Positions 1 through 57,698 of a stretch of DNA of 57,698 bases are shown here, piece after piece. The DNA is taken from positions 1 to 57,698 of the IMG/VR virus record IMGVR_UViG_3300020109_001608. One strand, given 5' to 3'. Positions within the stretch are counted from its first letter, which is position 1, and every line of letters begins with the position of its first letter. Under the pieces are notes generated by a model. That model saw only the letters and a program-made list of their open reading frames with translations, was not told the DNA's origin and ran no database searches. Both the position numbers and the translations under genes were made by a program. The stretch is from a virus (taxonomy: Duplodnaviria; Caudoviricetes).

Positions 1-43
1 GGTGGTAATTTACTTGGACTTTAAGAGTCTATAGTTTGATAAC

Positions 44-49
44 TAAATA
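44..49 (+). promoter_or_regulatory. T4-like late promoter (TAAATA)
   Basis: CTAAATA about 30 nt upstream of the gp26 start. Confidence 0.7.
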
Positions 50-77
50 ATCACACTGAAACTTTCTATAGGATATT

Positions 78-797
78 ATGCCTTTACCAAAGATCGCTAC
101 GCCAACATATGAGTTGGAACTACCTTCAACTGGACAAACAATTCAATACCGTCCATTTTTAGTTAAAGAAGAAAAACTTTTAGTATTAGCATTAGAAAGT
201 GAAAATACAAAAGAGATTACAACTGCGATTAAAAATGTAATCAAAGCTTGTATTAGTACAAAGGGAATCAAAGTAGAAACTCTACCAACGTTTGATATTG
301 AATATCTTTTCTTAAACATCAGAGGCAAATCTGTTGGAGAAGAGATAGAAGTTAATATTATCTGTCCCGATGATGGCGAAACTTTTGTTCCTGTAAAAAT
401 TAATATTGATGATATTGGAGTCCAAAAGAAAGAAGAACATACAAATAAAATTCAGGTTGATAAGTCAATCATCATGGAAATGAAGTATCCTTCACTGGAT
501 CAATTCATCAAGAGTAATTTTGATTTTTCTGAAAACGCTGCGATGGATCAATCATTTGATCTTGTTGCATCTTGTATTGATAAAATTTATAATGAAGATG
601 AAGTATGGACTTCATCAGATTGTACGAAAAAAGAGTTGATTGAGTTCCTTGAGCAGATGAATTCTTCTCAGTTTAAAGAAATTGAAAGATTCTTTGAGAC
701 CATGCCCAAACTTTCTCACGAAATCAAAGTTAAGAATCCAAAAACTGAAGTTGAAAGCACTGTCGTTCTGGAGGGTCTCTCAAGTTTTTTCGCATAG
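78..797 (+). CDS. gp26: Baseplate hub subunit/assembly chaperone gp26
   Basis: MPLPKIATPTYELELPSTG..YRPFLVKEEKLL, FDIEYLFLNIRGKSVGE, FFETMPKL and C-terminal LEGLSSFF are typical of T4-like gp26. Confidence 0.9.
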   Translation: MPLPKIATPTYELELPSTGQTIQYRPFLVKEEKLLVLALESENTKEITTAIKNVIKACISTKGIKVETLPTFDIEYLFLNIRGKSVGEEIEVNIICPDDGETFVPVKINIDDIGVQKKEEHTNKIQVDKSIIMEMKYPSLDQFIKSNFDFSENAAMDQSFDLVASCIDKIYNEDEVWTSSDCTKKELIEFLEQMNSSQFKEIERFFETMPKLSHEIKVKNPKTEVESTVVLEGLSSFFA

Positions 798-815
798 CAC
801 TGGTCCACATGGACC
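785..815 (+). other. Candidate -1 programmed ribosomal frameshift signal (gp26 to gp51)
   Basis: In-frame T_TTT_TTC heptamer at 785-791; hairpin GGTCC-ACAT-GGACC at 802-815; the -1 frame is open and in frame with gp51. Confidence 0.6.
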
Positions 816-976
816 TTGAAAGTTATTTCAAGCTTAATTTTTCTTTGATGCAGTACCATAAATATTCATTAACTGAGATTGAAAACTTAATTCCTTGGGA
901 GAGGGATATTTACGTTGAGCTCTTAAAGACGCATCTAGAAGAAGAAAAATCAAAGCAGCAACAAAATGGAACCTGA
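809..976 (+). CDS. gp51: Baseplate hub assembly protein gp51 (55 aa, below the ORF-track cutoff)
   Basis: Manual translation MDLESYFKLNFSLMQYHKYSLTEIENLIPWERDIYVELLKTHLEEEKSKQQQNGT; the LMQYHKYSLTEIENLIPWERDIY motif is characteristic. Confidence 0.85.
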   Translation: MDLESYFKLNFSLMQYHKYSLTEIENLIPWERDIYVELLKTHLEEEKSKQQQNGT

Positions 977-3026
977 CGACCTCGATGATCTATTAGCAAG
1001 TATAAAAGCAGAAAGTAAAAGAGAATCCGCTCTTGCTTTGTATGAAGGCGTTCGTGAGGATGATTTAGTTGATGAGAATATTGACGAAAGAATTTTAGAA
1101 ATACTTGGTTTAGAGTATGTAAACGATTTTACTTATGGTGAATATAAGCAACATCTTTTTGAGGCTCTCCAAAAAATAAATACAGGAAAGGATAAATCAA
1201 CTGATAGGGCAATGCTCCTTCAGGATGAGTTTAGAAGAGTAAAAAATAAAGTCGGTAAATTCAAAATCAAAAAGAAAAAAATTACTGCAGAAAATCTTGG
1301 TGTCACTGGTCCTGTTAAAGTCTCTACTGAAAGATTTTATCTAACATCAAAAGCAATTATACCTCAACCAGCAGCAGCTGCTGAAGGAAAATCGGAAGAT
1401 ATAAAAGATATTAGCCAAGCACTTGATGATTTGTTAAAAAGCATAAGAGATCAATACAAGCACGAACAGAAGAAAGCAGAAGAAAGCAGAAAGGAAGATG
1501 AGCAAAAGAAAAGAGCAGGTAGAGAGAAAGAACTAGAAAAACCACTTAAAAAAGTATTAGGGGCACTCAAGAAAGTAGTTGCTCCATTCCAAAGTATTTT
1601 GGATAGAATCTTAAAATTCATTCAATTTACTTTCCTTGGATTCTTACTTAATAATGTTATGAAGTGGTTTGCAGACCCTGCGAACAAAAAGAAAGTTGAG
1701 GTAATTGGTAGGTTCTTAAAAGATTTTTGGCCTGCTATATTAAGTGCTTACGTTTTATTTGCGACTCCATTTGGTAAACTTGTCAGAACAACTCTGACAC
1801 TCTTGCGTTCTTGGATTCCCAAGATGGCAAGATTTTTAGTAGCAAATCCTTGGATAGCAGCAGCTGCTGGAATTGCTGGTCTTGCGATTGCTGCTAATGA
1901 AGTTACAGGGCAGCGTCAAGCAGCATCAGTTCAAACTGAAAATAAAGCAAACGCACAAACGGGTCAAGGAATGGGTCTTCAGGCAACTGACACTATGACT
2001 GATAAAGTTCCAAGTGTTGGTGATATGGGACCAACAACTCCATATGGAATGCTTCAAGGAGTTGCAGGTGGCGGTAGAATTAAAAGAAGATCCTTCTTTG
2101 GTGGGAGCAGAGATGTCAATGTAAAAGACATTGCATTTGAAGAGGGGGGTGGAATCAATGATGATAGTGGAGTAAGAATTACTGGTGCAGGTCCTGATAC
2201 TCAACTCATTGCTGCTCAACCTGGCGAAGTTATGATGTCTAAGAAGGCAGTTGATAAGTATGGAGCAAACTTCTTCTTGGGATTAAACAAGAGAGCAGGT
2301 GGAACTAACATTCCAAGAATGGTAAACAATATTCAACTTGCTCAAGGTGGAGGAGTAATTAAAAAACAAATTCAAACTTTCCAAGGCGGCGGAATGATTG
2401 GAGCATTGGGCAGACTTGGACTGCCTGGTACAGGAAGAGTTATGGCACCTAAAGGAGAACAATTTAGTGGTCAACAAACAACAGTAGATAAATTTTTGGG
2501 AATGACTATTCCTGGATCTCAAAAATTTACAACTTATGGTCAAGGTGATATAGAAAGATACAATAAACTTAATCCAACAAGTCCACTTGTGTCTGGACAA
2601 GCAATGTATAGAAGTCCAGATGGGATGAGTCAATACACCGCTCCAACAACAAGGACACAATCATCAAGAAGTTCATTTGTTAGCGATGCTTTCAGAAACT
2701 TTGGACAGAATGTAAAGACGATTAAAGGTGCTGCAAGGCGTCAAGAGATTATGATGAGACAGATGGGAGTTAAGCCAGATGGATATGTAAATCTTCGTGG
2801 ACAACCAATCAATTTAGGTCCACAGTCTAGAGCAATGCCTGTAGGAACTCCAACAATTATCTCAAGAACTCAAATGATTGTCCTCCCACCAACGACAACT
2901 GTTGCAAAGAAACCATCAATTCCAACAATATCTGGAACTCAAATTCCTGAGTTTAGTATTGTTGCTAATACAAATCATAGGTCACTTGTTTCAAGTGCTC
3001 TTGGAATCTCTGATTTGGTAGGATAA
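966..3026 (+). CDS. Tape-measure/baseplate hub-like (gp29-like) virion protein
   Basis: Position after gp26/gp51; charged coiled coil followed by hydrophobic helices; ITGAGPDTQLIAAQPGEVMMSKKAVDKYG motif seen in tape-measure-like proteins. Confidence 0.55.
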   Translation: MEPDDLDDLLASIKAESKRESALALYEGVREDDLVDENIDERILEILGLEYVNDFTYGEYKQHLFEALQKINTGKDKSTDRAMLLQDEFRRVKNKVGKFKIKKKKITAENLGVTGPVKVSTERFYLTSKAIIPQPAAAAEGKSEDIKDISQALDDLLKSIRDQYKHEQKKAEESRKEDEQKKRAGREKELEKPLKKVLGALKKVVAPFQSILDRILKFIQFTFLGFLLNNVMKWFADPANKKKVEVIGRFLKDFWPAILSAYVLFATPFGKLVRTTLTLLRSWIPKMARFLVANPWIAAAAGIAGLAIAANEVTGQRQAASVQTENKANAQTGQGMGLQATDTMTDKVPSVGDMGPTTPYGMLQGVAGGGRIKRRSFFGGSRDVNVKDIAFEEGGGINDDSGVRITGAGPDTQLIAAQPGEVMMSKKAVDKYGANFFLGLNKRAGGTNIPRMVNNIQLAQGGGVIKKQIQTFQGGGMIGALGRLGLPGTGRVMAPKGEQFSGQQTTVDKFLGMTIPGSQKFTTYGQGDIERYNKLNPTSPLVSGQAMYRSPDGMSQYTAPTTRTQSSRSSFVSDAFRNFGQNVKTIKGAARRQEIMMRQMGVKPDGYVNLRGQPINLGPQSRAMPVGTPTIISRTQMIVLPPTTTVAKKPSIPTISGTQIPEFSIVANTNHRSLVSSALGISDLVG

Positions 3027-3030
3027 TTTT

Positions 3031-5955
3031 ATGGCAGTCATAGACTCTAAGAAATTATTACCAACAGGAAAACCAGGCGGTTCTATTGTAGAATCGCAAA
3101 GACCTTTCTTAGTTCCTGCGAGTAATATCTCTTTTAAAAAGTCTATTGATATCTCACAAAAACTTTTAAAACCAGCGGATAAAGAAGCACAAAGACCTGG
3201 TGACGATCTTATACTTATTAAGAAAAATGTTTTAGAGATAAAAGATATTTTCAGCAACATGTATTTACTTCAGAGAAGTGAAGATAATCGTAAAAGAAAA
3301 TTAAAAGAAAAAGAAGAAGCAGAAGAAAGAGAAAAGCAATTAGAAAAAAACCCACAGGCAAAAGAAGATCCAAATAAGTTACCAAAATTATCTATTCCTG
3401 GAAGAGGCATTCTTGATACGATTAATCGTTTTCTTGCTTTTACTTTCGCTGGATTTTTAATTAATAACTATTCCAAATATCTACCAAAATTATTAGAATT
3501 TGTAAAGTACATTACTCCAGTCACTAATTTTATAGGATCTTTTGCAAAAAACTTAATGAATGGAGTAATTACATTTGTTGATTTGGGATATAAAGCATAC
3601 GATCAAGTTAATAAAACGATTGAAAGTATTGGCGGAAAGGATGCAGCAAAAACATTTGATGATTTTTCAAGTAAATTAAACATTCTTTTGAATGGTTCTA
3701 TTGTTGCTGCTATGTTAATTGCTAGCACTACTCCCAAAAAAATAAAACCAAAGATTGGATTTGATAGATTTGGAAGAAGAGTAGGACAAGATACCCAAAG
3801 AAGATATCTACAGAGATATGGAGAAAGACAATTTGCGGACAGATTTGGAAAGAAAAATCTACAAAAACTTGCCACAAGTGGAACAACTAATCTTGCCAAA
3901 GGAACAGTAAGACAATCATTACGATCAGTAGTAGGAGTTCCAATCATTGGTTCTCTCATTGGTTTTGTTATTGATACTGTTGTTTTTCGTGAGAAACCAA
4001 CAAGAGCGGCAGCAGGTGCAGTTGGAAATGCTGTTGGACAAGGTATCGGAATTGCTCTTGCTGGAGGAACTACTCTTGGACTTGGTGCTGGTGTTGGTAT
4101 GTTTATCGGTGGATTTCTGGGAGACATTGTTGGAAAATCTTTATATGATGCTTTTGTTGGTTATCAACCAGAACCTACACAAGCAAAAGCACAAGGCGGA
4201 CAAATATCAAGAGGTGGCAGGAGACAAACTGCACCATCAAGACAAATAAGAAGAGTCGCACCAAGACCAAGACGAGTTCAACCACAAAGAACTCAACCTG
4301 GAAGAGATGTTGGTGGAATTAAAAAGATTGAAGCTCTCTATGGTCAAGACAAACCAGGACAAAAGAGTGGACTAAGAGCTCTCAAAAATACTTCAAGTTA
4401 TTTGAAAGGAGTATCAGTTCTGAATGGATCTCTTGGAAATATCATGGGTGCATCTGTTGACTTGGCGATGGGTCAAAAGTTTGACAAGAAAACAATTAGA
4501 GCAATGGGTGATCAGTTTGGATTTGCCATCCAAAATATGGTTGATAACCAAGTCTCCATGTCTTTAGGTGATATATCAAGACAACTTGCGATGGCAAATG
4601 GTGGTGTAGTTCCTTCTAGAAGAATCGGAGAGGGATTGAGTGTTGGTGCTAGAGTTAGTATGTTAATATCTAATGCTTTATCAATCGCACTTCAAAGTTC
4701 TGCTGAAAAAGTTTTACGTAATTTAAATCAAGAGTTGAATTTGGAAGGAGGTGCTCCTGATAGTATGCCACCAGGACCTGGGGGTGGACCTGATGGAGGA
4801 CCTGGAGCAGGAACCGTTTCAGTTTCTAGCGATAGTCCTGATTTTTGGTTACTTGCTGTAGGGTCTTTATTGGAGAATTCTCATCCACAAGGAGCAGCAG
4901 ATGTTGCTCAAGTGATATACAATAGGGTCTCATCTCCTTCTTGGCCAAGCACTATAAGAGATGTAATATTGCAAGGTAATGGTGATCAGTTTCAACCTGT
5001 TAGAGATTATGGAAATATTTCTGCCTGGAAATCAATAAAAGATAAAGAATCTGCAGTAGATTTTATAAAAAAATATGGTAAAGGTAGAACACAATCTCAG
5101 TTAGAATCTGTTGCTGCTTCATTATTGGATTCTTCTAGACAAAGATCTGCAAGAAGTTTTGTAGGACCAAGAGATAGTTTTAGAGCGACCTCTTTTGAAG
5201 ATAGAGAAAATCATCTTGCAGATGACACTGAACAGAGAAGACATGGACATGTTTTTGGATTTGAACCAGGAGGAGCACAAATTGGTTCATTTAGATCTGG
5301 TAAGTTATCTCCTGCTCAAGTTTCTCCACAAACAAGAGGAACAGTAACTCAGATTAGTGCTAAGGGATTGCCTTTGACTGGAGAAAATGGAAGATTGAAA
5401 CCCTCACAACTTACAAGAGTTGGAACATTAGTTGGTGGTGTTGACTATCAAGATTGGTATGGTAATGGTGCATATTTAAGAAATGATGCTGCAGCTGCCT
5501 TCTTGGCTGCAAAGGAACAAGCAAAAAAAGAAGGTATAACTATACCCATTACAAGTGCATATAGAAGTTTAGAACATCAAAGAGCAATTCAAGGAAAATA
5601 TGCTGTTGTTGCTGCTCCAGGAACTTCCCGTCATGGAGAAGGAACTGCTCTAGATATTCAAACAGGAACTGCAGGTTATGCTTGGTTTGTTCAAAACGGA
5701 CCAAATTTTAGATGGAGATATATGGCAATACCTGGAGACCCAGTTCACTTTGAATATGTCGGTGGATTTAAACCAACACAAAAGCAAAATAAAGTAAAAC
5801 TTTCTCCAATTTTTGATAGAACTCAAGCAACATTAGGTCCATCAAAGCTAAAATCAACTGATGTTGCAATGAATACAAGTTACTCTCAAAACGGAATGGT
5901 TGCATTTGAAAATAATACAATCCTCTACCAAAAGGAATTTGTGCTCACAGGTTAA
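3031..5955 (+). CDS. Tape-measure/hub-like virion protein with SleB-like cell-wall hydrolase and M15B (VanY-like) peptidase domains
   Basis: LLENS..GAADVAQVIYNRV..WPSTIRDVI..QFQPV (Hydrolase_2-like); SAYRS..Q..A.PGTSRHGEGTALD..DPVHFEY (M15 SxHxxGxAxD). Confidence 0.75.
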   Translation: MAVIDSKKLLPTGKPGGSIVESQRPFLVPASNISFKKSIDISQKLLKPADKEAQRPGDDLILIKKNVLEIKDIFSNMYLLQRSEDNRKRKLKEKEEAEEREKQLEKNPQAKEDPNKLPKLSIPGRGILDTINRFLAFTFAGFLINNYSKYLPKLLEFVKYITPVTNFIGSFAKNLMNGVITFVDLGYKAYDQVNKTIESIGGKDAAKTFDDFSSKLNILLNGSIVAAMLIASTTPKKIKPKIGFDRFGRRVGQDTQRRYLQRYGERQFADRFGKKNLQKLATSGTTNLAKGTVRQSLRSVVGVPIIGSLIGFVIDTVVFREKPTRAAAGAVGNAVGQGIGIALAGGTTLGLGAGVGMFIGGFLGDIVGKSLYDAFVGYQPEPTQAKAQGGQISRGGRRQTAPSRQIRRVAPRPRRVQPQRTQPGRDVGGIKKIEALYGQDKPGQKSGLRALKNTSSYLKGVSVLNGSLGNIMGASVDLAMGQKFDKKTIRAMGDQFGFAIQNMVDNQVSMSLGDISRQLAMANGGVVPSRRIGEGLSVGARVSMLISNALSIALQSSAEKVLRNLNQELNLEGGAPDSMPPGPGGGPDGGPGAGTVSVSSDSPDFWLLAVGSLLENSHPQGAADVAQVIYNRVSSPSWPSTIRDVILQGNGDQFQPVRDYGNISAWKSIKDKESAVDFIKKYGKGRTQSQLESVAASLLDSSRQRSARSFVGPRDSFRATSFEDRENHLADDTEQRRHGHVFGFEPGGAQIGSFRSGKLSPAQVSPQTRGTVTQISAKGLPLTGENGRLKPSQLTRVGTLVGGVDYQDWYGNGAYLRNDAAAAFLAAKEQAKKEGITIPITSAYRSLEHQRAIQGKYAVVAAPGTSRHGEGTALDIQTGTAGYAWFVQNGPNFRWRYMAIPGDPVHFEYVGGFKPTQKQNKVKLSPIFDRTQATLGPSKLKSTDVAMNTSYSQNGMVAFENNTILYQKEFVLTG

Positions 5956-5958
5956 ATA
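5953..5958 (+). promoter_or_regulatory. Late promoter TAAATA overlapping the upstream stop codon
   Basis: TTAAATA just upstream of ATG 5972. Confidence 0.55.
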
Positions 5959-5971
5959 CTTATAAAAAGAT

Positions 5972-7291
5972 ATGCTAACTAAAGAGTCTTTAACATATAA
6001 TAAATTTGAGGTATACTCAAACTCAAACAAGAAGTTTGCAGACATTAGATCTGGAACTCCTAAGGTAGAGTATCGTGAAAGTGTCTTTAGCCCTTTTGTG
6101 ATGATCAATGTATTTGTAATTGAAACTGGAAACAGTATTGATTCTGATACTGGCGATGGGCTAGTCTCAGTTCTTGAAGGATTAAAACTTCAAGGAACAG
6201 AAAAAGTTTTGTTTGAAATTGAAGATGCGAATGGAAATAAAATCAAACTTACTGATGATGATGACTTGAGAGTTGCTAGCGTATCAAGAGTATCTCAGTC
6301 ATTTAAAAATATTACATATGCTTTGAATGTGGTATCTAAAGAAGCGTATGATAATACTCTACTCGAAAACAGAGTGAGAAGAAAGTTTGATGGTAAAGTA
6401 TCTGAATGTGTTAGAACCGTTTTAACTCAAGATCTTAAAACAAAAAAGAATATTGATATTGATTCGACTCTTAATACTTATACTAAATGGGGAGTGGATG
6501 ATTATCCCTTTGAAAAAATATTAGATTTTCAACAAATTGCAATTCCTGATATCCAAAATGCATCTGGCAAAACTGCTGGATATCTTTTCTGGCAAACTTC
6601 TGAGGGATTCAAATTTAAGTCATTAGATAAATTATTTGATACCAAAGGAAAAAAAATTAAAAGATATATTGAAAACAAAAAAGTTGATTATGCAAGTGTT
6701 CCTGCAGGGTTTGATGATAAAATTTTATATTCTAGAATTGATAGAACGATTGATGCATTATCTCAATTTGAGTCCGGTGCATATGGAACTGTGATAGAAG
6801 TTTATGACCCAGTAAACAAAACATACGTTAAGAACACGCCTTTTGTTGCACCATTAGAAGGAAACGGAGTCATAGCGGGAAAAGAATTGCCAGAGTTCAA
6901 TTTAGATTTGAAAGAAAAAGCAACCGTTCGTATTCATCCGAAAAGGGATATTGGACAGACATTTGGGTCTGGAGACTCTTTTGATAAGCAAGTAGAAAAA
7001 AATACCGTAGAGGGTATTGTAATGGAAGAAGTTTTACAACAAACTCAACAAAATTTTAGACAGAAGTTTAATATGTCTGCTGAAATTATTATACCTGCAG
7101 ACTTTAGTTTACATGCAGGAGATTTGGTATATTGTGAGTTTCCAGAACTATCAACAAAGAATACCCTTACAAAAACCCCCAAGGATAGTGGCATATATAT
7201 GATATCGGATCTATGTCATTATGGTGATAAGTCCAAAACTTATACCGGTTTACATTTGGTCAGAGATTCTTTCGGTGTAAAGGTAATCTAA
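5972..7291 (+). CDS. Baseplate hub protein (gp27-like)
   Basis: YRESVFSP, LQGTEKV, GYLFWQTSEGFKFKSLDKL, DFSLHAGDLV and SGIYMISDLCH..T.LHLVRDS motifs; located just before gp5. Confidence 0.65.
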   Translation: MLTKESLTYNKFEVYSNSNKKFADIRSGTPKVEYRESVFSPFVMINVFVIETGNSIDSDTGDGLVSVLEGLKLQGTEKVLFEIEDANGNKIKLTDDDDLRVASVSRVSQSFKNITYALNVVSKEAYDNTLLENRVRRKFDGKVSECVRTVLTQDLKTKKNIDIDSTLNTYTKWGVDDYPFEKILDFQQIAIPDIQNASGKTAGYLFWQTSEGFKFKSLDKLFDTKGKKIKRYIENKKVDYASVPAGFDDKILYSRIDRTIDALSQFESGAYGTVIEVYDPVNKTYVKNTPFVAPLEGNGVIAGKELPEFNLDLKEKATVRIHPKRDIGQTFGSGDSFDKQVEKNTVEGIVMEEVLQQTQQNFRQKFNMSAEIIIPADFSLHAGDLVYCEFPELSTKNTLTKTPKDSGIYMISDLCHYGDKSKTYTGLHLVRDSFGVKVI

Positions 7292-7292
7292 A

Positions 7293-7508
7293 ATGGAAAG
7301 AAGTATTCAACAACACATTAATGATGATAAAGACGAACTCGATAATCCATCGATTAGTTCTCAACGTCGTCGTCATCTAGAAAGTGAATTAGATTCACTA
7401 GAAAAATATCAAACAAATCATCCAGATGCAAGTCACGATCCAACTTCATTGGAATTATATTGCGATCAACATCCAGACGCATCAGAATGTAGGATTTATG
7501 AGGATTAA
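7293..7508 (+). CDS. cp12: CP12 Calvin-cycle regulator (auxiliary metabolic gene)
   Basis: C-terminal DPTSLELYCDQHPDASECRIYED is the CP12 signature; no N-terminal Cys pair. Confidence 0.92.
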   Translation: MERSIQQHINDDKDELDNPSISSQRRRHLESELDSLEKYQTNHPDASHDPTSLELYCDQHPDASECRIYED

Positions 7509-9763
7509 TGGCAGAGTCATCTCAAAATAGATACTTTAGAAAAGAACTAGAAAAGAGACTTGGCAAAACCATCATAGGTATAGGTCAAATTGACGCAGAA
7601 ACTTTTGAAGTTGCTCAACGTCAACAGGGAAAGTTTACTGAATACAAAGAACAAGCATCTGGAATTCTTCTCAATAAGTACAAGGTTAGAATTTGTCATG
7701 CGACAAATGAAAGTGAATCTATTAATAATTTAATTGATGCGTATGGACAGGCACCTACCTCTGGACTCAGGGGAGAGCTTTGTCCTGTTCCAACTTATCC
7801 AGTAAACACTTATGTTACAATCTATAGAGACCCTTTAACGGAACTCTATTACATTGATGAGGCACATCCCAATACTGTAGTTGATTTACCTTCTAAGAAG
7901 AACACTCCTGGTTGTGGTGCTGCAAGTGGATTCATTCCTGGTTCAGCAAATTTCAAAGTTCCTCAAACCCATCAAGAACCTAGTGGTAAAGGGGTGGCAA
8001 AAGGTTCAGAAGTTCTTAGGAATACTGTACCAAGCAAAGAGGATAAAAAACAAAGTTCACACAACGAAAGCGTAACAATACCAAGTCCTTGCATACCGGT
8101 TGATACTGCTGCTATCAATAAAGAACTTGAAGGTCTTATTAAGTTTGTTGAGGATCTAAGAACAGGAGTTCTTGGTGAAGATAGTTTTCTCTCTACCAGT
8201 CAAGAATTTCTAGGGCAAGTTCAATCAAAGGTAAGTTCTGTATCTAAAATAATTTCCAATTCTATTGCTTGGTTGATTCAACAAATTAGAAAATATGTAA
8301 TGAGAAAAGTCAATGCAGTTGTTAATAATACGATAGGTAATGTTTATTTAAATATTAGATATTCAGTATTAGAGGCAAAGGATGGTGCTTTAGATTTAAT
8401 ATCATGTTTATTTTTAAAAATTTTAAGTAATCTTGCAAATTTCATAGGAGATTTTCTTAATTCATTTATTGATACAGTATTAAATACTGGATTATGTGTA
8501 ATTGAATCTTTCTTATCATCTTTAATTGGTGCGATATTGCCTTCAATTTTAAATGCGGTAAATGCTATTTTAGGACCTATTTCTAGTTTGATTGGGTCTG
8601 CAATTAGTCTTGCAAATGATGTCCTCACTTTCTTAGAAGGTATAATTGATTTCTTGACTTGTGACATAACACAACTTTGCCCTGCAACAAATGAGTGGAA
8701 TTTCTTAGAGGGTGGTCTTGATTCTTCAGGATTTGGAACTCTTGATTTTAATTCAATATTTGAAAGTGCAAAATCATTTGCTGATGATATCATCTCTCTT
8801 GGAGATGTTCCTGGAGATGTTATTGGTAGTCTCTCTGGCATCAATGCAGAACAAGCAATCAACAATGCTGTTGATGCTGCAGCAAGTTGTTTAGGATTGT
8901 TTGAATGTGGTCCGCCAACAGTTTCTTTCTGGAATCTTGGGTCTGGAGGTGGAACAGTCGCTGATGCTGTTGTAAGTATTACTGGAGAGATACTTGGTGT
9001 TAATATTACCACACCAGGAAAAGGATATACAAATCCTCCGAATGTATCATTTAATGATTCTTGTGGATCTGGAACGGGAGCATATGGAACTGCTGTCATA
9101 GGTGACTATGAATACACTGACCCAGAGACTGGAGAAACTTCAACACAGACTGGAGTTCTTGATGTGATAATGGATAATTCTGGTTATGGATATCTTCCTG
9201 CTCCAGATGGAAGTATTGGTGGAATGGGAAGAACTATTGCTGGTCGTTGTCAAAGTTTGATTATAAGGGGGAATACGAAGAAGCGGGAAGGTCCTTTTGA
9301 ACCAGGTACAGTTCTCAACATAAGAGCAGGAGATACAGTACGACTTGCTGGTGTTCCAGAATACATTTCAGAAGTTAATGAATCTATCACAACACCACCA
9401 TGCCCAGATACAGTAAAACCAACATCACCATCTTCAACTTATTCTGTCGTCACTTCCATTGGTAATGTTGTTATCAGAGATCCTGGATTTGGATTCACTC
9501 CTGGTGATACGATTACTGTGACACCTGATAATGGAGCAGACATAACTCCTGTTATTACTGATGGATCAATAACTGGTGTGGTCATTAATAATCCTGGAAT
9601 TGGATTTGCTGGTATGCCAGTGTTAACTCTAAATACCAATACAGGTTATAATGCTACTTTATTACCTGTCCTTTCATTCAAGAGAATTGGTGAAGATACT
9701 GCGTTTGATGTTCCAGCAGGAACTAAAGTTATTCAGGTTATTGATTGTGTAGGTAAAAATTAA
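7508..9763 (+). CDS. gp5: gp5-like baseplate hub protein (divergent OB-fold N-terminus, no lysozyme domain)
   Basis: IGQI...YKVRI OB-fold-like start; Cys-containing helical middle; PGxGY/NPGxGF repeats; ends VIQVIDCVG as in cyanophage gp5-like proteins. Confidence 0.65.
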   Translation: MAESSQNRYFRKELEKRLGKTIIGIGQIDAETFEVAQRQQGKFTEYKEQASGILLNKYKVRICHATNESESINNLIDAYGQAPTSGLRGELCPVPTYPVNTYVTIYRDPLTELYYIDEAHPNTVVDLPSKKNTPGCGAASGFIPGSANFKVPQTHQEPSGKGVAKGSEVLRNTVPSKEDKKQSSHNESVTIPSPCIPVDTAAINKELEGLIKFVEDLRTGVLGEDSFLSTSQEFLGQVQSKVSSVSKIISNSIAWLIQQIRKYVMRKVNAVVNNTIGNVYLNIRYSVLEAKDGALDLISCLFLKILSNLANFIGDFLNSFIDTVLNTGLCVIESFLSSLIGAILPSILNAVNAILGPISSLIGSAISLANDVLTFLEGIIDFLTCDITQLCPATNEWNFLEGGLDSSGFGTLDFNSIFESAKSFADDIISLGDVPGDVIGSLSGINAEQAINNAVDAAASCLGLFECGPPTVSFWNLGSGGGTVADAVVSITGEILGVNITTPGKGYTNPPNVSFNDSCGSGTGAYGTAVIGDYEYTDPETGETSTQTGVLDVIMDNSGYGYLPAPDGSIGGMGRTIAGRCQSLIIRGNTKKREGPFEPGTVLNIRAGDTVRLAGVPEYISEVNESITTPPCPDTVKPTSPSSTYSVVTSIGNVVIRDPGFGFTPGDTITVTPDNGADITPVITDGSITGVVINNPGIGFAGMPVLTLNTNTGYNATLLPVLSFKRIGEDTAFDVPAGTKVIQVIDCVGKN

Positions 9764-10380
9764 TGGCAGAAGAAAAGTGTTACTCATTTAATAATTTCTC
9801 CAACACTGAAGGTGAGGTGCGCCTTAGTGATGTGATGAAAAATAACGTGAAAATGTCAGTTATTATTCGCAACATTTTTCCAAATTCATTTAAGAGATCT
9901 CATTACACCGGTCTCCAGATGACTGGTAAACTTGCCGGATCAACTATCAATAGTGCTCCCGCATGTTATCAAATTTTGTGTGGGGAGCAACCAGTTAATG
10001 GTATTTCATTTGTTGCATATGCAGAAAATGGTGACATGATTATTGGAGCTCCAAAAGGAAGAATCAGAATGTTTGCTCAAGATATTGATATCATCGCTTC
10101 AGGTAATGGTACAGACACTGGATGGGTTAATATCTTATCCAATGCAAAAGTAAATTTAGAGTCAGGAACTGTTCAGTTGCAATCTGCGGATGCTTTAAGC
10201 TTAGGCACAGAAAGAAATTTAAATTTAAATGTTCCTGGAAGATTTAAAGTTACCTGTGGATCGATGAAAGTTGTTGAGGGTTCTGATATATCTCCTATCA
10301 CCAGTCCTCTTGGAAGTGGAGCAAATACAATTCTTCAACAAGTAGAAGGTCTTAAGAAGTTGATTCAAAGTATAACATAA
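9763..10380 (+). CDS. gp5 C-terminal-like beta-helix/spike protein
   Basis: AENGDMIIGAPKGRIRMFAQDIDIIA alternating beta pattern; translationally coupled to gp5 (TAATG). Confidence 0.5.
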   Translation: MAEEKCYSFNNFSNTEGEVRLSDVMKNNVKMSVIIRNIFPNSFKRSHYTGLQMTGKLAGSTINSAPACYQILCGEQPVNGISFVAYAENGDMIIGAPKGRIRMFAQDIDIIASGNGTDTGWVNILSNAKVNLESGTVQLQSADALSLGTERNLNLNVPGRFKVTCGSMKVVEGSDISPITSPLGSGANTILQQVEGLKKLIQSIT

Positions 10381-10381
10381 A

Positions 10382-11329
10382 ATGGAAGTTACAGATCTAC
10401 ACGTAGGAAAACAATTACAAGTTGTTGGTAATTTACCTGGTGGTCTTCCTGGTTTACCTAATGTTGCACATGGAGTTGGAGCTCTAGCAGTTCCTGGTTC
10501 TGGTTGGTTTGATGGCAGTCTCCATGTTGGTTCTCCTCTGTTTGTACCATTTGAAACAACAGTTGGATTTTGTAGACCGCCAGAAACAAATCCAAAGGCA
10601 CTTGCAAAATCTATTCTAACAATATCAAGTCGAAAGTTTCCACCAACACCAATTGATGTAGTTGTTGGAGATCCAGTAGGACCCGTTGGTATAAGCGTTA
10701 ACTCTATTTTAATTAATATTATCTCACCAATTACAAATGGAGTTGGACTTTTAAATTGGGTAGGTGCCAAAACTTTTACAGGAGTCAAGCAACAGACTGG
10801 TGTTGAACTCAGAGTTGGTGCTGTTGCTGATGCTGGAAAAGAAGCAACTGTTGGAAATGTTGCAGAGAGTGGATCAAGAGTTATTAATGGATCTCTGGTA
10901 GTAAATGGTGCTACTCATATTAATGGATTCTTATCTTTCTTGAGTTCAATTGTAGGAACAACTAAACTATTTGATATCAAACATCCAAATAAAAAAGGTT
11001 ATAGATTAAGGCATAGTTGTCTCGAAGGTCCAGAACATGCCGTTTATTATCGTGGTAGATTAATTGATAATTATGTGATAGAATTACCCGAATATTGGCA
11101 TGGTTTAATCAATCCAGAAACAATAACAGTAAACTTAACTCCACATGGTACATATCAAGAATTATTTGTACAGAAAATTGAGTGGGGATCTAAAATTCAT
11201 ATTATGAATAATTCTGGTGGACCAATTAATTGCAGTTATACAGTTCATGCGGAACGAATTGACATTGCAAATTTAGAAATAGAATATGAGAGTGATGAAA
11301 TTATACATCAAGAATTGGAGAAGAAATAA
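10382..11329 (+). CDS. Baseplate/spike-associated protein with C-terminal chaperone-like domain
   Basis: C-terminal KLFDIKHP..GYRLRHSCLEGPEHAVYYRG..IELPEYW..ITVNLTP domain common in cyanophage gp5-region genes. Confidence 0.55.
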   Translation: MEVTDLHVGKQLQVVGNLPGGLPGLPNVAHGVGALAVPGSGWFDGSLHVGSPLFVPFETTVGFCRPPETNPKALAKSILTISSRKFPPTPIDVVVGDPVGPVGISVNSILINIISPITNGVGLLNWVGAKTFTGVKQQTGVELRVGAVADAGKEATVGNVAESGSRVINGSLVVNGATHINGFLSFLSSIVGTTKLFDIKHPNKKGYRLRHSCLEGPEHAVYYRGRLIDNYVIELPEYWHGLINPETITVNLTPHGTYQELFVQKIEWGSKIHIMNNSGGPINCSYTVHAERIDIANLEIEYESDEIIHQELEKK

Positions 11330-11331
11330 AA

Positions 11332-12816
11332 ATGGGAATCGCATCAGATATTATTTCAGATTTAAGTGAAAAGAAACAACAAGCGTATGATGGTATTGAG
11401 TTTCTTCAAAAGAATATTGTATTAAAGGATAGTATATACAAAGAAAGATATGATGCTGTGATTGTAAGCATTGACGGAGATCTTTTTTCTGATGTAAAAG
11501 ATGTTAATGACAAACTTCAAAATGTAAGATCTGCATATGCAGATAGAATATCAGTAGGATGTAGGACTGATATGTTTTGGCGAGTCATTGGTTTAAGTAC
11601 CACACCAGTACCAGGAGGTGGGGGTGGAGTTAATTCTTATTACAATTTACAAGTTACTAGATTATCCATTCCTGGATATTCAAACGCTGGCATTGGATCG
11701 ACAAGTGGAGTTGGTCTTGGTATTAATGGAAGCGTTGCATTTTTAACTTCTTCTGGAGGAATCACGACATATCCACCAAGAAGTTTATTTGGATTTGAGG
11801 AGAAGAACTTGTATGGTATCAAGTATTATGATGAACCATCTCAAAAGGATATTGGAGATACCTTTGTAACAAGTTTTATTGGAACAATCAGTATAGGTTC
11901 CAGTATTCTTACCGTAATGTCCCCAATTGGATCTGGAGTTACGATTGGTATTTCTTCTGGACAACTTATTTCTGCTTCAAAAGATGGTATATTTGCAGCA
12001 GGTTATGGAGAGATTGTTGGATTAGGAACGACTCTTGCTGACTTGAGCACTCTTTCTGGTGTTGGAAACACTGTTGGAGTTGGAACCACAACTGAAGTTG
12101 TTAGTAGAATTATATTAAATTCGGTTGTTGCAATTGGCGCTTCATCTCCGGAGCAAGATGGTTCGTATGTAACTTTTGTTGTTTCTGAAAGTCCAGCAGG
12201 AATCGGTACAACCGCGATTAGTTATTATAGAATTGAATTTGCATCAAATCCATTCAGTCCACAAATCATAGGTATCATGACGAGCGGACAATATGGAATT
12301 GGTAAGTCTGTTTTTTATGATAACTCTGGGTATAATTCAAATACCCAATCTTGGAAACCAGAATTTGCAAGACCTCAATTGAGCAGCAGTCAACCAGCAG
12401 TCACAGAACCAAATGTTGGGGCAGGAAAAATCTATTATCCAGTGGGATTCTCAAGTTATCCATCTCTTCCTTCATCTGGAACTAGAGCTGCGGAGGGAAC
12501 TATTATATCAGTTGATGTCACTCTAATTGGATCAACAACTCTTTACACAAATGCATCTGCATGTCCAACACAGGAAACTAATCTGACAAATGCAATCAAT
12601 ACAGCAAACGCTGCAGAGTCAAGTATTCAATCTGGTCTTGGTGACTTTGGTTATAAAATTAATGCAGTGAATGCTTTTAGAGATTTGAGAACTGATATTC
12701 AATTAGAGATTTGGGGTAACCGACAGGCAATTGATGGTCTTGCAGATGATATAGATAAGTACGATACTGCCATTGAGTATCTTGGAGTTACAACTATTAC
12801 ATCACTATTACCATGA
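11332..12816 (+). CDS. Hypothetical virion structural protein
   Basis: 494 aa ORF with GIGT/GVGT motifs and helical termini, in the structural operon. Confidence 0.55.
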   Translation: MGIASDIISDLSEKKQQAYDGIEFLQKNIVLKDSIYKERYDAVIVSIDGDLFSDVKDVNDKLQNVRSAYADRISVGCRTDMFWRVIGLSTTPVPGGGGGVNSYYNLQVTRLSIPGYSNAGIGSTSGVGLGINGSVAFLTSSGGITTYPPRSLFGFEEKNLYGIKYYDEPSQKDIGDTFVTSFIGTISIGSSILTVMSPIGSGVTIGISSGQLISASKDGIFAAGYGEIVGLGTTLADLSTLSGVGNTVGVGTTTEVVSRIILNSVVAIGASSPEQDGSYVTFVVSESPAGIGTTAISYYRIEFASNPFSPQIIGIMTSGQYGIGKSVFYDNSGYNSNTQSWKPEFARPQLSSSQPAVTEPNVGAGKIYYPVGFSSYPSLPSSGTRAAEGTIISVDVTLIGSTTLYTNASACPTQETNLTNAINTANAAESSIQSGLGDFGYKINAVNAFRDLRTDIQLEIWGNRQAIDGLADDIDKYDTAIEYLGVTTITSLLP

Positions 12817-13151
12817 TTACCTTAAACCATCCTTCAATTAAAGATTATAACCTAAACCTTGAGGGTTTATTTGGACCAGAGAACGCGGTGTTTTTTCGTG
12901 GTAGAATCACAAGTCAAAACGAAATTAAACTACCAAGTTACTGGGAAGAGTTTGTTGAGCAAACATCAATTTCTGTACACTTAACTCCGATTGGTGCCCA
13001 TCAAAATGTAATCATTAAAAGAATTGGTGAAAATAAAATCTTCCTCCAATCAAGCGGTGGAATGCCAATCGATTGCTATTATCTGATCATTGGAGAAAGA
13101 AAAGACATACCAAGATTAAAGGCAGAGCAGAGGGTTGACACTGAGGAGTAA
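12813..13151 (+). CDS. Stand-alone paralogue of the C-terminal domain of 10382..11329
   Basis: HP....GPENAVFFRG..IKLPSYW..ISVHLTPIG aligns by eye with that domain. Confidence 0.65.
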   Translation: MITLNHPSIKDYNLNLEGLFGPENAVFFRGRITSQNEIKLPSYWEEFVEQTSISVHLTPIGAHQNVIIKRIGENKIFLQSSGGMPIDCYYLIIGERKDIPRLKAEQRVDTEE

Positions 13152-13163
13152 GTCACCTATAAT
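13135..13163 (+). promoter_or_regulatory. Sigma70-type early promoter
   Basis: Perfect TTGACA (13135-13140), 17 nt spacer, TATAAT (13158-13163). Confidence 0.9.
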
Positions 13164-13188
13164 AACCAGGTAATCAACAAACGAACCA

Positions 13189-13371
13189 ATGCAAGATGAG
13201 TATCTGACAAGCTGCGTGGTTGATCCAGTTAAGCGAACTGTCTATCTTTATTCTAATGAAGGATCAGAAAAAGAAGTGGCATGTGAAACTGTCGAAGAGT
13301 TTATGAGCGTATTAGAATTTGTTCGTTCTACTGTAGACGAAAAAACTCTTTCATATACCAATCCTCTATGA
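13189..13371 (+). CDS. Small hypothetical protein
   Basis: 60 aa ORF directly downstream of the early promoter. Confidence 0.7.
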   Translation: MQDEYLTSCVVDPVKRTVYLYSNEGSEKEVACETVEEFMSVLEFVRSTVDEKTLSYTNPL

Positions 13372-13574
13372 ATTTTTATAAGATTTCATATAAAGCACTG
13401 AAAGAAGAACCAGTCAAAACCACACCAGAAAACGTTCAAGAGGCAAATGAAGCACTTTTTACTGCAAAGTGGAATTTACCAAAAGCAGCAAAACACTGCG
13501 GAATGTCACATAAAGAAATGAAATTGACATTCTGGGAGTATCTCAAGTATAATCCTATCACGTATCAAGTGTGA
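13368..13574 (+). CDS. Small hypothetical protein (possible HTH-like)
   Basis: WNLPKAAKHCGMSHKEMKLTF; overlaps the previous ORF by 4 nt. Confidence 0.7.
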   Translation: MNFYKISYKALKEEPVKTTPENVQEANEALFTAKWNLPKAAKHCGMSHKEMKLTFWEYLKYNPITYQV

Positions 13575-13580
13575 TTTTCT

Positions 13581-13653
13581 GCCCGTGTAGCCCAGCGGAA
13601 GAGGCACGAAACTTAAAATTTCGCAAGCGACAGTTCGAATCTGTCCACGGGTA
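13581..13653 (+). tRNA. trnL: tRNA-Leu(UAA), short variable loop, no encoded CCA
   Basis: Acceptor GCCCGTG/CACGGGT; anticodon arm CGAAA-CTTAAAA-TTTCG; T arm GACAG-TTCGAAT-CTGTC; discriminator A. Confidence 0.88.
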
Positions 13654-13674
13654 TTAGGGGTTTTAACCAACCTC

Positions 13675-13680
13675 TAAATA
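13675..13680 (+). promoter_or_regulatory. Late promoter TAAATA
   Basis: CTAAATA about 20 nt before ATG 13702. Confidence 0.6.
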
Positions 13681-13701
13681 ATCAAAAGTAGGAAATGTCC
13701 T

Positions 13702-13971
13702 ATGAAATACCGCATTGATGCCAGATACGTTTGGTACAATAAAGGAACAGAACTCGTTCTAATGTATTTCATTGAAGGTGTTCCATTTACTTTTGATGAT
13801 GTTCCAGAAAGTCATTTGTACGATTTGGAAATTCTTGAAGCAGCAGATAAAGAACGCAGATACGAACCAGAGGATTTGTACAGAACATCATTCTATTTGA
13901 TTGATGAACAGTGCCACCCTTTGATGTTTGAACTGGAACTGGAAAACCCAGAAATGCTACCTCAAGATTAA
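13702..13971 (+). CDS. Hypothetical acidic protein
   Basis: 89 aa ORF with AGGA SD-like sequence and a late promoter. Confidence 0.75.
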   Translation: MKYRIDARYVWYNKGTELVLMYFIEGVPFTFDDVPESHLYDLEILEAADKERRYEPEDLYRTSFYLIDEQCHPLMFELELENPEMLPQD

Positions 13972-13976
13972 TTTCT

Positions 13977-14047
13977 GCCTCATAAGCATTAAATTGATGC
14001 ACGACCTTTGTAACGTCGAGAACTCGGGGAGGTACCGGGATGGGGCT
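13977..14047 (+). tRNA. trnT: Atypical tRNA-Thr(UGU) or tRNA-like element
   Basis: Acceptor GCCTCAT/ATGGGGC; D arm GCAT-TAAATTG-ATGC; anticodon arm CGACC-TTTGTAA-CGTCG; T arm CTCGG-GGAGGTA-CCGGG lacking TTC. Confidence 0.65.
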
Positions 14048-14069
14048 CTTAGTTCATAAAAGAACTCAT

Positions 14070-14264
14070 ATGTCATTAATATCACAAAGAGACAGGCAAC
14101 TTGCCATTGAAGCATTAGAATACTATCGTGAAGATACGCTTCGTAGAGAACAAGCATTTAAAGATCTTGGTATTTCTGATGTTCATCTAAATGATGCTTT
14201 TATGATGGAGATAAATGCTCTCATCAACTGGGTGAAACTGGAGTATCAAAAGAATGAAAATTAA
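14070..14264 (+). CDS. Small hypothetical protein
   Basis: MSLISQRDRQLAIEALEYY...; start moved from 14040 because that ATG lies inside the tRNA. Confidence 0.7.
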   Translation: MSLISQRDRQLAIEALEYYREDTLRREQAFKDLGISDVHLNDAFMMEINALINWVKLEYQKNEN

Positions 14265-14427
14265 TCTCTGGTGGTGTAAGGATATGGGACAGTGGCGATG
14301 GACTTTATGCGATGATGTACGTCCGATAGTTCGTCAGGAATCAGGACAAAGACCAAATCTGCGTGATGCTATGAATGACGTAGCAATTACAGTGGAATAT
14401 ATACTTGACGACCCTAAAAAATTTTGA
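14254..14427 (+). CDS. Small hypothetical protein (57 aa, not in the ORF track)
   Basis: Manual translation MKINLWWCKDMGQWRWTLCDDVRPIVRQESGQRPNLRDAMNDVAITVEYILDDPKKF. Confidence 0.7.
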   Translation: MKINLWWCKDMGQWRWTLCDDVRPIVRQESGQRPNLRDAMNDVAITVEYILDDPKKF

Positions 14428-14433
14428 TAATAT
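14405..14433 (+). promoter_or_regulatory. Sigma70-type promoter
   Basis: TTGACG, 17 nt spacer, TAATAT, with an extended -10 TG. Confidence 0.6.
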
Positions 14434-14439
14434 ATAAAA

Positions 14440-14501
14440 GGCGATACTAAACCAAACCCCTTCCGTGTGCGGCAGAACCTCCTTTCAGGAGGTTTTGTTG
14501 T
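14440..14501 (+). ncRNA. Candidate small RNA (~60 nt)
   Basis: Non-coding stretch between a sigma70-like promoter and a strong hairpin; unpaired AAACCAAACCCCTTCCGTGT. Confidence 0.45.
14469..14501 (+). terminator. Rho-independent terminator-like hairpin
   Basis: GCGGCAGAACCTCCT-TTC-AGGAGGTTTTGTTGT. Confidence 0.75.
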
Positions 14502-14505
14502 ATGA

Positions 14506-14511
14506 TAAATA
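14506..14511 (+). promoter_or_regulatory. Late promoter TAAATA
   Basis: ATAAATA 30 nt upstream of ATG 14541. Confidence 0.7.
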
Positions 14512-14540
14512 ATCCATAACAGAACTATAGTGCTAATAAG

Positions 14541-17500
14541 ATGCCTCTCAGTCGTTTAGATAATTTCCTCAAAAATGCACGCGGAAATATCTTATATGTA
14601 AATCCAAATGATTTAGATGCCACAGATAGTATTGAAAATCAAGGTAATTCACTGACTCGTCCCTTCAAAACGATTCAACGTGCATTAATTGAAGCATCTA
14701 GATTTTCCTATCAAAGAGGACTTGATAATGATAGATTTGGTCAAACCACAATTCTTGTTTATCCTGGTGACCATTTAATTGATAACCGTCCTGGATGGAT
14801 TCCTGATGGCACAAATAGTTTTAAGTTGAGAAATGGTACAACATCAAGTGATTTTTCTCAATTTGATCTTTCAACAAACTTTGATTTAACGACTGATGGT
14901 AATGCACTTTATAAATTAAACAGCATCTATGGTGGGGTAATCATCCCAAGAGGAACCTCTCTGGTTGGATTGGATCTCCGTAAGACTAAGATTCGTCCAA
15001 AATATATTCCTAATCCCACAAATGATAATATTGAAAGATCTGCTATTTTTAGAGTAACTGGAGCTTGTTACTTCTGGCAGTTTTCTATTCTTGATGGTAA
15101 TCCAAGTGGAATAGTCTATAAAGATTACACTACAAATACTTTTGTACCTAACTTCTCTCACCATAAACTGACTTGTTTTGAATATGCTGATGGTAAGAAC
15201 CCTGTAGATATTGATGATGCATTCTTAACGTATAGTACAACCAGAACTGATCTGGATATGTATTATGAAAAAGTAGGTCTTGTATATGGTCCTTCATCTG
15301 GTCGTGAAATTGAACCAGATTATCCATCATCTTCACTTGATATTCAACCTAAGATTGATGAGTATCGTATTGTTGGTCCTACCGGAGGGGAAGTAGGAAT
15401 TAGCAGCATTAGAGCTGGAGATGGTACAACTTCATCTACAATTATCACAGTTACAACAAACGAAGCATTTGAAGAAGTTGCTGTAGATACCGCAATTCAA
15501 ATTAATGGTGTGACTGCAACTGGATACAATGGACAATATGTGGTAAGTGATGTCGTAAGTTCTACAGAGTTCAAGTACAACGTTTCATTTGCTCCTGCAA
15601 ACCCACTTCCAACTCCTACCGGGTCAACGGTAAATCTTTCTGTTGATACAATTTCCTCTGCATCGCCATATATTTTCAACATCTCTTTGAGATCTGTCTT
15701 TGGAATGTGTGGTCTTCATGCAGATGGAGACAAGGTAGATGGATTTAAGTCCATGGTTGTAGCTCAATTCACTGGAATTGGACTACAAAAAGATGATAAT
15801 GCTTATGTAAAGTATGATCCAAATAGTGGAACATATAAAGACTCTACTTATGCTGGTAATGAGAATCTTCATAGCGATTCTCTAGCAGTTTATAAACCAA
15901 CATACGAAAACTATCACATCAAGTGTTCAAATAATTCATTACTACAAATTGTCTCTGTATTTGCAATTGGATTTGCACAACACTTTGTTGGTGATACTGG
16001 TGGTGACCAATCTATCACAAACTCTAACTCCAATTTTGGTTCAAAGTCTCTGATTGCATCTGGATTTAGAAAAGAAGCATTCCAAAGAGATGATGTAGGT
16101 TACATCACTCATATCATTCCACCAAAAGAATTAACAACTTCAAATATAAACATTGAATTTGATGCGATTGATGTTGCAACTACTGTTGGAGTTGCGTCAA
16201 CGAACAGACTATACTTATATAATAGAACCAACCAAGATGTTATTCCCGATAATGTTATTGAGGGATATCGTATTGGTGCAAAAGAAAATGACTTACTTAA
16301 GTGTCTGATTTCTCAAGGTGGATCTGCGACAGAGTATTCTGCAAGAATTGTTATTCCAAATACTCAATTTACATCAGAAGAAGTAACATCAGAAAAGAAA
16401 TTTATTATTGGAAGATCTGCAGGAATCAATAGTATTTCTTCTAACGTCATCACACTCACAAGACCACACAGTTTCATCCAAGGTGAATCTGTTCGTTTCT
16501 TAAGTGATAGTGGTCAACTTCCTGATGGTCTTGAGAGCAATAGAATTTATTACACGATCACTTCTGGAATTAGTTCAAATCAAATTAAAGTTGCGAAGAC
16601 TTTAAATGATGCGCTTAATGGGCAGCAACTTACAATCAATGACAAGGGAGGAAGAATCTCAGTTGTTTCTAGAGTTTCGGATAAGAACTCTGGTGATACT
16701 GGACATCCAATTCAATATGATTATTCTCAAGGTCAATGGTATATTAATGTAGCAACTGCAGCGACTGATAATAATCTATATTCAACAATTGTTTCTCTTG
16801 GAACTACGACTCTTGGCGCTGCAACTCCAAGAACATACATCACAAGACAACCAGATACAAGAAACCTAGGTGATACGATCTACAAACTAAGATATGTTAT
16901 TCCTGCTGGATCTGGAATTACATCCGCAAGACCTCCAATCGATGGATTCGTTATTCAGGAATCTAATGACACAACTGGTGCAACCAATACTGAAGTTCAG
17001 ACTTACTTTAGTTCAACAACAGTTTCTCTGACGAATATAAGTGAGCAAAGAAACTTTAAGTTTATTGCAAATGCGACTTGGGATGGTACACATGCATACT
17101 ATCAAACAGAATTACCACATAATCTCTCTGTAGGTTCTGTTGTTGAAGTATTGAATGTAACCAGCACTAATAACACTACAGGTATTGCAAGTGTTGGATT
17201 CAATAATACATTTAGTGTAATTGGAATCAGCAGCACAAAATCATTCCATGTTGCTCTTGGAGATAATCCTGGAACATTTACAAATGATACTACAAATAGA
17301 ACAACAGCACTACCAAAATTTAGTCGTAAGAGATTTAATGATACTTATTACATCTATCGATCTCAAGAGATTCAAAAGTATGTTCCTGGCGAACAGGATG
17401 GTGTCTATCATTTAGTTGTTCTGAATGCTTCAAACAAACCAACAGTAACACCATTCTCTGGACAAAACTTCTCTCAACCAGTTCAAAATCTTTATCCTCA

Positions 17501-20375
17501 AACCAATAGAGATAATCCAGCATCTGATCCTCAGGAGTCAGTATCATATGCACTTGCAACTCCTGTTGGACAAGTTATACTTGATGATCCAAAACATAGC
17601 ATTACAAAAGAAACAGTTAATAAGACTTTAGATGATGTTAATGTTGGTTTTGGAATTACTAATATCATTTCAAATCTAACTGGGACTGCACATACGATTC
17701 ATACAACCATCGATCATGGATTGAATCGTATCACTTCAGTTAGTATTGGAAATAGTGGAACTGGATATGGAAGTGGATCAGCAGTTTCACTTTACAATGC
17801 ACGTCTGGTAGGATTTGCTGGATCAACAACAGGTAATTATGCGACTGCAAGAATTATTGTTGATGGTATTGGCGGAATCACCGCTGTTAAGATTATGGAT
17901 GGTGGTTCTGCCTATGGAATTGGTAATACTCTTGCTGTCGTAGGTGTTGCAACCACATCTGGATTTGTGCAGGGATACGTCACTGTTACTGATGTCTATG
18001 ACAACACTGGAGACGTAGTTAGAATTACTGGTGTATCTTCTGAATCTCAATCTCACTACAATCAACTCTATAGAATTACTTCTGTTCCTGTTGGATCAAC
18101 AAAGATAGTTAATGTTGCATCTGCATCAACAGTTGGAAATGCAAACACAACTGGAGTTGGTGCTGATCTAACAACAGATGCATTTGGATATATCACTGGT
18201 GAGGCTCTGAATGTAACCTCCCTGATCTATGATAACGTCTCAGGATTAGCAACAGTTACTACGGCACAAAGACATGGACTTCGTGTTGATAATAAAATTC
18301 GTATTTCTGGTGCTGATAATGATTTCTATAATAGAAACTTTATTGTAACTAGAAATACTGATCTGAATAATTTTGTAATGAATATTGGAGTTGGCACTGT
18401 AGCACCTTCAACATCAGGAACTCTCTATGTTTACAGAAATGGTGTTACTTCTAATGAAGGAAATGTAACGATTGAGAATGAAAACATTGGTGGTCGTCAA
18501 GTTGTAGAGTATGCAGGTATCACAACAACACTATCTGCAGTTATTTCAAGTGCTACTGCAACAAACATCGAACTTCAAAATATCTCAACACTTGATGTTA
18601 ATATTGGAGACTATCTGTTAATTGATGACGAACTTGTAAGAGTTAAGACAACTGTAACGACAAATCCAATTTCGGTCTTCAGAGGTGTCCTTGGAACAAG
18701 AGCAACAACTCACCTTATCAATAGCGTTGTAAGAAGAATTCATGTAAATCCTGTTGAATTCAGGAGAAATTCGATTCTTCGTGCATCAGGTCATACGTTT
18801 GAATATCTTGGTTATGGTCCTGGTAACTACTCAACTGCACTTCCAGAGCGTCAAGATCGTCAACTCTCAATAGCAGAAGAGTTCTTATCACAATCAATTA
18901 AGTATGATGGTGGTATCGTTGTTTACACTGGTATGAATAGCGATGGTGACTTCTATATTGGTAATAAAAAAGTCAGCTCTGCAACTGGTCAGGAAGAAGT
19001 CTTTGATGCACCAATTCCTACAATCACTGGTGAAGACCTTGCTCCTACTGGCGTCAGTATTGGATTTGATGTCCTCTCACCACTTGAAGTTTCGATCAGT
19101 CGTTCACTAAGAGTTGAAGGTGGTCCAGACAACAATATCATCTCTGAGTTTGATGGTCCTGTTATTCTGAACAACAAACTGACTTCCACATCTGATAAAG
19201 GTATGGAAGCAGCATCGATCTTCCTACAAGGCGATGCAACAGTTTCTAGAAAGTATACTGTTGGTATTTCAACTCCATCACTTGCAGGAAACCCAGGAGA
19301 TATTGTTTATAATGCAAATCCATCCAAAGGTGAATATCTTGGTTGGGTATACACCAATGAAAACGATTGGTATCGTTTTGGTAATGTAAGTCTATCACAG
19401 AGTAGCAATATTGTACTCTTTGATCAGGTTGGTATTGGAACAACATCTGTTGGAAACCTAACACTCAAAGTTGGATCTGGTTCTTCTGAATTTTCCGTGA
19501 ATGGGTCTGGTGAAGTTGGTGTTGGAACAACATCAACACAAGGATATAAGATGTATGTGAATGGTTTAGTTTATGGACAATTTGTTGGTGATGGCGCTGG
19601 ACTTACAAACCTTGATAGTATTTGGGTTGCGGACTATACAAACACTTGGATTTACACCAGAGACAATACAGATCACAAGGTTGGCATTGGTACTACAATT
19701 GGAGTCACTGCACAACTACAAATTGCTGGAACTGCTGCAACATCTCTGTATGTTACAAATGGATCACGTTTTATTTCAACTGCAACATTTGAAACAGAGG
19801 TATCAGTTGGTGGAACACTTACATCAACTAAGTTTAGGTTAGATGGTCCAACAAATGGATACATTCGCTCTGGAGTTACAACGTCTAACATCATTAACGT
19901 TGGAACTGGTGGGACTGTATTTAATGCTGTAGCTTCAACTGGAAATGTTGGTATTGGAACCTCAGTTTCAAGATCTAATCTTGATGTTGAAGGTAGAGTC
20001 AGACTCAAGACATACCATGAGCATGTACATGCGGTTACAAGCTCTTCAAATGTTGTAACGATTGACCTTTCTGAAGCACAGAACTTTACTCTCACAGTCA
20101 CACAAAATGTAAATCAGTTTACGATTATAAATGTTCCCTCCGAATCAAGTTCTTTCACCATCAAGATTACTCAAGATTCTACTGGTAATCGCGCAGTTGG
20201 AATTGATACTTTCAAAACTTCTGGTGGTGTAGATATTCCTGTTTATTGGCCAGGTGGTGGAGTTCTCCCAATTGTCACACCTACTGCAAACAGATCTGAT
20301 ATCTATTCTTATAAAACATTTGATGGTGGCGGCACTTTCTATGGTGTTGTTGGCGGTCAAAATTTCCTTAACTGA
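14541..20375 (+). CDS. Large tail-fibre/baseplate-associated structural protein (1944 aa)
   Basis: MPLSRLDNFLKN..ILYVNP..D...NQGNSLTRPFKTIQRAL N-terminus of cyanophage beta-helix structural proteins; VGIGT fibre motifs; C-terminal IKITQD..GNR..YWPGG domain. Confidence 0.75.
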   Translation: MPLSRLDNFLKNARGNILYVNPNDLDATDSIENQGNSLTRPFKTIQRALIEASRFSYQRGLDNDRFGQTTILVYPGDHLIDNRPGWIPDGTNSFKLRNGTTSSDFSQFDLSTNFDLTTDGNALYKLNSIYGGVIIPRGTSLVGLDLRKTKIRPKYIPNPTNDNIERSAIFRVTGACYFWQFSILDGNPSGIVYKDYTTNTFVPNFSHHKLTCFEYADGKNPVDIDDAFLTYSTTRTDLDMYYEKVGLVYGPSSGREIEPDYPSSSLDIQPKIDEYRIVGPTGGEVGISSIRAGDGTTSSTIITVTTNEAFEEVAVDTAIQINGVTATGYNGQYVVSDVVSSTEFKYNVSFAPANPLPTPTGSTVNLSVDTISSASPYIFNISLRSVFGMCGLHADGDKVDGFKSMVVAQFTGIGLQKDDNAYVKYDPNSGTYKDSTYAGNENLHSDSLAVYKPTYENYHIKCSNNSLLQIVSVFAIGFAQHFVGDTGGDQSITNSNSNFGSKSLIASGFRKEAFQRDDVGYITHIIPPKELTTSNINIEFDAIDVATTVGVASTNRLYLYNRTNQDVIPDNVIEGYRIGAKENDLLKCLISQGGSATEYSARIVIPNTQFTSEEVTSEKKFIIGRSAGINSISSNVITLTRPHSFIQGESVRFLSDSGQLPDGLESNRIYYTITSGISSNQIKVAKTLNDALNGQQLTINDKGGRISVVSRVSDKNSGDTGHPIQYDYSQGQWYINVATAATDNNLYSTIVSLGTTTLGAATPRTYITRQPDTRNLGDTIYKLRYVIPAGSGITSARPPIDGFVIQESNDTTGATNTEVQTYFSSTTVSLTNISEQRNFKFIANATWDGTHAYYQTELPHNLSVGSVVEVLNVTSTNNTTGIASVGFNNTFSVIGISSTKSFHVALGDNPGTFTNDTTNRTTALPKFSRKRFNDTYYIYRSQEIQKYVPGEQDGVYHLVVLNASNKPTVTPFSGQNFSQPVQNLYPQTNRDNPASDPQESVSYALATPVGQVILDDPKHSITKETVNKTLDDVNVGFGITNIISNLTGTAHTIHTTIDHGLNRITSVSIGNSGTGYGSGSAVSLYNARLVGFAGSTTGNYATARIIVDGIGGITAVKIMDGGSAYGIGNTLAVVGVATTSGFVQGYVTVTDVYDNTGDVVRITGVSSESQSHYNQLYRITSVPVGSTKIVNVASASTVGNANTTGVGADLTTDAFGYITGEALNVTSLIYDNVSGLATVTTAQRHGLRVDNKIRISGADNDFYNRNFIVTRNTDLNNFVMNIGVGTVAPSTSGTLYVYRNGVTSNEGNVTIENENIGGRQVVEYAGITTTLSAVISSATATNIELQNISTLDVNIGDYLLIDDELVRVKTTVTTNPISVFRGVLGTRATTHLINSVVRRIHVNPVEFRRNSILRASGHTFEYLGYGPGNYSTALPERQDRQLSIAEEFLSQSIKYDGGIVVYTGMNSDGDFYIGNKKVSSATGQEEVFDAPIPTITGEDLAPTGVSIGFDVLSPLEVSISRSLRVEGGPDNNIISEFDGPVILNNKLTSTSDKGMEAASIFLQGDATVSRKYTVGISTPSLAGNPGDIVYNANPSKGEYLGWVYTNENDWYRFGNVSLSQSSNIVLFDQVGIGTTSVGNLTLKVGSGSSEFSVNGSGEVGVGTTSTQGYKMYVNGLVYGQFVGDGAGLTNLDSIWVADYTNTWIYTRDNTDHKVGIGTTIGVTAQLQIAGTAATSLYVTNGSRFISTATFETEVSVGGTLTSTKFRLDGPTNGYIRSGVTTSNIINVGTGGTVFNAVASTGNVGIGTSVSRSNLDVEGRVRLKTYHEHVHAVTSSSNVVTIDLSEAQNFTLTVTQNVNQFTIINVPSESSSFTIKITQDSTGNRAVGIDTFKTSGGVDIPVYWPGGGVLPIVTPTANRSDIYSYKTFDGGGTFYGVVGGQNFLN

Positions 20376-20386
20376 GGCGATAGTAA

Positions 20387-23300
20387 ATGATTAATTTTAA
20401 TAATCAGCAAACAAGTTTAGATCTTAACGGTCCAATTCTCTCTTTTACTTTACAACCTTCTAGTGTAACAGTTTGTGCAGGATTAGCAGCAACTTTTACT
20501 GGAGTTGCAACAGCTATCTTCCCAACTCAAACACCTAATAATCCAGCAACAAACACAGGATTTGTAACCTATCGTTGGTATGATCAAAATGGACCATTGT
20601 TTGATGATCCCCCTGGTGCTGGGCAAGGTGGTTTAACAATTAGTGGAGCTGGAACCACAGTTTTAACTCTATATGGTAACACACGTTCTCGCAACATATA
20701 CTTATCAGCTGATTATGTTCCTTCTGCATATGGTGTTATTGGTGTCGCAGTAACTGTTGGAAGTGCTCGCTCAACTGGTAATGCTGTTAATGAATTCTTC
20801 GCTAGCAACACAGTTTCATTAAATGTAAATCCAAATATTTCTATCACAACACAGCCATCTGATGTTTCAGTTGCTCCAAGTCAGAATGCACAATTTTCTA
20901 CTCTTGCAACTGCGACAGATGGAACTCCTGTATCATATCAATGGTTTTTAAATGGAGTTAGTCTTTCAGATACAACATCAGGTACAACACAACAAACAGT
21001 ACCAGTTTCTGCTAAAATTAATGTTACTCCTCTTCGAACAACTGCTTTTTTAGATAATACGAAAGTAATAGATTTTAGTCAGACATTAGTTTACAATCAA
21101 TTTGTACCACGAGGAGAGTATACTCTTACTTCAGACTCGAATGTACTTGTAAGAGTGATTGCCGTTGGTGGAAGTGGTGGTAGAAGTGGAGAAAGAGACT
21201 TTGCTGGAGGATCGGGAGGCATATCTATTGGTTATCTTACAATGTATGCTGGCACAGTATACAGACTTTTAGTTGGAGGTCCGGGAGATCATGGTAGTAG
21301 AGGTTCTTATGGTGGAGGAACTTTTTTAAGACAAACAGGTGGTAATGCAAAATCACGCGATGGTGCTTATCCTGGCGGAGGAGGAGGTGGAGGTCTTACA
21401 GGACTTTATTTTAATCATCAATATGAAAATCTTTTTCTTACTAGTAGGATCTCATCGAACGCCAATTCTGCTACAATCATAATTGCTGGTGGTGGTGGTG
21501 GTGCATCTAACTCTGCTGAAGGTGGTGCTGGTGGTGGATTGACTGGAGGAGATCCCAGTGGAACAAATGGAGGAACTGGAGGAACTCAAAGTGCAGGGGG
21601 AACGGGAGGAACTGGTATCGCATTTAATGGATCTGCTGGATCTGATGGATTTATTCTAGCTGTAGGTGGTGGAGTAAAACCAAGTGGTGGTGATGGGGTA
21701 GCTGGTGGAGGTGGAGGATATTATGGAGGTGGTGGAGGAGGAGCGCACGATGTATGTTGTGCTGATGGAGCTGGCGGTGGAGGGTCTGGTTATCTTAACC
21801 TAAGCTATCTTGACAGCTCATATGCAAACACAATTACAAATGGAGTTCGTGGCGGAGGAGGTGGAAGTCAAATTCCAGGACAACTCTCAGTTCCTGCTAC
21901 TGGAGGATCTTTTCAAATTGAACTTGTATCAACAACATCATCTGCAAATATCGCAGTTAATGGATCAACCTCTCCAAATCTAACATTATCATCTAACTCT
22001 GAGGGATTAAATCAAGTTCAATGCGTGGTGAGTCATCCAACAGCATGTAACTCACCCATCCTGTCTCGTACAGCGAACTTCCAAGTTCGCTCACCAAGAC
22101 AATTCATGAACTTTGAGTCTATTGTTTCATCTAGTTCTGCTATTTTAAATTCTATTAATCTTTTTGGTAATACAATTGTAATTGGTGGAGAAGGTGGAAG
22201 GTGGTCAGGTGCAGAAATATTTTTACCGCGCAATTTAATTTCTTTTTATGCACCAGAACGTGAAGTTAGAGTTCGGATGGAATTGCATGGTGGTTCTGGA
22301 TCTGATTCTGGATCCTATTTGGGTGGACGTGGTGGTTTTTCCGTAATTCAATTTACCATGAAGAAAAATGAAGAATATGTATTTGCAGGTTTGAATGCAA
22401 CTTCTCCTGGAATTTTCTTATATAGAAAGTCAAGTTTAATTGCAAGTATTGGTAATGGTGGTGATGCCTCATCTTCTGGAAATGGTGGAAACGGTGGAGG
22501 TATAGGTATTGCTGGGGAAACAGGAGGCGGCAAAGGAGGTGGAACTGGTGGAATATCTTATGCACCAGGCACACTTCCTTCAAGTGGAGGTATTTTTGGA
22601 TCTCTAAGTAGTTTTAAATCAACGAATGGAGCTGACTCAATAGCTGAAGCGCCTTTGGGTGGTAGAGCACTTCCATGTCCAAGAGGAAATCAAACAGTCT
22701 CTCCATGCACAGATCTTGGAATTTCTAAATTTTTATGGGGTCAATCATCTCCAATTTTAAACACCGCTGAAATTGATCGCGGATTTAAACAAGGTTATGG
22801 TATTCGTGATACCCCTGGACGCGGTATTTCTGGTGGTGGAAATGGTGGTGGAGGAACAACTGGTGGCGCAGGTGGAAGTGCAGGAGGAGGTGGAGGGGGT
22901 AGTGGATACACTGATGGATCAGTAACTGTTGGACCATCTTACTTGGGAAGAAGTGCTTTTCGCGCCGCTACAGTTATTATCTTCTTAGCACCAGTTACCC
23001 CAGTTACCCCAGTTACCCCTCCTATATGTATTCCTATTTCAATATCCTCAGTATATGGAACTGGTTTCCAAGGAATTATTCTTTATGCAGATGGTACACG
23101 ACAAACCGCTCCTAATCAATCCACTTCATTCATCACAGCAGGAAAAACATCGCTATCTAGCGTTTCATTCACTAACCCTAATGATGTAACAAGCACTTAT
23201 GGAGTGCTGTTTGATAATATTATTGGTTATTATAGAGATATTCTTCAAAGATATCCAGATGCGCCTGGATTTGATTTTTGGGTTCAAGAGTTTGTATCAA

Positions 23301-23437
23301 GTTTAGGTGGTTATACAAGTTTTGACGTTTTACGATCTGCAATTGTTTCAGCCGCTACCACAAATGGTGAATTAACAACTCTAGCACTTAAAGGAGGAAT
23401 AGTTGGAGTTTACGATAGTTGCAATAAACTTATATAA
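20387..23437 (+). CDS. Ig-like plus glycine-rich fibre/adhesin protein with DUF4214-like C-terminus
   Basis: ITTQPSDVSV..A.F...SYQWFLNG (Ig I-set-like); two polyglycine domains; YYRDILQRYPDAPGFDFWV. Confidence 0.65.
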   Translation: MINFNNQQTSLDLNGPILSFTLQPSSVTVCAGLAATFTGVATAIFPTQTPNNPATNTGFVTYRWYDQNGPLFDDPPGAGQGGLTISGAGTTVLTLYGNTRSRNIYLSADYVPSAYGVIGVAVTVGSARSTGNAVNEFFASNTVSLNVNPNISITTQPSDVSVAPSQNAQFSTLATATDGTPVSYQWFLNGVSLSDTTSGTTQQTVPVSAKINVTPLRTTAFLDNTKVIDFSQTLVYNQFVPRGEYTLTSDSNVLVRVIAVGGSGGRSGERDFAGGSGGISIGYLTMYAGTVYRLLVGGPGDHGSRGSYGGGTFLRQTGGNAKSRDGAYPGGGGGGGLTGLYFNHQYENLFLTSRISSNANSATIIIAGGGGGASNSAEGGAGGGLTGGDPSGTNGGTGGTQSAGGTGGTGIAFNGSAGSDGFILAVGGGVKPSGGDGVAGGGGGYYGGGGGGAHDVCCADGAGGGGSGYLNLSYLDSSYANTITNGVRGGGGGSQIPGQLSVPATGGSFQIELVSTTSSANIAVNGSTSPNLTLSSNSEGLNQVQCVVSHPTACNSPILSRTANFQVRSPRQFMNFESIVSSSSAILNSINLFGNTIVIGGEGGRWSGAEIFLPRNLISFYAPEREVRVRMELHGGSGSDSGSYLGGRGGFSVIQFTMKKNEEYVFAGLNATSPGIFLYRKSSLIASIGNGGDASSSGNGGNGGGIGIAGETGGGKGGGTGGISYAPGTLPSSGGIFGSLSSFKSTNGADSIAEAPLGGRALPCPRGNQTVSPCTDLGISKFLWGQSSPILNTAEIDRGFKQGYGIRDTPGRGISGGGNGGGGTTGGAGGSAGGGGGGSGYTDGSVTVGPSYLGRSAFRAATVIIFLAPVTPVTPVTPPICIPISISSVYGTGFQGIILYADGTRQTAPNQSTSFITAGKTSLSSVSFTNPNDVTSTYGVLFDNIIGYYRDILQRYPDAPGFDFWVQEFVSSLGGYTSFDVLRSAIVSAATTNGELTTLALKGGIVGVYDSCNKLI
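22991..23017 (+). repeat. 9-nt tandem repeat x3 (CCAGTTACC; PVT linker)
   Basis: Three exact copies. Confidence 0.9.
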
Positions 23438-23443
23438 TAAATA
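23438..23443 (+). promoter_or_regulatory. Late promoter TAAATA
   Basis: ATAAATA directly after the stop, upstream of 23472. Confidence 0.65.
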
Positions 23444-23471
23444 ATAAAAAAAGGGTGGAGAGTGAAACCCA

Positions 23472-25214
23472 ATGGCTGTTAATAAGAATTTCGTTGTTAA
23501 GAATGGTCTTGAGGTAAACACTAGGCTCATTCTTGCAAACGCAAATACCAACAAAGTTGGTATCGGATCTACAGGACCAAGATTTGAATTAGATGTTGCA
23601 GGAGGAATCGGTGCTACTGATGTTTATGTCAGTGGTATTGCAACAGTCATTGGTGAATTTAACATAGGTTTGAATGGAACAACTTTAACAGGTGTTGGAG
23701 GTTCTGTTGGTATTGGAACTGCAACACCTGGTTTCTTATTAGATGTTCGCTCTCCAGTATCAACAGGGCAAACAGCACTTTATGTTCAAGGCGATGTAAG
23801 AATCACAGGTGATTTATCTGTTGATGATATTGTTTTTGATCAAGCAACAATCAACAATCTTACAGTTTCTCAAGGAACTCAGACTCAGTTTTTAACAGTA
23901 ACTGGAGTTTCAACTTATAATGGAAACTTAGATATCAATGCTGCTGTAGATGTTTCAGGAACATTAAATGTTGGCGGCGCAACAACTATTGGTGGATATT
24001 TTGATGTAAATGCAGCATCAGATCTGTCTGGAACTTTAAATGTTGGCGGCGCAACAACCATCGGTGGTTACGTTGATATCAATAATAGTATTGACGCAAG
24101 TGGAACACTTAATGTAGGAGGAGCAACAACTATTGGTGGATATTTTGATGTAAATGCAGCATCAGATCTGTCTGGAACTTTAAATGTTGGCGGCGCAACA
24201 ACTATTGGTGGATATTTAGATGTTAATTCAGATACTGATATTAATGGTACTCTTAAAGTCAGTGGAATCACAACTCTAGGAACAGTTAAAATTGCTTCTG
24301 GTATCGTTACTGCTGCCTCTGGTATTGTTACATATTATGGTGATGGTTCCAAATTAAATGGTGTTATTGGTGGTATTGGAATTAATACTACTGGAGGACT
24401 TGTTGGTTTTGGTGTTACTTATCTTCACTTAAAAGGTAGTGGAGTTTCCACTGCTTTCTATGATTCAAATGCAGGTATTGCTACAATCTTCTTCCAAGGA
24501 GGTGGTGGAGGTGCAACAGTCAGTATTGGAACTCAAGCACCCGTATCTCCAACATCGGGAGATCTTTGGTTTAATAATGATCTTGCAAGAACCTTCATTT
24601 ACTATGATGAAGTTATACTTGGAGTTGGATTAACTGCATTTTGGGTTGATGCTGCACCATTTAACGTTGCAGGAACATATGTAAGTAAGTTTGGTGATAG
24701 TATTCTTGCTGGTCTTGGTGTGACTGTGGGTGCAGCAAGCACTCCAAGCATTTATTTTACTGGTGATGCAACAACTGGGTTCTTCTCACCAGCAGCAGGT
24801 CAATTCACAGTTGTATCTGCTGGTGCATCAGTTCTGAATATCAACCCAAATGGAATTAGTGTCACTGGTATTGTTACTTCCACATCTGTATCTACTGGTA
24901 ATGTTGTTTCATCAGGTATTATTACAGCAACTGATTTTGATTCCTTATCTGATATCAACTATAAGGAAAATATCGCAACAGTTGATAGTGCATTAAGTAA
25001 AGTAGATCAACTTCGCGGTGTGAAGTTTGATTGGAAAGAAAGTGGTCTTCCTTCTTATGGTGTTATCGCACAAGAACTGGAAGAAGTTCTACCAGAACTT
25101 GTACATGGTAGTGATCCTAAGACCGTGAACTATAATGGTATTATTGGTGTTCTGATTGAAGCAATCAAAGAACTCAAAGCAGAGGTTGAAGAATTGAAGT
25201 CAAATCAAAATTGA
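23472..25214 (+). CDS. Tail fibre with C-terminal peptidase S74 intramolecular chaperone
   Basis: MAVNKNFVVKNGLEV start; VGIGT motifs; SDINYKENI..LRGVKFDWK..GVIAQELEEVLPELV..VNYNGIIGVLIEAIKEL. Confidence 0.85.
   Translation: MAVNKNFVVKNGLEVNTRLILANANTNKVGIGSTGPRFELDVAGGIGATDVYVSGIATVIGEFNIGLNGTTLTGVGGSVGIGTATPGFLLDVRSPVSTGQTALYVQGDVRITGDLSVDDIVFDQATINNLTVSQGTQTQFLTVTGVSTYNGNLDINAAVDVSGTLNVGGATTIGGYFDVNAASDLSGTLNVGGATTIGGYVDINNSIDASGTLNVGGATTIGGYFDVNAASDLSGTLNVGGATTIGGYLDVNSDTDINGTLKVSGITTLGTVKIASGIVTAASGIVTYYGDGSKLNGVIGGIGINTTGGLVGFGVTYLHLKGSGVSTAFYDSNAGIATIFFQGGGGGATVSIGTQAPVSPTSGDLWFNNDLARTFIYYDEVILGVGLTAFWVDAAPFNVAGTYVSKFGDSILAGLGVTVGAASTPSIYFTGDATTGFFSPAAGQFTVVSAGASVLNINPNGISVTGIVTSTSVSTGNVVSSGIITATDFDSLSDINYKENIATVDSALSKVDQLRGVKFDWKESGLPSYGVIAQELEEVLPELVHGSDPKTVNYNGIIGVLIEAIKELKAEVEELKSNQN
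23955..24242 (+). repeat. 72-nt (24 aa) tandem coding repeat x4
   Basis: SGTLNVGGATTIGGY(F/V/L)D units starting at 23955, 24027, 24099 and 24171. Confidence 0.9.
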
Positions 25215-25276
25215 CTTTTAATTTCATTTTAGACCCCAAAAAATCCCGGCAAATTTTTGCCTCTATTACTTTTTTC

Positions 25277-25282
25277 TAAATA
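25277..25282 (+). promoter_or_regulatory. Late promoter TAAATA
   Basis: CTAAATA upstream of 25307. Confidence 0.65.
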
Positions 25283-25306
25283 ACTAAAAGCCGAGTGTAA
25301 ACGAAG

Positions 25307-26212
25307 ATGGCGATTAAGATTTCAGGAACTACTGTAATTGACGACAGTAGGAATATACAAAATATTGGTATAGCAACTGCAACGTCCTTCAAAGGTAGTT
25401 CTCAAGTCGGTGTCGCCACCGGTGGAACATACATTGGATTAGCGACACAATTCAACTTTGTTGGTTCTGGAATTGCGATCACTCATGCGTACAGTAGTAC
25501 ATCAGGAATCACAACGGTTACATTCACTTCTTCTTCCACTGGAGGTAGTGGTGGTTCGGGATTATTCAACACAGGCATCACAACATCTGTTGCATATGCA
25601 GTTACCAATTCAATGGCTACTGCATATACTGCACCAGCAACCGCAGGAAACGAACATATCGTCCATTCAATTCATATTACAAACATTGATGGTGTAAATA
25701 GCGCAGACATCAGTGGACAGATGTATGCAGGTCAATATTCCATTGCAAATACAGTTCCAGTTCCTGCTGGTTCATCAGTAGAACTTTTAAAGCAACCAAA
25801 AATTCTTGCAGCTAGCGAAATAATAGAACTTCAAGCAAGTGCAAATAGTGCATTACACGCAACCATCACCATTGAGACAAAAGCAGGTGATGTAACATTT
25901 ATAGGTGTAGGTACTGATATAACTGCTGCAACAACTTATACTGATCTTTTGACTGCAACAGCAAACTCAATGCTTCAAGGTATTCTACTTGCAAATGATG
26001 ACGGTACAAATGATGTAAAAGCAAGAGTTGTATGGACTGATGGAAGTAATAATATTCAAGGATACTATGCTTATGATATGGTTATTCCTGCTGATGCAAC
26101 AGTAGAAGTTCTTGAACAACCAAAGTTCTTACCAAGTGGATTTAAAGTTCGTGTTTATGCAAACCAAGCAAACAGACTAGAAGCGATTTTGTCTGGTAGA
26201 ACCATTACCTGA
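25307..26212 (+). CDS. Fibre-associated adaptor protein with two tandem beta domains
   Basis: MAIKISGTTVIDDSRNI start; duplicated motif VPAGSSVELLKQPKIL / IPADATVEVLEQPKFL. Confidence 0.6.
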   Translation: MAIKISGTTVIDDSRNIQNIGIATATSFKGSSQVGVATGGTYIGLATQFNFVGSGIAITHAYSSTSGITTVTFTSSSTGGSGGSGLFNTGITTSVAYAVTNSMATAYTAPATAGNEHIVHSIHITNIDGVNSADISGQMYAGQYSIANTVPVPAGSSVELLKQPKILAASEIIELQASANSALHATITIETKAGDVTFIGVGTDITAATTYTDLLTATANSMLQGILLANDDGTNDVKARVVWTDGSNNIQGYYAYDMVIPADATVEVLEQPKFLPSGFKVRVYANQANRLEAILSGRTIT

Positions 26213-26224
26213 TAGGAGAATATC

Positions 26225-27361
26225 ATGGCTGCAACAACTAGAAAAGGTGTTTGGGACTTACAACAGGTTAGAGATCAGTATCTTGCTGGGGAATGGGAAC
26301 AACAGTTTCAATTATTTGCATGGGGGATTAATAATTTTGGTCAATTAGGGCAAAACAATATAACTTATTATTCGTCACCAATACAAATTCCAGGAACACA
26401 GTGGAGTTCAGTTTCTGGATCTTATGCTGCATCAGCATTTAAAACTGATGGAACATTATGGGTATGGGGACGAAATGATTATGGTGGATTAGGTCTAAAT
26501 GATACAGTAAGACGTTCATCACCTGTTCAAATTCCAGGAACACAGTGGAGTACTTCTAATGGTGGTGTTTACAATATGTACGCAACCAAAACTGATGGAA
26601 CACTGTGGGCATGGGGTTATAATGGACTTGGACAGTTAGGACAAAATAACAGAGTAGATTATTCATCACCAACACAAATTCCAGGAACACAGTGGAATAA
26701 AATACAAGTAGGGACTTATACTGATTATAGTGTTATTGCAACCAAAACTGATGGAACACTATGGATGTGGGGTGAGGGTGCTAGTGGGCGTTTAGGACAA
26801 AATGATGTAGCAAATCGTTCATCACCAGTACAAATTCCAGGAACACAATGGAATAATATTGGGAAGGGACAATCTTTTACGTTTGCAACCAAAACTGATG
26901 GAACCTTGTGGATATGGGGAAATAATATTGAAGGACAACTGGGACAAAATAATCGAGCGAATTATTCGTCACCACGACAAATTCCAGGCACACAGTGGAA
27001 TTTAGTAGATGGTGGAGGTCAACATTCATTAGCAACCAAAACTGATGGAACATTATGGGCATGGGGTTATAATCCTTATGGAGAACTGGGACAAAATACT
27101 GGTGCAAATCGTTCATCACCAGTACAAATTCCAGGGACACAGTGGGCACTTGATGCAAATTCTATTAATGGATTGTATGAGGGATGTGCTGCACGTAAAA
27201 CTGATGGAACATTATGGGCATGGGGAAGAAATATTTATGGAATGATGGGACAAAATAATACAACAGATCATTCATCACCAAGACAAATTCCAGGAACACA
27301 ATGGATTGCAGTAACTGGTAATACTTATGAAGTCATAGCAATCAAATCTCTTGTAAACTAA
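26225..27361 (+). CDS. RCC1/BLIP-II-like 7-bladed beta-propeller, short type 1
   Basis: Seven ~50 aa repeats ATKTDGTLWxWGxNxxGQLGQN..SSPxQIPGTQW; N-terminal GVWDL peptide. Confidence 0.88.
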   Translation: MAATTRKGVWDLQQVRDQYLAGEWEQQFQLFAWGINNFGQLGQNNITYYSSPIQIPGTQWSSVSGSYAASAFKTDGTLWVWGRNDYGGLGLNDTVRRSSPVQIPGTQWSTSNGGVYNMYATKTDGTLWAWGYNGLGQLGQNNRVDYSSPTQIPGTQWNKIQVGTYTDYSVIATKTDGTLWMWGEGASGRLGQNDVANRSSPVQIPGTQWNNIGKGQSFTFATKTDGTLWIWGNNIEGQLGQNNRANYSSPRQIPGTQWNLVDGGGQHSLATKTDGTLWAWGYNPYGELGQNTGANRSSPVQIPGTQWALDANSINGLYEGCAARKTDGTLWAWGRNIYGMMGQNNTTDHSSPRQIPGTQWIAVTGNTYEVIAIKSLVN

Positions 27362-27364
27362 ACT

Positions 27365-27372
27365 TATAAATA
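27365..27372 (+). promoter_or_regulatory. Late promoter TATAAATA (full T4 consensus)
   Basis: Exact TATAAATA upstream of 27394. Confidence 0.75.
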
Positions 27373-27393
27373 CTTTTAAAGTTTCACATACCG

Positions 27394-28116
27394 ATGAAAA
27401 TATTCAAGTTCTTATCAGTAGATGCAAAAACTGGTATCTCAGTAGAAATTGAAAGATCACTAGAAGGACCAACACGACCAAATCTACCAGGAATTGGTGA
27501 AGTGTTCTATTTTGGTGGTTGGATGTATGCAGAGGCAGATGATACTGCCGAAGAAAATCCAGGTAATTACATCTTTGAAGTTACAGAAGCAGACTTTGAA
27601 GAAGCAATTCGTGGTGAATTTGAAGGCATCAAAACAGCAAGAATTGCAAATGCCTATGAAGAAGAAAGAGGCATTCGTGAAGCACTATTTGGTAATAAGT
27701 ATCATGGATCTGCTACGATTGCTGGTGTCTATAAGTATGAGCAAGCAAAAGCACTGTTAGATGATCCAACTGCTGATGCACCTGAAATCAAAGCAGAAGC
27801 AACTGCTAGGGGTGTATCTGCTGCTGTGATTGCACAAAGAATTGTTGATAATCACGAAGCATTTAGACTGAAAGAAGCAAAACTTGCAGGTCTTCGTGGT
27901 AAGATTGTTGATCGTCTACAAGCACTGACTTTTGATGAGACTGATGCACTTGGAAGTTGGAAAGAACTAACTGAAAGAACAGAAGTCATTGGAACACTTC
28001 CAGAAAGAGAAGGTGGTCCAGCACTAGCAAATAGACCAGAAGGCAATAATGATGTTAAAGTTGGATATTATTCACCAAGCTTAGGACTGCGCTGGGAATG
28101 GTTGAATAAGGGTTGA
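27394..28116 (+). CDS. Putative tail-fibre assembly chaperone-like protein
   Basis: KYEQAKALLDDPTADAPEIKAEATARGVS...LAGLRGK helical motif typical of genes next to fibre genes. Confidence 0.5.
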   Translation: MKIFKFLSVDAKTGISVEIERSLEGPTRPNLPGIGEVFYFGGWMYAEADDTAEENPGNYIFEVTEADFEEAIRGEFEGIKTARIANAYEEERGIREALFGNKYHGSATIAGVYKYEQAKALLDDPTADAPEIKAEATARGVSAAVIAQRIVDNHEAFRLKEAKLAGLRGKIVDRLQALTFDETDALGSWKELTERTEVIGTLPEREGGPALANRPEGNNDVKVGYYSPSLGLRWEWLNKG

Positions 28117-28120
28117 TGTT

Positions 28121-29254
28121 ATGATTACGTCAACGACGAGTGGTGTTTGGTTACTTGCGGATCAATATGCAAAGAATAATGCAGAAAGGTGGCGTCCTAG
28201 TGGATCTGCATTGTTTGCATGGGGATATAATGCCCAAGGACAACTAGGGCAAAATGATACAGTACCACGTTCATCACCAAGACAAATTCCAGGATCCGCA
28301 TGGAATGAAGTTAATGTGGGTCAATATAACATAATTGCTACTAAAACTGATAATACTTTATGGATTTCTGGTGATAATGCTTATGGGACTTTGGGATTAA
28401 ATGATATAGTACCACGTTCATCACCGGTGCAAGTCCCAGGAACCCAATGGAATAAAGTATCTTCGGGTGCTGTAATTACAGCAGCAACTAAAACTGATAA
28501 TACTTTATGGGTATGGGGAAATAATGATGTTGGACAACTGGGATTGAACAATACAGTACTTCGTTCATCACCTACACAAATTCCAGGAACACAATGGAAC
28601 CTGACTTGTGTTGGAGACCAATACATATATGCAATTAAAACCGATGGAACACTATGGGCATGGGGTAGAAATGGAAATGGTGCAATGGGGCAAAATGATA
28701 CATCCAATCGTTCCTCACCAGTACAAATTCCAGGAACACAATGGAATTCTTTAGCTGGTGGCGGAAGATATGCTGCCGGAGCATCAAAAACTGATGGAAC
28801 TTTATGGATGTGGGGATTTAATAATTATGGTTCCTTAGGACTGAACGACCGAGTAGCACGTTCATCACCAGTGCAAGTTCCGGGAACTCAATGGTCATTT
28901 AACTCCGTTTCTAGTATAGCATATTCTTATCAAACAGCATTAACAAAAACTGATGGAACATTATGGGTATGGGGACATAATGGTGAAGGTCAATTAGGAC
29001 AGAATGATCTAGTAACACGTTCATCACCAGTTCAAGTTCCAGGAACACAGTGGTCTAAATCTAGTTGTGGTGCAAGTATTACATTAGCAACCAAAACTGA
29101 TGGAACATTATGGGCATGGGCTGGATATGTCTATGGCGAAATCGCACAAAATAGTGTAGTAAGATATTCATCACCACAGCAAATTCCAGGAACACAGTGG
29201 ACTAGTTTCTCCGCAGGATATTATAGTGCAGCAGCAGTCAGACCTTCTTATTAA
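28121..29254 (+). CDS. RCC1/BLIP-II-like 7-bladed beta-propeller, short type 2
   Basis: Seven repeats; N-terminal SGVWLL..W.P. Confidence 0.88.
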   Translation: MITSTTSGVWLLADQYAKNNAERWRPSGSALFAWGYNAQGQLGQNDTVPRSSPRQIPGSAWNEVNVGQYNIIATKTDNTLWISGDNAYGTLGLNDIVPRSSPVQVPGTQWNKVSSGAVITAATKTDNTLWVWGNNDVGQLGLNNTVLRSSPTQIPGTQWNLTCVGDQYIYAIKTDGTLWAWGRNGNGAMGQNDTSNRSSPVQIPGTQWNSLAGGGRYAAGASKTDGTLWMWGFNNYGSLGLNDRVARSSPVQVPGTQWSFNSVSSIAYSYQTALTKTDGTLWVWGHNGEGQLGQNDLVTRSSPVQVPGTQWSKSSCGASITLATKTDGTLWAWAGYVYGEIAQNSVVRYSSPQQIPGTQWTSFSAGYYSAAAVRPSY

Positions 29255-29260
29255 CACTTT

Positions 29261-29848
29261 ATGAACCCTTTTGAACTTCTTATTATTCAACCAAATATCG
29301 TTCCGCAAGAACACATTCAACAACTTCTTCAACTAACCAATCAATCAACATCAAATGCAACGATTGGTTCTGGTGAAGAAAAAGTAGAATTAGAAACCAG
29401 ACATACGTTATGGTATCCAATACCATATCCAATGTTGCAGAACTTAAATTCTGCGATTATGTCTTGTTATAAATCTTATATGGAACCAATTTATCATTCA
29501 ACGATTAAAAACATTGAACCTGCCCAATTTCTTGGCTATCCTATTGGTGGTCATTATATTGAGCATAATGATTGTGAAAATTTTGAAGGTGGGAAATGGG
29601 TCAAAATTGCACCCAGAGATATTTCAATTCTATTTTATTTGAATGATAACTATACTGGTGGGGAACTAGAATTTACACAACTTGGTTTGACTATTAAACC
29701 AAAAACAGGTATGATGATAGCATTTCCATCCTATAAAGAATTTGCCCATAAAGTTCATCCAGTCAAAACTGGTATGAGATATTCACTTGTAAGTTGGTTA
29801 GAGACAGAGAAAAAAGTTTATGAAACAGTACGAAGAAAAAGGTTTTGA
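29261..29848 (+). CDS. 2OG-Fe(II) oxygenase, prolyl-4-hydroxylase-like
   Basis: HND, LFYLNDNYTGGELEF, AFPS..HKVHPVKTGMRYSLVSW. Confidence 0.88.
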   Translation: MNPFELLIIQPNIVPQEHIQQLLQLTNQSTSNATIGSGEEKVELETRHTLWYPIPYPMLQNLNSAIMSCYKSYMEPIYHSTIKNIEPAQFLGYPIGGHYIEHNDCENFEGGKWVKIAPRDISILFYLNDNYTGGELEFTQLGLTIKPKTGMMIAFPSYKEFAHKVHPVKTGMRYSLVSWLETEKKVYETVRRKRF

Positions 29849-30401
29849 AGTTAAGCAAGGATTTATTCCCCCATTTTTTGCACAATATCTGAGAAACTAT
29901 TTTGATCTTCTGAGAAAGAACGATCAAATTCCAAACAAAGGTGATGATCAGGTAGAAAAATCACTTGGGATTTATGGAGACCCTGCATTTGATATGTTGA
30001 TGTTGATGTGTCTTCCAGCAGTAGAACAGGTAGTAGGAAAAAAACTTCTACCAACTTATACCTATGCACGGATTTATTTTAAGGGTGCAGGACTTCTTCC
30101 GCATTTAGATCGTGAAGAATGTGAGCATTCAGTATCCCTGTCTTTAGGTGGAGAATATAATGCGCTTTGGCCCTTATGGTTTAAGAATGAAGATGCCCAA
30201 CCAGAACATGCTGCGATGGGTGAAGGTGATGCTGTAATCTATAAAGGTAATAAAGTTCATCATTGGAGAGATGAATTTGAAGGAACCACACAGTTCCAAG
30301 TCTTTATGCACTATGTTGAAGCAGAAGGAGAATATAAAAACAAACTGTTTGATACAAGACCTTACATTGGACTACCTGCTGGTACTAAAACTGAGTATTG
30401 A
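29820..30401 (+). CDS. 2OG-Fe(II) oxygenase-like protein
   Basis: PTYTYARIY..L.PHLDREECEHSVSL, GDAVIYKG..HWR, QVFMHYV. Confidence 0.8.
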   Translation: MKQYEEKGFEVKQGFIPPFFAQYLRNYFDLLRKNDQIPNKGDDQVEKSLGIYGDPAFDMLMLMCLPAVEQVVGKKLLPTYTYARIYFKGAGLLPHLDREECEHSVSLSLGGEYNALWPLWFKNEDAQPEHAAMGEGDAVIYKGNKVHHWRDEFEGTTQFQVFMHYVEAEGEYKNKLFDTRPYIGLPAGTKTEY

Positions 30402-30403
30402 CT

Positions 30404-31693
30404 ATGATTGCACAACTGATTATTGAACTGAGTGAAAAGGGTGAACCAAAGGCAGCAAAGGAACTAGCAAAAGCATATCTTAAACACCAAGCAGATCCAG
30501 AAATTCTTAATCTGCTTGGTAAACTGCATCATGATGATAAAGAATTTGATGAAGCACTGAAATGCATGAATGCACTTCAAGAAAGTCCTGGCGTAATCAT
30601 CAATAAGGCAAAGTGTCTTTATTATCTACGCAGAGCACCAGAAGCAGAAAAACTTCTTTTGAAACTTCCAAAAGATGTAAGAGAAGATCCTTTAACGCAA
30701 ATTGATCGTTCCCTGTACACGACTGCACAAGGTAAGTTTGATTTAAGTAAAAGAATTCTACAACCAATTGCTGATACAATTCCACAAGCAGCATTTAACT
30801 ACGGATGGTTTCTTCTGAATGAAGATTTCTTGAAAGGTTATGAATACATTCGTGCTGGGGCAAATCTTAAAGTCTGGGGACACGAATGGTTGCTGAAAGA
30901 AAAGTATGGTATTGATAAAGAACAACGTTGGAATGGTGAAACCGTAGATACGATCGCATATTATCTTGAAGGTGGTATGGGTGATGAAATGATCTTCATT
31001 CGCTATGCAAATCATTTCAAGAAGTATTGCAAGACACTGAAAATCTTTTGTACCAAATCCACAAAGTCATTGTTTGAAGCATGTGGATATGAAAATGTTT
31101 ATCTGCACGATGAAATTGTAAGAACCAAATGGACAAAGTTTGTTCCTGCAATGTCTGCACCTTATTTTCTTGGTCTATCTGGTCCTTGTGATGGCGTGGA
31201 ATTTCCTTATCTGCAAAAGAAAGCAAATCCGATTGCAGAAATGAATGATGTTGCGAAAGGACGTAAGAAGATTTGTATTCGTTGGAAAGGCAATCCACAG
31301 TTTGAACATGATCAATTCCGTAGTGTTCCAATTGAAAAACTTCTTGATCTTGATAAGTTTGGTCAGTTGTTTTCATTACAGATTGAAGACAGTGATCTAC
31401 CAAAAAATGCACCAGTATGGGATTTAAGTCATCTAATTCATGACTGGAATGATACTTATGATATCTTTGCAGAAAGTGATTTGGTGATTACATCTTGTAC
31501 TGCAACTGCTCATCTTGCAGGTGCAATGGGCACAAAAGTGATTGTCCTTCCACCATTAGTTCCTTACATTACATGGGCATCTGACGATATCAAATGGTAT
31601 GGTGATAACGTCACTGTATTGAAGCAGATGGAGTATAATAATTGGGATAAAACGATTGAGAGACTTTATGAGGTGGTAGAAAATGAATATTGA
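30404..31693 (+). CDS. TPR plus GT-B (GT9/heptosyltransferase-like) glycosyltransferase
   Basis: N-terminal TPR-like helices; EGGMGDEMIFIRY, WKGNP..D..RS, DLVITSCTATAHLAGAMG. Confidence 0.75.
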   Translation: MIAQLIIELSEKGEPKAAKELAKAYLKHQADPEILNLLGKLHHDDKEFDEALKCMNALQESPGVIINKAKCLYYLRRAPEAEKLLLKLPKDVREDPLTQIDRSLYTTAQGKFDLSKRILQPIADTIPQAAFNYGWFLLNEDFLKGYEYIRAGANLKVWGHEWLLKEKYGIDKEQRWNGETVDTIAYYLEGGMGDEMIFIRYANHFKKYCKTLKIFCTKSTKSLFEACGYENVYLHDEIVRTKWTKFVPAMSAPYFLGLSGPCDGVEFPYLQKKANPIAEMNDVAKGRKKICIRWKGNPQFEHDQFRSVPIEKLLDLDKFGQLFSLQIEDSDLPKNAPVWDLSHLIHDWNDTYDIFAESDLVITSCTATAHLAGAMGTKVIVLPPLVPYITWASDDIKWYGDNVTVLKQMEYNNWDKTIERLYEVVENEY

Positions 31694-32288
31694 AACTTAT
31701 AGTTTATTTCCAACAAACATTGTAAGAACTGACTTCAAAGGTTTTATTACACCTGAGGATCATTTCACAATGATGCAAAGTGTAGACATGTTGATTGAGA
31801 ATGGTGTCTATACTGATAATGAACTTACGCCAAAGTATCAGACATCAGTAATCCTATTTCATGATGATGCACCACCAATCTGGCAGAAGTTAAAGAAAAC
31901 ATTCTATCAGGCATGTTCTAATTATCTTCAAGCAACACCTGGTTTTACTGGTAATCAAGATGCACTTGAATTCACTGGTTCTGGTGCATGGTGTTATAAA
32001 GGATGGAAGGGACTTAATCAAACACAAACGAACCCATGGCATCATCATAACCCATCATTTCTTTCAGGTGTCTATTATCTAAAAGTCCCTGGTGATTGGT
32101 CTACGGGTGGTACAGAATTTCATGATCCAAGAACTGCACCAGCACAAGCAACACAAAATCAATGCATAGCACCACAGGAATATACTTGGATTATCTTTCC
32201 TGGTTGGTTATCGCATAAAAGCAATTATGTAGATACTGAGGATCCACGTTATGTAATTGCAGCAAATATGTATGTAAAGGTACGATGA
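31683..32288 (+). CDS. 2OG-Fe(II) oxygenase (TIGR02466-like)
   Basis: LFPT, HHH..FLSGVYYL, F.DPR, IFPGWLSH, RYVIAAN. Confidence 0.82.
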   Translation: MNIETYSLFPTNIVRTDFKGFITPEDHFTMMQSVDMLIENGVYTDNELTPKYQTSVILFHDDAPPIWQKLKKTFYQACSNYLQATPGFTGNQDALEFTGSGAWCYKGWKGLNQTQTNPWHHHNPSFLSGVYYLKVPGDWSTGGTEFHDPRTAPAQATQNQCIAPQEYTWIIFPGWLSHKSNYVDTEDPRYVIAANMYVKVR

Positions 32289-32953
32289 AAAGAGCAATTT
32301 TTACTTTCTATAATTTTTCAATCGATCCAGAAGTAATTAGACTTCAACAAGAAGTCATTCAAAAATTCAATCACACAGCACAGTTTCTTCCACTATGTTC
32401 ACAAACACGCGGGGAAGAAGTCATGCATCCACAAGCCGTTGACTATGGACTGAATGAACTATTCGTCAATCAGCAATGTGATACGGTTCTTCTGTTGGAT
32501 GTTGATTGTATTCCAGTAAATCAATATGCACTGGAATATACATTTGATCAAGCAGAAAAAGGAAAGTTAGTGGGTAATGCACAAATTGGTGCTCATCTAC
32601 AAAATCCAGAACACATGTATGTTGCTCCTTCTGCTTTTTGTTTAACTAGACAAATGTATGAAGACTTTGGTAGAATGACTGTGCAACCAGATCACATCAA
32701 TGCTGATACCTGTGGATATTATACAATTGAAGCAGAAAAGCGTGGACTTGAAGTAGAATTCTATATGCCCACACACTTTCAACGTCGTCCAAGAAATACA
32801 GTTTGGGATTTAGGTCAAGGTCGTGGTGAATTTGGTATTGGTACAACGTATTCAAATCATCTTGGTGTGAATATGTTCTATCATCTATTTGAAAGTCGTT
32901 TGAATGTCTACAATTGCCTCTTCTATGATAAATGCGATGAACTACTGAAATGA
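32285..32953 (+). CDS. Putative GT-A fold glycosyltransferase
   Basis: VLLLDVDCIP DxD motif; glycosylation-island context. Confidence 0.55.
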   Translation: MKRAIFTFYNFSIDPEVIRLQQEVIQKFNHTAQFLPLCSQTRGEEVMHPQAVDYGLNELFVNQQCDTVLLLDVDCIPVNQYALEYTFDQAEKGKLVGNAQIGAHLQNPEHMYVAPSAFCLTRQMYEDFGRMTVQPDHINADTCGYYTIEAEKRGLEVEFYMPTHFQRRPRNTVWDLGQGRGEFGIGTTYSNHLGVNMFYHLFESRLNVYNCLFYDKCDELLK

Positions 32954-33546
32954 CTTATACTTACCTAGATGCTTGTGTAGAAAATCCAAGAACAGTTGAT
33001 CTTGGAAATGATATGTATGCAATTGAATTCTGGAAACCAGAATTCTGCAAAGAACTGATTAACATCGCAGAAAGCATTGGTGGGTTTTCTAGTGTTCCTG
33101 GTGATCCTGTTTATGGTCAAGAACTACGTATTACACAAATCAGTGACTTGTTTTATAAGAACTATTGTGAACACTGGAAACGTGTAGTATCCCCATTTCT
33201 AGATGAAAAGTTTGGTCTTCCAAGTGAACAATGGTTTACTGGTTGGAAAGTTCCATTCATCATTAAGTATTCAATGGACAGTCAACGTTCATTAAGAATT
33301 CATGCTGATGATAGCTTGATTACTGGTACAATCAGATTGAATGATGAATACACTGGTGGTGAACTGATTTATCCACGTCAGAATTTTAGTAATAAAGATG
33401 TACCTGTGGGAACAATGATCATTGCCCCATCCATTGTGACGCATTTGCATTATAGTAGTGAACTTCAAAGTGGTATGAAGTATTCGTTTGTATCATGGAC
33501 AAAACTAAATAAGAAAGATAACGGGATTAACTTCGCAGAAGTCTAA
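32950..33546 (+). CDS. 2OG-Fe(II) oxygenase, lysyl hydroxylase (PLOD) catalytic-domain-like
   Basis: FIIKYSMDSQRSLRIHADDS..LNDEYTGG..P..THLH...G.KYSFVSW resembles the PLOD C-terminal pattern FVVRY..Q.SL.PHHDSS...THYH. Confidence 0.78.
   Translation: MTYTYLDACVENPRTVDLGNDMYAIEFWKPEFCKELINIAESIGGFSSVPGDPVYGQELRITQISDLFYKNYCEHWKRVVSPFLDEKFGLPSEQWFTGWKVPFIIKYSMDSQRSLRIHADDSLITGTIRLNDEYTGGELIYPRQNFSNKDVPVGTMIIAPSIVTHLHYSSELQSGMKYSFVSWTKLNKKDNGINFAEV
33506..33511 (+). promoter_or_regulatory. Late promoter TAAATA
   Basis: CTAAATA inside the end of the PLOD-like gene, about 35 nt before propeller gene 33546. Confidence 0.55.
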
Positions 33547-34661
33547 TGGGAATAAGACAAAACACTTGGAACCTAGGTGGACATTATGACTTAACCAATA
33601 GTGGGCAGAATGCTTATGTTGGAAGTATTTTATTATTTGCTTGGGGTGGTAATGGACTTGGGCAATTAGGACAAAATGCTAGAGCATATCGTTCATCACC
33701 AGTTCAAATTCCAGGAACACAATGGAATACAATTTCTGCGACTTATTATATGACACTAGCGACAAAAACCGATGGAACTTTATGGACATGGGGTAGAAAC
33801 CAATTTGGACAATTAGGACAAAATAATACAACATATCATTCATCACCAGTTCAAATTCCAGGAACACAATGGAGTTTGGCTACTGGAGGGGCTTTTCACA
33901 CAGTGGCGACTAAAACAGATGAAACTTTATGGGCATGGGGATACAATCAATATGGTAATTTAGCACAAAACAACAAAGTAAATTATTCATCACCAAGACA
34001 AATTCCAGGAACACAGTGGTCTCGCATTGCTAGTAGTAATTATCAATCGCTATTAGCAACCAAGACTGATGGAACGTTGTGGTCATGGGGATATAATTAT
34101 AATGGAGTGTTGGGACAAAATAATACGATAAATCGTTCGTCACCAGTACAAATTCCAGGAACACAATGGAATAAAGTTTCTGTTGGTAGATATCATATGC
34201 TAGCAACCAAAACTGATGGAACTTTATGGACATCGGGTCGTAATAATCGAGGACAATTAGGACAAAATGATAGAACATATCGTTCATCACCAATTCAAGT
34301 CCCAGGAACACAATGGAATTCGATTGCTAGTAGTAATTATCAGTCATTAACAACAAAAACTGATGGAACTTTATGGTCATGGGGATTTAATAGTAGTGGA
34401 CAATTGGGACAAAACAATCAAACATATTATTCATCACCAGTACAAATTCCAGGAACACAATGGAATAATATTCAAGCTTATTATCTAACTAACATTGCCA
34501 CAAAAACCGATAGTACGTTATGGGCATGGGGAGGTAACAGTTTTGGACAATTAGGACAAAATAATCTAACACAATATTCATCACCAGTACAAATTCCAGG
34601 GACATCATGGAATTCGATTGCTAGTGGTGCTTATCATTCATTAGCAATCCAACAACAATAA
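33546..34661 (+). CDS. RCC1/BLIP-II-like 7-bladed beta-propeller, short type 3
   Basis: Seven repeats; N-terminal NTWNL peptide. Confidence 0.88.
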   Translation: MGIRQNTWNLGGHYDLTNSGQNAYVGSILLFAWGGNGLGQLGQNARAYRSSPVQIPGTQWNTISATYYMTLATKTDGTLWTWGRNQFGQLGQNNTTYHSSPVQIPGTQWSLATGGAFHTVATKTDETLWAWGYNQYGNLAQNNKVNYSSPRQIPGTQWSRIASSNYQSLLATKTDGTLWSWGYNYNGVLGQNNTINRSSPVQIPGTQWNKVSVGRYHMLATKTDGTLWTSGRNNRGQLGQNDRTYRSSPIQVPGTQWNSIASSNYQSLTTKTDGTLWSWGFNSSGQLGQNNQTYYSSPVQIPGTQWNNIQAYYLTNIATKTDSTLWAWGGNSFGQLGQNNLTQYSSPVQIPGTSWNSIASGAYHSLAIQQQ

Positions 34662-34667
34662 TAAATA
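34662..34667 (+). promoter_or_regulatory. Late promoter TAAATA
   Basis: Immediately after the stop codon, upstream of the sulfotransferase. Confidence 0.65.
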
Positions 34668-34688
34668 CATCAAACAACATTCTTCATT

Positions 34689-35522
34689 ATGCAACAACTT
34701 CATTACTGTCTGGGACTGCCCAGAACTTGCTCATCAGTGATCATGAACATCCTGAATGAGAACCCAAGATTTTTCACAACTGGTACTTGTCCATTACCTT
34801 ATCTTGTAAGTGCTTGCAGAGACATTTCCACGCAAGTCAGCGAGTTCATTGCACTAGACAAAGACGTTCTTAACGATGCATATCTAAACTTTCTGCGACA
34901 AGGATTTCGTGGATGGTTTGAGACAATGACTGATAAACCAGTTGTTATATCCAAGTCAAGAGTATGGGCAGAATATCTAACCCATACTTTCGCACTTAAT
35001 CCAAATTCAAAGTATCTGTATATTGTAAGAGATCTTAGGGACATTATTTGTTCTTTTGAGACACTACTGCATAAGTATCCCAATATCATCATTGGAGATA
35101 CCCAGATGCCCTTCCAGCACAATACATTTGAGAAGCGAATGGAATTGTACTGTACGGATGGAATGGCGAACCTAGGGCGTCCTTTACACATGCTTCCACA
35201 TGTTGTTGAAGTCGCACAAAAGCATCCAGATAACTTCTTCTTCCTGAGACACGAAGACTTCAACGAAAATCCAAGAGGAACATTCCAGCTGATTTATCAA
35301 TGGTTAGGTGAAGAATATTTTGAACATGATTTTGAAAATATTCCTAAACCTGATTACTATGAGCACGATACTGTTTATCGTTCCATGGTAACGCACAAGA
35401 CAGGAACAAAACTGAAAAAGTTAGAACCACGTTGGCCAAAGATGATGACGCCTGAACAGTCACAATTGGTCATTCAAAACAACCTAACATACTATCAACA
35501 GTTCTATCCTGAACTTGTATGA
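34689..35522 (+). CDS. Sulfotransferase
   Basis: GLPRTCSS (5'-PSB loop), KSR.W, VRDLRDIICSF (3'-PB), RHEDF..NP. Confidence 0.82.
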   Translation: MQQLHYCLGLPRTCSSVIMNILNENPRFFTTGTCPLPYLVSACRDISTQVSEFIALDKDVLNDAYLNFLRQGFRGWFETMTDKPVVISKSRVWAEYLTHTFALNPNSKYLYIVRDLRDIICSFETLLHKYPNIIIGDTQMPFQHNTFEKRMELYCTDGMANLGRPLHMLPHVVEVAQKHPDNFFFLRHEDFNENPRGTFQLIYQWLGEEYFEHDFENIPKPDYYEHDTVYRSMVTHKTGTKLKKLEPRWPKMMTPEQSQLVIQNNLTYYQQFYPELV

Positions 35523-36178
35523 ATTTTTTGAATTCTTATGAAACCATTGTGGAGAGTGCATACATCATCACCCTTCCAGGCAATGAAACATCAGAAAAAC
35601 TTACACAGCAATGTGTTGCATCCTGTGAAGCAGTAGGACAACCCTACAAACTTTGGGAAGGATTTAATGGACGTTCTGGGGAAATACAAGTACCCAAGCA
35701 CCTAGAAGGTCAAGCGTTCATTAACTTTTTACGTCTTCATAATCAATTGATGACGCCAACACAAATTGCTGTGTTTTACAGTCACTATTCACTGTGGTGT
35801 CTTTGTGTAGATATTGATCGTCCTATTGTAATTCTTGAACATGATGCAGTGATGGAAAAACCATATCTGTTTCATAAGTATTACAACAATATCGTTTACC
35901 TTGGTTCAAGTGAGCAGAAGTTTCAAGGAGCAGAAGTCATTTCCATTCCACCCCATGCAACAGATCATAATGGTATGTGGAGATTTATTTGTAGAGCACA
36001 TGCTTATGCGATTGATCCAGCAGTTGCGAAGAATATGATTTCTTATGTAATTCAACAGGGAATTACTACAACACTAGACGTAATTCTTCGTGCTGATATT
36101 GTTCCAATTGTGCAAGAAGGTATCTATGCTTATGATCATAATCATGGTCTTTCAACAATTCATAAGGAGTGGATATGA
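35519..36178 (+). CDS. Glycosyltransferase family 25-like
   Basis: AYIITL, SHYSLW..C....PIVILEHDA, AHAYAIDP.A. Confidence 0.78.
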   Translation: MNFLNSYETIVESAYIITLPGNETSEKLTQQCVASCEAVGQPYKLWEGFNGRSGEIQVPKHLEGQAFINFLRLHNQLMTPTQIAVFYSHYSLWCLCVDIDRPIVILEHDAVMEKPYLFHKYYNNIVYLGSSEQKFQGAEVISIPPHATDHNGMWRFICRAHAYAIDPAVAKNMISYVIQQGITTTLDVILRADIVPIVQEGIYAYDHNHGLSTIHKEWI

Positions 36179-36705
36179 ATACACTTGATGTACAGAAAGT
36201 CAAGAAAGAACTTCCAGTTTTTACAACTATTCTTGAAGATCATGTTGAATTAAACAGATACTTAAAGCAGGTTATTATTGAGCATCGGCAGTTGCATCCA
36301 GAAACTAATGAAAGTAATGTTAAAGCCTGGCATTCTAGTTGGGTTACCCATAAAGAAAATCCAAAGTTTCAACCATTCATTGAATTAGTTTTAAGTGCTT
36401 GTTCTTTTGTGTCCAAAGGATATTTTGAACAAGACATGAAGTTTAAGTGCTTCAATATGTGGGCAATGCAGTATGAAAAGGGTGAATATGCAGTCAGGCA
36501 TTCACATTATCCTTCTGACTTTGCATGTGCATATTATGTGGATGTAGAACCAGGATGTTCACCGATTGTCTTTGAGGGGGACTTGAAAGTTTATCCAAAA
36601 AATGGTATGCTGGTATTATTCCCAGCACTATTGCATCATGAAGTTCCACCAACTGATGCACGAAGAATGGTTATCTCTATGAATATTGATAAAGAATATG
36701 TCTAA
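36175..36705 (+). CDS. 2OG-Fe(II) oxygenase (TIGR02466-like)
   Basis: SNVKAWHS, MW..Y..G...HSH...AYYV, LFPALLHHEVP, RMVISMN. Confidence 0.8.
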   Translation: MNTLDVQKVKKELPVFTTILEDHVELNRYLKQVIIEHRQLHPETNESNVKAWHSSWVTHKENPKFQPFIELVLSACSFVSKGYFEQDMKFKCFNMWAMQYEKGEYAVRHSHYPSDFACAYYVDVEPGCSPIVFEGDLKVYPKNGMLVLFPALLHHEVPPTDARRMVISMNIDKEYV

Positions 36706-37426
36706 CTCAATAGAAAATCCAGTTATTATTGCACATGATGCACCGATCATTAATCCTTATGAAGGATTTGATTATACTCAATATCCTTTTGATATTGGTG
36801 CTTTCTGGGAATATTTTGGCGGAAGAGTTCCAACTAATACTTTTGAAGATTGTCATCCTGTTTTTGAACGTTTAATTGCAGAAATTAAACCACAATTAAT
36901 TCTTGAAGTTGGAACTTATAAGGGTAAGAGTGCATTGCACATGGCTAATTTGACCAAGAAGTATCAAATACCTGCAAAAGTGGTTTGTATTGATACTTGG
37001 TTAGGTTCTGCTGAACATTATTTTTCTGAAGATTTGAAGCGACTAAATGGATATCCAACACTGTATTATCAGTTCCTTGCAAATGTAATACACACAAACA
37101 ATCAAGACGTGATTGTGCCCATTCCACTGGATAGTTTCAGTGAGTATCGCATTCTAAAAGAGAATGGTACAAAGGCAGACATGATCTTTATTGATGCTGG
37201 ACACTTTTATGAAAGCGTTGCGCTAGACATTAAATTGTACTGGGAACTACTGAAACCAGGTGGCGTCATGCTTGGTGATGACTATTGTGAAAAAACATGG
37301 CCTGATGTTGTTCGTGCTGTTCATGAGTTCTTTCCCAATGATCAGGTTTATGTTGATGATGGGAAGTGGTGGGTATATAAAAAAGTAGAACCCGTAAGTG
37401 TTCCAAATAAATCTTGGAGTTGGTGA
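36698..37426 (+). CDS. Class I SAM-dependent methyltransferase (Methyltransf_24-like)
   Basis: ILEVGTYKGKSA, CIDTWLGS, IFIDAGH.Y..V..D, LKPGGVMLGDDY. Confidence 0.85.
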   Translation: MSNSIENPVIIAHDAPIINPYEGFDYTQYPFDIGAFWEYFGGRVPTNTFEDCHPVFERLIAEIKPQLILEVGTYKGKSALHMANLTKKYQIPAKVVCIDTWLGSAEHYFSEDLKRLNGYPTLYYQFLANVIHTNNQDVIVPIPLDSFSEYRILKENGTKADMIFIDAGHFYESVALDIKLYWELLKPGGVMLGDDYCEKTWPDVVRAVHEFFPNDQVYVDDGKWWVYKKVEPVSVPNKSWSW

Positions 37427-38022
37427 TGTTTAATCATATTCATTTGAAAAATCCTGGTGTTACAACCAGTACTTTACCACCACATGTCTTTCAAGAAGTC
37501 ATGAAAGAAGTAAAGGAAGTTGAGCAGCGTGATGATGGTTATTTTAAAATGAACAATCAACTTGCAGGTCAAATCGCAAGGGAATATCAACTTCAAAAAT
37601 CACAGGCAGTCATGAACCCATTTCTAGAAGAGATGGCGAGGGAATATGGTAAGCACTTTGACTATTATCCAAACTATGATTTCAAGGTTGAAAGTTTGTG
37701 GGTGAATTATCAGAAGAAGACAGAATACAATCCAATTCATAATCATGATGGGATGCTAAGTTTTGTCTGCTGGATGCAAATTCCCTATCGTCTTCAAGAT
37801 GAATACAGTGTGCAGCACAGTCAGAATTCAAGTCTGAAAGCAGCATCTACATTTCAATTTGTCTATTCCAGTATTCTTGGAAACATCATCAATGAAAAAT
37901 TAGAAATTGATCAAGACTGGGCAGGACGTATTGTAATGTTCCCAAGCAAACTTCTTCACACAGTTTATCCTTTCTTTACAAGTGATGACTATCGTATTTC
38001 AGTCGCAGGAAATATTTCATGA
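37426..38022 (+). CDS. 2OG-Fe(II) oxygenase-like protein
   Basis: WVNYQKKTEYNPIHNHDG.LSFV.W, MFPSKLLHTVYPF, RISVAGN. Confidence 0.82.
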   Translation: MFNHIHLKNPGVTTSTLPPHVFQEVMKEVKEVEQRDDGYFKMNNQLAGQIAREYQLQKSQAVMNPFLEEMAREYGKHFDYYPNYDFKVESLWVNYQKKTEYNPIHNHDGMLSFVCWMQIPYRLQDEYSVQHSQNSSLKAASTFQFVYSSILGNIINEKLEIDQDWAGRIVMFPSKLLHTVYPFFTSDDYRISVAGNIS

Positions 38023-38645
38023 AGAAAATTATTCATGTTGTTAATATCAATAACTTCTTTCCAGAACTTTTTGCACTGACTTTTCCTACCATACAAGACT
38101 ATGCACAAAGGAATGGTTATGAAATCAATCTGATTACACAAAGAAAGTTCCCTGATTTTCATATCAACTATGAAAAGATGCAAGTCTGGGAAGATGGAAA
38201 GGATGCTGATATTAATCTTCTTGTTGATGCAGATGTATTAATTCATCCTGGGTTTCCTGATGTGATGAATATTGTTCCACCACATCACATTGGATTTAAT
38301 GATAATTATCATGCAAACACAAAGTTTCATACCAATCATTACTTTCTTCGTGATGGACGTAATGTGGGTATTGCATCTAACTTTGTGGTGTCTTATCGGT
38401 CAACACATGATGTCTGGGAACCACTAACAATCACTGCTGCACAAGGACGGCGAATTACTTTTGTGCGTGAAGGTGATATTGATGAATACTGTTTGTCTCA
38501 TAACATGGCGAAGTATGGGTTACGATACACTGGAATTACATGGGAAGCCTGGCAGCGTGAGTTCCTTATACATACTGGAACAGGTGATAAAGCACTTGCA
38601 TTACAAATGGCTCATGAAGCATTAGCAAAATGGACCCAATTGTAA
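38019..38645 (+). CDS. Putative nucleotide-sugar glycosyltransferase (GT-A)
   Basis: YAQRNGYE, YEKMQ, LLVDADVLIHP. Confidence 0.6.
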   Translation: MKKIIHVVNINNFFPELFALTFPTIQDYAQRNGYEINLITQRKFPDFHINYEKMQVWEDGKDADINLLVDADVLIHPGFPDVMNIVPPHHIGFNDNYHANTKFHTNHYFLRDGRNVGIASNFVVSYRSTHDVWEPLTITAAQGRRITFVREGDIDEYCLSHNMAKYGLRYTGITWEAWQREFLIHTGTGDKALALQMAHEALAKWTQL

Positions 38646-39703
38646 ACATAGATTTCTTTGCTGTTCTTGCAAAGAGAATCGCAAATCAAGATTATTCTAA
38701 ACAATCAATCGAAGCAGGAATAGAAGTTCTTCAATTTGCAAGACAACTATTTCCAAGCAAAGAAGATCAGAGAAGATTTGACTGGGAAGTTGGACATTTG
38801 GCAATGCAAATATCTGATTTCAAACAACAACTTAAAATACTTCACAATGAGAGGAGATATTTTTTATGGGGAGCATATTGCTTAAAGTATAATAAACCAT
38901 TATGGAATAATAATTTTAAGATAGGTGATACTATTCTTATGGTTGGAGAAGGTGGTATTGGAGATGAAATATTTGCAGCAAAGTTCTCATATAACTACAA
39001 AACTTTAGGTTTAAATGTTATCTTCGCAACTAATTATCATCCATCAAAGAATATACTTTCCAGAGTTCCAAGTATCGATAAAGTAATTCATATTGATGAC
39101 ATCCCCAATGAAATCTATGATTATTGGATTCCTGCTGGAGAAACTGCAATTGCACTAAACTTAGATCAGAAAGATATTCCCAATCATCAATATCTCTTTG
39201 CCTCTGAAGAATATTTAAAAAAATGGAAACAGATTATACCAGAAAGTAATAAGTTAAAAGTTGGTGTGAGGTGGTCTGGAAGTAAAACTTATGAAGTTGC
39301 TGCGAAAACAATCATACCATTTTCATTTTTTGATCAACTTACGTCTCTAGAGAATGTTGAATTTTACTCAATTCAAAGAGATGATGGAATTGAAGATATA
39401 CTACCAGATACCAAAATCATTCCTCTTCATGATAAACTAGATACATGGGATGATACTCTTGCTGCTATTTCACAATTAGATGTTGTAATTAGTAGTTCTA
39501 CATGTATTCCTATTATAACAGATGGTCTAAATAAAGAAACTTGGATAGTTGTACCTACTTTTTGTTATTGTTTATGGGTTGGTGATGAAACTTCAAGTCA
39601 CTGGTTTGGAGATAACTTTAAAGTTTACAGACAATCAAAATTTGAAAGTTGGAAAGAACCATTTGAAAAAGTAAAGAATGATTTAAATGAACAATCAATT
39701 TAG
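38630..39703 (+). CDS. Second GT-B (GT9-like) glycosyltransferase
   Basis: GEGGIGDEIF, KVGVRWSG, FYSIQ, WDDTLAAISQLDVVISS, WFGD..VYRQ. Confidence 0.7.
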   Translation: MDPIVNIDFFAVLAKRIANQDYSKQSIEAGIEVLQFARQLFPSKEDQRRFDWEVGHLAMQISDFKQQLKILHNERRYFLWGAYCLKYNKPLWNNNFKIGDTILMVGEGGIGDEIFAAKFSYNYKTLGLNVIFATNYHPSKNILSRVPSIDKVIHIDDIPNEIYDYWIPAGETAIALNLDQKDIPNHQYLFASEEYLKKWKQIIPESNKLKVGVRWSGSKTYEVAAKTIIPFSFFDQLTSLENVEFYSIQRDDGIEDILPDTKIIPLHDKLDTWDDTLAAISQLDVVISSSTCIPIITDGLNKETWIVVPTFCYCLWVGDETSSHWFGDNFKVYRQSKFESWKEPFEKVKNDLNEQSI

Positions 39704-40304
39704 AAAAAATCTAATCGTCGTTGATAACTTTTACGAAAATCCCGATGCAGTGCGTCAGTTTGCATTAGGCGTGGACTATGAACAAGGTGGTGGAAGGAAT
39801 TGGCCAGGTCGTGATAGTATTGATGAACATGGTAAGGAAGATCTTATCAGAATGGTCAGTGAAATTGTAGGACAGAAACTGACTACAAAGTCGTGCAATA
39901 AATGTTCTTATTTTCGTAGGACCAAAGTAGGAGAACACGGAACCCAGGACATTCACTTTGATCCAAATCCAGGATTAGTCTGGGCAGGTATCATTTACTT
40001 AACACCAACATTTCATCCAACTGGTGGTACAAAGTTCTGGAAGCACAAGGAATTTGGATGGGAATTTGCACCAACACAAGAACAAGCAGCAAGATGTGGT
40101 GTACAATCACAACAAGATATGGTAAACTTCTTTAATACTGACGGTAAAGATCGCAATAAGTGGATTGAAACTGATAACATTTCATTCAAATACAATCGTC
40201 TTGTGATGTTTAATCCATTCATGTTTCATTCAAATGGTGAATGGTTTGGTACAGATGATCAGTCAGCAAGATTAGTTCAACTTCTATTTTTCCATGCAGC
40301 ATAA
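39687..40304 (+). CDS. 2OG-Fe(II) oxygenase-like (DUF6445-like)
   Basis: IVVDNFYENPD.VR, IHFD, WAGIIYLTP, GT.FW, YNRLVMF...FHS, RLVQL.FF. Confidence 0.72.
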   Translation: MNNQFRKNLIVVDNFYENPDAVRQFALGVDYEQGGGRNWPGRDSIDEHGKEDLIRMVSEIVGQKLTTKSCNKCSYFRRTKVGEHGTQDIHFDPNPGLVWAGIIYLTPTFHPTGGTKFWKHKEFGWEFAPTQEQAARCGVQSQQDMVNFFNTDGKDRNKWIETDNISFKYNRLVMFNPFMFHSNGEWFGTDDQSARLVQLLFFHAA

Positions 40305-40926
40305 AATCGCAATCTTTTATCATCTGTATCAGACAGATACTGCACAGTTCATCTATCAACAACAGATGCATCGTTTATATACATCTGGACTGGTTGATGC
40401 TGCTGAGTTTATTCATATTGGTATCAGTGGACAGCATGAATTGTTTTCTAAACCAAGAAATGCAAGAGTTCAATACAATGAATTCACTGGGGATGAAGGT
40501 GGAACAATGGTTTCCATGATGGAATTCATCAAAGAAAATCCTGACTATAAAGTCATGTTCTTTCATGGAAAAGGTGCAAGTAAAAATGATATGTACCATC
40601 CACAACTTCAAGCATGGCGATTGTTTATGGAATACTATGTGATTGATAAGTGGAAGCAATGTTTAGTGCATTTGGATGACTACAATTGCGTCGGTGTTAA
40701 GGTCAGGGAAAAACCATTACCCCATTTTAGTGGAAACTTCTGGTGGGCAAATGCAGACTATCTACAAACACTGGATCATGATATGTTGTTTACACGCGGA
40801 TTTGAAAGTAAAGTAGACCGTGAACTATGGATTGGAACAGGAAACTTCAAACCAAAAGACTTACACCCAGTTGATATTAATTTAAGTATGCACGGAACGA
40901 TTTATACCGAAGACAATTATCTATGA
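40294..40926 (+). CDS. Hypothetical glycosyltransferase-like protein
   Basis: FFHGKG, WR..MEY, HFSGNFWWANADYL, RELWIG motifs found in viral glycosylation clusters. Confidence 0.55.
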   Translation: MQHKIAIFYHLYQTDTAQFIYQQQMHRLYTSGLVDAAEFIHIGISGQHELFSKPRNARVQYNEFTGDEGGTMVSMMEFIKENPDYKVMFFHGKGASKNDMYHPQLQAWRLFMEYYVIDKWKQCLVHLDDYNCVGVKVREKPLPHFSGNFWWANADYLQTLDHDMLFTRGFESKVDRELWIGTGNFKPKDLHPVDINLSMHGTIYTEDNYL

Positions 40927-41684
40927 TTAACACCTTTGATTATCCAAAACTACATGAAGAGTTTGTGAGTGCTAAACCATTCTCTCATGCAGTGATGGAT
41001 AATTTTTTTGATGAAGAAACAGCACTCACATTAAGTCATGAGTTTCCTGATTATCAATCAAACATATGGCATGTTTATGATAATCCACTAGAGAAAAAGA
41101 AAACATGTAACTCCTGGAATCTATTTTCAAAAAATCTTTACACTACTTTCTGTTATCTAAATTCTCCTGAATTCATATCAAAACTTAAGAAGATCACTGG
41201 TATTAAAAAACTTTATCCTGATGTTGGATTGCATGGTGGTGGATTGCACATTCATGGATGTGGTGATAAACTGAACGTCCATCTTGATTACTCCATACAC
41301 CCAAAACTTAAATTGCAAAGAAAACTTAATCTAATCATTTATCTTGGTGAAAACTGGAACCCAGAATGGGGTGGACAATTAGAACTTTGGTCTTCAGATA
41401 AAAAACAGTGCATCACATCTATTGATACTTTGTTTAATCGTGCAGTCATTTTTGATACAACACAGAATTCTTATCATGGATTACCCAATCCTCTGTCTTG
41501 TCCACAGGATTATTATCGTAAGAGTTTAGCAGTTTATTATCTAACTGATCCACCAAAAAATTGTCCAACACATTCAAAGGCAATTTACATTCCAACAGAA
41601 GAACAAAAAAACGATCCTAAAGTTCAAGAAATCATTCGCAAAAGAGCAAGTATGATGACTGCAAGTGAGGTTTATCGAACATGA
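40923..41684 (+). CDS. 2OG-Fe(II) oxygenase
   Basis: PF.H.VMDNF, LHGGGLH, LNVHLD, RKLNLIIYL, WGGQLELW, FNRAVIF..SYHG, RKSLAVYY. Confidence 0.85.
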   Translation: MINTFDYPKLHEEFVSAKPFSHAVMDNFFDEETALTLSHEFPDYQSNIWHVYDNPLEKKKTCNSWNLFSKNLYTTFCYLNSPEFISKLKKITGIKKLYPDVGLHGGGLHIHGCGDKLNVHLDYSIHPKLKLQRKLNLIIYLGENWNPEWGGQLELWSSDKKQCITSIDTLFNRAVIFDTTQNSYHGLPNPLSCPQDYYRKSLAVYYLTDPPKNCPTHSKAIYIPTEEQKNDPKVQEIIRKRASMMTASEVYRT

Positions 41685-42079
41685 AAGTATTTGTAAATGG
41701 TACTTTTGATGTACTTCATAGAGGTCATTTAGAACTTTTAAATTTTGCAAAATCATGTGGTGATTATTTGATCGTTGCAATTGACACTGATGATCGAGTC
41801 AAAGAAAAGAAGGGTTTAACACGACCAATATATACTCAAGATGAAAGAAAATTCTTCTTAAATATGTTAAAACCTGTAAATCAGGTTGAAATATTTTCAA
41901 CTGATGAAGAACTAGAAGAATTGATAAAAGGTTTCAATCCTGATATAATGATTGTGGGTTCTGATTGGAAAGATAAACCAGTTATTGGTTCTCAGTATGC
42001 AAAGAGATTAATTTTTTTTGATAGAATAGATGACTACTCAACAACAAACATCATTCAAAGTATTATTAATTGGAGATAG
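41681..42079 (+). CDS. rfaE2: Cytidylyltransferase-family nucleotidyltransferase (RfaE/HldE domain II-like)
   Basis: NGTFDVLHRGH (HxGH), D.RVK..KG..RPI, GSDW, YSTT. Confidence 0.8.
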   Translation: MKVFVNGTFDVLHRGHLELLNFAKSCGDYLIVAIDTDDRVKEKKGLTRPIYTQDERKFFLNMLKPVNQVEIFSTDEELEELIKGFNPDIMIVGSDWKDKPVIGSQYAKRLIFFDRIDDYSTTNIIQSIINWR

Positions 42080-42785
42080 TTGCACTGATAAGTATGTTTA
42101 TGGTGAAGTAAAGAGACTTAATCCAGAGGCACCTGTCCCTATTTTGAATTATAAACGAACTGAAGTACGTGAAGGAATGTGCTGGAATGTTTATAATAAT
42201 CTTTGTGCATTTGGTTTAGAAGTTTATATGTTAACAAATAAAGAAAAGATAGTAAAGACCAGATATATTGATGAAAAAACAAATCAACAGATTCTGAGAC
42301 TGGATGAAGAAGTCAAAGTTGAATCAATGACTTATGATATTCCAAAAGAAAAGTATGATGCAATTGTAGTCAGTGATTATAATAAAGGATTTGTAACGTC
42401 AGATAAACTATTTCATATCGTTTATAATGCAAAATGTCCTGTTTTCATTGATAGTAAGAAAAGTAATCTACCAACATATAATTGCTACATCAAGATTAAT
42501 GACCTTGAACATCAGAAACTCAAGGGTTCATACAACAATCTAATCATTACTCGTGGTGCCTCTGGAGCAGAATATGAGGGCGTCCTATATCCAGGTGAAA
42601 AAGTCAGCGTTTATGACGTTGTGGGGGCAGGAGACACTTTCTTAGCTGCCCTTACCTACGGATACCTAAAATATGGTAGAATAGAGAACGCAATCCCATT
42701 TGCAAATAAGGCATCAGCGATTGCTGTATCTCATCCAGGAACTTATGTACTAAACCAAAATGATGTTGAAAGTTTACGTAATTGA
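42030..42785 (+). CDS. rfaE1: PfkB-family heptose-7-phosphate kinase (RfaE/HldE domain I-like)
   Basis: LIGDSC.D.Y..G...RLNPEAPVP, KTRY, SDYNKG, DVVGAGDTFLA. Confidence 0.82.
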   Translation: MTTQQQTSFKVLLIGDSCTDKYVYGEVKRLNPEAPVPILNYKRTEVREGMCWNVYNNLCAFGLEVYMLTNKEKIVKTRYIDEKTNQQILRLDEEVKVESMTYDIPKEKYDAIVVSDYNKGFVTSDKLFHIVYNAKCPVFIDSKKSNLPTYNCYIKINDLEHQKLKGSYNNLIITRGASGAEYEGVLYPGEKVSVYDVVGAGDTFLAALTYGYLKYGRIENAIPFANKASAIAVSHPGTYVLNQNDVESLRN

Positions 42786-43098
42786 TATTGACGGTACAAT
42801 CTGCAATAAAGATTTGTGTCGCAATGATTGTGATTATCATACTAGTGTCCCCAAACTAGATCGAATTAAACAAATTAATTCTCTGTATGATCAAGGACAC
42901 ACAATCAAATACTTTACTGCGAGAGGAATGGGAAGACACAAAGACTCTAGAATTTTGGCGCATAAAGAGTTCTATGATCTAACTCATTTGCAATTAAAAT
43001 CTTGGGGTTGTAAATTTCATGAACTTATTTTGGGTAAACCAAGTGGTGATATATACATTGATGATAAAGGTATGAATGCAGATGACTTCTTCAATTGA
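42760..43098 (+). CDS. Small HAD-superfamily phosphatase
   Basis: VIDIDGTI, FTARG, GKP..D.YIDDK. Confidence 0.8.
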   Translation: MMLKVYVIDIDGTICNKDLCRNDCDYHTSVPKLDRIKQINSLYDQGHTIKYFTARGMGRHKDSRILAHKEFYDLTHLQLKSWGCKFHELILGKPSGDIYIDDKGMNADDFFN

Positions 43099-43441
43099 TA
43101 TTATTTCTAAAGGATGGGGATTTGAAAAAGTAATTTGTAATTCTCCGGAATATTGTGGTAAACTTTTATATTTTATTAAAGGTAAGAAGTGTTCATGGCA
43201 TTATCACAAACTTAAAGACGAAACCTTTTATATTCAGTCAGGCAAAATTCTTTTGAAATATTATGATGAAGACGATATTGCCTTTGCACATGATATTATT
43301 CTGAATAAAGGAGATAGTTTTCACGTTTATCGTGGATTACGTCATCAAATGTTTGCTCTCGAAGACACGGAACTATTTGAGTTCTCTACGCAACATTTTG
43401 ATGATGATAGTTATAGAGTCATAATTGGAGATACTCTTTAA
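43076..43441 (+). CDS. Cupin sugar isomerase-like protein
   Basis: KGWG.E, YCGK, SWHYH..KDETFY, H..., EFST..F..DSYR. Confidence 0.78.
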   Translation: MQMTSSIDIISKGWGFEKVICNSPEYCGKLLYFIKGKKCSWHYHKLKDETFYIQSGKILLKYYDEDDIAFAHDIILNKGDSFHVYRGLRHQMFALEDTELFEFSTQHFDDDSYRVIIGDTL

Positions 43442-44198
43442 CTGATTTAAACTGATAATCAAACAAATTATTAGCACAGGTATAAGTTTGATATTTACCC
43501 ACAAGATGGTCTGGAAATGGAATGTATTCTATTTCACCATCTTCTTTTTGTGCAATGAATTCAGCAACTTCTTGAAAACTAATTGGTTTACCAGTCCCCA
43601 AGTCATAAATTCCAGACGGTGCTTCATTATTCAAAACAATATTTACAATATCATCAACGCATATAAAATCGCGCAGAAACTTATCAGAACCTTCAAAAAG
43701 TTTTAGTTTACCAGTTTCTCTTATTTGTTTTGTAAATTTTGAAATTGGTGATGCTTGATCTTCCTTATGATCTTCTCCTATACCATATACATTAAAGTAT
43801 CTAAATCCTTGAATAGAAGAAAACCTGTCTAGATTATCTTGCACAAAATAATCAATCTGCAACTTGGTGATTGCATAATAATTCAATGGATTAATTTGTC
43901 CATTTGTGTTTCCATAAACAGATGCAGATGATGCATACTTGACTGGAATTTGATATTGAATTGCACGTTCAAATAATTGCAAAGTGAACTCAACATTATG
44001 ATGATGTAGAGTACGAATGTTGCGTTCTGTTGTTGATGAAATTGCTCCTTGATGAAGAATTAAAGAGACTTCATTCCAACGATCAAAGGAGGATAAGAAT
44101 CTAAAGCAATCATCTTTTTCAACTTCAATGACTGGTTCTTGAAGACACGAAAGAAAGTTTTGTCCAATAAAACCTTTTGATCCAGTAAGAATTATCAT
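43419..44198 (-). CDS. hldD: ADP-L-glycero-D-manno-heptose 6-epimerase-like (extended SDR)
   Basis: TGSKGFIG, HQGAISSTTE, YASSASVYG, PLNYYAITK (YxxxK), RYFNVYG..E.HK, RDFI.V.D, KYQTYTCA. Confidence 0.85.
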   Translation of the reverse strand: MIILTGSKGFIGQNFLSCLQEPVIEVEKDDCFRFLSSFDRWNEVSLILHQGAISSTTERNIRTLHHHNVEFTLQLFERAIQYQIPVKYASSASVYGNTNGQINPLNYYAITKLQIDYFVQDNLDRFSSIQGFRYFNVYGIGEDHKEDQASPISKFTKQIRETGKLKLFEGSDKFLRDFICVDDIVNIVLNNEAPSGIYDLGTGKPISFQEVAEFIAQKEDGEIEYIPFPDHLVGKYQTYTCANNLFDYQFKSVKEYLQL

Positions 44199-44210
44199 TG
44201 TTTTTGATTA

Positions 44211-44239
44211 ATTATAACAGCAATAAATAATAAAAGCAA
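44211..44239 (-). promoter_or_regulatory. Sigma70-type promoter for hldD
   Basis: Minus strand TTGCTT, 17 nt spacer, TATAAT, with extended TG. Confidence 0.7.
44224..44229 (+). promoter_or_regulatory. Late promoter TAAATA
   Basis: ATAAATA upstream of 44260. Confidence 0.65.
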
Positions 44240-44259
44240 CTAGAAGTATAATAGTTATA

Positions 44260-45957
44260 ATGTCTGTAACTAAAGCTCAACTCTTATCCCCAGTAGGAAT
44301 TGTTACTGCATCAGGCGTAAATGTAAGCGGTACGATTACTGCTACTAGTTTTTCAGGTAGCGGTGCAAATTTAACTGGGGTTGGCGTTACAGCAGGGGCA
44401 AGTGTTAATACATCAGGTATTATTACAGCAGTTAGTTTTTCTGGTGATGGAAGTAATTTAAGTGGTATTGGTATTGGATCTACTGCAAATGTTGCTACAA
44501 CAGGAATTATCACAGCATCAAAGTTTTCTGGAAGTGGTATCGGATTAACAAACATTGGTGGACCTATCGCAGGATTGGTTTATAGTCCACCCATTGGTGC
44601 TACGGGTATTGGTTCATTATCCAATATTTCAATTACATTCAGTAAACCAATTCAAGCAGGTGTTGGTACAATTACTTTAAGAACTGATAGTGCGACTGGT
44701 TCAATTATTGAAAGTTTTGATGTTGGAACAAGTTCCTCTATTAGTATTAGTGGAGCAAAACTGATTATTGACCCAACAAGTAATCTAGGTGCAGGTACAA
44801 CGCATTATGTTGTAATTCCAGCAGGAGCACTGAAAGATACTTATGCTGGTATTTCAAGTAATGTAGGTATTACCAGTTATTATTTTAGAACACAACAAAT
44901 TGATTATTCTTTATTTGCATGGGGGTATAATGTTCTTGGGGCATTAGGACAAAATGATACTACAACTCGTTCATCACCAATACAAATTCCAGGAACACAG
45001 TGGAATAAAGTTACTGATGGGTACTCAAGTTTACTAGCAACTAAAACAGATGGAACGTTGTGGGCATGTGGATACAATAATTTCGGTGAACTAGGTCAGA
45101 ATGATCAAGTAAATTATTCATCACCAAGACAAATTCCAGGAACACAGTGGAGTTCTTTGGATGCAGATAATTATGTATTTTTAGCAACTAAAACAGATGG
45201 AACGTTGTGGGGATGTGGAAATAACGGTTATGCAGCATTAGGACAAAACAATCAAACATATTATTATTCATCACCAGTACAAATTCCAGGAACACAATGG
45301 AGATCTGTGCATGCTGGGGGTTTGCATACGCTAGCAACTAAAACTGATGGAACTTTATGGGCGTGGGGACATGCTCCCCAAGGACAACTAGGGCAAAATG
45401 ATACAGTACCACGTTCATCACCAAGACAAATTCCAGGAACACAATGGAATACAGCTTCCGTTGGATATTATAGTTCAATAGCGACAAAAACCGATGGAAC
45501 CTTGTGGGTTTGGGGCGATGCTTCTTATGGAGTTTTAGGACAAAATGATGTAGCAAATCGTTCATCACCAAGACAAATTCCAGGAACACAGTGGTCCGTA
45601 ATTCAATCTGTATATCATGCTCAAGGATCAATGTTCGCAACTAAAACAGATGGAACGTTGTGGGCATGGGGATATAATTATCGGGCAATTCTTGGACAAA
45701 ATGATATAACAGATCGTTCATCACCAAGACAAATTCCAGGAACACAGTGGAGATCTATAAGCAGCAGATATCGACATGTTGTAGCAACAAAAACTGATGG
45801 AACATTATGGTCATGGGGATCTAATGCTTTCGGTAAATTAGGATTGAATAATACAACATATTGCTCATCGCCGGTACAAATTCCAGGAACCACATGGAGT
45901 TCTATGGTTACAGCTGGTACTTTCAATTCATTCGCTATTAAAGAAACATCATCATAA
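44260..45957 (+). CDS. Fibre + Ig-like (Big_5/SbsA-like) + RCC1 propeller protein, type A1
   Basis: MSVTKAQL start; GIITA..FSG.G..L repeats; YSP..ITFSKPI..GTITLR..IDPT Ig-like domain; 7 blades. Confidence 0.85.
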   Translation: MSVTKAQLLSPVGIVTASGVNVSGTITATSFSGSGANLTGVGVTAGASVNTSGIITAVSFSGDGSNLSGIGIGSTANVATTGIITASKFSGSGIGLTNIGGPIAGLVYSPPIGATGIGSLSNISITFSKPIQAGVGTITLRTDSATGSIIESFDVGTSSSISISGAKLIIDPTSNLGAGTTHYVVIPAGALKDTYAGISSNVGITSYYFRTQQIDYSLFAWGYNVLGALGQNDTTTRSSPIQIPGTQWNKVTDGYSSLLATKTDGTLWACGYNNFGELGQNDQVNYSSPRQIPGTQWSSLDADNYVFLATKTDGTLWGCGNNGYAALGQNNQTYYYSSPVQIPGTQWRSVHAGGLHTLATKTDGTLWAWGHAPQGQLGQNDTVPRSSPRQIPGTQWNTASVGYYSSIATKTDGTLWVWGDASYGVLGQNDVANRSSPRQIPGTQWSVIQSVYHAQGSMFATKTDGTLWAWGYNYRAILGQNDITDRSSPRQIPGTQWRSISSRYRHVVATKTDGTLWSWGSNAFGKLGLNNTTYCSSPVQIPGTTWSSMVTAGTFNSFAIKETSS

Positions 45958-45977
45958 ATACCTAAAAAACGATAATG
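45954..45977 (+). repeat. Repeated gene-junction cassette: stop + late promoter + leader (ATAAATACCTAAAAAAC..ATG)
   Basis: Near-identical copies with TAAATA at 45955, 48141, 50303, 52021, 53706 and 55885. Confidence 0.85.
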
Positions 45978-48143
45978 GCGTTAAACTTTCCTGATAGTCC
46001 TTCACTAAATGACTTATACACTGACCCAACAACAGGGTTTACATATCAGTGGAATGGTGAAGTATGGAAAAGTGCAGTATTATCAAATCCGGATTCAATC
46101 AAAGAACTTACAGATATTTCATCATCATTTAATGGTATAACAACATCATTTTCACTAGCAATATCAGGCAATTCAGTTACACCAACCAATGCACAACAAC
46201 TAATTATTAATCTTGGTGGTGTAATTCAAAATGCAGGAAATGATTATACAGTTTCTGGTAGCACACTTTACTTCACAACACCACCATCATCAGGGCTTAC
46301 ATTCACTGGAATATTTGTTGGATCTGCATTAGCATTAAACACAGTATCATCTTATGCAGTAGAACCACAAGACTTAACAACAGGTGGTCCTTCATGGAAT
46401 ACTTCTGGTGATGTAAGAATTTCTGGTGTCGGTACAGTTTCTAATACTGGATCAGCAACCACAGCACTGTATGTTGCTGGTGGTGCTAGAATTACTGGTA
46501 TTCTAACTGTTGGTTCATCAAGCGTCACAATCAATGGTGTTACTGATAGAATTAGTGTAGGAACTGGATTAACAATCAGTTCATCAGGTATCACTGCTGG
46601 TGTAATTACTGCGACAACATTCTATGGTGATGGTAGCAATCTAACAGGTGTTGGTGTTGGATCCACAGCAAACATCAATACAACTGGTATTATTACTGCA
46701 TCATACTTCTATGGATCTGGTATTGGAATTACAAATGCAGGTCCATTAGGTAGAATTACACCAATTTCTTATTCACCTGCGATTGGTGCGACAAATCAAA
46801 GTCCTGATGTAAGTGTTGTAATTACTTTCAATAAACCACTGGTGGCTGCTGCCGGAACAATTACCATTAGAAGTGGAAGTGCATCAGGATCAATTGTTGA
46901 AAGTTTTGATGTTCAGACAAGCCCACTTTTAAGTATCAGTGGTGGTGTTCTTACAATTAATCCAACGGACTCAACAATTGGTACTGGAACAACTTATTTC
47001 GTTGTTGTACCTGAAAATGCATATAAAGATATTTTAGGTTCTTCTGGTAACGTAGGAATTACAACTTATAGTTTTACAACTGCAACACAATTCTTGCAGT
47101 TGTTTTCAACAGGTCAAAATCACACTGGACAATTGGGTCAAAATGATAGAACATATCGTTCATCACCAATACAAATTCCAGGTATTCAATGGTCTCGTAT
47201 TTCTAGTGGTGCGGATTTTGGTTTTGGAATAAAAACAGATGGAACCTTATGGGCATGGGGCAATAATCAATCTTCTAGATTAGGACAAAATAGTACTACA
47301 CAATATTCATCGCCAAGACAAATTCCTGGGACACAATGGAGTGAAGTTGGTGGCGCTTATAATATTGGAATAGCTAAAAAAACAGATAATACTTTATGGG
47401 TTTGGGGACAGAATAATAGAGGAAACTTAGGTCAAAATGATATAACTTATTATTCATCACCAAGACAAATTCCAGGAACACAGTGGAATACGTTTTCTTC
47501 ATGCTATTTTACAATTTTTGCAACTAAAACAGATGGAACTTTATGGTCATGGGGAAGTAATCAGTACGGAGAATTAGGTATCAATCTTAGTGGTCAATAT
47601 CGTTCATCACCAACACAAATTCCAGGAACACAATGGGGATCTTTGGGTGGGGGAGGATATCATATGTCGGCAACAAAAACTGACGGAACTTTATGGGCAT
47701 GGGGTTATAATGGAAATGGAAATTTAGGTCTCAACGATACCGCAAATCGTTTATCACCTGTTCAAGTTCCAGGAACACAATGGAACAATACTGTATCTGT
47801 AAATTATGTGGGAATGTTCACTAGAAGTAATGGGACATTGTGGTCTTGTGGTTATAATAACTTTGGTGCATTAGGACAAAATGATAGAACACAATACTCA
47901 TCACCAAGACAAATTCCAGGAACACAGTGGGATATATCATTAGTTGATGGTTCTTCAAGTGCATTCCATACAATAGCGAAAAAAACAGACGGAACATTAT
48001 GGATGTGGGGTCAAGGTTCTACTGGACAATTAATACAAAACAGTCCAATAGATCTTTCATCGCCAGTTCAAGTTCCAGGAACACAGTGGACACGCGCAGC
48101 CACAGGGTATAGACATTCCTTCGTAATGAAATCAGTAACATAA
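45975..48143 (+). CDS. Fibre + Ig-like + RCC1 propeller protein, type B1
   Basis: MALNFPDSPSLN..YQWNG.VW start; DISSSFNG domain; fibre repeats; Ig-like domain; 7 blades. Confidence 0.85.
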   Translation: MALNFPDSPSLNDLYTDPTTGFTYQWNGEVWKSAVLSNPDSIKELTDISSSFNGITTSFSLAISGNSVTPTNAQQLIINLGGVIQNAGNDYTVSGSTLYFTTPPSSGLTFTGIFVGSALALNTVSSYAVEPQDLTTGGPSWNTSGDVRISGVGTVSNTGSATTALYVAGGARITGILTVGSSSVTINGVTDRISVGTGLTISSSGITAGVITATTFYGDGSNLTGVGVGSTANINTTGIITASYFYGSGIGITNAGPLGRITPISYSPAIGATNQSPDVSVVITFNKPLVAAAGTITIRSGSASGSIVESFDVQTSPLLSISGGVLTINPTDSTIGTGTTYFVVVPENAYKDILGSSGNVGITTYSFTTATQFLQLFSTGQNHTGQLGQNDRTYRSSPIQIPGIQWSRISSGADFGFGIKTDGTLWAWGNNQSSRLGQNSTTQYSSPRQIPGTQWSEVGGAYNIGIAKKTDNTLWVWGQNNRGNLGQNDITYYSSPRQIPGTQWNTFSSCYFTIFATKTDGTLWSWGSNQYGELGINLSGQYRSSPTQIPGTQWGSLGGGGYHMSATKTDGTLWAWGYNGNGNLGLNDTANRLSPVQVPGTQWNNTVSVNYVGMFTRSNGTLWSCGYNNFGALGQNDRTQYSSPRQIPGTQWDISLVDGSSSAFHTIAKKTDGTLWMWGQGSTGQLIQNSPIDLSSPVQVPGTQWTRAATGYRHSFVMKSVT

Positions 48144-48160
48144 ATACCTAAAAAACGATA

Positions 48161-50305
48161 ATGGCGATAAATTTTCCTGATAGTCCATCGTTAAATCAAA
48201 TTTTCAATGATACAACATCTGGTTTTAGTTTCCAGTGGAATGGTGAAGTATGGAAAAGTTATGTAGATCCAACGATTGGTAATACAACCAAACTAGATGA
48301 TATCAGTGCTTCATTTAATGGAAGCACACAAACCTTTGCACTTACAGTTAATGGAACTGCTGCAACTGCTGATTTAGATCCAGCAAAAATTCTACTTAGC
48401 TTAGGTGGTGTAGCACAAAACCCAGTAGAAGACTATACAATCAGTGGTACAAACATTACATTTACCACTGCACCTGCGAATGGTCTTACATTTTTCGCAG
48501 TTATTTTAGAAACAGGTATATCAAAAGACTATATTTCTTCTGGTATCATTGGTCCAACAGGTCTTTCAACTGGTGGATTTTCTTGGAACACTGGTGGTGA
48601 TTTATACATCAGTGGTGTTGCGACAGTTGCAAATACAGGTACAGCAACAACAGCATTATATGTTTCAGGAAATGCTAGAATTGCTGGTATTCTGACTGTT
48701 GGTTCTTCAAGTATTACGTTTGATGGTACAAATAATAGAATTACTGGAACAGGTATTACAATTAGCAGTGGTGGTATTGTAGCAAGCGCAATCACTGCGA
48801 CCAGTTATTCTGGTGATGGTGCAAATCTTACTGGTGCAGGATTAGGTCCAACAAGTAACATCAACACCACAGGTATCATCACTGCATCTAAATTCTCTGG
48901 TGATGCAACATACTTAACTGATATTGGTGGTGTAATTCAAGGTATTGTTTATAATCCTACTGTTGGTGCAACTGGTATTGCAGCCACAACAAACATTGAT
49001 ATTACATTTAACAAACCAATCAAAGCAGGTATTGGAACGATTACATTAAGAACTGATAGTGCATCAGGATCAATTGTTGAAAGTTATGATATTACTTCAA
49101 GTAATCGTCTTACAATCAGCGGTGCGAAGTTAACAATTGACCCCACTAGCAATTTAGGTGCAGGTACAACGCACTTTGTTGTAGTTCCTGCTGGTACAGT
49201 CAAAGACTTGTTTAATACTGGTAGCAATGCTGTAATTGATACTTATAGTTTCACGACACAATCTTTTACCCTGTTTAGTTTTGGAAGAAATCCCAATGGA
49301 CAATTAGGACAAAATGATACAGTAAGACGTTCATCACCAACACAAATTCCAGGAACACAATGGAGTTATATAAACTCTGCAAACTATCATTCATTAGCAA
49401 CAAAAACTGATGGAACTTTGTGGGCATGGGGATCTAATGCTTTCGGTAAATTAGGATTGAATAATACAACATATTGCTCATCGCCGGTACAAATTCCAGG
49501 AACATCATGGAGATTTATTTCTTCTGATTATAACACCACAATAGCAACTAAAACCGATGGAACTTTATGGGCATGGGGAAATAATGGTGCCGGAGAATTG
49601 GGACAATCTAATACATACAATCGTTCATCACCAATTCAAATTCCAGGAACACAGTGGGGAAATATATCTGCAACTGCAAGTGATACATTTGCAACTAAAA
49701 CCGATGGAACATTATGGTCATGGGGATATAATAGTTATGGTCAGTTGGGACAAAATGATAGAGTAAATCGTTCATCACCAATACAAATTCCAGGAACACA
49801 GTGGAATAATATACAAACAGGATTCTATTCTACATTTGCAACTAAAACCGATGGAACTTTATGGGCATGGGGATATAATCATAGAGGACAACTGGGACAA
49901 AATAATACAACATATCGTTCATCACCAGTACAAATTCCAGGAACATCGTGGAATTCTATAGGTGGTTTTCTTCAACATTTTTTAGCAACAAAAACCGATG
50001 GAACATTATGGTCATGGGGATATAATAATGCCGGAAGATTGGGACAAAATGATACAGCATTTCGTTCATCACCAGTTCAAGTTCCAGGCACACAATGGAG
50101 TTCTATAAGTGCTGGTGGTCAACATTCACTAGCTACTAAAACTGATGGAACTTTATGGGCATGGGGTAGAAATTATTTTGGAGAACTTGGAGCAAATACC
50201 TCTGGTTCAGCAGCATATCGTTCATCACCAATACAAATTCCAGGAACATCTTGGAGTTCTGTTTCTGCTGGTTATCAAAGTTCATCAGCAATCAAATCAC
50301 AATAA
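48161..50305 (+). CDS. Fibre + Ig-like + RCC1 propeller protein, type B2
   Basis: Paralogue of 45975..48143; 7 blades. Confidence 0.85.
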   Translation: MAINFPDSPSLNQIFNDTTSGFSFQWNGEVWKSYVDPTIGNTTKLDDISASFNGSTQTFALTVNGTAATADLDPAKILLSLGGVAQNPVEDYTISGTNITFTTAPANGLTFFAVILETGISKDYISSGIIGPTGLSTGGFSWNTGGDLYISGVATVANTGTATTALYVSGNARIAGILTVGSSSITFDGTNNRITGTGITISSGGIVASAITATSYSGDGANLTGAGLGPTSNINTTGIITASKFSGDATYLTDIGGVIQGIVYNPTVGATGIAATTNIDITFNKPIKAGIGTITLRTDSASGSIVESYDITSSNRLTISGAKLTIDPTSNLGAGTTHFVVVPAGTVKDLFNTGSNAVIDTYSFTTQSFTLFSFGRNPNGQLGQNDTVRRSSPTQIPGTQWSYINSANYHSLATKTDGTLWAWGSNAFGKLGLNNTTYCSSPVQIPGTSWRFISSDYNTTIATKTDGTLWAWGNNGAGELGQSNTYNRSSPIQIPGTQWGNISATASDTFATKTDGTLWSWGYNSYGQLGQNDRVNRSSPIQIPGTQWNNIQTGFYSTFATKTDGTLWAWGYNHRGQLGQNNTTYRSSPVQIPGTSWNSIGGFLQHFLATKTDGTLWSWGYNNAGRLGQNDTAFRSSPVQVPGTQWSSISAGGQHSLATKTDGTLWAWGRNYFGELGANTSGSAAYRSSPIQIPGTSWSSVSAGYQSSSAIKSQ

Positions 50306-50319
50306 ATACCTAAAAAACC

Positions 50320-52023
50320 ATGAGCCAGTCTAATGCACAACTTGTAGCACCAGTTGGAATATTCACTGCATCAGGTATCAATGCATCTGGTGTTGTAACT
50401 GCTACTAGTTTTTCTGGTGATGGTTCACAATTACAAGGTGTTGGTGTAGGAACCACAGGAAGTATCAATTCATCTGGTATTGTTACTGCATCTGCTTTTT
50501 ATGGTAATGGTGCTAATCTAACTGGTATTACACTGATTGGCCCAACAGATAATTATACAACAACAGGTATCATCACTGCTGGTTCTTTTTATGGTGATGG
50601 TATTGGTATCACAAATATTGGTGGTCCTTTAAGTCCAATCATTTATTCACCTGGTATTGGTGTAACAAACATAAGTAATGATACGAATATTGTTATCACA
50701 TTCAACAAACCAATCGCAGCGGCAGCAGCAACAACAGGTATTTCAACAATTACTTTAAGAAGCGGTAGTGCATCAGGAACGATTGTTGAAAGTTATGATA
50801 TTGCGAATGTTGCTGCTGGATCTAGCGTAAGTATTAGTGGTGCTGTTCTTACAATTAATCCAACGGACTCAGTAATCAGTGCTGGAACAACTTTTTATGT
50901 TGTTATACCTGCTGGAACATTACAAGACACAATTGATACAAGCGATAATACTGGAATTACAACTTATAGTTTTACAACTGCGGCACAGTATTTGCAGTTG
51001 TTTGGGTGGGGAAATAATCAATATGCTGAATTGGGTCTTAATGATGTAATATTACGTTCATCACCAACACAAATTCCAGGAACACAGTGGAATTCTGTAA
51101 ATGGTGGTAATGAACATTCATTAGCAACAAAAACTGATGGAACCTTATGGTCATGGGGTTATAACCGTGGAACTTTAGGTATAAATGACGTTATACCACG
51201 TTCATCACCGGTACAAGTTCCAGGCACACAATGGAGTTCTATAAGTGCTGGTAGTCATTTATTTGCAACTAAAACTGATGGAACACTGTGGACATGGGGT
51301 GGTAATTTACTTGGACAGTTAGGACAAAATAACAGAGTAGATTATTCATCACCAACACAAATTCCAGGAACACAATGGAATTTTATAAATGCTGCACTTG
51401 GTATTTCACTAGCAACAAAAACTGATGGAACTTTATGGGTATGGGGAGGAAATGGAAATGGACAATTAGGATTAAATAATAGAATAGGTCGCTCATCACC
51501 AACACAAATTCCAGGAACCCAATGGAATAAAATTGCTGGTTCTAATACACTTGCAGTAGCAACCAAAACTGATGGAACACTATGGGCATGGGGTCGCAAT
51601 TATCAGGGACAATTAGGACAAAATAATACAACATATCGTTCATCACCAACACAAATTCCAGGAACATCATGGAATTCTGTAAGTGCTGATAGTGTTACTA
51701 CATTAGCAACCAAAACTGATGGAACTTTATGGTCATGGGGTTATAATTATCTGGGAAATCTAGGACAAAATAATACAGTACAATATTCATCACCAAGACA
51801 AATTCCAGGAACACAATGGAATGCTATTAATTATGAAAACGGGATTAGTTTTGCAACAAAAACTGATGGAACTATGTGGGCTTGGGGTCGAAATACTTAT
51901 GGACAATTGGGATTAAATAATACAATAGGTCGCTCATCACCAACACAAGTTCCAGGGACACAGTGGACATCTTCAATTTCTTCGGGCAATCATTCCTCAT
52001 TTGCTATCAAAACAGTAACATAA
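50320..52023 (+). CDS. Fibre + Ig-like + RCC1 propeller protein, type A2
   Basis: MSQSNAQL start, paralogue of 44260..45957; 7 blades. Confidence 0.85.
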   Translation: MSQSNAQLVAPVGIFTASGINASGVVTATSFSGDGSQLQGVGVGTTGSINSSGIVTASAFYGNGANLTGITLIGPTDNYTTTGIITAGSFYGDGIGITNIGGPLSPIIYSPGIGVTNISNDTNIVITFNKPIAAAAATTGISTITLRSGSASGTIVESYDIANVAAGSSVSISGAVLTINPTDSVISAGTTFYVVIPAGTLQDTIDTSDNTGITTYSFTTAAQYLQLFGWGNNQYAELGLNDVILRSSPTQIPGTQWNSVNGGNEHSLATKTDGTLWSWGYNRGTLGINDVIPRSSPVQVPGTQWSSISAGSHLFATKTDGTLWTWGGNLLGQLGQNNRVDYSSPTQIPGTQWNFINAALGISLATKTDGTLWVWGGNGNGQLGLNNRIGRSSPTQIPGTQWNKIAGSNTLAVATKTDGTLWAWGRNYQGQLGQNNTTYRSSPTQIPGTSWNSVSADSVTTLATKTDGTLWSWGYNYLGNLGQNNTVQYSSPRQIPGTQWNAINYENGISFATKTDGTMWAWGRNTYGQLGLNNTIGRSSPTQVPGTQWTSSISSGNHSSFAIKTVT

Positions 52024-52037
52024 ATACCTAAAAAACA

Positions 52038-53708
52038 ATGAGCCAGTCCAAAGCACAACTTACTAATCCATTAGGTCCTGTAAATTTAAGTGGTTTAAGT
52101 GCGACTGGGGTTGTAACTGCTACAACTTTCATTGGTAATGGTTCTGGTTTAACTGGAATTGCACTTACAGGAAACATCAATACAACAGGCATCATTACTG
52201 CATCTGCATTTTATGGTAGCGGTGCAAATTTAAGTGGAGCAGGATTAGGACCAACAAGTAATATCAATACATCAGGTATCATCACAGCAGGAAAGTTTTA
52301 TGGTGATGGAAGTTTATTAACAGATATTGGTGGAGCATTTACACCATTAACTTATAGTCCTGGTATTGGTCAAACAAATGTAGGTGTATCATCAAACATC
52401 ACCATTACATTTAATAAACCAATTAAAGTTGGAACTGGTACAATTACTTTAAGAACTGGAAGTGCATCAGGAACGATTGTTGAAAGTTTTGATGTTACTT
52501 CTAGTAGTAGACTTTCAATAAATGCAGGTGTTTTAACGATTAGTCCAACAAATTCACTTGCAGGGTTAACTACACATTATGTTGTGTTACCAGCAGGAAC
52601 AATTAAAGATACTTATAATATTGATAGTAATACTTTAATTGATACTTATAGTTTTACCACACAGATATCTAATGTTCTCTTTGTTTGGGGGAATAATCTT
52701 TATGGAGACCTTGGACAAAATAATACAACACAATATTCATCTCCCGTTCAAATACCAGGAACGCAATGGAGTTCATTTTCTGCCCGCCATGTTACATTAG
52801 CAACAAAAACTGATGGAACCTTATGGTCATGGGGATATGGACAACAAGGTCAATTAGGACAAAATAATCTAACACAATATTCATCACCAGTACAAATTCC
52901 AGGAACACAATGGAATAAAATTAATGCAGAAGGTTATATAAATTCACTAGCAACAAAAACTGACGGAACTTTGTGGGCATGGGGATATAATATTGAAGGA
53001 CAACTGGGACAAAATAATCGAGCGAATTATTCGTCACCACGACAAATTCCAGGCACACAGTGGAGTTCCATAAGTTGCGGTGGTCATACATTAGCGACCA
53101 AAACTGATGGAACCTTATGGTCATGGGGTTATAATTATGCCGGAAGATTGGGACAAAATGATACAGTAAGACGTTCATCACCAACACAAATTCCAGGCAC
53201 ACAATGGAGTTCTATAAGTGCTGGTGGTCAACATTCACTAGCTACTAAAACTGATGGAACTTTATGGGCATGGGGAAGTAATCATTTAGGTTACTTGGGA
53301 CAAAATAATACAACATATTATTCATCACCAAGACAAATTCCAGGAACGCAGTGGAGTTCGGTTTCTGCTACTTATGGTGGAGGAAATCAGTCTGTTGCAA
53401 CAAAAACTGATGGAACATTGTGGGCATGGGGTTACAATGGATATGGAACATTGGGACAAAATGATACTACAACTCGTTCATCACCAATACAAATTCCAGG
53501 AACACAATGGAATCTAATAGAAGGAGGTAATAACTTACTTCTCGCAACCAAAACTGATGGAACACTATGGATATGGGGATATGGACGTGAAGGAGCATTA
53601 GGACAAAATACTACAATAAACCTTTCATCACCAACACAAGTTCCAGGAACACAATGGAATTTCGTGAATGCTGGTGGTACCTACATTTCAGGTGGAATCA
53701 GATCATAA
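52038..53708 (+). CDS. Fibre + Ig-like + RCC1 propeller protein, type A3
   Basis: MSQSKAQL start; 7 blades. Confidence 0.85.
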   Translation: MSQSKAQLTNPLGPVNLSGLSATGVVTATTFIGNGSGLTGIALTGNINTTGIITASAFYGSGANLSGAGLGPTSNINTSGIITAGKFYGDGSLLTDIGGAFTPLTYSPGIGQTNVGVSSNITITFNKPIKVGTGTITLRTGSASGTIVESFDVTSSSRLSINAGVLTISPTNSLAGLTTHYVVLPAGTIKDTYNIDSNTLIDTYSFTTQISNVLFVWGNNLYGDLGQNNTTQYSSPVQIPGTQWSSFSARHVTLATKTDGTLWSWGYGQQGQLGQNNLTQYSSPVQIPGTQWNKINAEGYINSLATKTDGTLWAWGYNIEGQLGQNNRANYSSPRQIPGTQWSSISCGGHTLATKTDGTLWSWGYNYAGRLGQNDTVRRSSPTQIPGTQWSSISAGGQHSLATKTDGTLWAWGSNHLGYLGQNNTTYYSSPRQIPGTQWSSVSATYGGGNQSVATKTDGTLWAWGYNGYGTLGQNDTTTRSSPIQIPGTQWNLIEGGNNLLLATKTDGTLWIWGYGREGALGQNTTINLSSPTQVPGTQWNFVNAGGTYISGGIRS

Positions 53709-53725
53709 ATATCTAAAAAACGATA

Positions 53726-55882
53726 ATGGCGATAAATTTTCCTGATAGTCCATCGTTAAATCAAATTTTCACAGATGCTACATCTGGTTTTACCTATCAG
53801 TGGAACGGAACTGTTTGGATCAACTATAACTATACTGCACCAGCAAAGATCTTAGAACTTGATGATATCAAAAGTTCTTTCAATGGTTCAACACAAACCT
53901 TTGCGCTTACAGTATCAGGTTCTGCTGCTACACCAGTCAAAGCAGATCAGTTAATTATCAACATTGGTGGTATTACACAAAATCCAGGAACTGACTTTAC
54001 TGTATCAGGAAGTAATATTACATTCACAACAGCACCAACAACAGGTCTTGACTTTTATGGTGTTCTGTTAGGTGGTTCAACAAGCTTATCAGCAGTATCA
54101 TCAAATACAGTAAGACCGGATTCATTTACAACTGGTGGACCAACATGGAATTCATCAGGTGATCTAAAAGTATCTGGTGTTACAACGATTGCAAACACTG
54201 GATCTGCAAGTACAGCACTGTATGTTTCAGGAAATGCTAGGATCACTGGAATTGTAACAGTTGGATCATCAAGTATTACGATTGATGGTGCAAATAATTC
54301 AATTCAAGTTGGAACTGGTGCAACATTAAATGCATCAGGTATTACTGTTGGTATCATTACTGGTACATTCTATGGTAGTGGTGCAGGACTTGCGAATGTT
54401 GGTCTCGGAACACAAGGAAGTTTGAATACAACAGGTGTCATTACTGCGACAAGTTTCTATGGTGATGGTTCTGGTCTTACAAATCTTGGTGGTCCTTTAC
54501 AACCACTGACGTATTCACCTAGTATTGGGCAAACAAATATTTCTGATGTACCAACAATCGTTGTTACATTCAACAAACCACTGAAAATTAATACAGGATC
54601 AATTACAATCAGAAGTGGAAGTGCATCAGGTACAATCATTGAAAGTTTTGATGTAACATCCAGTTCTGCATTAAGTATTAATGGTGGTGCTTTGACGATC
54701 ACACCAACAGTTGCTTTAGGTGCTGGTACAACACATTTTGTTGTATTCCCTGCGGCAGCATATAAAGATACTTTTGAAAGTTCTTCAAGTGTTGGTATTA
54801 CAACTTATAGCTTTGTAACTGCGACACAGTATTTGCAGTTGTTTGCATGGGGTTCTAATTCTAACGGAACATTAGGACAAAATAATATAACAAATCGTTC
54901 GTCACCAATACAAATTCCAGGTGTTCAGTGGGCACAAATTGATAGTTACTACCACACAGCAGCAACAAAAACTGATGGTACATTGTGGGTATGGGGATCT
55001 AATGGTAACGGTAAATTAGGATTGAATGATAGTGGAACAATAACTGCACGTTCATCACCAGTACAAATTCCAGGAACATCATGGAATTCTATTAGTCTTG
55101 GATATGCTCATTCATTAGCAACAAAAACTGATGGAACTTTATGGGCATGGGGATATAACGGATTGGGGGGATTAGGGTTAAATGATGTAGCCAATCGTTC
55201 ATCACCAAGACAAATTCCAGGAACACAATGGGAAAATTTGGCTGGTGGCTTATATGAGACCCTTGCAACCAAAACTGATGGAACTTTATGGTCATGGGGT
55301 TATAATGCCCAAGGACAATTGGGACTTAATATTAATAACAATTATTTTTCATCACCAGTTCAAGTTCCAGGAACACAATGGAGTAGACCATATAGTGGAT
55401 ATACGTTTAGTGGAGCACTAAAAACTGATGGAACTTTATGGACATGGGGAAGAAATCAAAGGGGAAATCTAGGACAAAATAATACAGTACAATATTCATC
55501 ACCAAGACAAATACCAGGAACACAATGGAGTGCAGCTTCATTCGGTTATTATCATATTTTAGCAACAAAAACTGATAATACTTTATGGGCATGGGGCAGT
55601 GAAGGAGATGGTTCTATCGGACAAAATGATAATGTGGTTTATTCATCACCAAGACAAATCCCAGGAACCCAATGGTCATTGACCCAAAATCGTGGTGGTG
55701 GATATTTTAGTTTAGCACTTAAAACTGATGGAACTTTATGGGCAGTGGGTGGAAGAAATGGAAGTGGTCATTTAGGTCAAAACGACGATATACGTCGTTC
55801 ATCACCAACACAAATTCCAGGAACACAGTGGTCTTCATCATCACAAGCATATGCAATTGGATATGCAATCAAATCAGTATAA
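53726..55882 (+). CDS. Fibre + Ig-like + RCC1 propeller protein, type B3
   Basis: MAINFPDSPSLNQIF start; 7 blades. Confidence 0.85.
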   Translation: MAINFPDSPSLNQIFTDATSGFTYQWNGTVWINYNYTAPAKILELDDIKSSFNGSTQTFALTVSGSAATPVKADQLIINIGGITQNPGTDFTVSGSNITFTTAPTTGLDFYGVLLGGSTSLSAVSSNTVRPDSFTTGGPTWNSSGDLKVSGVTTIANTGSASTALYVSGNARITGIVTVGSSSITIDGANNSIQVGTGATLNASGITVGIITGTFYGSGAGLANVGLGTQGSLNTTGVITATSFYGDGSGLTNLGGPLQPLTYSPSIGQTNISDVPTIVVTFNKPLKINTGSITIRSGSASGTIIESFDVTSSSALSINGGALTITPTVALGAGTTHFVVFPAAAYKDTFESSSSVGITTYSFVTATQYLQLFAWGSNSNGTLGQNNITNRSSPIQIPGVQWAQIDSYYHTAATKTDGTLWVWGSNGNGKLGLNDSGTITARSSPVQIPGTSWNSISLGYAHSLATKTDGTLWAWGYNGLGGLGLNDVANRSSPRQIPGTQWENLAGGLYETLATKTDGTLWSWGYNAQGQLGLNINNNYFSSPVQVPGTQWSRPYSGYTFSGALKTDGTLWTWGRNQRGNLGQNNTVQYSSPRQIPGTQWSAASFGYYHILATKTDNTLWAWGSEGDGSIGQNDNVVYSSPRQIPGTQWSLTQNRGGGYFSLALKTDGTLWAVGGRNGSGHLGQNDDIRRSSPTQIPGTQWSSSSQAYAIGYAIKSV

Positions 55883-55904
55883 CATAAATACTTAAAAAAC
55901 AACA

Positions 55905-56240
55905 ATGAGCGTACCTGCGGTCAATATTGTAATTGAAAAGGGAACTGATTTTGAAGCAATTTATAATGTAACAAACAATGATAGTTCTGTTTATTCATTA
56001 ACCAATCAAACAGCAACTGCAAAAATTCGTAAGCATCCCACTGCATCATCTGTTAAATCATTTCAAACATCAATTACAGTCGCAACTGGTGAAATTAAAA
56101 TCTCTATGGGTTCTACGGTAACCGCAGAACTTACAGCAGGACGCAATTATTATGATGTAATCTTAACTCATTCAGCAACTGGTAAAGTTGTAAAAATCTT
56201 TGAAGGAACAGCAATGGTTCACGATACGGTGTCTGTATGA
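55905..56240 (+). CDS. Small conserved structural protein (Ig/BppU-like)
   Basis: NIVIEKGTDF..AKIRKH..G.I.ISM..T..L.AGRNYYDV..IFEG. Confidence 0.65.
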   Translation: MSVPAVNIVIEKGTDFEAIYNVTNNDSSVYSLTNQTATAKIRKHPTASSVKSFQTSITVATGEIKISMGSTVTAELTAGRNYYDVILTHSATGKVVKIFEGTAMVHDTVSV

Positions 56241-56551
56241 CTTACAAAGTATCAGTTTCAACCAATAGTTATTCTGTAAAACAGAAAGCAGCAGCAAACT
56301 TTAAAGTATCTGCAATTTTAGGTTCAGGAGCATCAGAAGTGGCTAACCTATCAGACTTATCAGACGTTGATGTATCTGGTCTTCAAGATAACTATGTGTT
56401 AATTTATAATGCAGCAGCAGGTAAATTTGTAGCAGAAAATCCAGATAATGTGCTTTCTAATGCGGTTACTGGTGGATTACCAAACACCATTATAAATGAA
56501 CTAGATACTGCGCTTGATGATAAAATTGATTTGGATGGTGGTGCCTTTTAA
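56237..56551 (+). CDS. Small fibre-associated protein
   Basis: LSDLSDVDVS..VLIYN motif; C-terminal LDGGAF. Confidence 0.65.
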   Translation: MTYKVSVSTNSYSVKQKAAANFKVSAILGSGASEVANLSDLSDVDVSGLQDNYVLIYNAAAGKFVAENPDNVLSNAVTGGLPNTIINELDTALDDKIDLDGGAF

Positions 56552-56553
56552 AA

Positions 56554-56563
56554 TAAATAAATA
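56554..56563 (+). promoter_or_regulatory. Tandem late promoter TAAATAAATA
   Basis: Upstream of ATG 56585. Confidence 0.65.
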
Positions 56564-56584
56564 GTAAAAATAGTGTAAGAAAAG

Positions 56585-57698
56585 ATGGCTGCTCCTGTAT
56601 TACAGTTTAAGAGAGGTCTTCTTGCTAATCTCCCTGGTTTAAGGGCTGGTGAACCTGGATTTACAACCGATAGTTACGACCTTTATGTTGGTATTGATAG
56701 TACCACATCAAATAATAAGTTCTTTGGTTCACATAGATATTGGACGAAAAATACTGCATCTACAGGTAGTGGTGTAAACTTTGTAGAGGGTACAACTAAC
56801 GGTACTGATTTCATTACCTTAAAGGCACCTGATAGTCTTTCAGGTATTACAACCTTTACACTCCCTGGTGCTGATGGTACAGCAAACCAAGCAATTGTAA
56901 CCAACGGTTCTGGAACTTTAAGTTTCGCATCAGTTACAACAAGTGCAGGAACACTCACTGGTGCAGGTGCTGGCGTTACGACTTTCTTGGTTACTCCATC
57001 GTCATCAAACTTAGCTGCTGCAGTGACTGATGAAACTGGTACTGGAGCACTTGTATTCGCTAATACTCCAACACTGGTAACTCCTGTTCTTGGAACTCCT
57101 ACATCAGGTACTCTTACTAACTGTACTGGATTACCTATCTCTACTGGTGTTTCTGGACTTGCTACCGGTGCTGCTACATTCTTAGCGACTCCTTCGTCAT
57201 CAAACTTAGCTGCTGCAGTGACTGATGAAACTGGCACTGGAGCACTTGTATTCGCTAATACTCCTACGTTAGTAACACCTGTTCTTGGAACTCCTACATC
57301 AGGTACTCTTACTAACTGTACTGGATTACCTATCTCTACTGGTGTTTCTGGACTTGGTACTAACATCGCAACATTCCTTGCGACCCCTTCATCAGCAAAC
57401 TTAGCTGCTGCACTGACTGATGAAACTGGTTCGGGTTCCGCAGTATTTGCAAACACACCAACACTGGTAACTCCAGTTTTGGGAAATGCAAGTGCTTCAA
57501 GTCTTAATATCTCTGGTATCACAACTACTGGTACTTTAGTTCTTAACGGAACTCCTGGTATTAGCATTACTGGAATTTCTTCAAGCGCCGCACTTGCAGA
57601 AAACAGCAATGCATATCTACCAACACAAGCAGCAGTTAAGGCATACATTGATGCAATTGATGTAGATGATGATCTTGGAATTGCTGGTGATAGTGGTA
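56585..57698 (+). CDS. Tail fibre protein, runs off the window (Mtd_N/hyaluronidase-N-like start)
   Basis: Manual translation MAAPVLQFKRGLLANLPGLRAGEPGFTTDSYDLYVG...; no stop seen before the window end, so absent from the ORF track. Confidence 0.8.
   Translation, partial: MAAPVLQFKRGLLANLPGLRAGEPGFTTDSYDLYVGIDSTTSNNKFFGSHRYWTKNTASTGSGVNFVEGTTNGTDFITLKAPDSLSGITTFTLPGADGTANQAIVTNGSGTLSFASVTTSAGTLTGAGAGVTTFLVTPSSSNLAAAVTDETGTGALVFANTPTLVTPVLGTPTSGTLTNCTGLPISTGVSGLATGAATFLATPSSSNLAAAVTDETGTGALVFANTPTLVTPVLGTPTSGTLTNCTGLPISTGVSGLGTNIATFLATPSSANLAAALTDETGSGSAVFANTPTLVTPVLGNASASSLNISGITTTGTLVLNGTPGISITGISSSAALAENSNAYLPTQAAVKAYIDAIDVDDDLGIAGDSG
56981..57480 (+). repeat. 195-nt (65 aa) tandem coding repeat, about 2.6 copies
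   Basis: TPSSSNLAAAVTDETGTGALVFANTPTLVTPVLGTPTSGTLTNCTGLPISTGVSGL; anchors at 57002, 57197 and 57392. Confidence 0.9.

Follow-up and report, generated by a model that had tools for sequence, protein, structure and literature searches.

Mosaic blades in nine RCC1-like propeller genes of a freshwater T4-like cyanophage point to short-tract gene conversion

The stretch of DNA analysed here, called the window, comprises positions 1 to 57,698 of the record IMGVR_UViG_3300020109_001608, and all counts given for the window refer to its whole length of 57,698 nucleotides. Its source is a T4-like cyanophage from fresh water, of the Kyanoviridae type, that is present in 24 public lake runs. Nine plus-strand ORFs, g1 to g9, carry RCC1 propellers (Table 1). 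The anchor [QK][IV]PG..W is found seven times in each of them at a spacing of 48-53 aa (144-159 nt), giving 63 units, or blades, in full agreement with the first-pass annotation, which had counted nine genes with exactly seven units apiece. The propeller-only genes g1, g2 and g3 encode proteins of about 375 aa; the products of g4, g7 and g8 have about 560 aa and those of g5, g6 and g9 about 715 aa, and Pfam detects a Big_5 Ig-like domain in all six long genes (g4-g9).

Table 1. Propeller genes, a neighbouring gene and exact tracts shared between blades
Feature	Position	Strand	Basis or remarks
g1, propeller-only RCC1 protein, 378 aa, 7 blades	26225..27361	+	ORF, Pfam, anchor count; syntenic orthologues in S-SRM01 and L115
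66-nt exact tract, g1 blade 3	26626..26691	+	identical to 51309-51374, g7 blade 3
78-nt exact tract, g1 blade 5	26922..26999	+	identical to 52987-53064, g8 blade 3
g2, propeller-only RCC1 protein, 377 aa, 7 blades	28121..29254	+	ORF, Pfam, anchor count; orthologues in S-SRM01 and L115
62-nt exact tract, g2 blade 1	28233..28294	+	identical to 45377-45438, g4 blade 4
g3, propeller-only RCC1 protein, 371 aa, 7 blades; protein modelled with AlphaFold2	33546..34661	+	ORF, Pfam, anchor count
g4, short fibre-type protein, 565 aa: repeats, then Big_5 Ig-like domain, then 7-blade propeller	44260..45957	+	ORF, Pfam
79-nt exact tract, g4 blade 7, with loops 2 and 3 and rare TCG/CCG framework codons; adjoining loop 1 unrelated	45812..45890	+	identical to 49425-49503, g6 blade 2
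g5, long fibre-type protein, 722 aa: tail-fibre-like N-terminal domain, then Big_5, then propeller	45975..48143	+	ORF, Pfam, PHROG, tblastn
g6, long fibre-type protein, 714 aa; orthologous to L033 gene h6	48161..50305	+	ORF, Pfam, anchor count
47-nt exact tract, g6 blade 1	49307..49353	+	identical to 53151-53197, g8 blade 4
85-nt exact tract, g6 blades 6-7, carries loop 1	50082..50166	+	identical to 53191-53275, g8 blades 4-5
g7, short fibre-type protein, 567 aa	50320..52023	+	ORF, Pfam, anchor count
g8, short fibre-type protein, 556 aa; partner in 5/9 longest shared tracts	52038..53708	+	ORF, Pfam, tract comparison
g9, long fibre-type protein, 718 aa	53726..55882	+	ORF, Pfam, anchor count
111-aa tail-fibre-assembly-like protein, directly 3' of g9	55905..56240	+	phrog_3304, E 1e-22

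The nine proteins are RCC1-like seven-bladed beta-propellers. Pfam finds 6-7 RCC1 stretches (PF00415) in each, the WD40_RLD profile matches with E values from 8e-57 to 8e-83 across the nine, and all reach RLD (PF25390) scores of 194-279 bits, above the cutoff of 150. Modelled with AlphaFold2 (pLDDT 90.3), the g3 protein has 7 x 4 = 28 strands, and its best Foldseek matches are UVR8, the RLDs of HERC1/2 and RCC1 (TM 0.83-0.88, E 1e-27 to 1e-32), with BLIP-II more remote (TMq 0.61). Upstream of the propeller genes lie a T4 baseplate protein (PF12322, E 2e-77) and tail fibre/baseplate PHROGs, and the N-terminal domains of the fibre-type genes match cyanophage tail fibre and virion proteins by tblastn and PHROG. 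For g5, the PHROG matches to tail fibre and virion structural proteins cover residues 42-139 and the tblastn matches are to cyanophage tail fibre and virion proteins. Because of this tail fibre module context and these N-terminal matches, the nine genes probably encode paralogous virion fibre or adhesin proteins, each ending in a seven-bladed RCC1-type propeller, with a predicted location in the virion and a presumed role in binding.

Every blade has three variable loops; the framework DNA is nearly identical from blade to blade while the surface loops differ. The constant DNA blocks described in the first-pass annotation are readily recovered: CAAATTCCAGGAACACARTGG with up to 3 mismatches has 61 matches (0.01 expected), GCAACNAAAACTGATGGAACNTTRTGG with up to 3 mismatches 49 (0 expected) and TCATCACCANNNCAAATTCCAGG with up to 2 mismatches 60 (0 expected), all of them on the plus strand and inside the nine full-length genes with start codons. 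Codon bias alone, an alternative which that annotation had itself allowed for, is an insufficient explanation of the block codons. The first block Ser is TCA in 56 of 62 blades and the second in 58 of 63, at a background share of 0.28 for both; Arg is CGT in 34/36 (background 0.20), Thr is ACA in 53/60 (0.43) and Gly is GGA in 46/48, against 0.46 in the background and 0.28 in the N-terminal regions of these genes, where GGT is the favoured codon. The block codons TCA TCA CCA x CAA ATT CCA GGA ACA are identical in the window and in its relatives L033, L001 and L002, among which N-terminal dS amounts to 0.5-0.8 or more. The two Ser codons of L001 are TCA in 20/22 and 19/22 blades (background 0.33), with similar values in L002 and L033, and the window and L033 agree at all 12 strongly fixed block codons, at an N-terminal dS of about 0.65. 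The synonymous conservation claimed earlier is strong only in the named blocks, and the remaining framework codons vary freely: Thr at framework column 0 is mixed (ACT 25, ACA 18, ACC 7, ACG 5), as is Gln at column 35 (CAA 32, CAG 23). In the proposed comparison of synonymous divergence, pS is 0.42 over all framework codons and 0.45-0.62 in the N-terminal domains of the paralogues, whose dS is 0.68-1.29.

The variable columns are enriched in Tyr (2.4-fold), Arg (2.0-fold), Asn (1.6-fold), Ser (1.6-fold) and His (1.4-fold), as the first-pass annotation had noted, but not in Gly (0.77-fold), which had been listed with them. Loop dN is 1.15 and dS 0.80, compared with 0.10 and 0.61 in the framework. 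We infer selection on the loops, although a loop dN/dS above 1 is weak evidence because both loop values are near saturation. In a propeller, alternate connections of the beta-meander share one face. Such alternate connections are predicted for loop 2, loop 3 and the tip of loop 1, which would then lie on the same face; this placing comes from the strand order of the g3 model and propeller topology rather than from coordinates.

The three loops of one blade have independent histories, as the earlier expectation of incongruent sub-segments implied. Mantel r between loops is 0.02, 0.10 and -0.04 (p 0.38, 0.07 and 0.69), and eight blade pairs are identical over a 39-nt loop-3 region yet 0.36-0.67 different in loop 1 (mean over all pairs 0.61). 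The 63 blades show no sign of descent by gene or position, which would have spoken against shuffling. Chance would place the nearest neighbour of a blade at the same position 8.1 times and in the same gene 6.1 times; the observed counts are 9/63 and 12/63, and framework pS is 0.416 for same-position pairs, 0.408 for same-gene pairs and 0.421 for the others.

Exact tracts of 47-85 nt are common to the two blades of nine pairs, all between different genes and 8/9 between different blade positions. These are nine recent tracts among 1953 blade pairs, known from one assembly. Their edges are sharp: identity falls abruptly to background on both sides, the flanking loops are unrelated, and the rare synonymous variants TCG, CCG and GGC move along with the loops. 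The number of pairs with a weighted-run score above 8.96 is 20, whereas 300 permutations of site order give a mean of 1.52 and a maximum of 5. Since blade 4 of g8 shares tracts with both g6 blade 1 and g6 blade 6, it is a mosaic of the two, corresponding to the former in loop 3 and to the latter in loop 1. The proposed movement of DNA among blades of different genes and positions has therefore left clear traces, in the form of sub-blade tracts with edges at or beside the constant blocks, and all nine recent tracts contain or adjoin the SSPxQIPGTQW block. The constant blocks may be the start and end points of exchange; we infer this anchor role with caution, because any breakpoint would show edges in constant blocks.

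The same architecture is found in the isolate genome of the Synechococcus phage S-SRM01 (Kyanoviridae, NC_070963) and in four independent contigs. Variation of repeat number by unequal crossing-over was not encountered, each parsed gene of the relatives having seven blades, as do 9/9 genes of the window. In the stretch compared, three RCC1 genes of S-SRM01 are syntenic with g1-g3, and the gene order common to both phages is long-tail-fibre distal subunit, RCC1, hypothetical, RCC1, TPR protein, 2OG oxygenase ... RCC1, sulfotransferase. The order of g5-g9 and the set g1-g3 are older than the splits from L033, L115 and S-SRM01. The S-SRM01 genes resemble those of the window in that their blades are regular and vary in the same three patches, but their constant block is TPVTTFAGGTNWKQV, fixed in rare codons (Val GTC 16/16, background 0.09; Thr ACC 12/15, background 0.11; Asn AAC 15/18, background 0.23), and no tract longer than 46 nt is shared among them. 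In its main text, the S-SRM01 genome paper (PMC8557907) makes no mention of RCC1, chromosome condensation or propellers.

In L115, the orthologues of g1-g3 have N- and C-terminal peptides near-identical to those of the window, and 21/28 blades read PG-TT-W (ACC or ACT, then ACA), where the window has PG-TQ-W in 53/63 blades (ACA, then CAR). The nearest blade belongs to the same genome for 19/21 L115 blades, though own blades make up only 27/90 candidates; 3/21 find their best match in the orthologous slot. The exchange process homogenises as well, with loop 1 starting with SSIS in 11/28 L115 blades. Thus, the g1-g3 orthologues of L115 and S-SRM01 have genome-wide framework variants of their own, fixed in rare codons, which is concerted evolution. 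On the branch between the window and L033, there is no measurable genome-specific homogenisation, since the framework synonymous difference within genomes (0.308 in the window, 0.289 in L033) is not below that between them (0.308). Loops in orthologous slots of these two are 0.222 identical, against 0.20 for random blades, and the best match is the orthologous one in 2/35 cases. Internal exact repeats above 37-50 nt are absent from L033, L001, L002, L115 and S-SRM01, which show nothing beyond the constant blocks; compared with these five relatives, loop-bearing recent tracts are seen only in the window.

Diversity-generating retroelements (DGRs) and cassette-based antigenic variation (pilE/pilS, vlsE, VSG) direct variation to a binding surface while the scaffold beneath it stays constant. 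The propellers are like these systems in combining a variable surface, presumed to bind, with a constant scaffold; they are unlike them in that no reverse transcriptase, template repeat or silent cassettes were found. Among 39 window proteins scanned with Pfam (from ORFs of at least 100 aa, a few further ones being covered by PHROG only), none has a reverse transcriptase domain, as the first-pass annotation had supposed, and no recombinase domain was found in the proteins scanned. With no reverse transcriptase domain in the proteins scanned and no template repeat found, the locus does not qualify as a diversity-generating retroelement. Silent or truncated donor cassettes are likewise absent, all 61, 49 and 60 block matches lying inside the nine full-length ORFs with start codons, so that this is not cassette-based antigenic variation, and the likeness once drawn to such variation and to lamprey VLR assembly is conceptual only. 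An invertible or shufflon-type tail fibre switch (Gin, Cin, Rci) does not fit either, as no recombinase domain was found in the proteins scanned and all blocks are direct repeats on the plus strand.

We favour, with a probability of roughly 0.6, short-tract gene conversion among paralogous propeller adhesins whose loops are kept diverse. The blades would evolve in concert through the ordinary homologous recombination of the phage, short-tract conversion repeatedly copying about 40-90 nt from blade to blade within and between the nine genes. One effect would be that the framework DNA stays nearly identical; another, that an occasional loop cassette moves to a new blade, mostly loop 3 together with the SSPxQIPGTQW block. 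With the loops on one propeller face, selection for varied binding surfaces would keep them different, and the outcome would be a mosaic repertoire reshuffled over evolutionary time, not per infection. Both the genome-specific similarity of blades (L115, S-SRM01) and direct traces of exchange between paralogues, which define a concerted-evolution family, are observed. The mosaic tracts are an evolutionary recombination pattern, and we found no sign of fast, programmed variation. Against conversion stand the restriction of recent loop tracts to the window, the missing homogenisation signal on the window-L033 branch and the identity of the block codons across diverged lineages. Some selection or bias may also act on the block DNA itself, because neutral concerted evolution should let a shared consensus drift.

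A true diversification system is unlikely. In such a system the blocks would be selected as homology anchors, and sub-blade cassettes would pass between the 63 slots, and to and from co-infecting relatives, at a frequency that affects host range. The phage, along with co-occurring relatives bearing the same blocks, would run an adhesin library that needs neither reverse transcriptase nor recombinase, its loop cassettes reassorted on one propeller face among 63 or more slots and quickly enough to follow changing host receptors. The conservation of block codons well beyond codon bias across diverged lineages (L001, L002, L033), the 0/12 block differences from L033, the presence of the SSPxQIPGTQW block at 9/9 recent tracts and orthologous loops as unlike as random blades would all suit it. 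In addition, relatives of higher abundance occur in these samples, and they combine the same blocks with different loops; one YNGHGE-type loop, at a depth of 150 against about 30, is missing from the window. However, the block nucleotides of L115 and S-SRM01 have changed genome-wide, so no fixed sequence is needed, and a loop identity of 0.22 at a dS of 0.65 is also about the expectation for unconstrained point mutation. L033 and L034, which represent one relative sampled twice, differ at just 3 sites across 28 blades, compared with 92 sites in one N-terminal domain, and a relative from 2024 retains g5 blades 1-3 and 5-7 in place, collinear at 1.5-3.5% difference. With tracts in 9/1953 pairs, none in five relatives, near-identical propellers in L033 and L034 and no dedicated enzyme in the proteins scanned, the original proposal is not supported as far as a dedicated or fast system of combinatorial receptor-binding diversity is concerned, and the first-pass reading is upheld in part.

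That the blades exchange nothing at all appears distinctly improbable. On this account, one blade or gene was recently amplified, the loops diverged by positive selection or local hypermutation, and translation or mRNA constraint holds the framework codons. Strong purifying selection on the framework (dN 0.10), a loop composition biased as in binding sites and the recurrence of identical block codons in several lineages are all compatible with it. It is contradicted by the old N-terminal domains of the paralogues, by a gene order and set that predate the splits from L033, L115 and S-SRM01, by the preference of the same genes for GGT in their N-terminal parts and GGA in the blocks, and by framework variants that differ by genome (L115, S-SRM01). 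Tracts that are 100% identical including rare codons, with unrelated flanks, require transfer. We consider it highly improbable that the architecture is real and the exchanges are an artefact of assembly or polishing in a repeat-rich region. Tracts above 50 nt do occur in this single assembly only, and in public runs the k=31 contigs end within the propellers and speak neither for nor against the junctions. Yet the nine ORFs are intact with 7 blades each, three runs reproduce unique parts with 0 differences, and a normal read is longer than any of the tracts. The expected product of a misjoin is a rearranged gene order, not 50-85 nt copied into a second intact blade, and the architecture recurs in the S-SRM01 isolate genome and four independent contigs.

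In Podospora anserina, the NWD/HNWD family (het-d, het-e) comprises about ten WD40-repeat paralogues evolving in concert, according to the part of the account used here (Paoletti, Saupe & Clave 2007, PMC1805685). As described there, this family shares with the phage locus a repertoire of paralogues with beta-propeller repeats, exchange within and between members, and diversification of a few surface positions at the interaction face. It differs in that WD40 repeats of a fungal NLR take the place of RCC1 repeats of a phage fibre, in that whole repeats move and their number varies, whereas here 7 blades are fixed in 9/9 genes and the tracts span 47-85 nt, and in that its RIP hypermutation has no counterpart here. 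Chevanne and colleagues reportedly devoted a further paper to the NWD/HNWD family in 2010. A true diversification system, if it existed here, would correspond in a phage to the shuffling of repeats in fungal NLRs or to VLR assembly in lampreys. The T-even adhesin gp38 is built of glycine-rich motifs and hypervariable segments, in the excerpted description (Trojet et al. 2011, PMC3157838, citing Tetart 1996, 1998), and on that description it is a similar host-recognition design, alternating strictly conserved motifs with hypervariable segments. The window genes are no gp38 homologues, their Pfam family and fold being RCC1; the gp38 core is formed by polyglycine in glycine-rich motifs, and there one gene per phage is exchanged between phages, as opposed to nine paralogues and 63 slots with exchange between paralogues. 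Among Rak2-like jumbo phages, phAPEC6 has eleven RCC1-like genes (PMC7247149, in part), and 121Q and PBECO4 have multiple RCC1-like copies, the GAP32 protein being virion-associated (PMC5259590, in part). By description, these are also arrays of RCC1-like paralogues in a myovirus, with at least one virion protein; their hosts are enterobacterial, and the passages available suggest a role in DNA condensation and contain no blade analysis.

In cyanophages and jumbo phages, multi-copy genes annotated as "regulator of chromosome condensation" carry no assigned function. Lake picocyanobacterial populations are shaped by the way in which cyanophages recognise their hosts, and how recognition changes is poorly understood. 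The locus suggests a third route by which phages vary their adhesins, in addition to retroelements and invertible segments: homologous recombination of the phage would reshuffle a large set of paralogous propeller adhesins, with the repeat framework supplying the homology. It also offers a natural test bed for synonymous sites that may be conserved to serve recombination. Multi-copy genes with the "regulator of chromosome condensation" annotation are likely to be receptor-binding modules, not chromatin proteins.

The window is a single 57.7-kb contig that represents a portion of a T4-like myovirus, with genes for baseplate, tail lysozyme and tail fibre proteins in its first 25 kb. Each of the nine propeller genes (g1-g9) contains exactly seven [QK][IV]PG..W anchors spaced 48-53 residues apart, and Pfam detects 6-7 RCC1 repeats together with an RCC1-like domain in all nine proteins. 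The six long genes, g4-g9, additionally encode a Big_5 Ig-like domain and an N-terminal domain that matches cyanophage and pelagiphage tail fibre or virion proteins; against PDB sequences the N-terminal domain of g5 gave no match at E up to 1. On the N-terminal side of the Ig-like domain, each of the six repeats a short GIITAxxFxGDGSxLTG-type motif in tandem, and g7 weakly matches the Chlorovirus glycoprotein repeat of Pfam. A protein resembling a tail-fibre assembly protein is encoded downstream of g9. The ribosome-binding region and first 15 codons of g6 and g9 form a 59-nt exact repeat, beyond which the two N-terminal domains have diverged to a dS of about 1.15; a degenerate pattern for this gene start matched no viral contig.

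Coordinates of the features discussed (positions refer to the window unless a contig is named)
Feature	Position	Strand	Remark
T4 baseplate protein	ORF 78-797		PF12322, E 1.6e-77
g1-g3	26.2-34.7 kb	+	RCC1 propeller genes
g4-g9	44.3-55.9 kb	+	RCC1 propeller genes
g8	52038-53708		
2OG-Fe(II) oxygenases, at least 5	29261-44198		modification-gene island between g3 and g4
TPR protein; sulfotransferase; family 25 glycosyltransferase	29261-44198		same island
Methyltransferase; cytidylyltransferase; PfkB kinase; cupin	29261-44198		same island
Epimerase	29261-44198	minus	same island
Tandem GIITAxxFxGDGSxLTG-type motif	44260-44900		equivalents in g5-g9
59-nt exact repeat	48148-48206 and 53713-53771		starts of g6 and g9
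Structural ORF	25307-26212		homologue in contig L115, 8732-10663
Cluster of differing sites	L033 1675-2278		compared with L034

An AlphaFold2 model of g3, built on an alignment of 16 propellers, reached a pLDDT of 90.3 with 28 strands, and its best PDB structure matches were UVR8, the HERC RLDs and RCC1 (TM about 0.85). Within the model each unit runs from a strand (LWxWG) through a long connection (loop 2, GQLGQN, loop 3), a strand (RSSPxQI) and the PGTQ turn to a further strand, the tip of loop 1, a strand (xxLATK) and the TDGT turn. Consecutive connections of a beta-meander alternate between two faces. The variable residues were placed on the model by this strand order, according to which the variable patches should share one face of the propeller and the conserved turns the opposite one. 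Among residues of the variable columns, Tyr, Arg, Asn, Ser and His are over-represented, as had been proposed from the first inspection, but Gly is not. The interleaving of modification genes with RCC1 genes is kept in the Synechococcus phage isolate S-SRM01, which raises the question of whether the island enzymes modify the propeller proteins or a glycan ligand.

Blades do undergo homologous exchange, a process that shapes the propeller repertoire. Nine pairs of blades have exact tracts of 85, 79, 78, 66, 62, 53, 53, 51 and 47 nt in common, in every case between different genes and in eight of nine between different blade positions. The alignments show 100% identity across one or two loops and an abrupt drop to background at the neighbouring loop. 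Convergence as the source of these tracts is ruled out because framework codons in rare synonymous forms (TCG, CCG, GGC) travel with them. When the order of the 124 polymorphic sites was permuted, a mean of 1.52 pairs, with a maximum of 5 in 300 permutations, exceeded the score that is reached by 20 pairs in the real data. The fourth blade of g8 is a mosaic, combining loop 3 of g6 blade 1 with loop 1 of g6 blade 6. A preference of tract ends for the constant blocks would not be discriminating, since any run of identity continues until a variable position is reached and the blocks fill most of each blade. In the phage collection, megablast with g4-g5 as the query returned nothing beyond matches of 56-78 nt. 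As a separate observation, g8 is a partner in five of the nine longest tracts (p about 0.02, uncorrected for choosing the gene afterwards), and in four of its seven blades there is a stretch identical to one in g1, g3, g4 or g6 blades; this gene may be a recent patchwork recipient.

As judged from their sequences the nine genes themselves are old, dS between the N-terminal parts of paralogues being 0.68-1.29. The order of g5-g9 is collinear with the metagenome contig L033, and synteny of g1-g3 extends to S-SRM01 and the contig L115. The blades, however, follow neither gene nor position: same-position, same-gene and unrelated pairs are equally distant both in pS (0.416, 0.408 and 0.421) and in loop pN (0.589, 0.579 and 0.588), and the nearest neighbour of a blade lies at the same position in 9 of 63 cases (8.1 by chance) and within the same gene in 12 (6.1 by chance). 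The incongruence between segments of a blade that the shuffling proposal predicted was also found, as the distances of the three loops are uncorrelated (Mantel r 0.02, 0.10 and -0.04). In eight blade pairs the 39 nt of the loop-3 region match completely, yet the loop 1 sequences are 0.36-0.67 apart. Between the window and L033, loops of orthologous slots have a likeness of 0.222 compared with 0.20 for random slots (p 0.06), a near-random value that fits turnover by exchange and also unconstrained mutation.

The near-invariant DNA blocks noted in the first-pass annotation are indeed present in all nine genes, the three blocks occurring in 61, 49 and 60 copies where 0-0.01 are expected, and every copy falls within g1-g9. 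Codon bias fails to explain the codons of these blocks: the Ser-Ser pairs are TCA-TCA in 56/62 and 58/63 blades (background share 0.28) and Arg is CGT in 34/36 (background 0.20). Similarly, the Gly of KTDG is GGA in 46 of 48 cases, the share of this codon being 0.28 in the N-terminal parts of the same genes. The proposed conservation at synonymous sites is strong in the block codons but patchy overall, with several framework codons varying freely and a pS of 0.42 over the whole framework, compared with 0.45-0.62 in the N-terminal domains of the paralogues. Codons that are strongly fixed in the blocks are identical in the window and in the related contigs L033, L001 and L002, and the synonymous difference of the framework is 0.308 both within the window and between the window and L033, despite an N-terminal dS of 0.5-0.8. 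Since the consensus would be free to drift under neutral concerted evolution, selection or bias acting on the block DNA, or gene flow between lineages, may lie behind the shared codons. This leaves room for the idea that the blocks serve as recombination anchors.

Concerted evolution by gene conversion classically leaves a framework state that differs between genomes yet recurs in many blades of several old genes of any one genome. Such genome-specific states in two relatives argue for this process. L115, a 70.9-kb viral contig in which a neighbouring protein is 70% identical to its window counterpart, carries orthologues of g1-g3 with N- and C-terminal peptides almost the same as the window's. 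Its blades read PG-TT-W in 21 of 28 cases (ACC or ACT, then ACA), whereas 53 of the 63 window blades read PG-TQ-W (ACA, then CAA or CAG), and the nearest neighbour lies within L115 for 19 of 21 L115 blades, although L115 contributes only 27 of the 90 candidates. S-SRM01, a freshwater isolate, has the gene order of the window and blades that are equally regular yet built on a different constant block, TPVTTFAGGTNWKQV, with its own fixed codons: GTC in 16/16 (background 0.09), ACC in 12/15 (0.11) and AAC in 15/18 (0.23). The L115 homologue of the window ORF upstream of g1 has a complete propeller of seven blades inserted ahead of the conserved C-terminal domain, so the propeller module has also moved into another structural gene.

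The evidence on the pace of exchange speaks against a fast or dedicated system. As anticipated, no reverse transcriptase was found among the 39 window proteins scanned with Pfam, and no recombinase was found either. No silent cassettes were found, all block copies lying within the nine genes, and the relatives showed no internal repeats beyond the blocks (37-50 nt). L033 and L034 represent one relative recovered from two samples; over 8.7 kb they show 102 differing sites, only 3 of them in the four propellers (28 blades). These three, in h6, the orthologue of g6, are point changes for which neither contig holds a donor elsewhere. Ninety-two of the differing sites lie within 600 nt of a single long fibre gene, in its N-terminal domain, and look like a localised recombinational replacement in a part expected to attach to the virion. 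Four public runs were examined in the form of k=31 contigs; these are interrupted within the propellers and leave rare chimeras invisible. The unique parts of the locus showed no differences in three lake runs from 2018; a run from 2024 contained a strain 1.4-4.5% different, with g5 blades 1-3 and 5-7 collinear with the window in the contig data. Apparent joints in run contigs proved to be blades from outside the compared stretch (window 43400-56000), one of them carrying the loop of g1 blade 2, or stemmed from more abundant relatives, one bearing a YNGHGE loop absent from the window. In runs X1, X9 and X24, contigs with the same blocks and other loops reach a depth of 120-360, compared with about 20-30 for the window's unique parts, so the same lakes also harbour relatives that share the framework and are more abundant. 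In X24 the bin 52241-52661 was without cover.

Full-text literature searches on RCC1 in phage tail fibres and in cyanophages yielded no report of exchange between blades of phage RCC1 proteins. The S-SRM01 genome paper leaves its three RCC1 genes unmentioned in the main text, and in an Ostreococcus virus paper the 26 occurrences of "RCC1" are strain designations of a culture collection, irrelevant here. RCC1-like gene arrays have been reported in Rak2-like jumbo phages, with no analysis of their blades (PMC7247149; PMC5259590). Among phage systems the closest is the T-even gp38 adhesin. The closest mechanism is that of the Podospora NWD family, whose WD40 repeats are reported to evolve in concert, both within each of ten paralogues and among them, while surface positions diversify (PMC1805685). 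Of the blade shuffling originally proposed for the nine propellers, exchange itself is borne out while a rapid or dedicated system is not, and the repertoire is best read as the product of concerted evolution with transfer of loops over evolutionary time.
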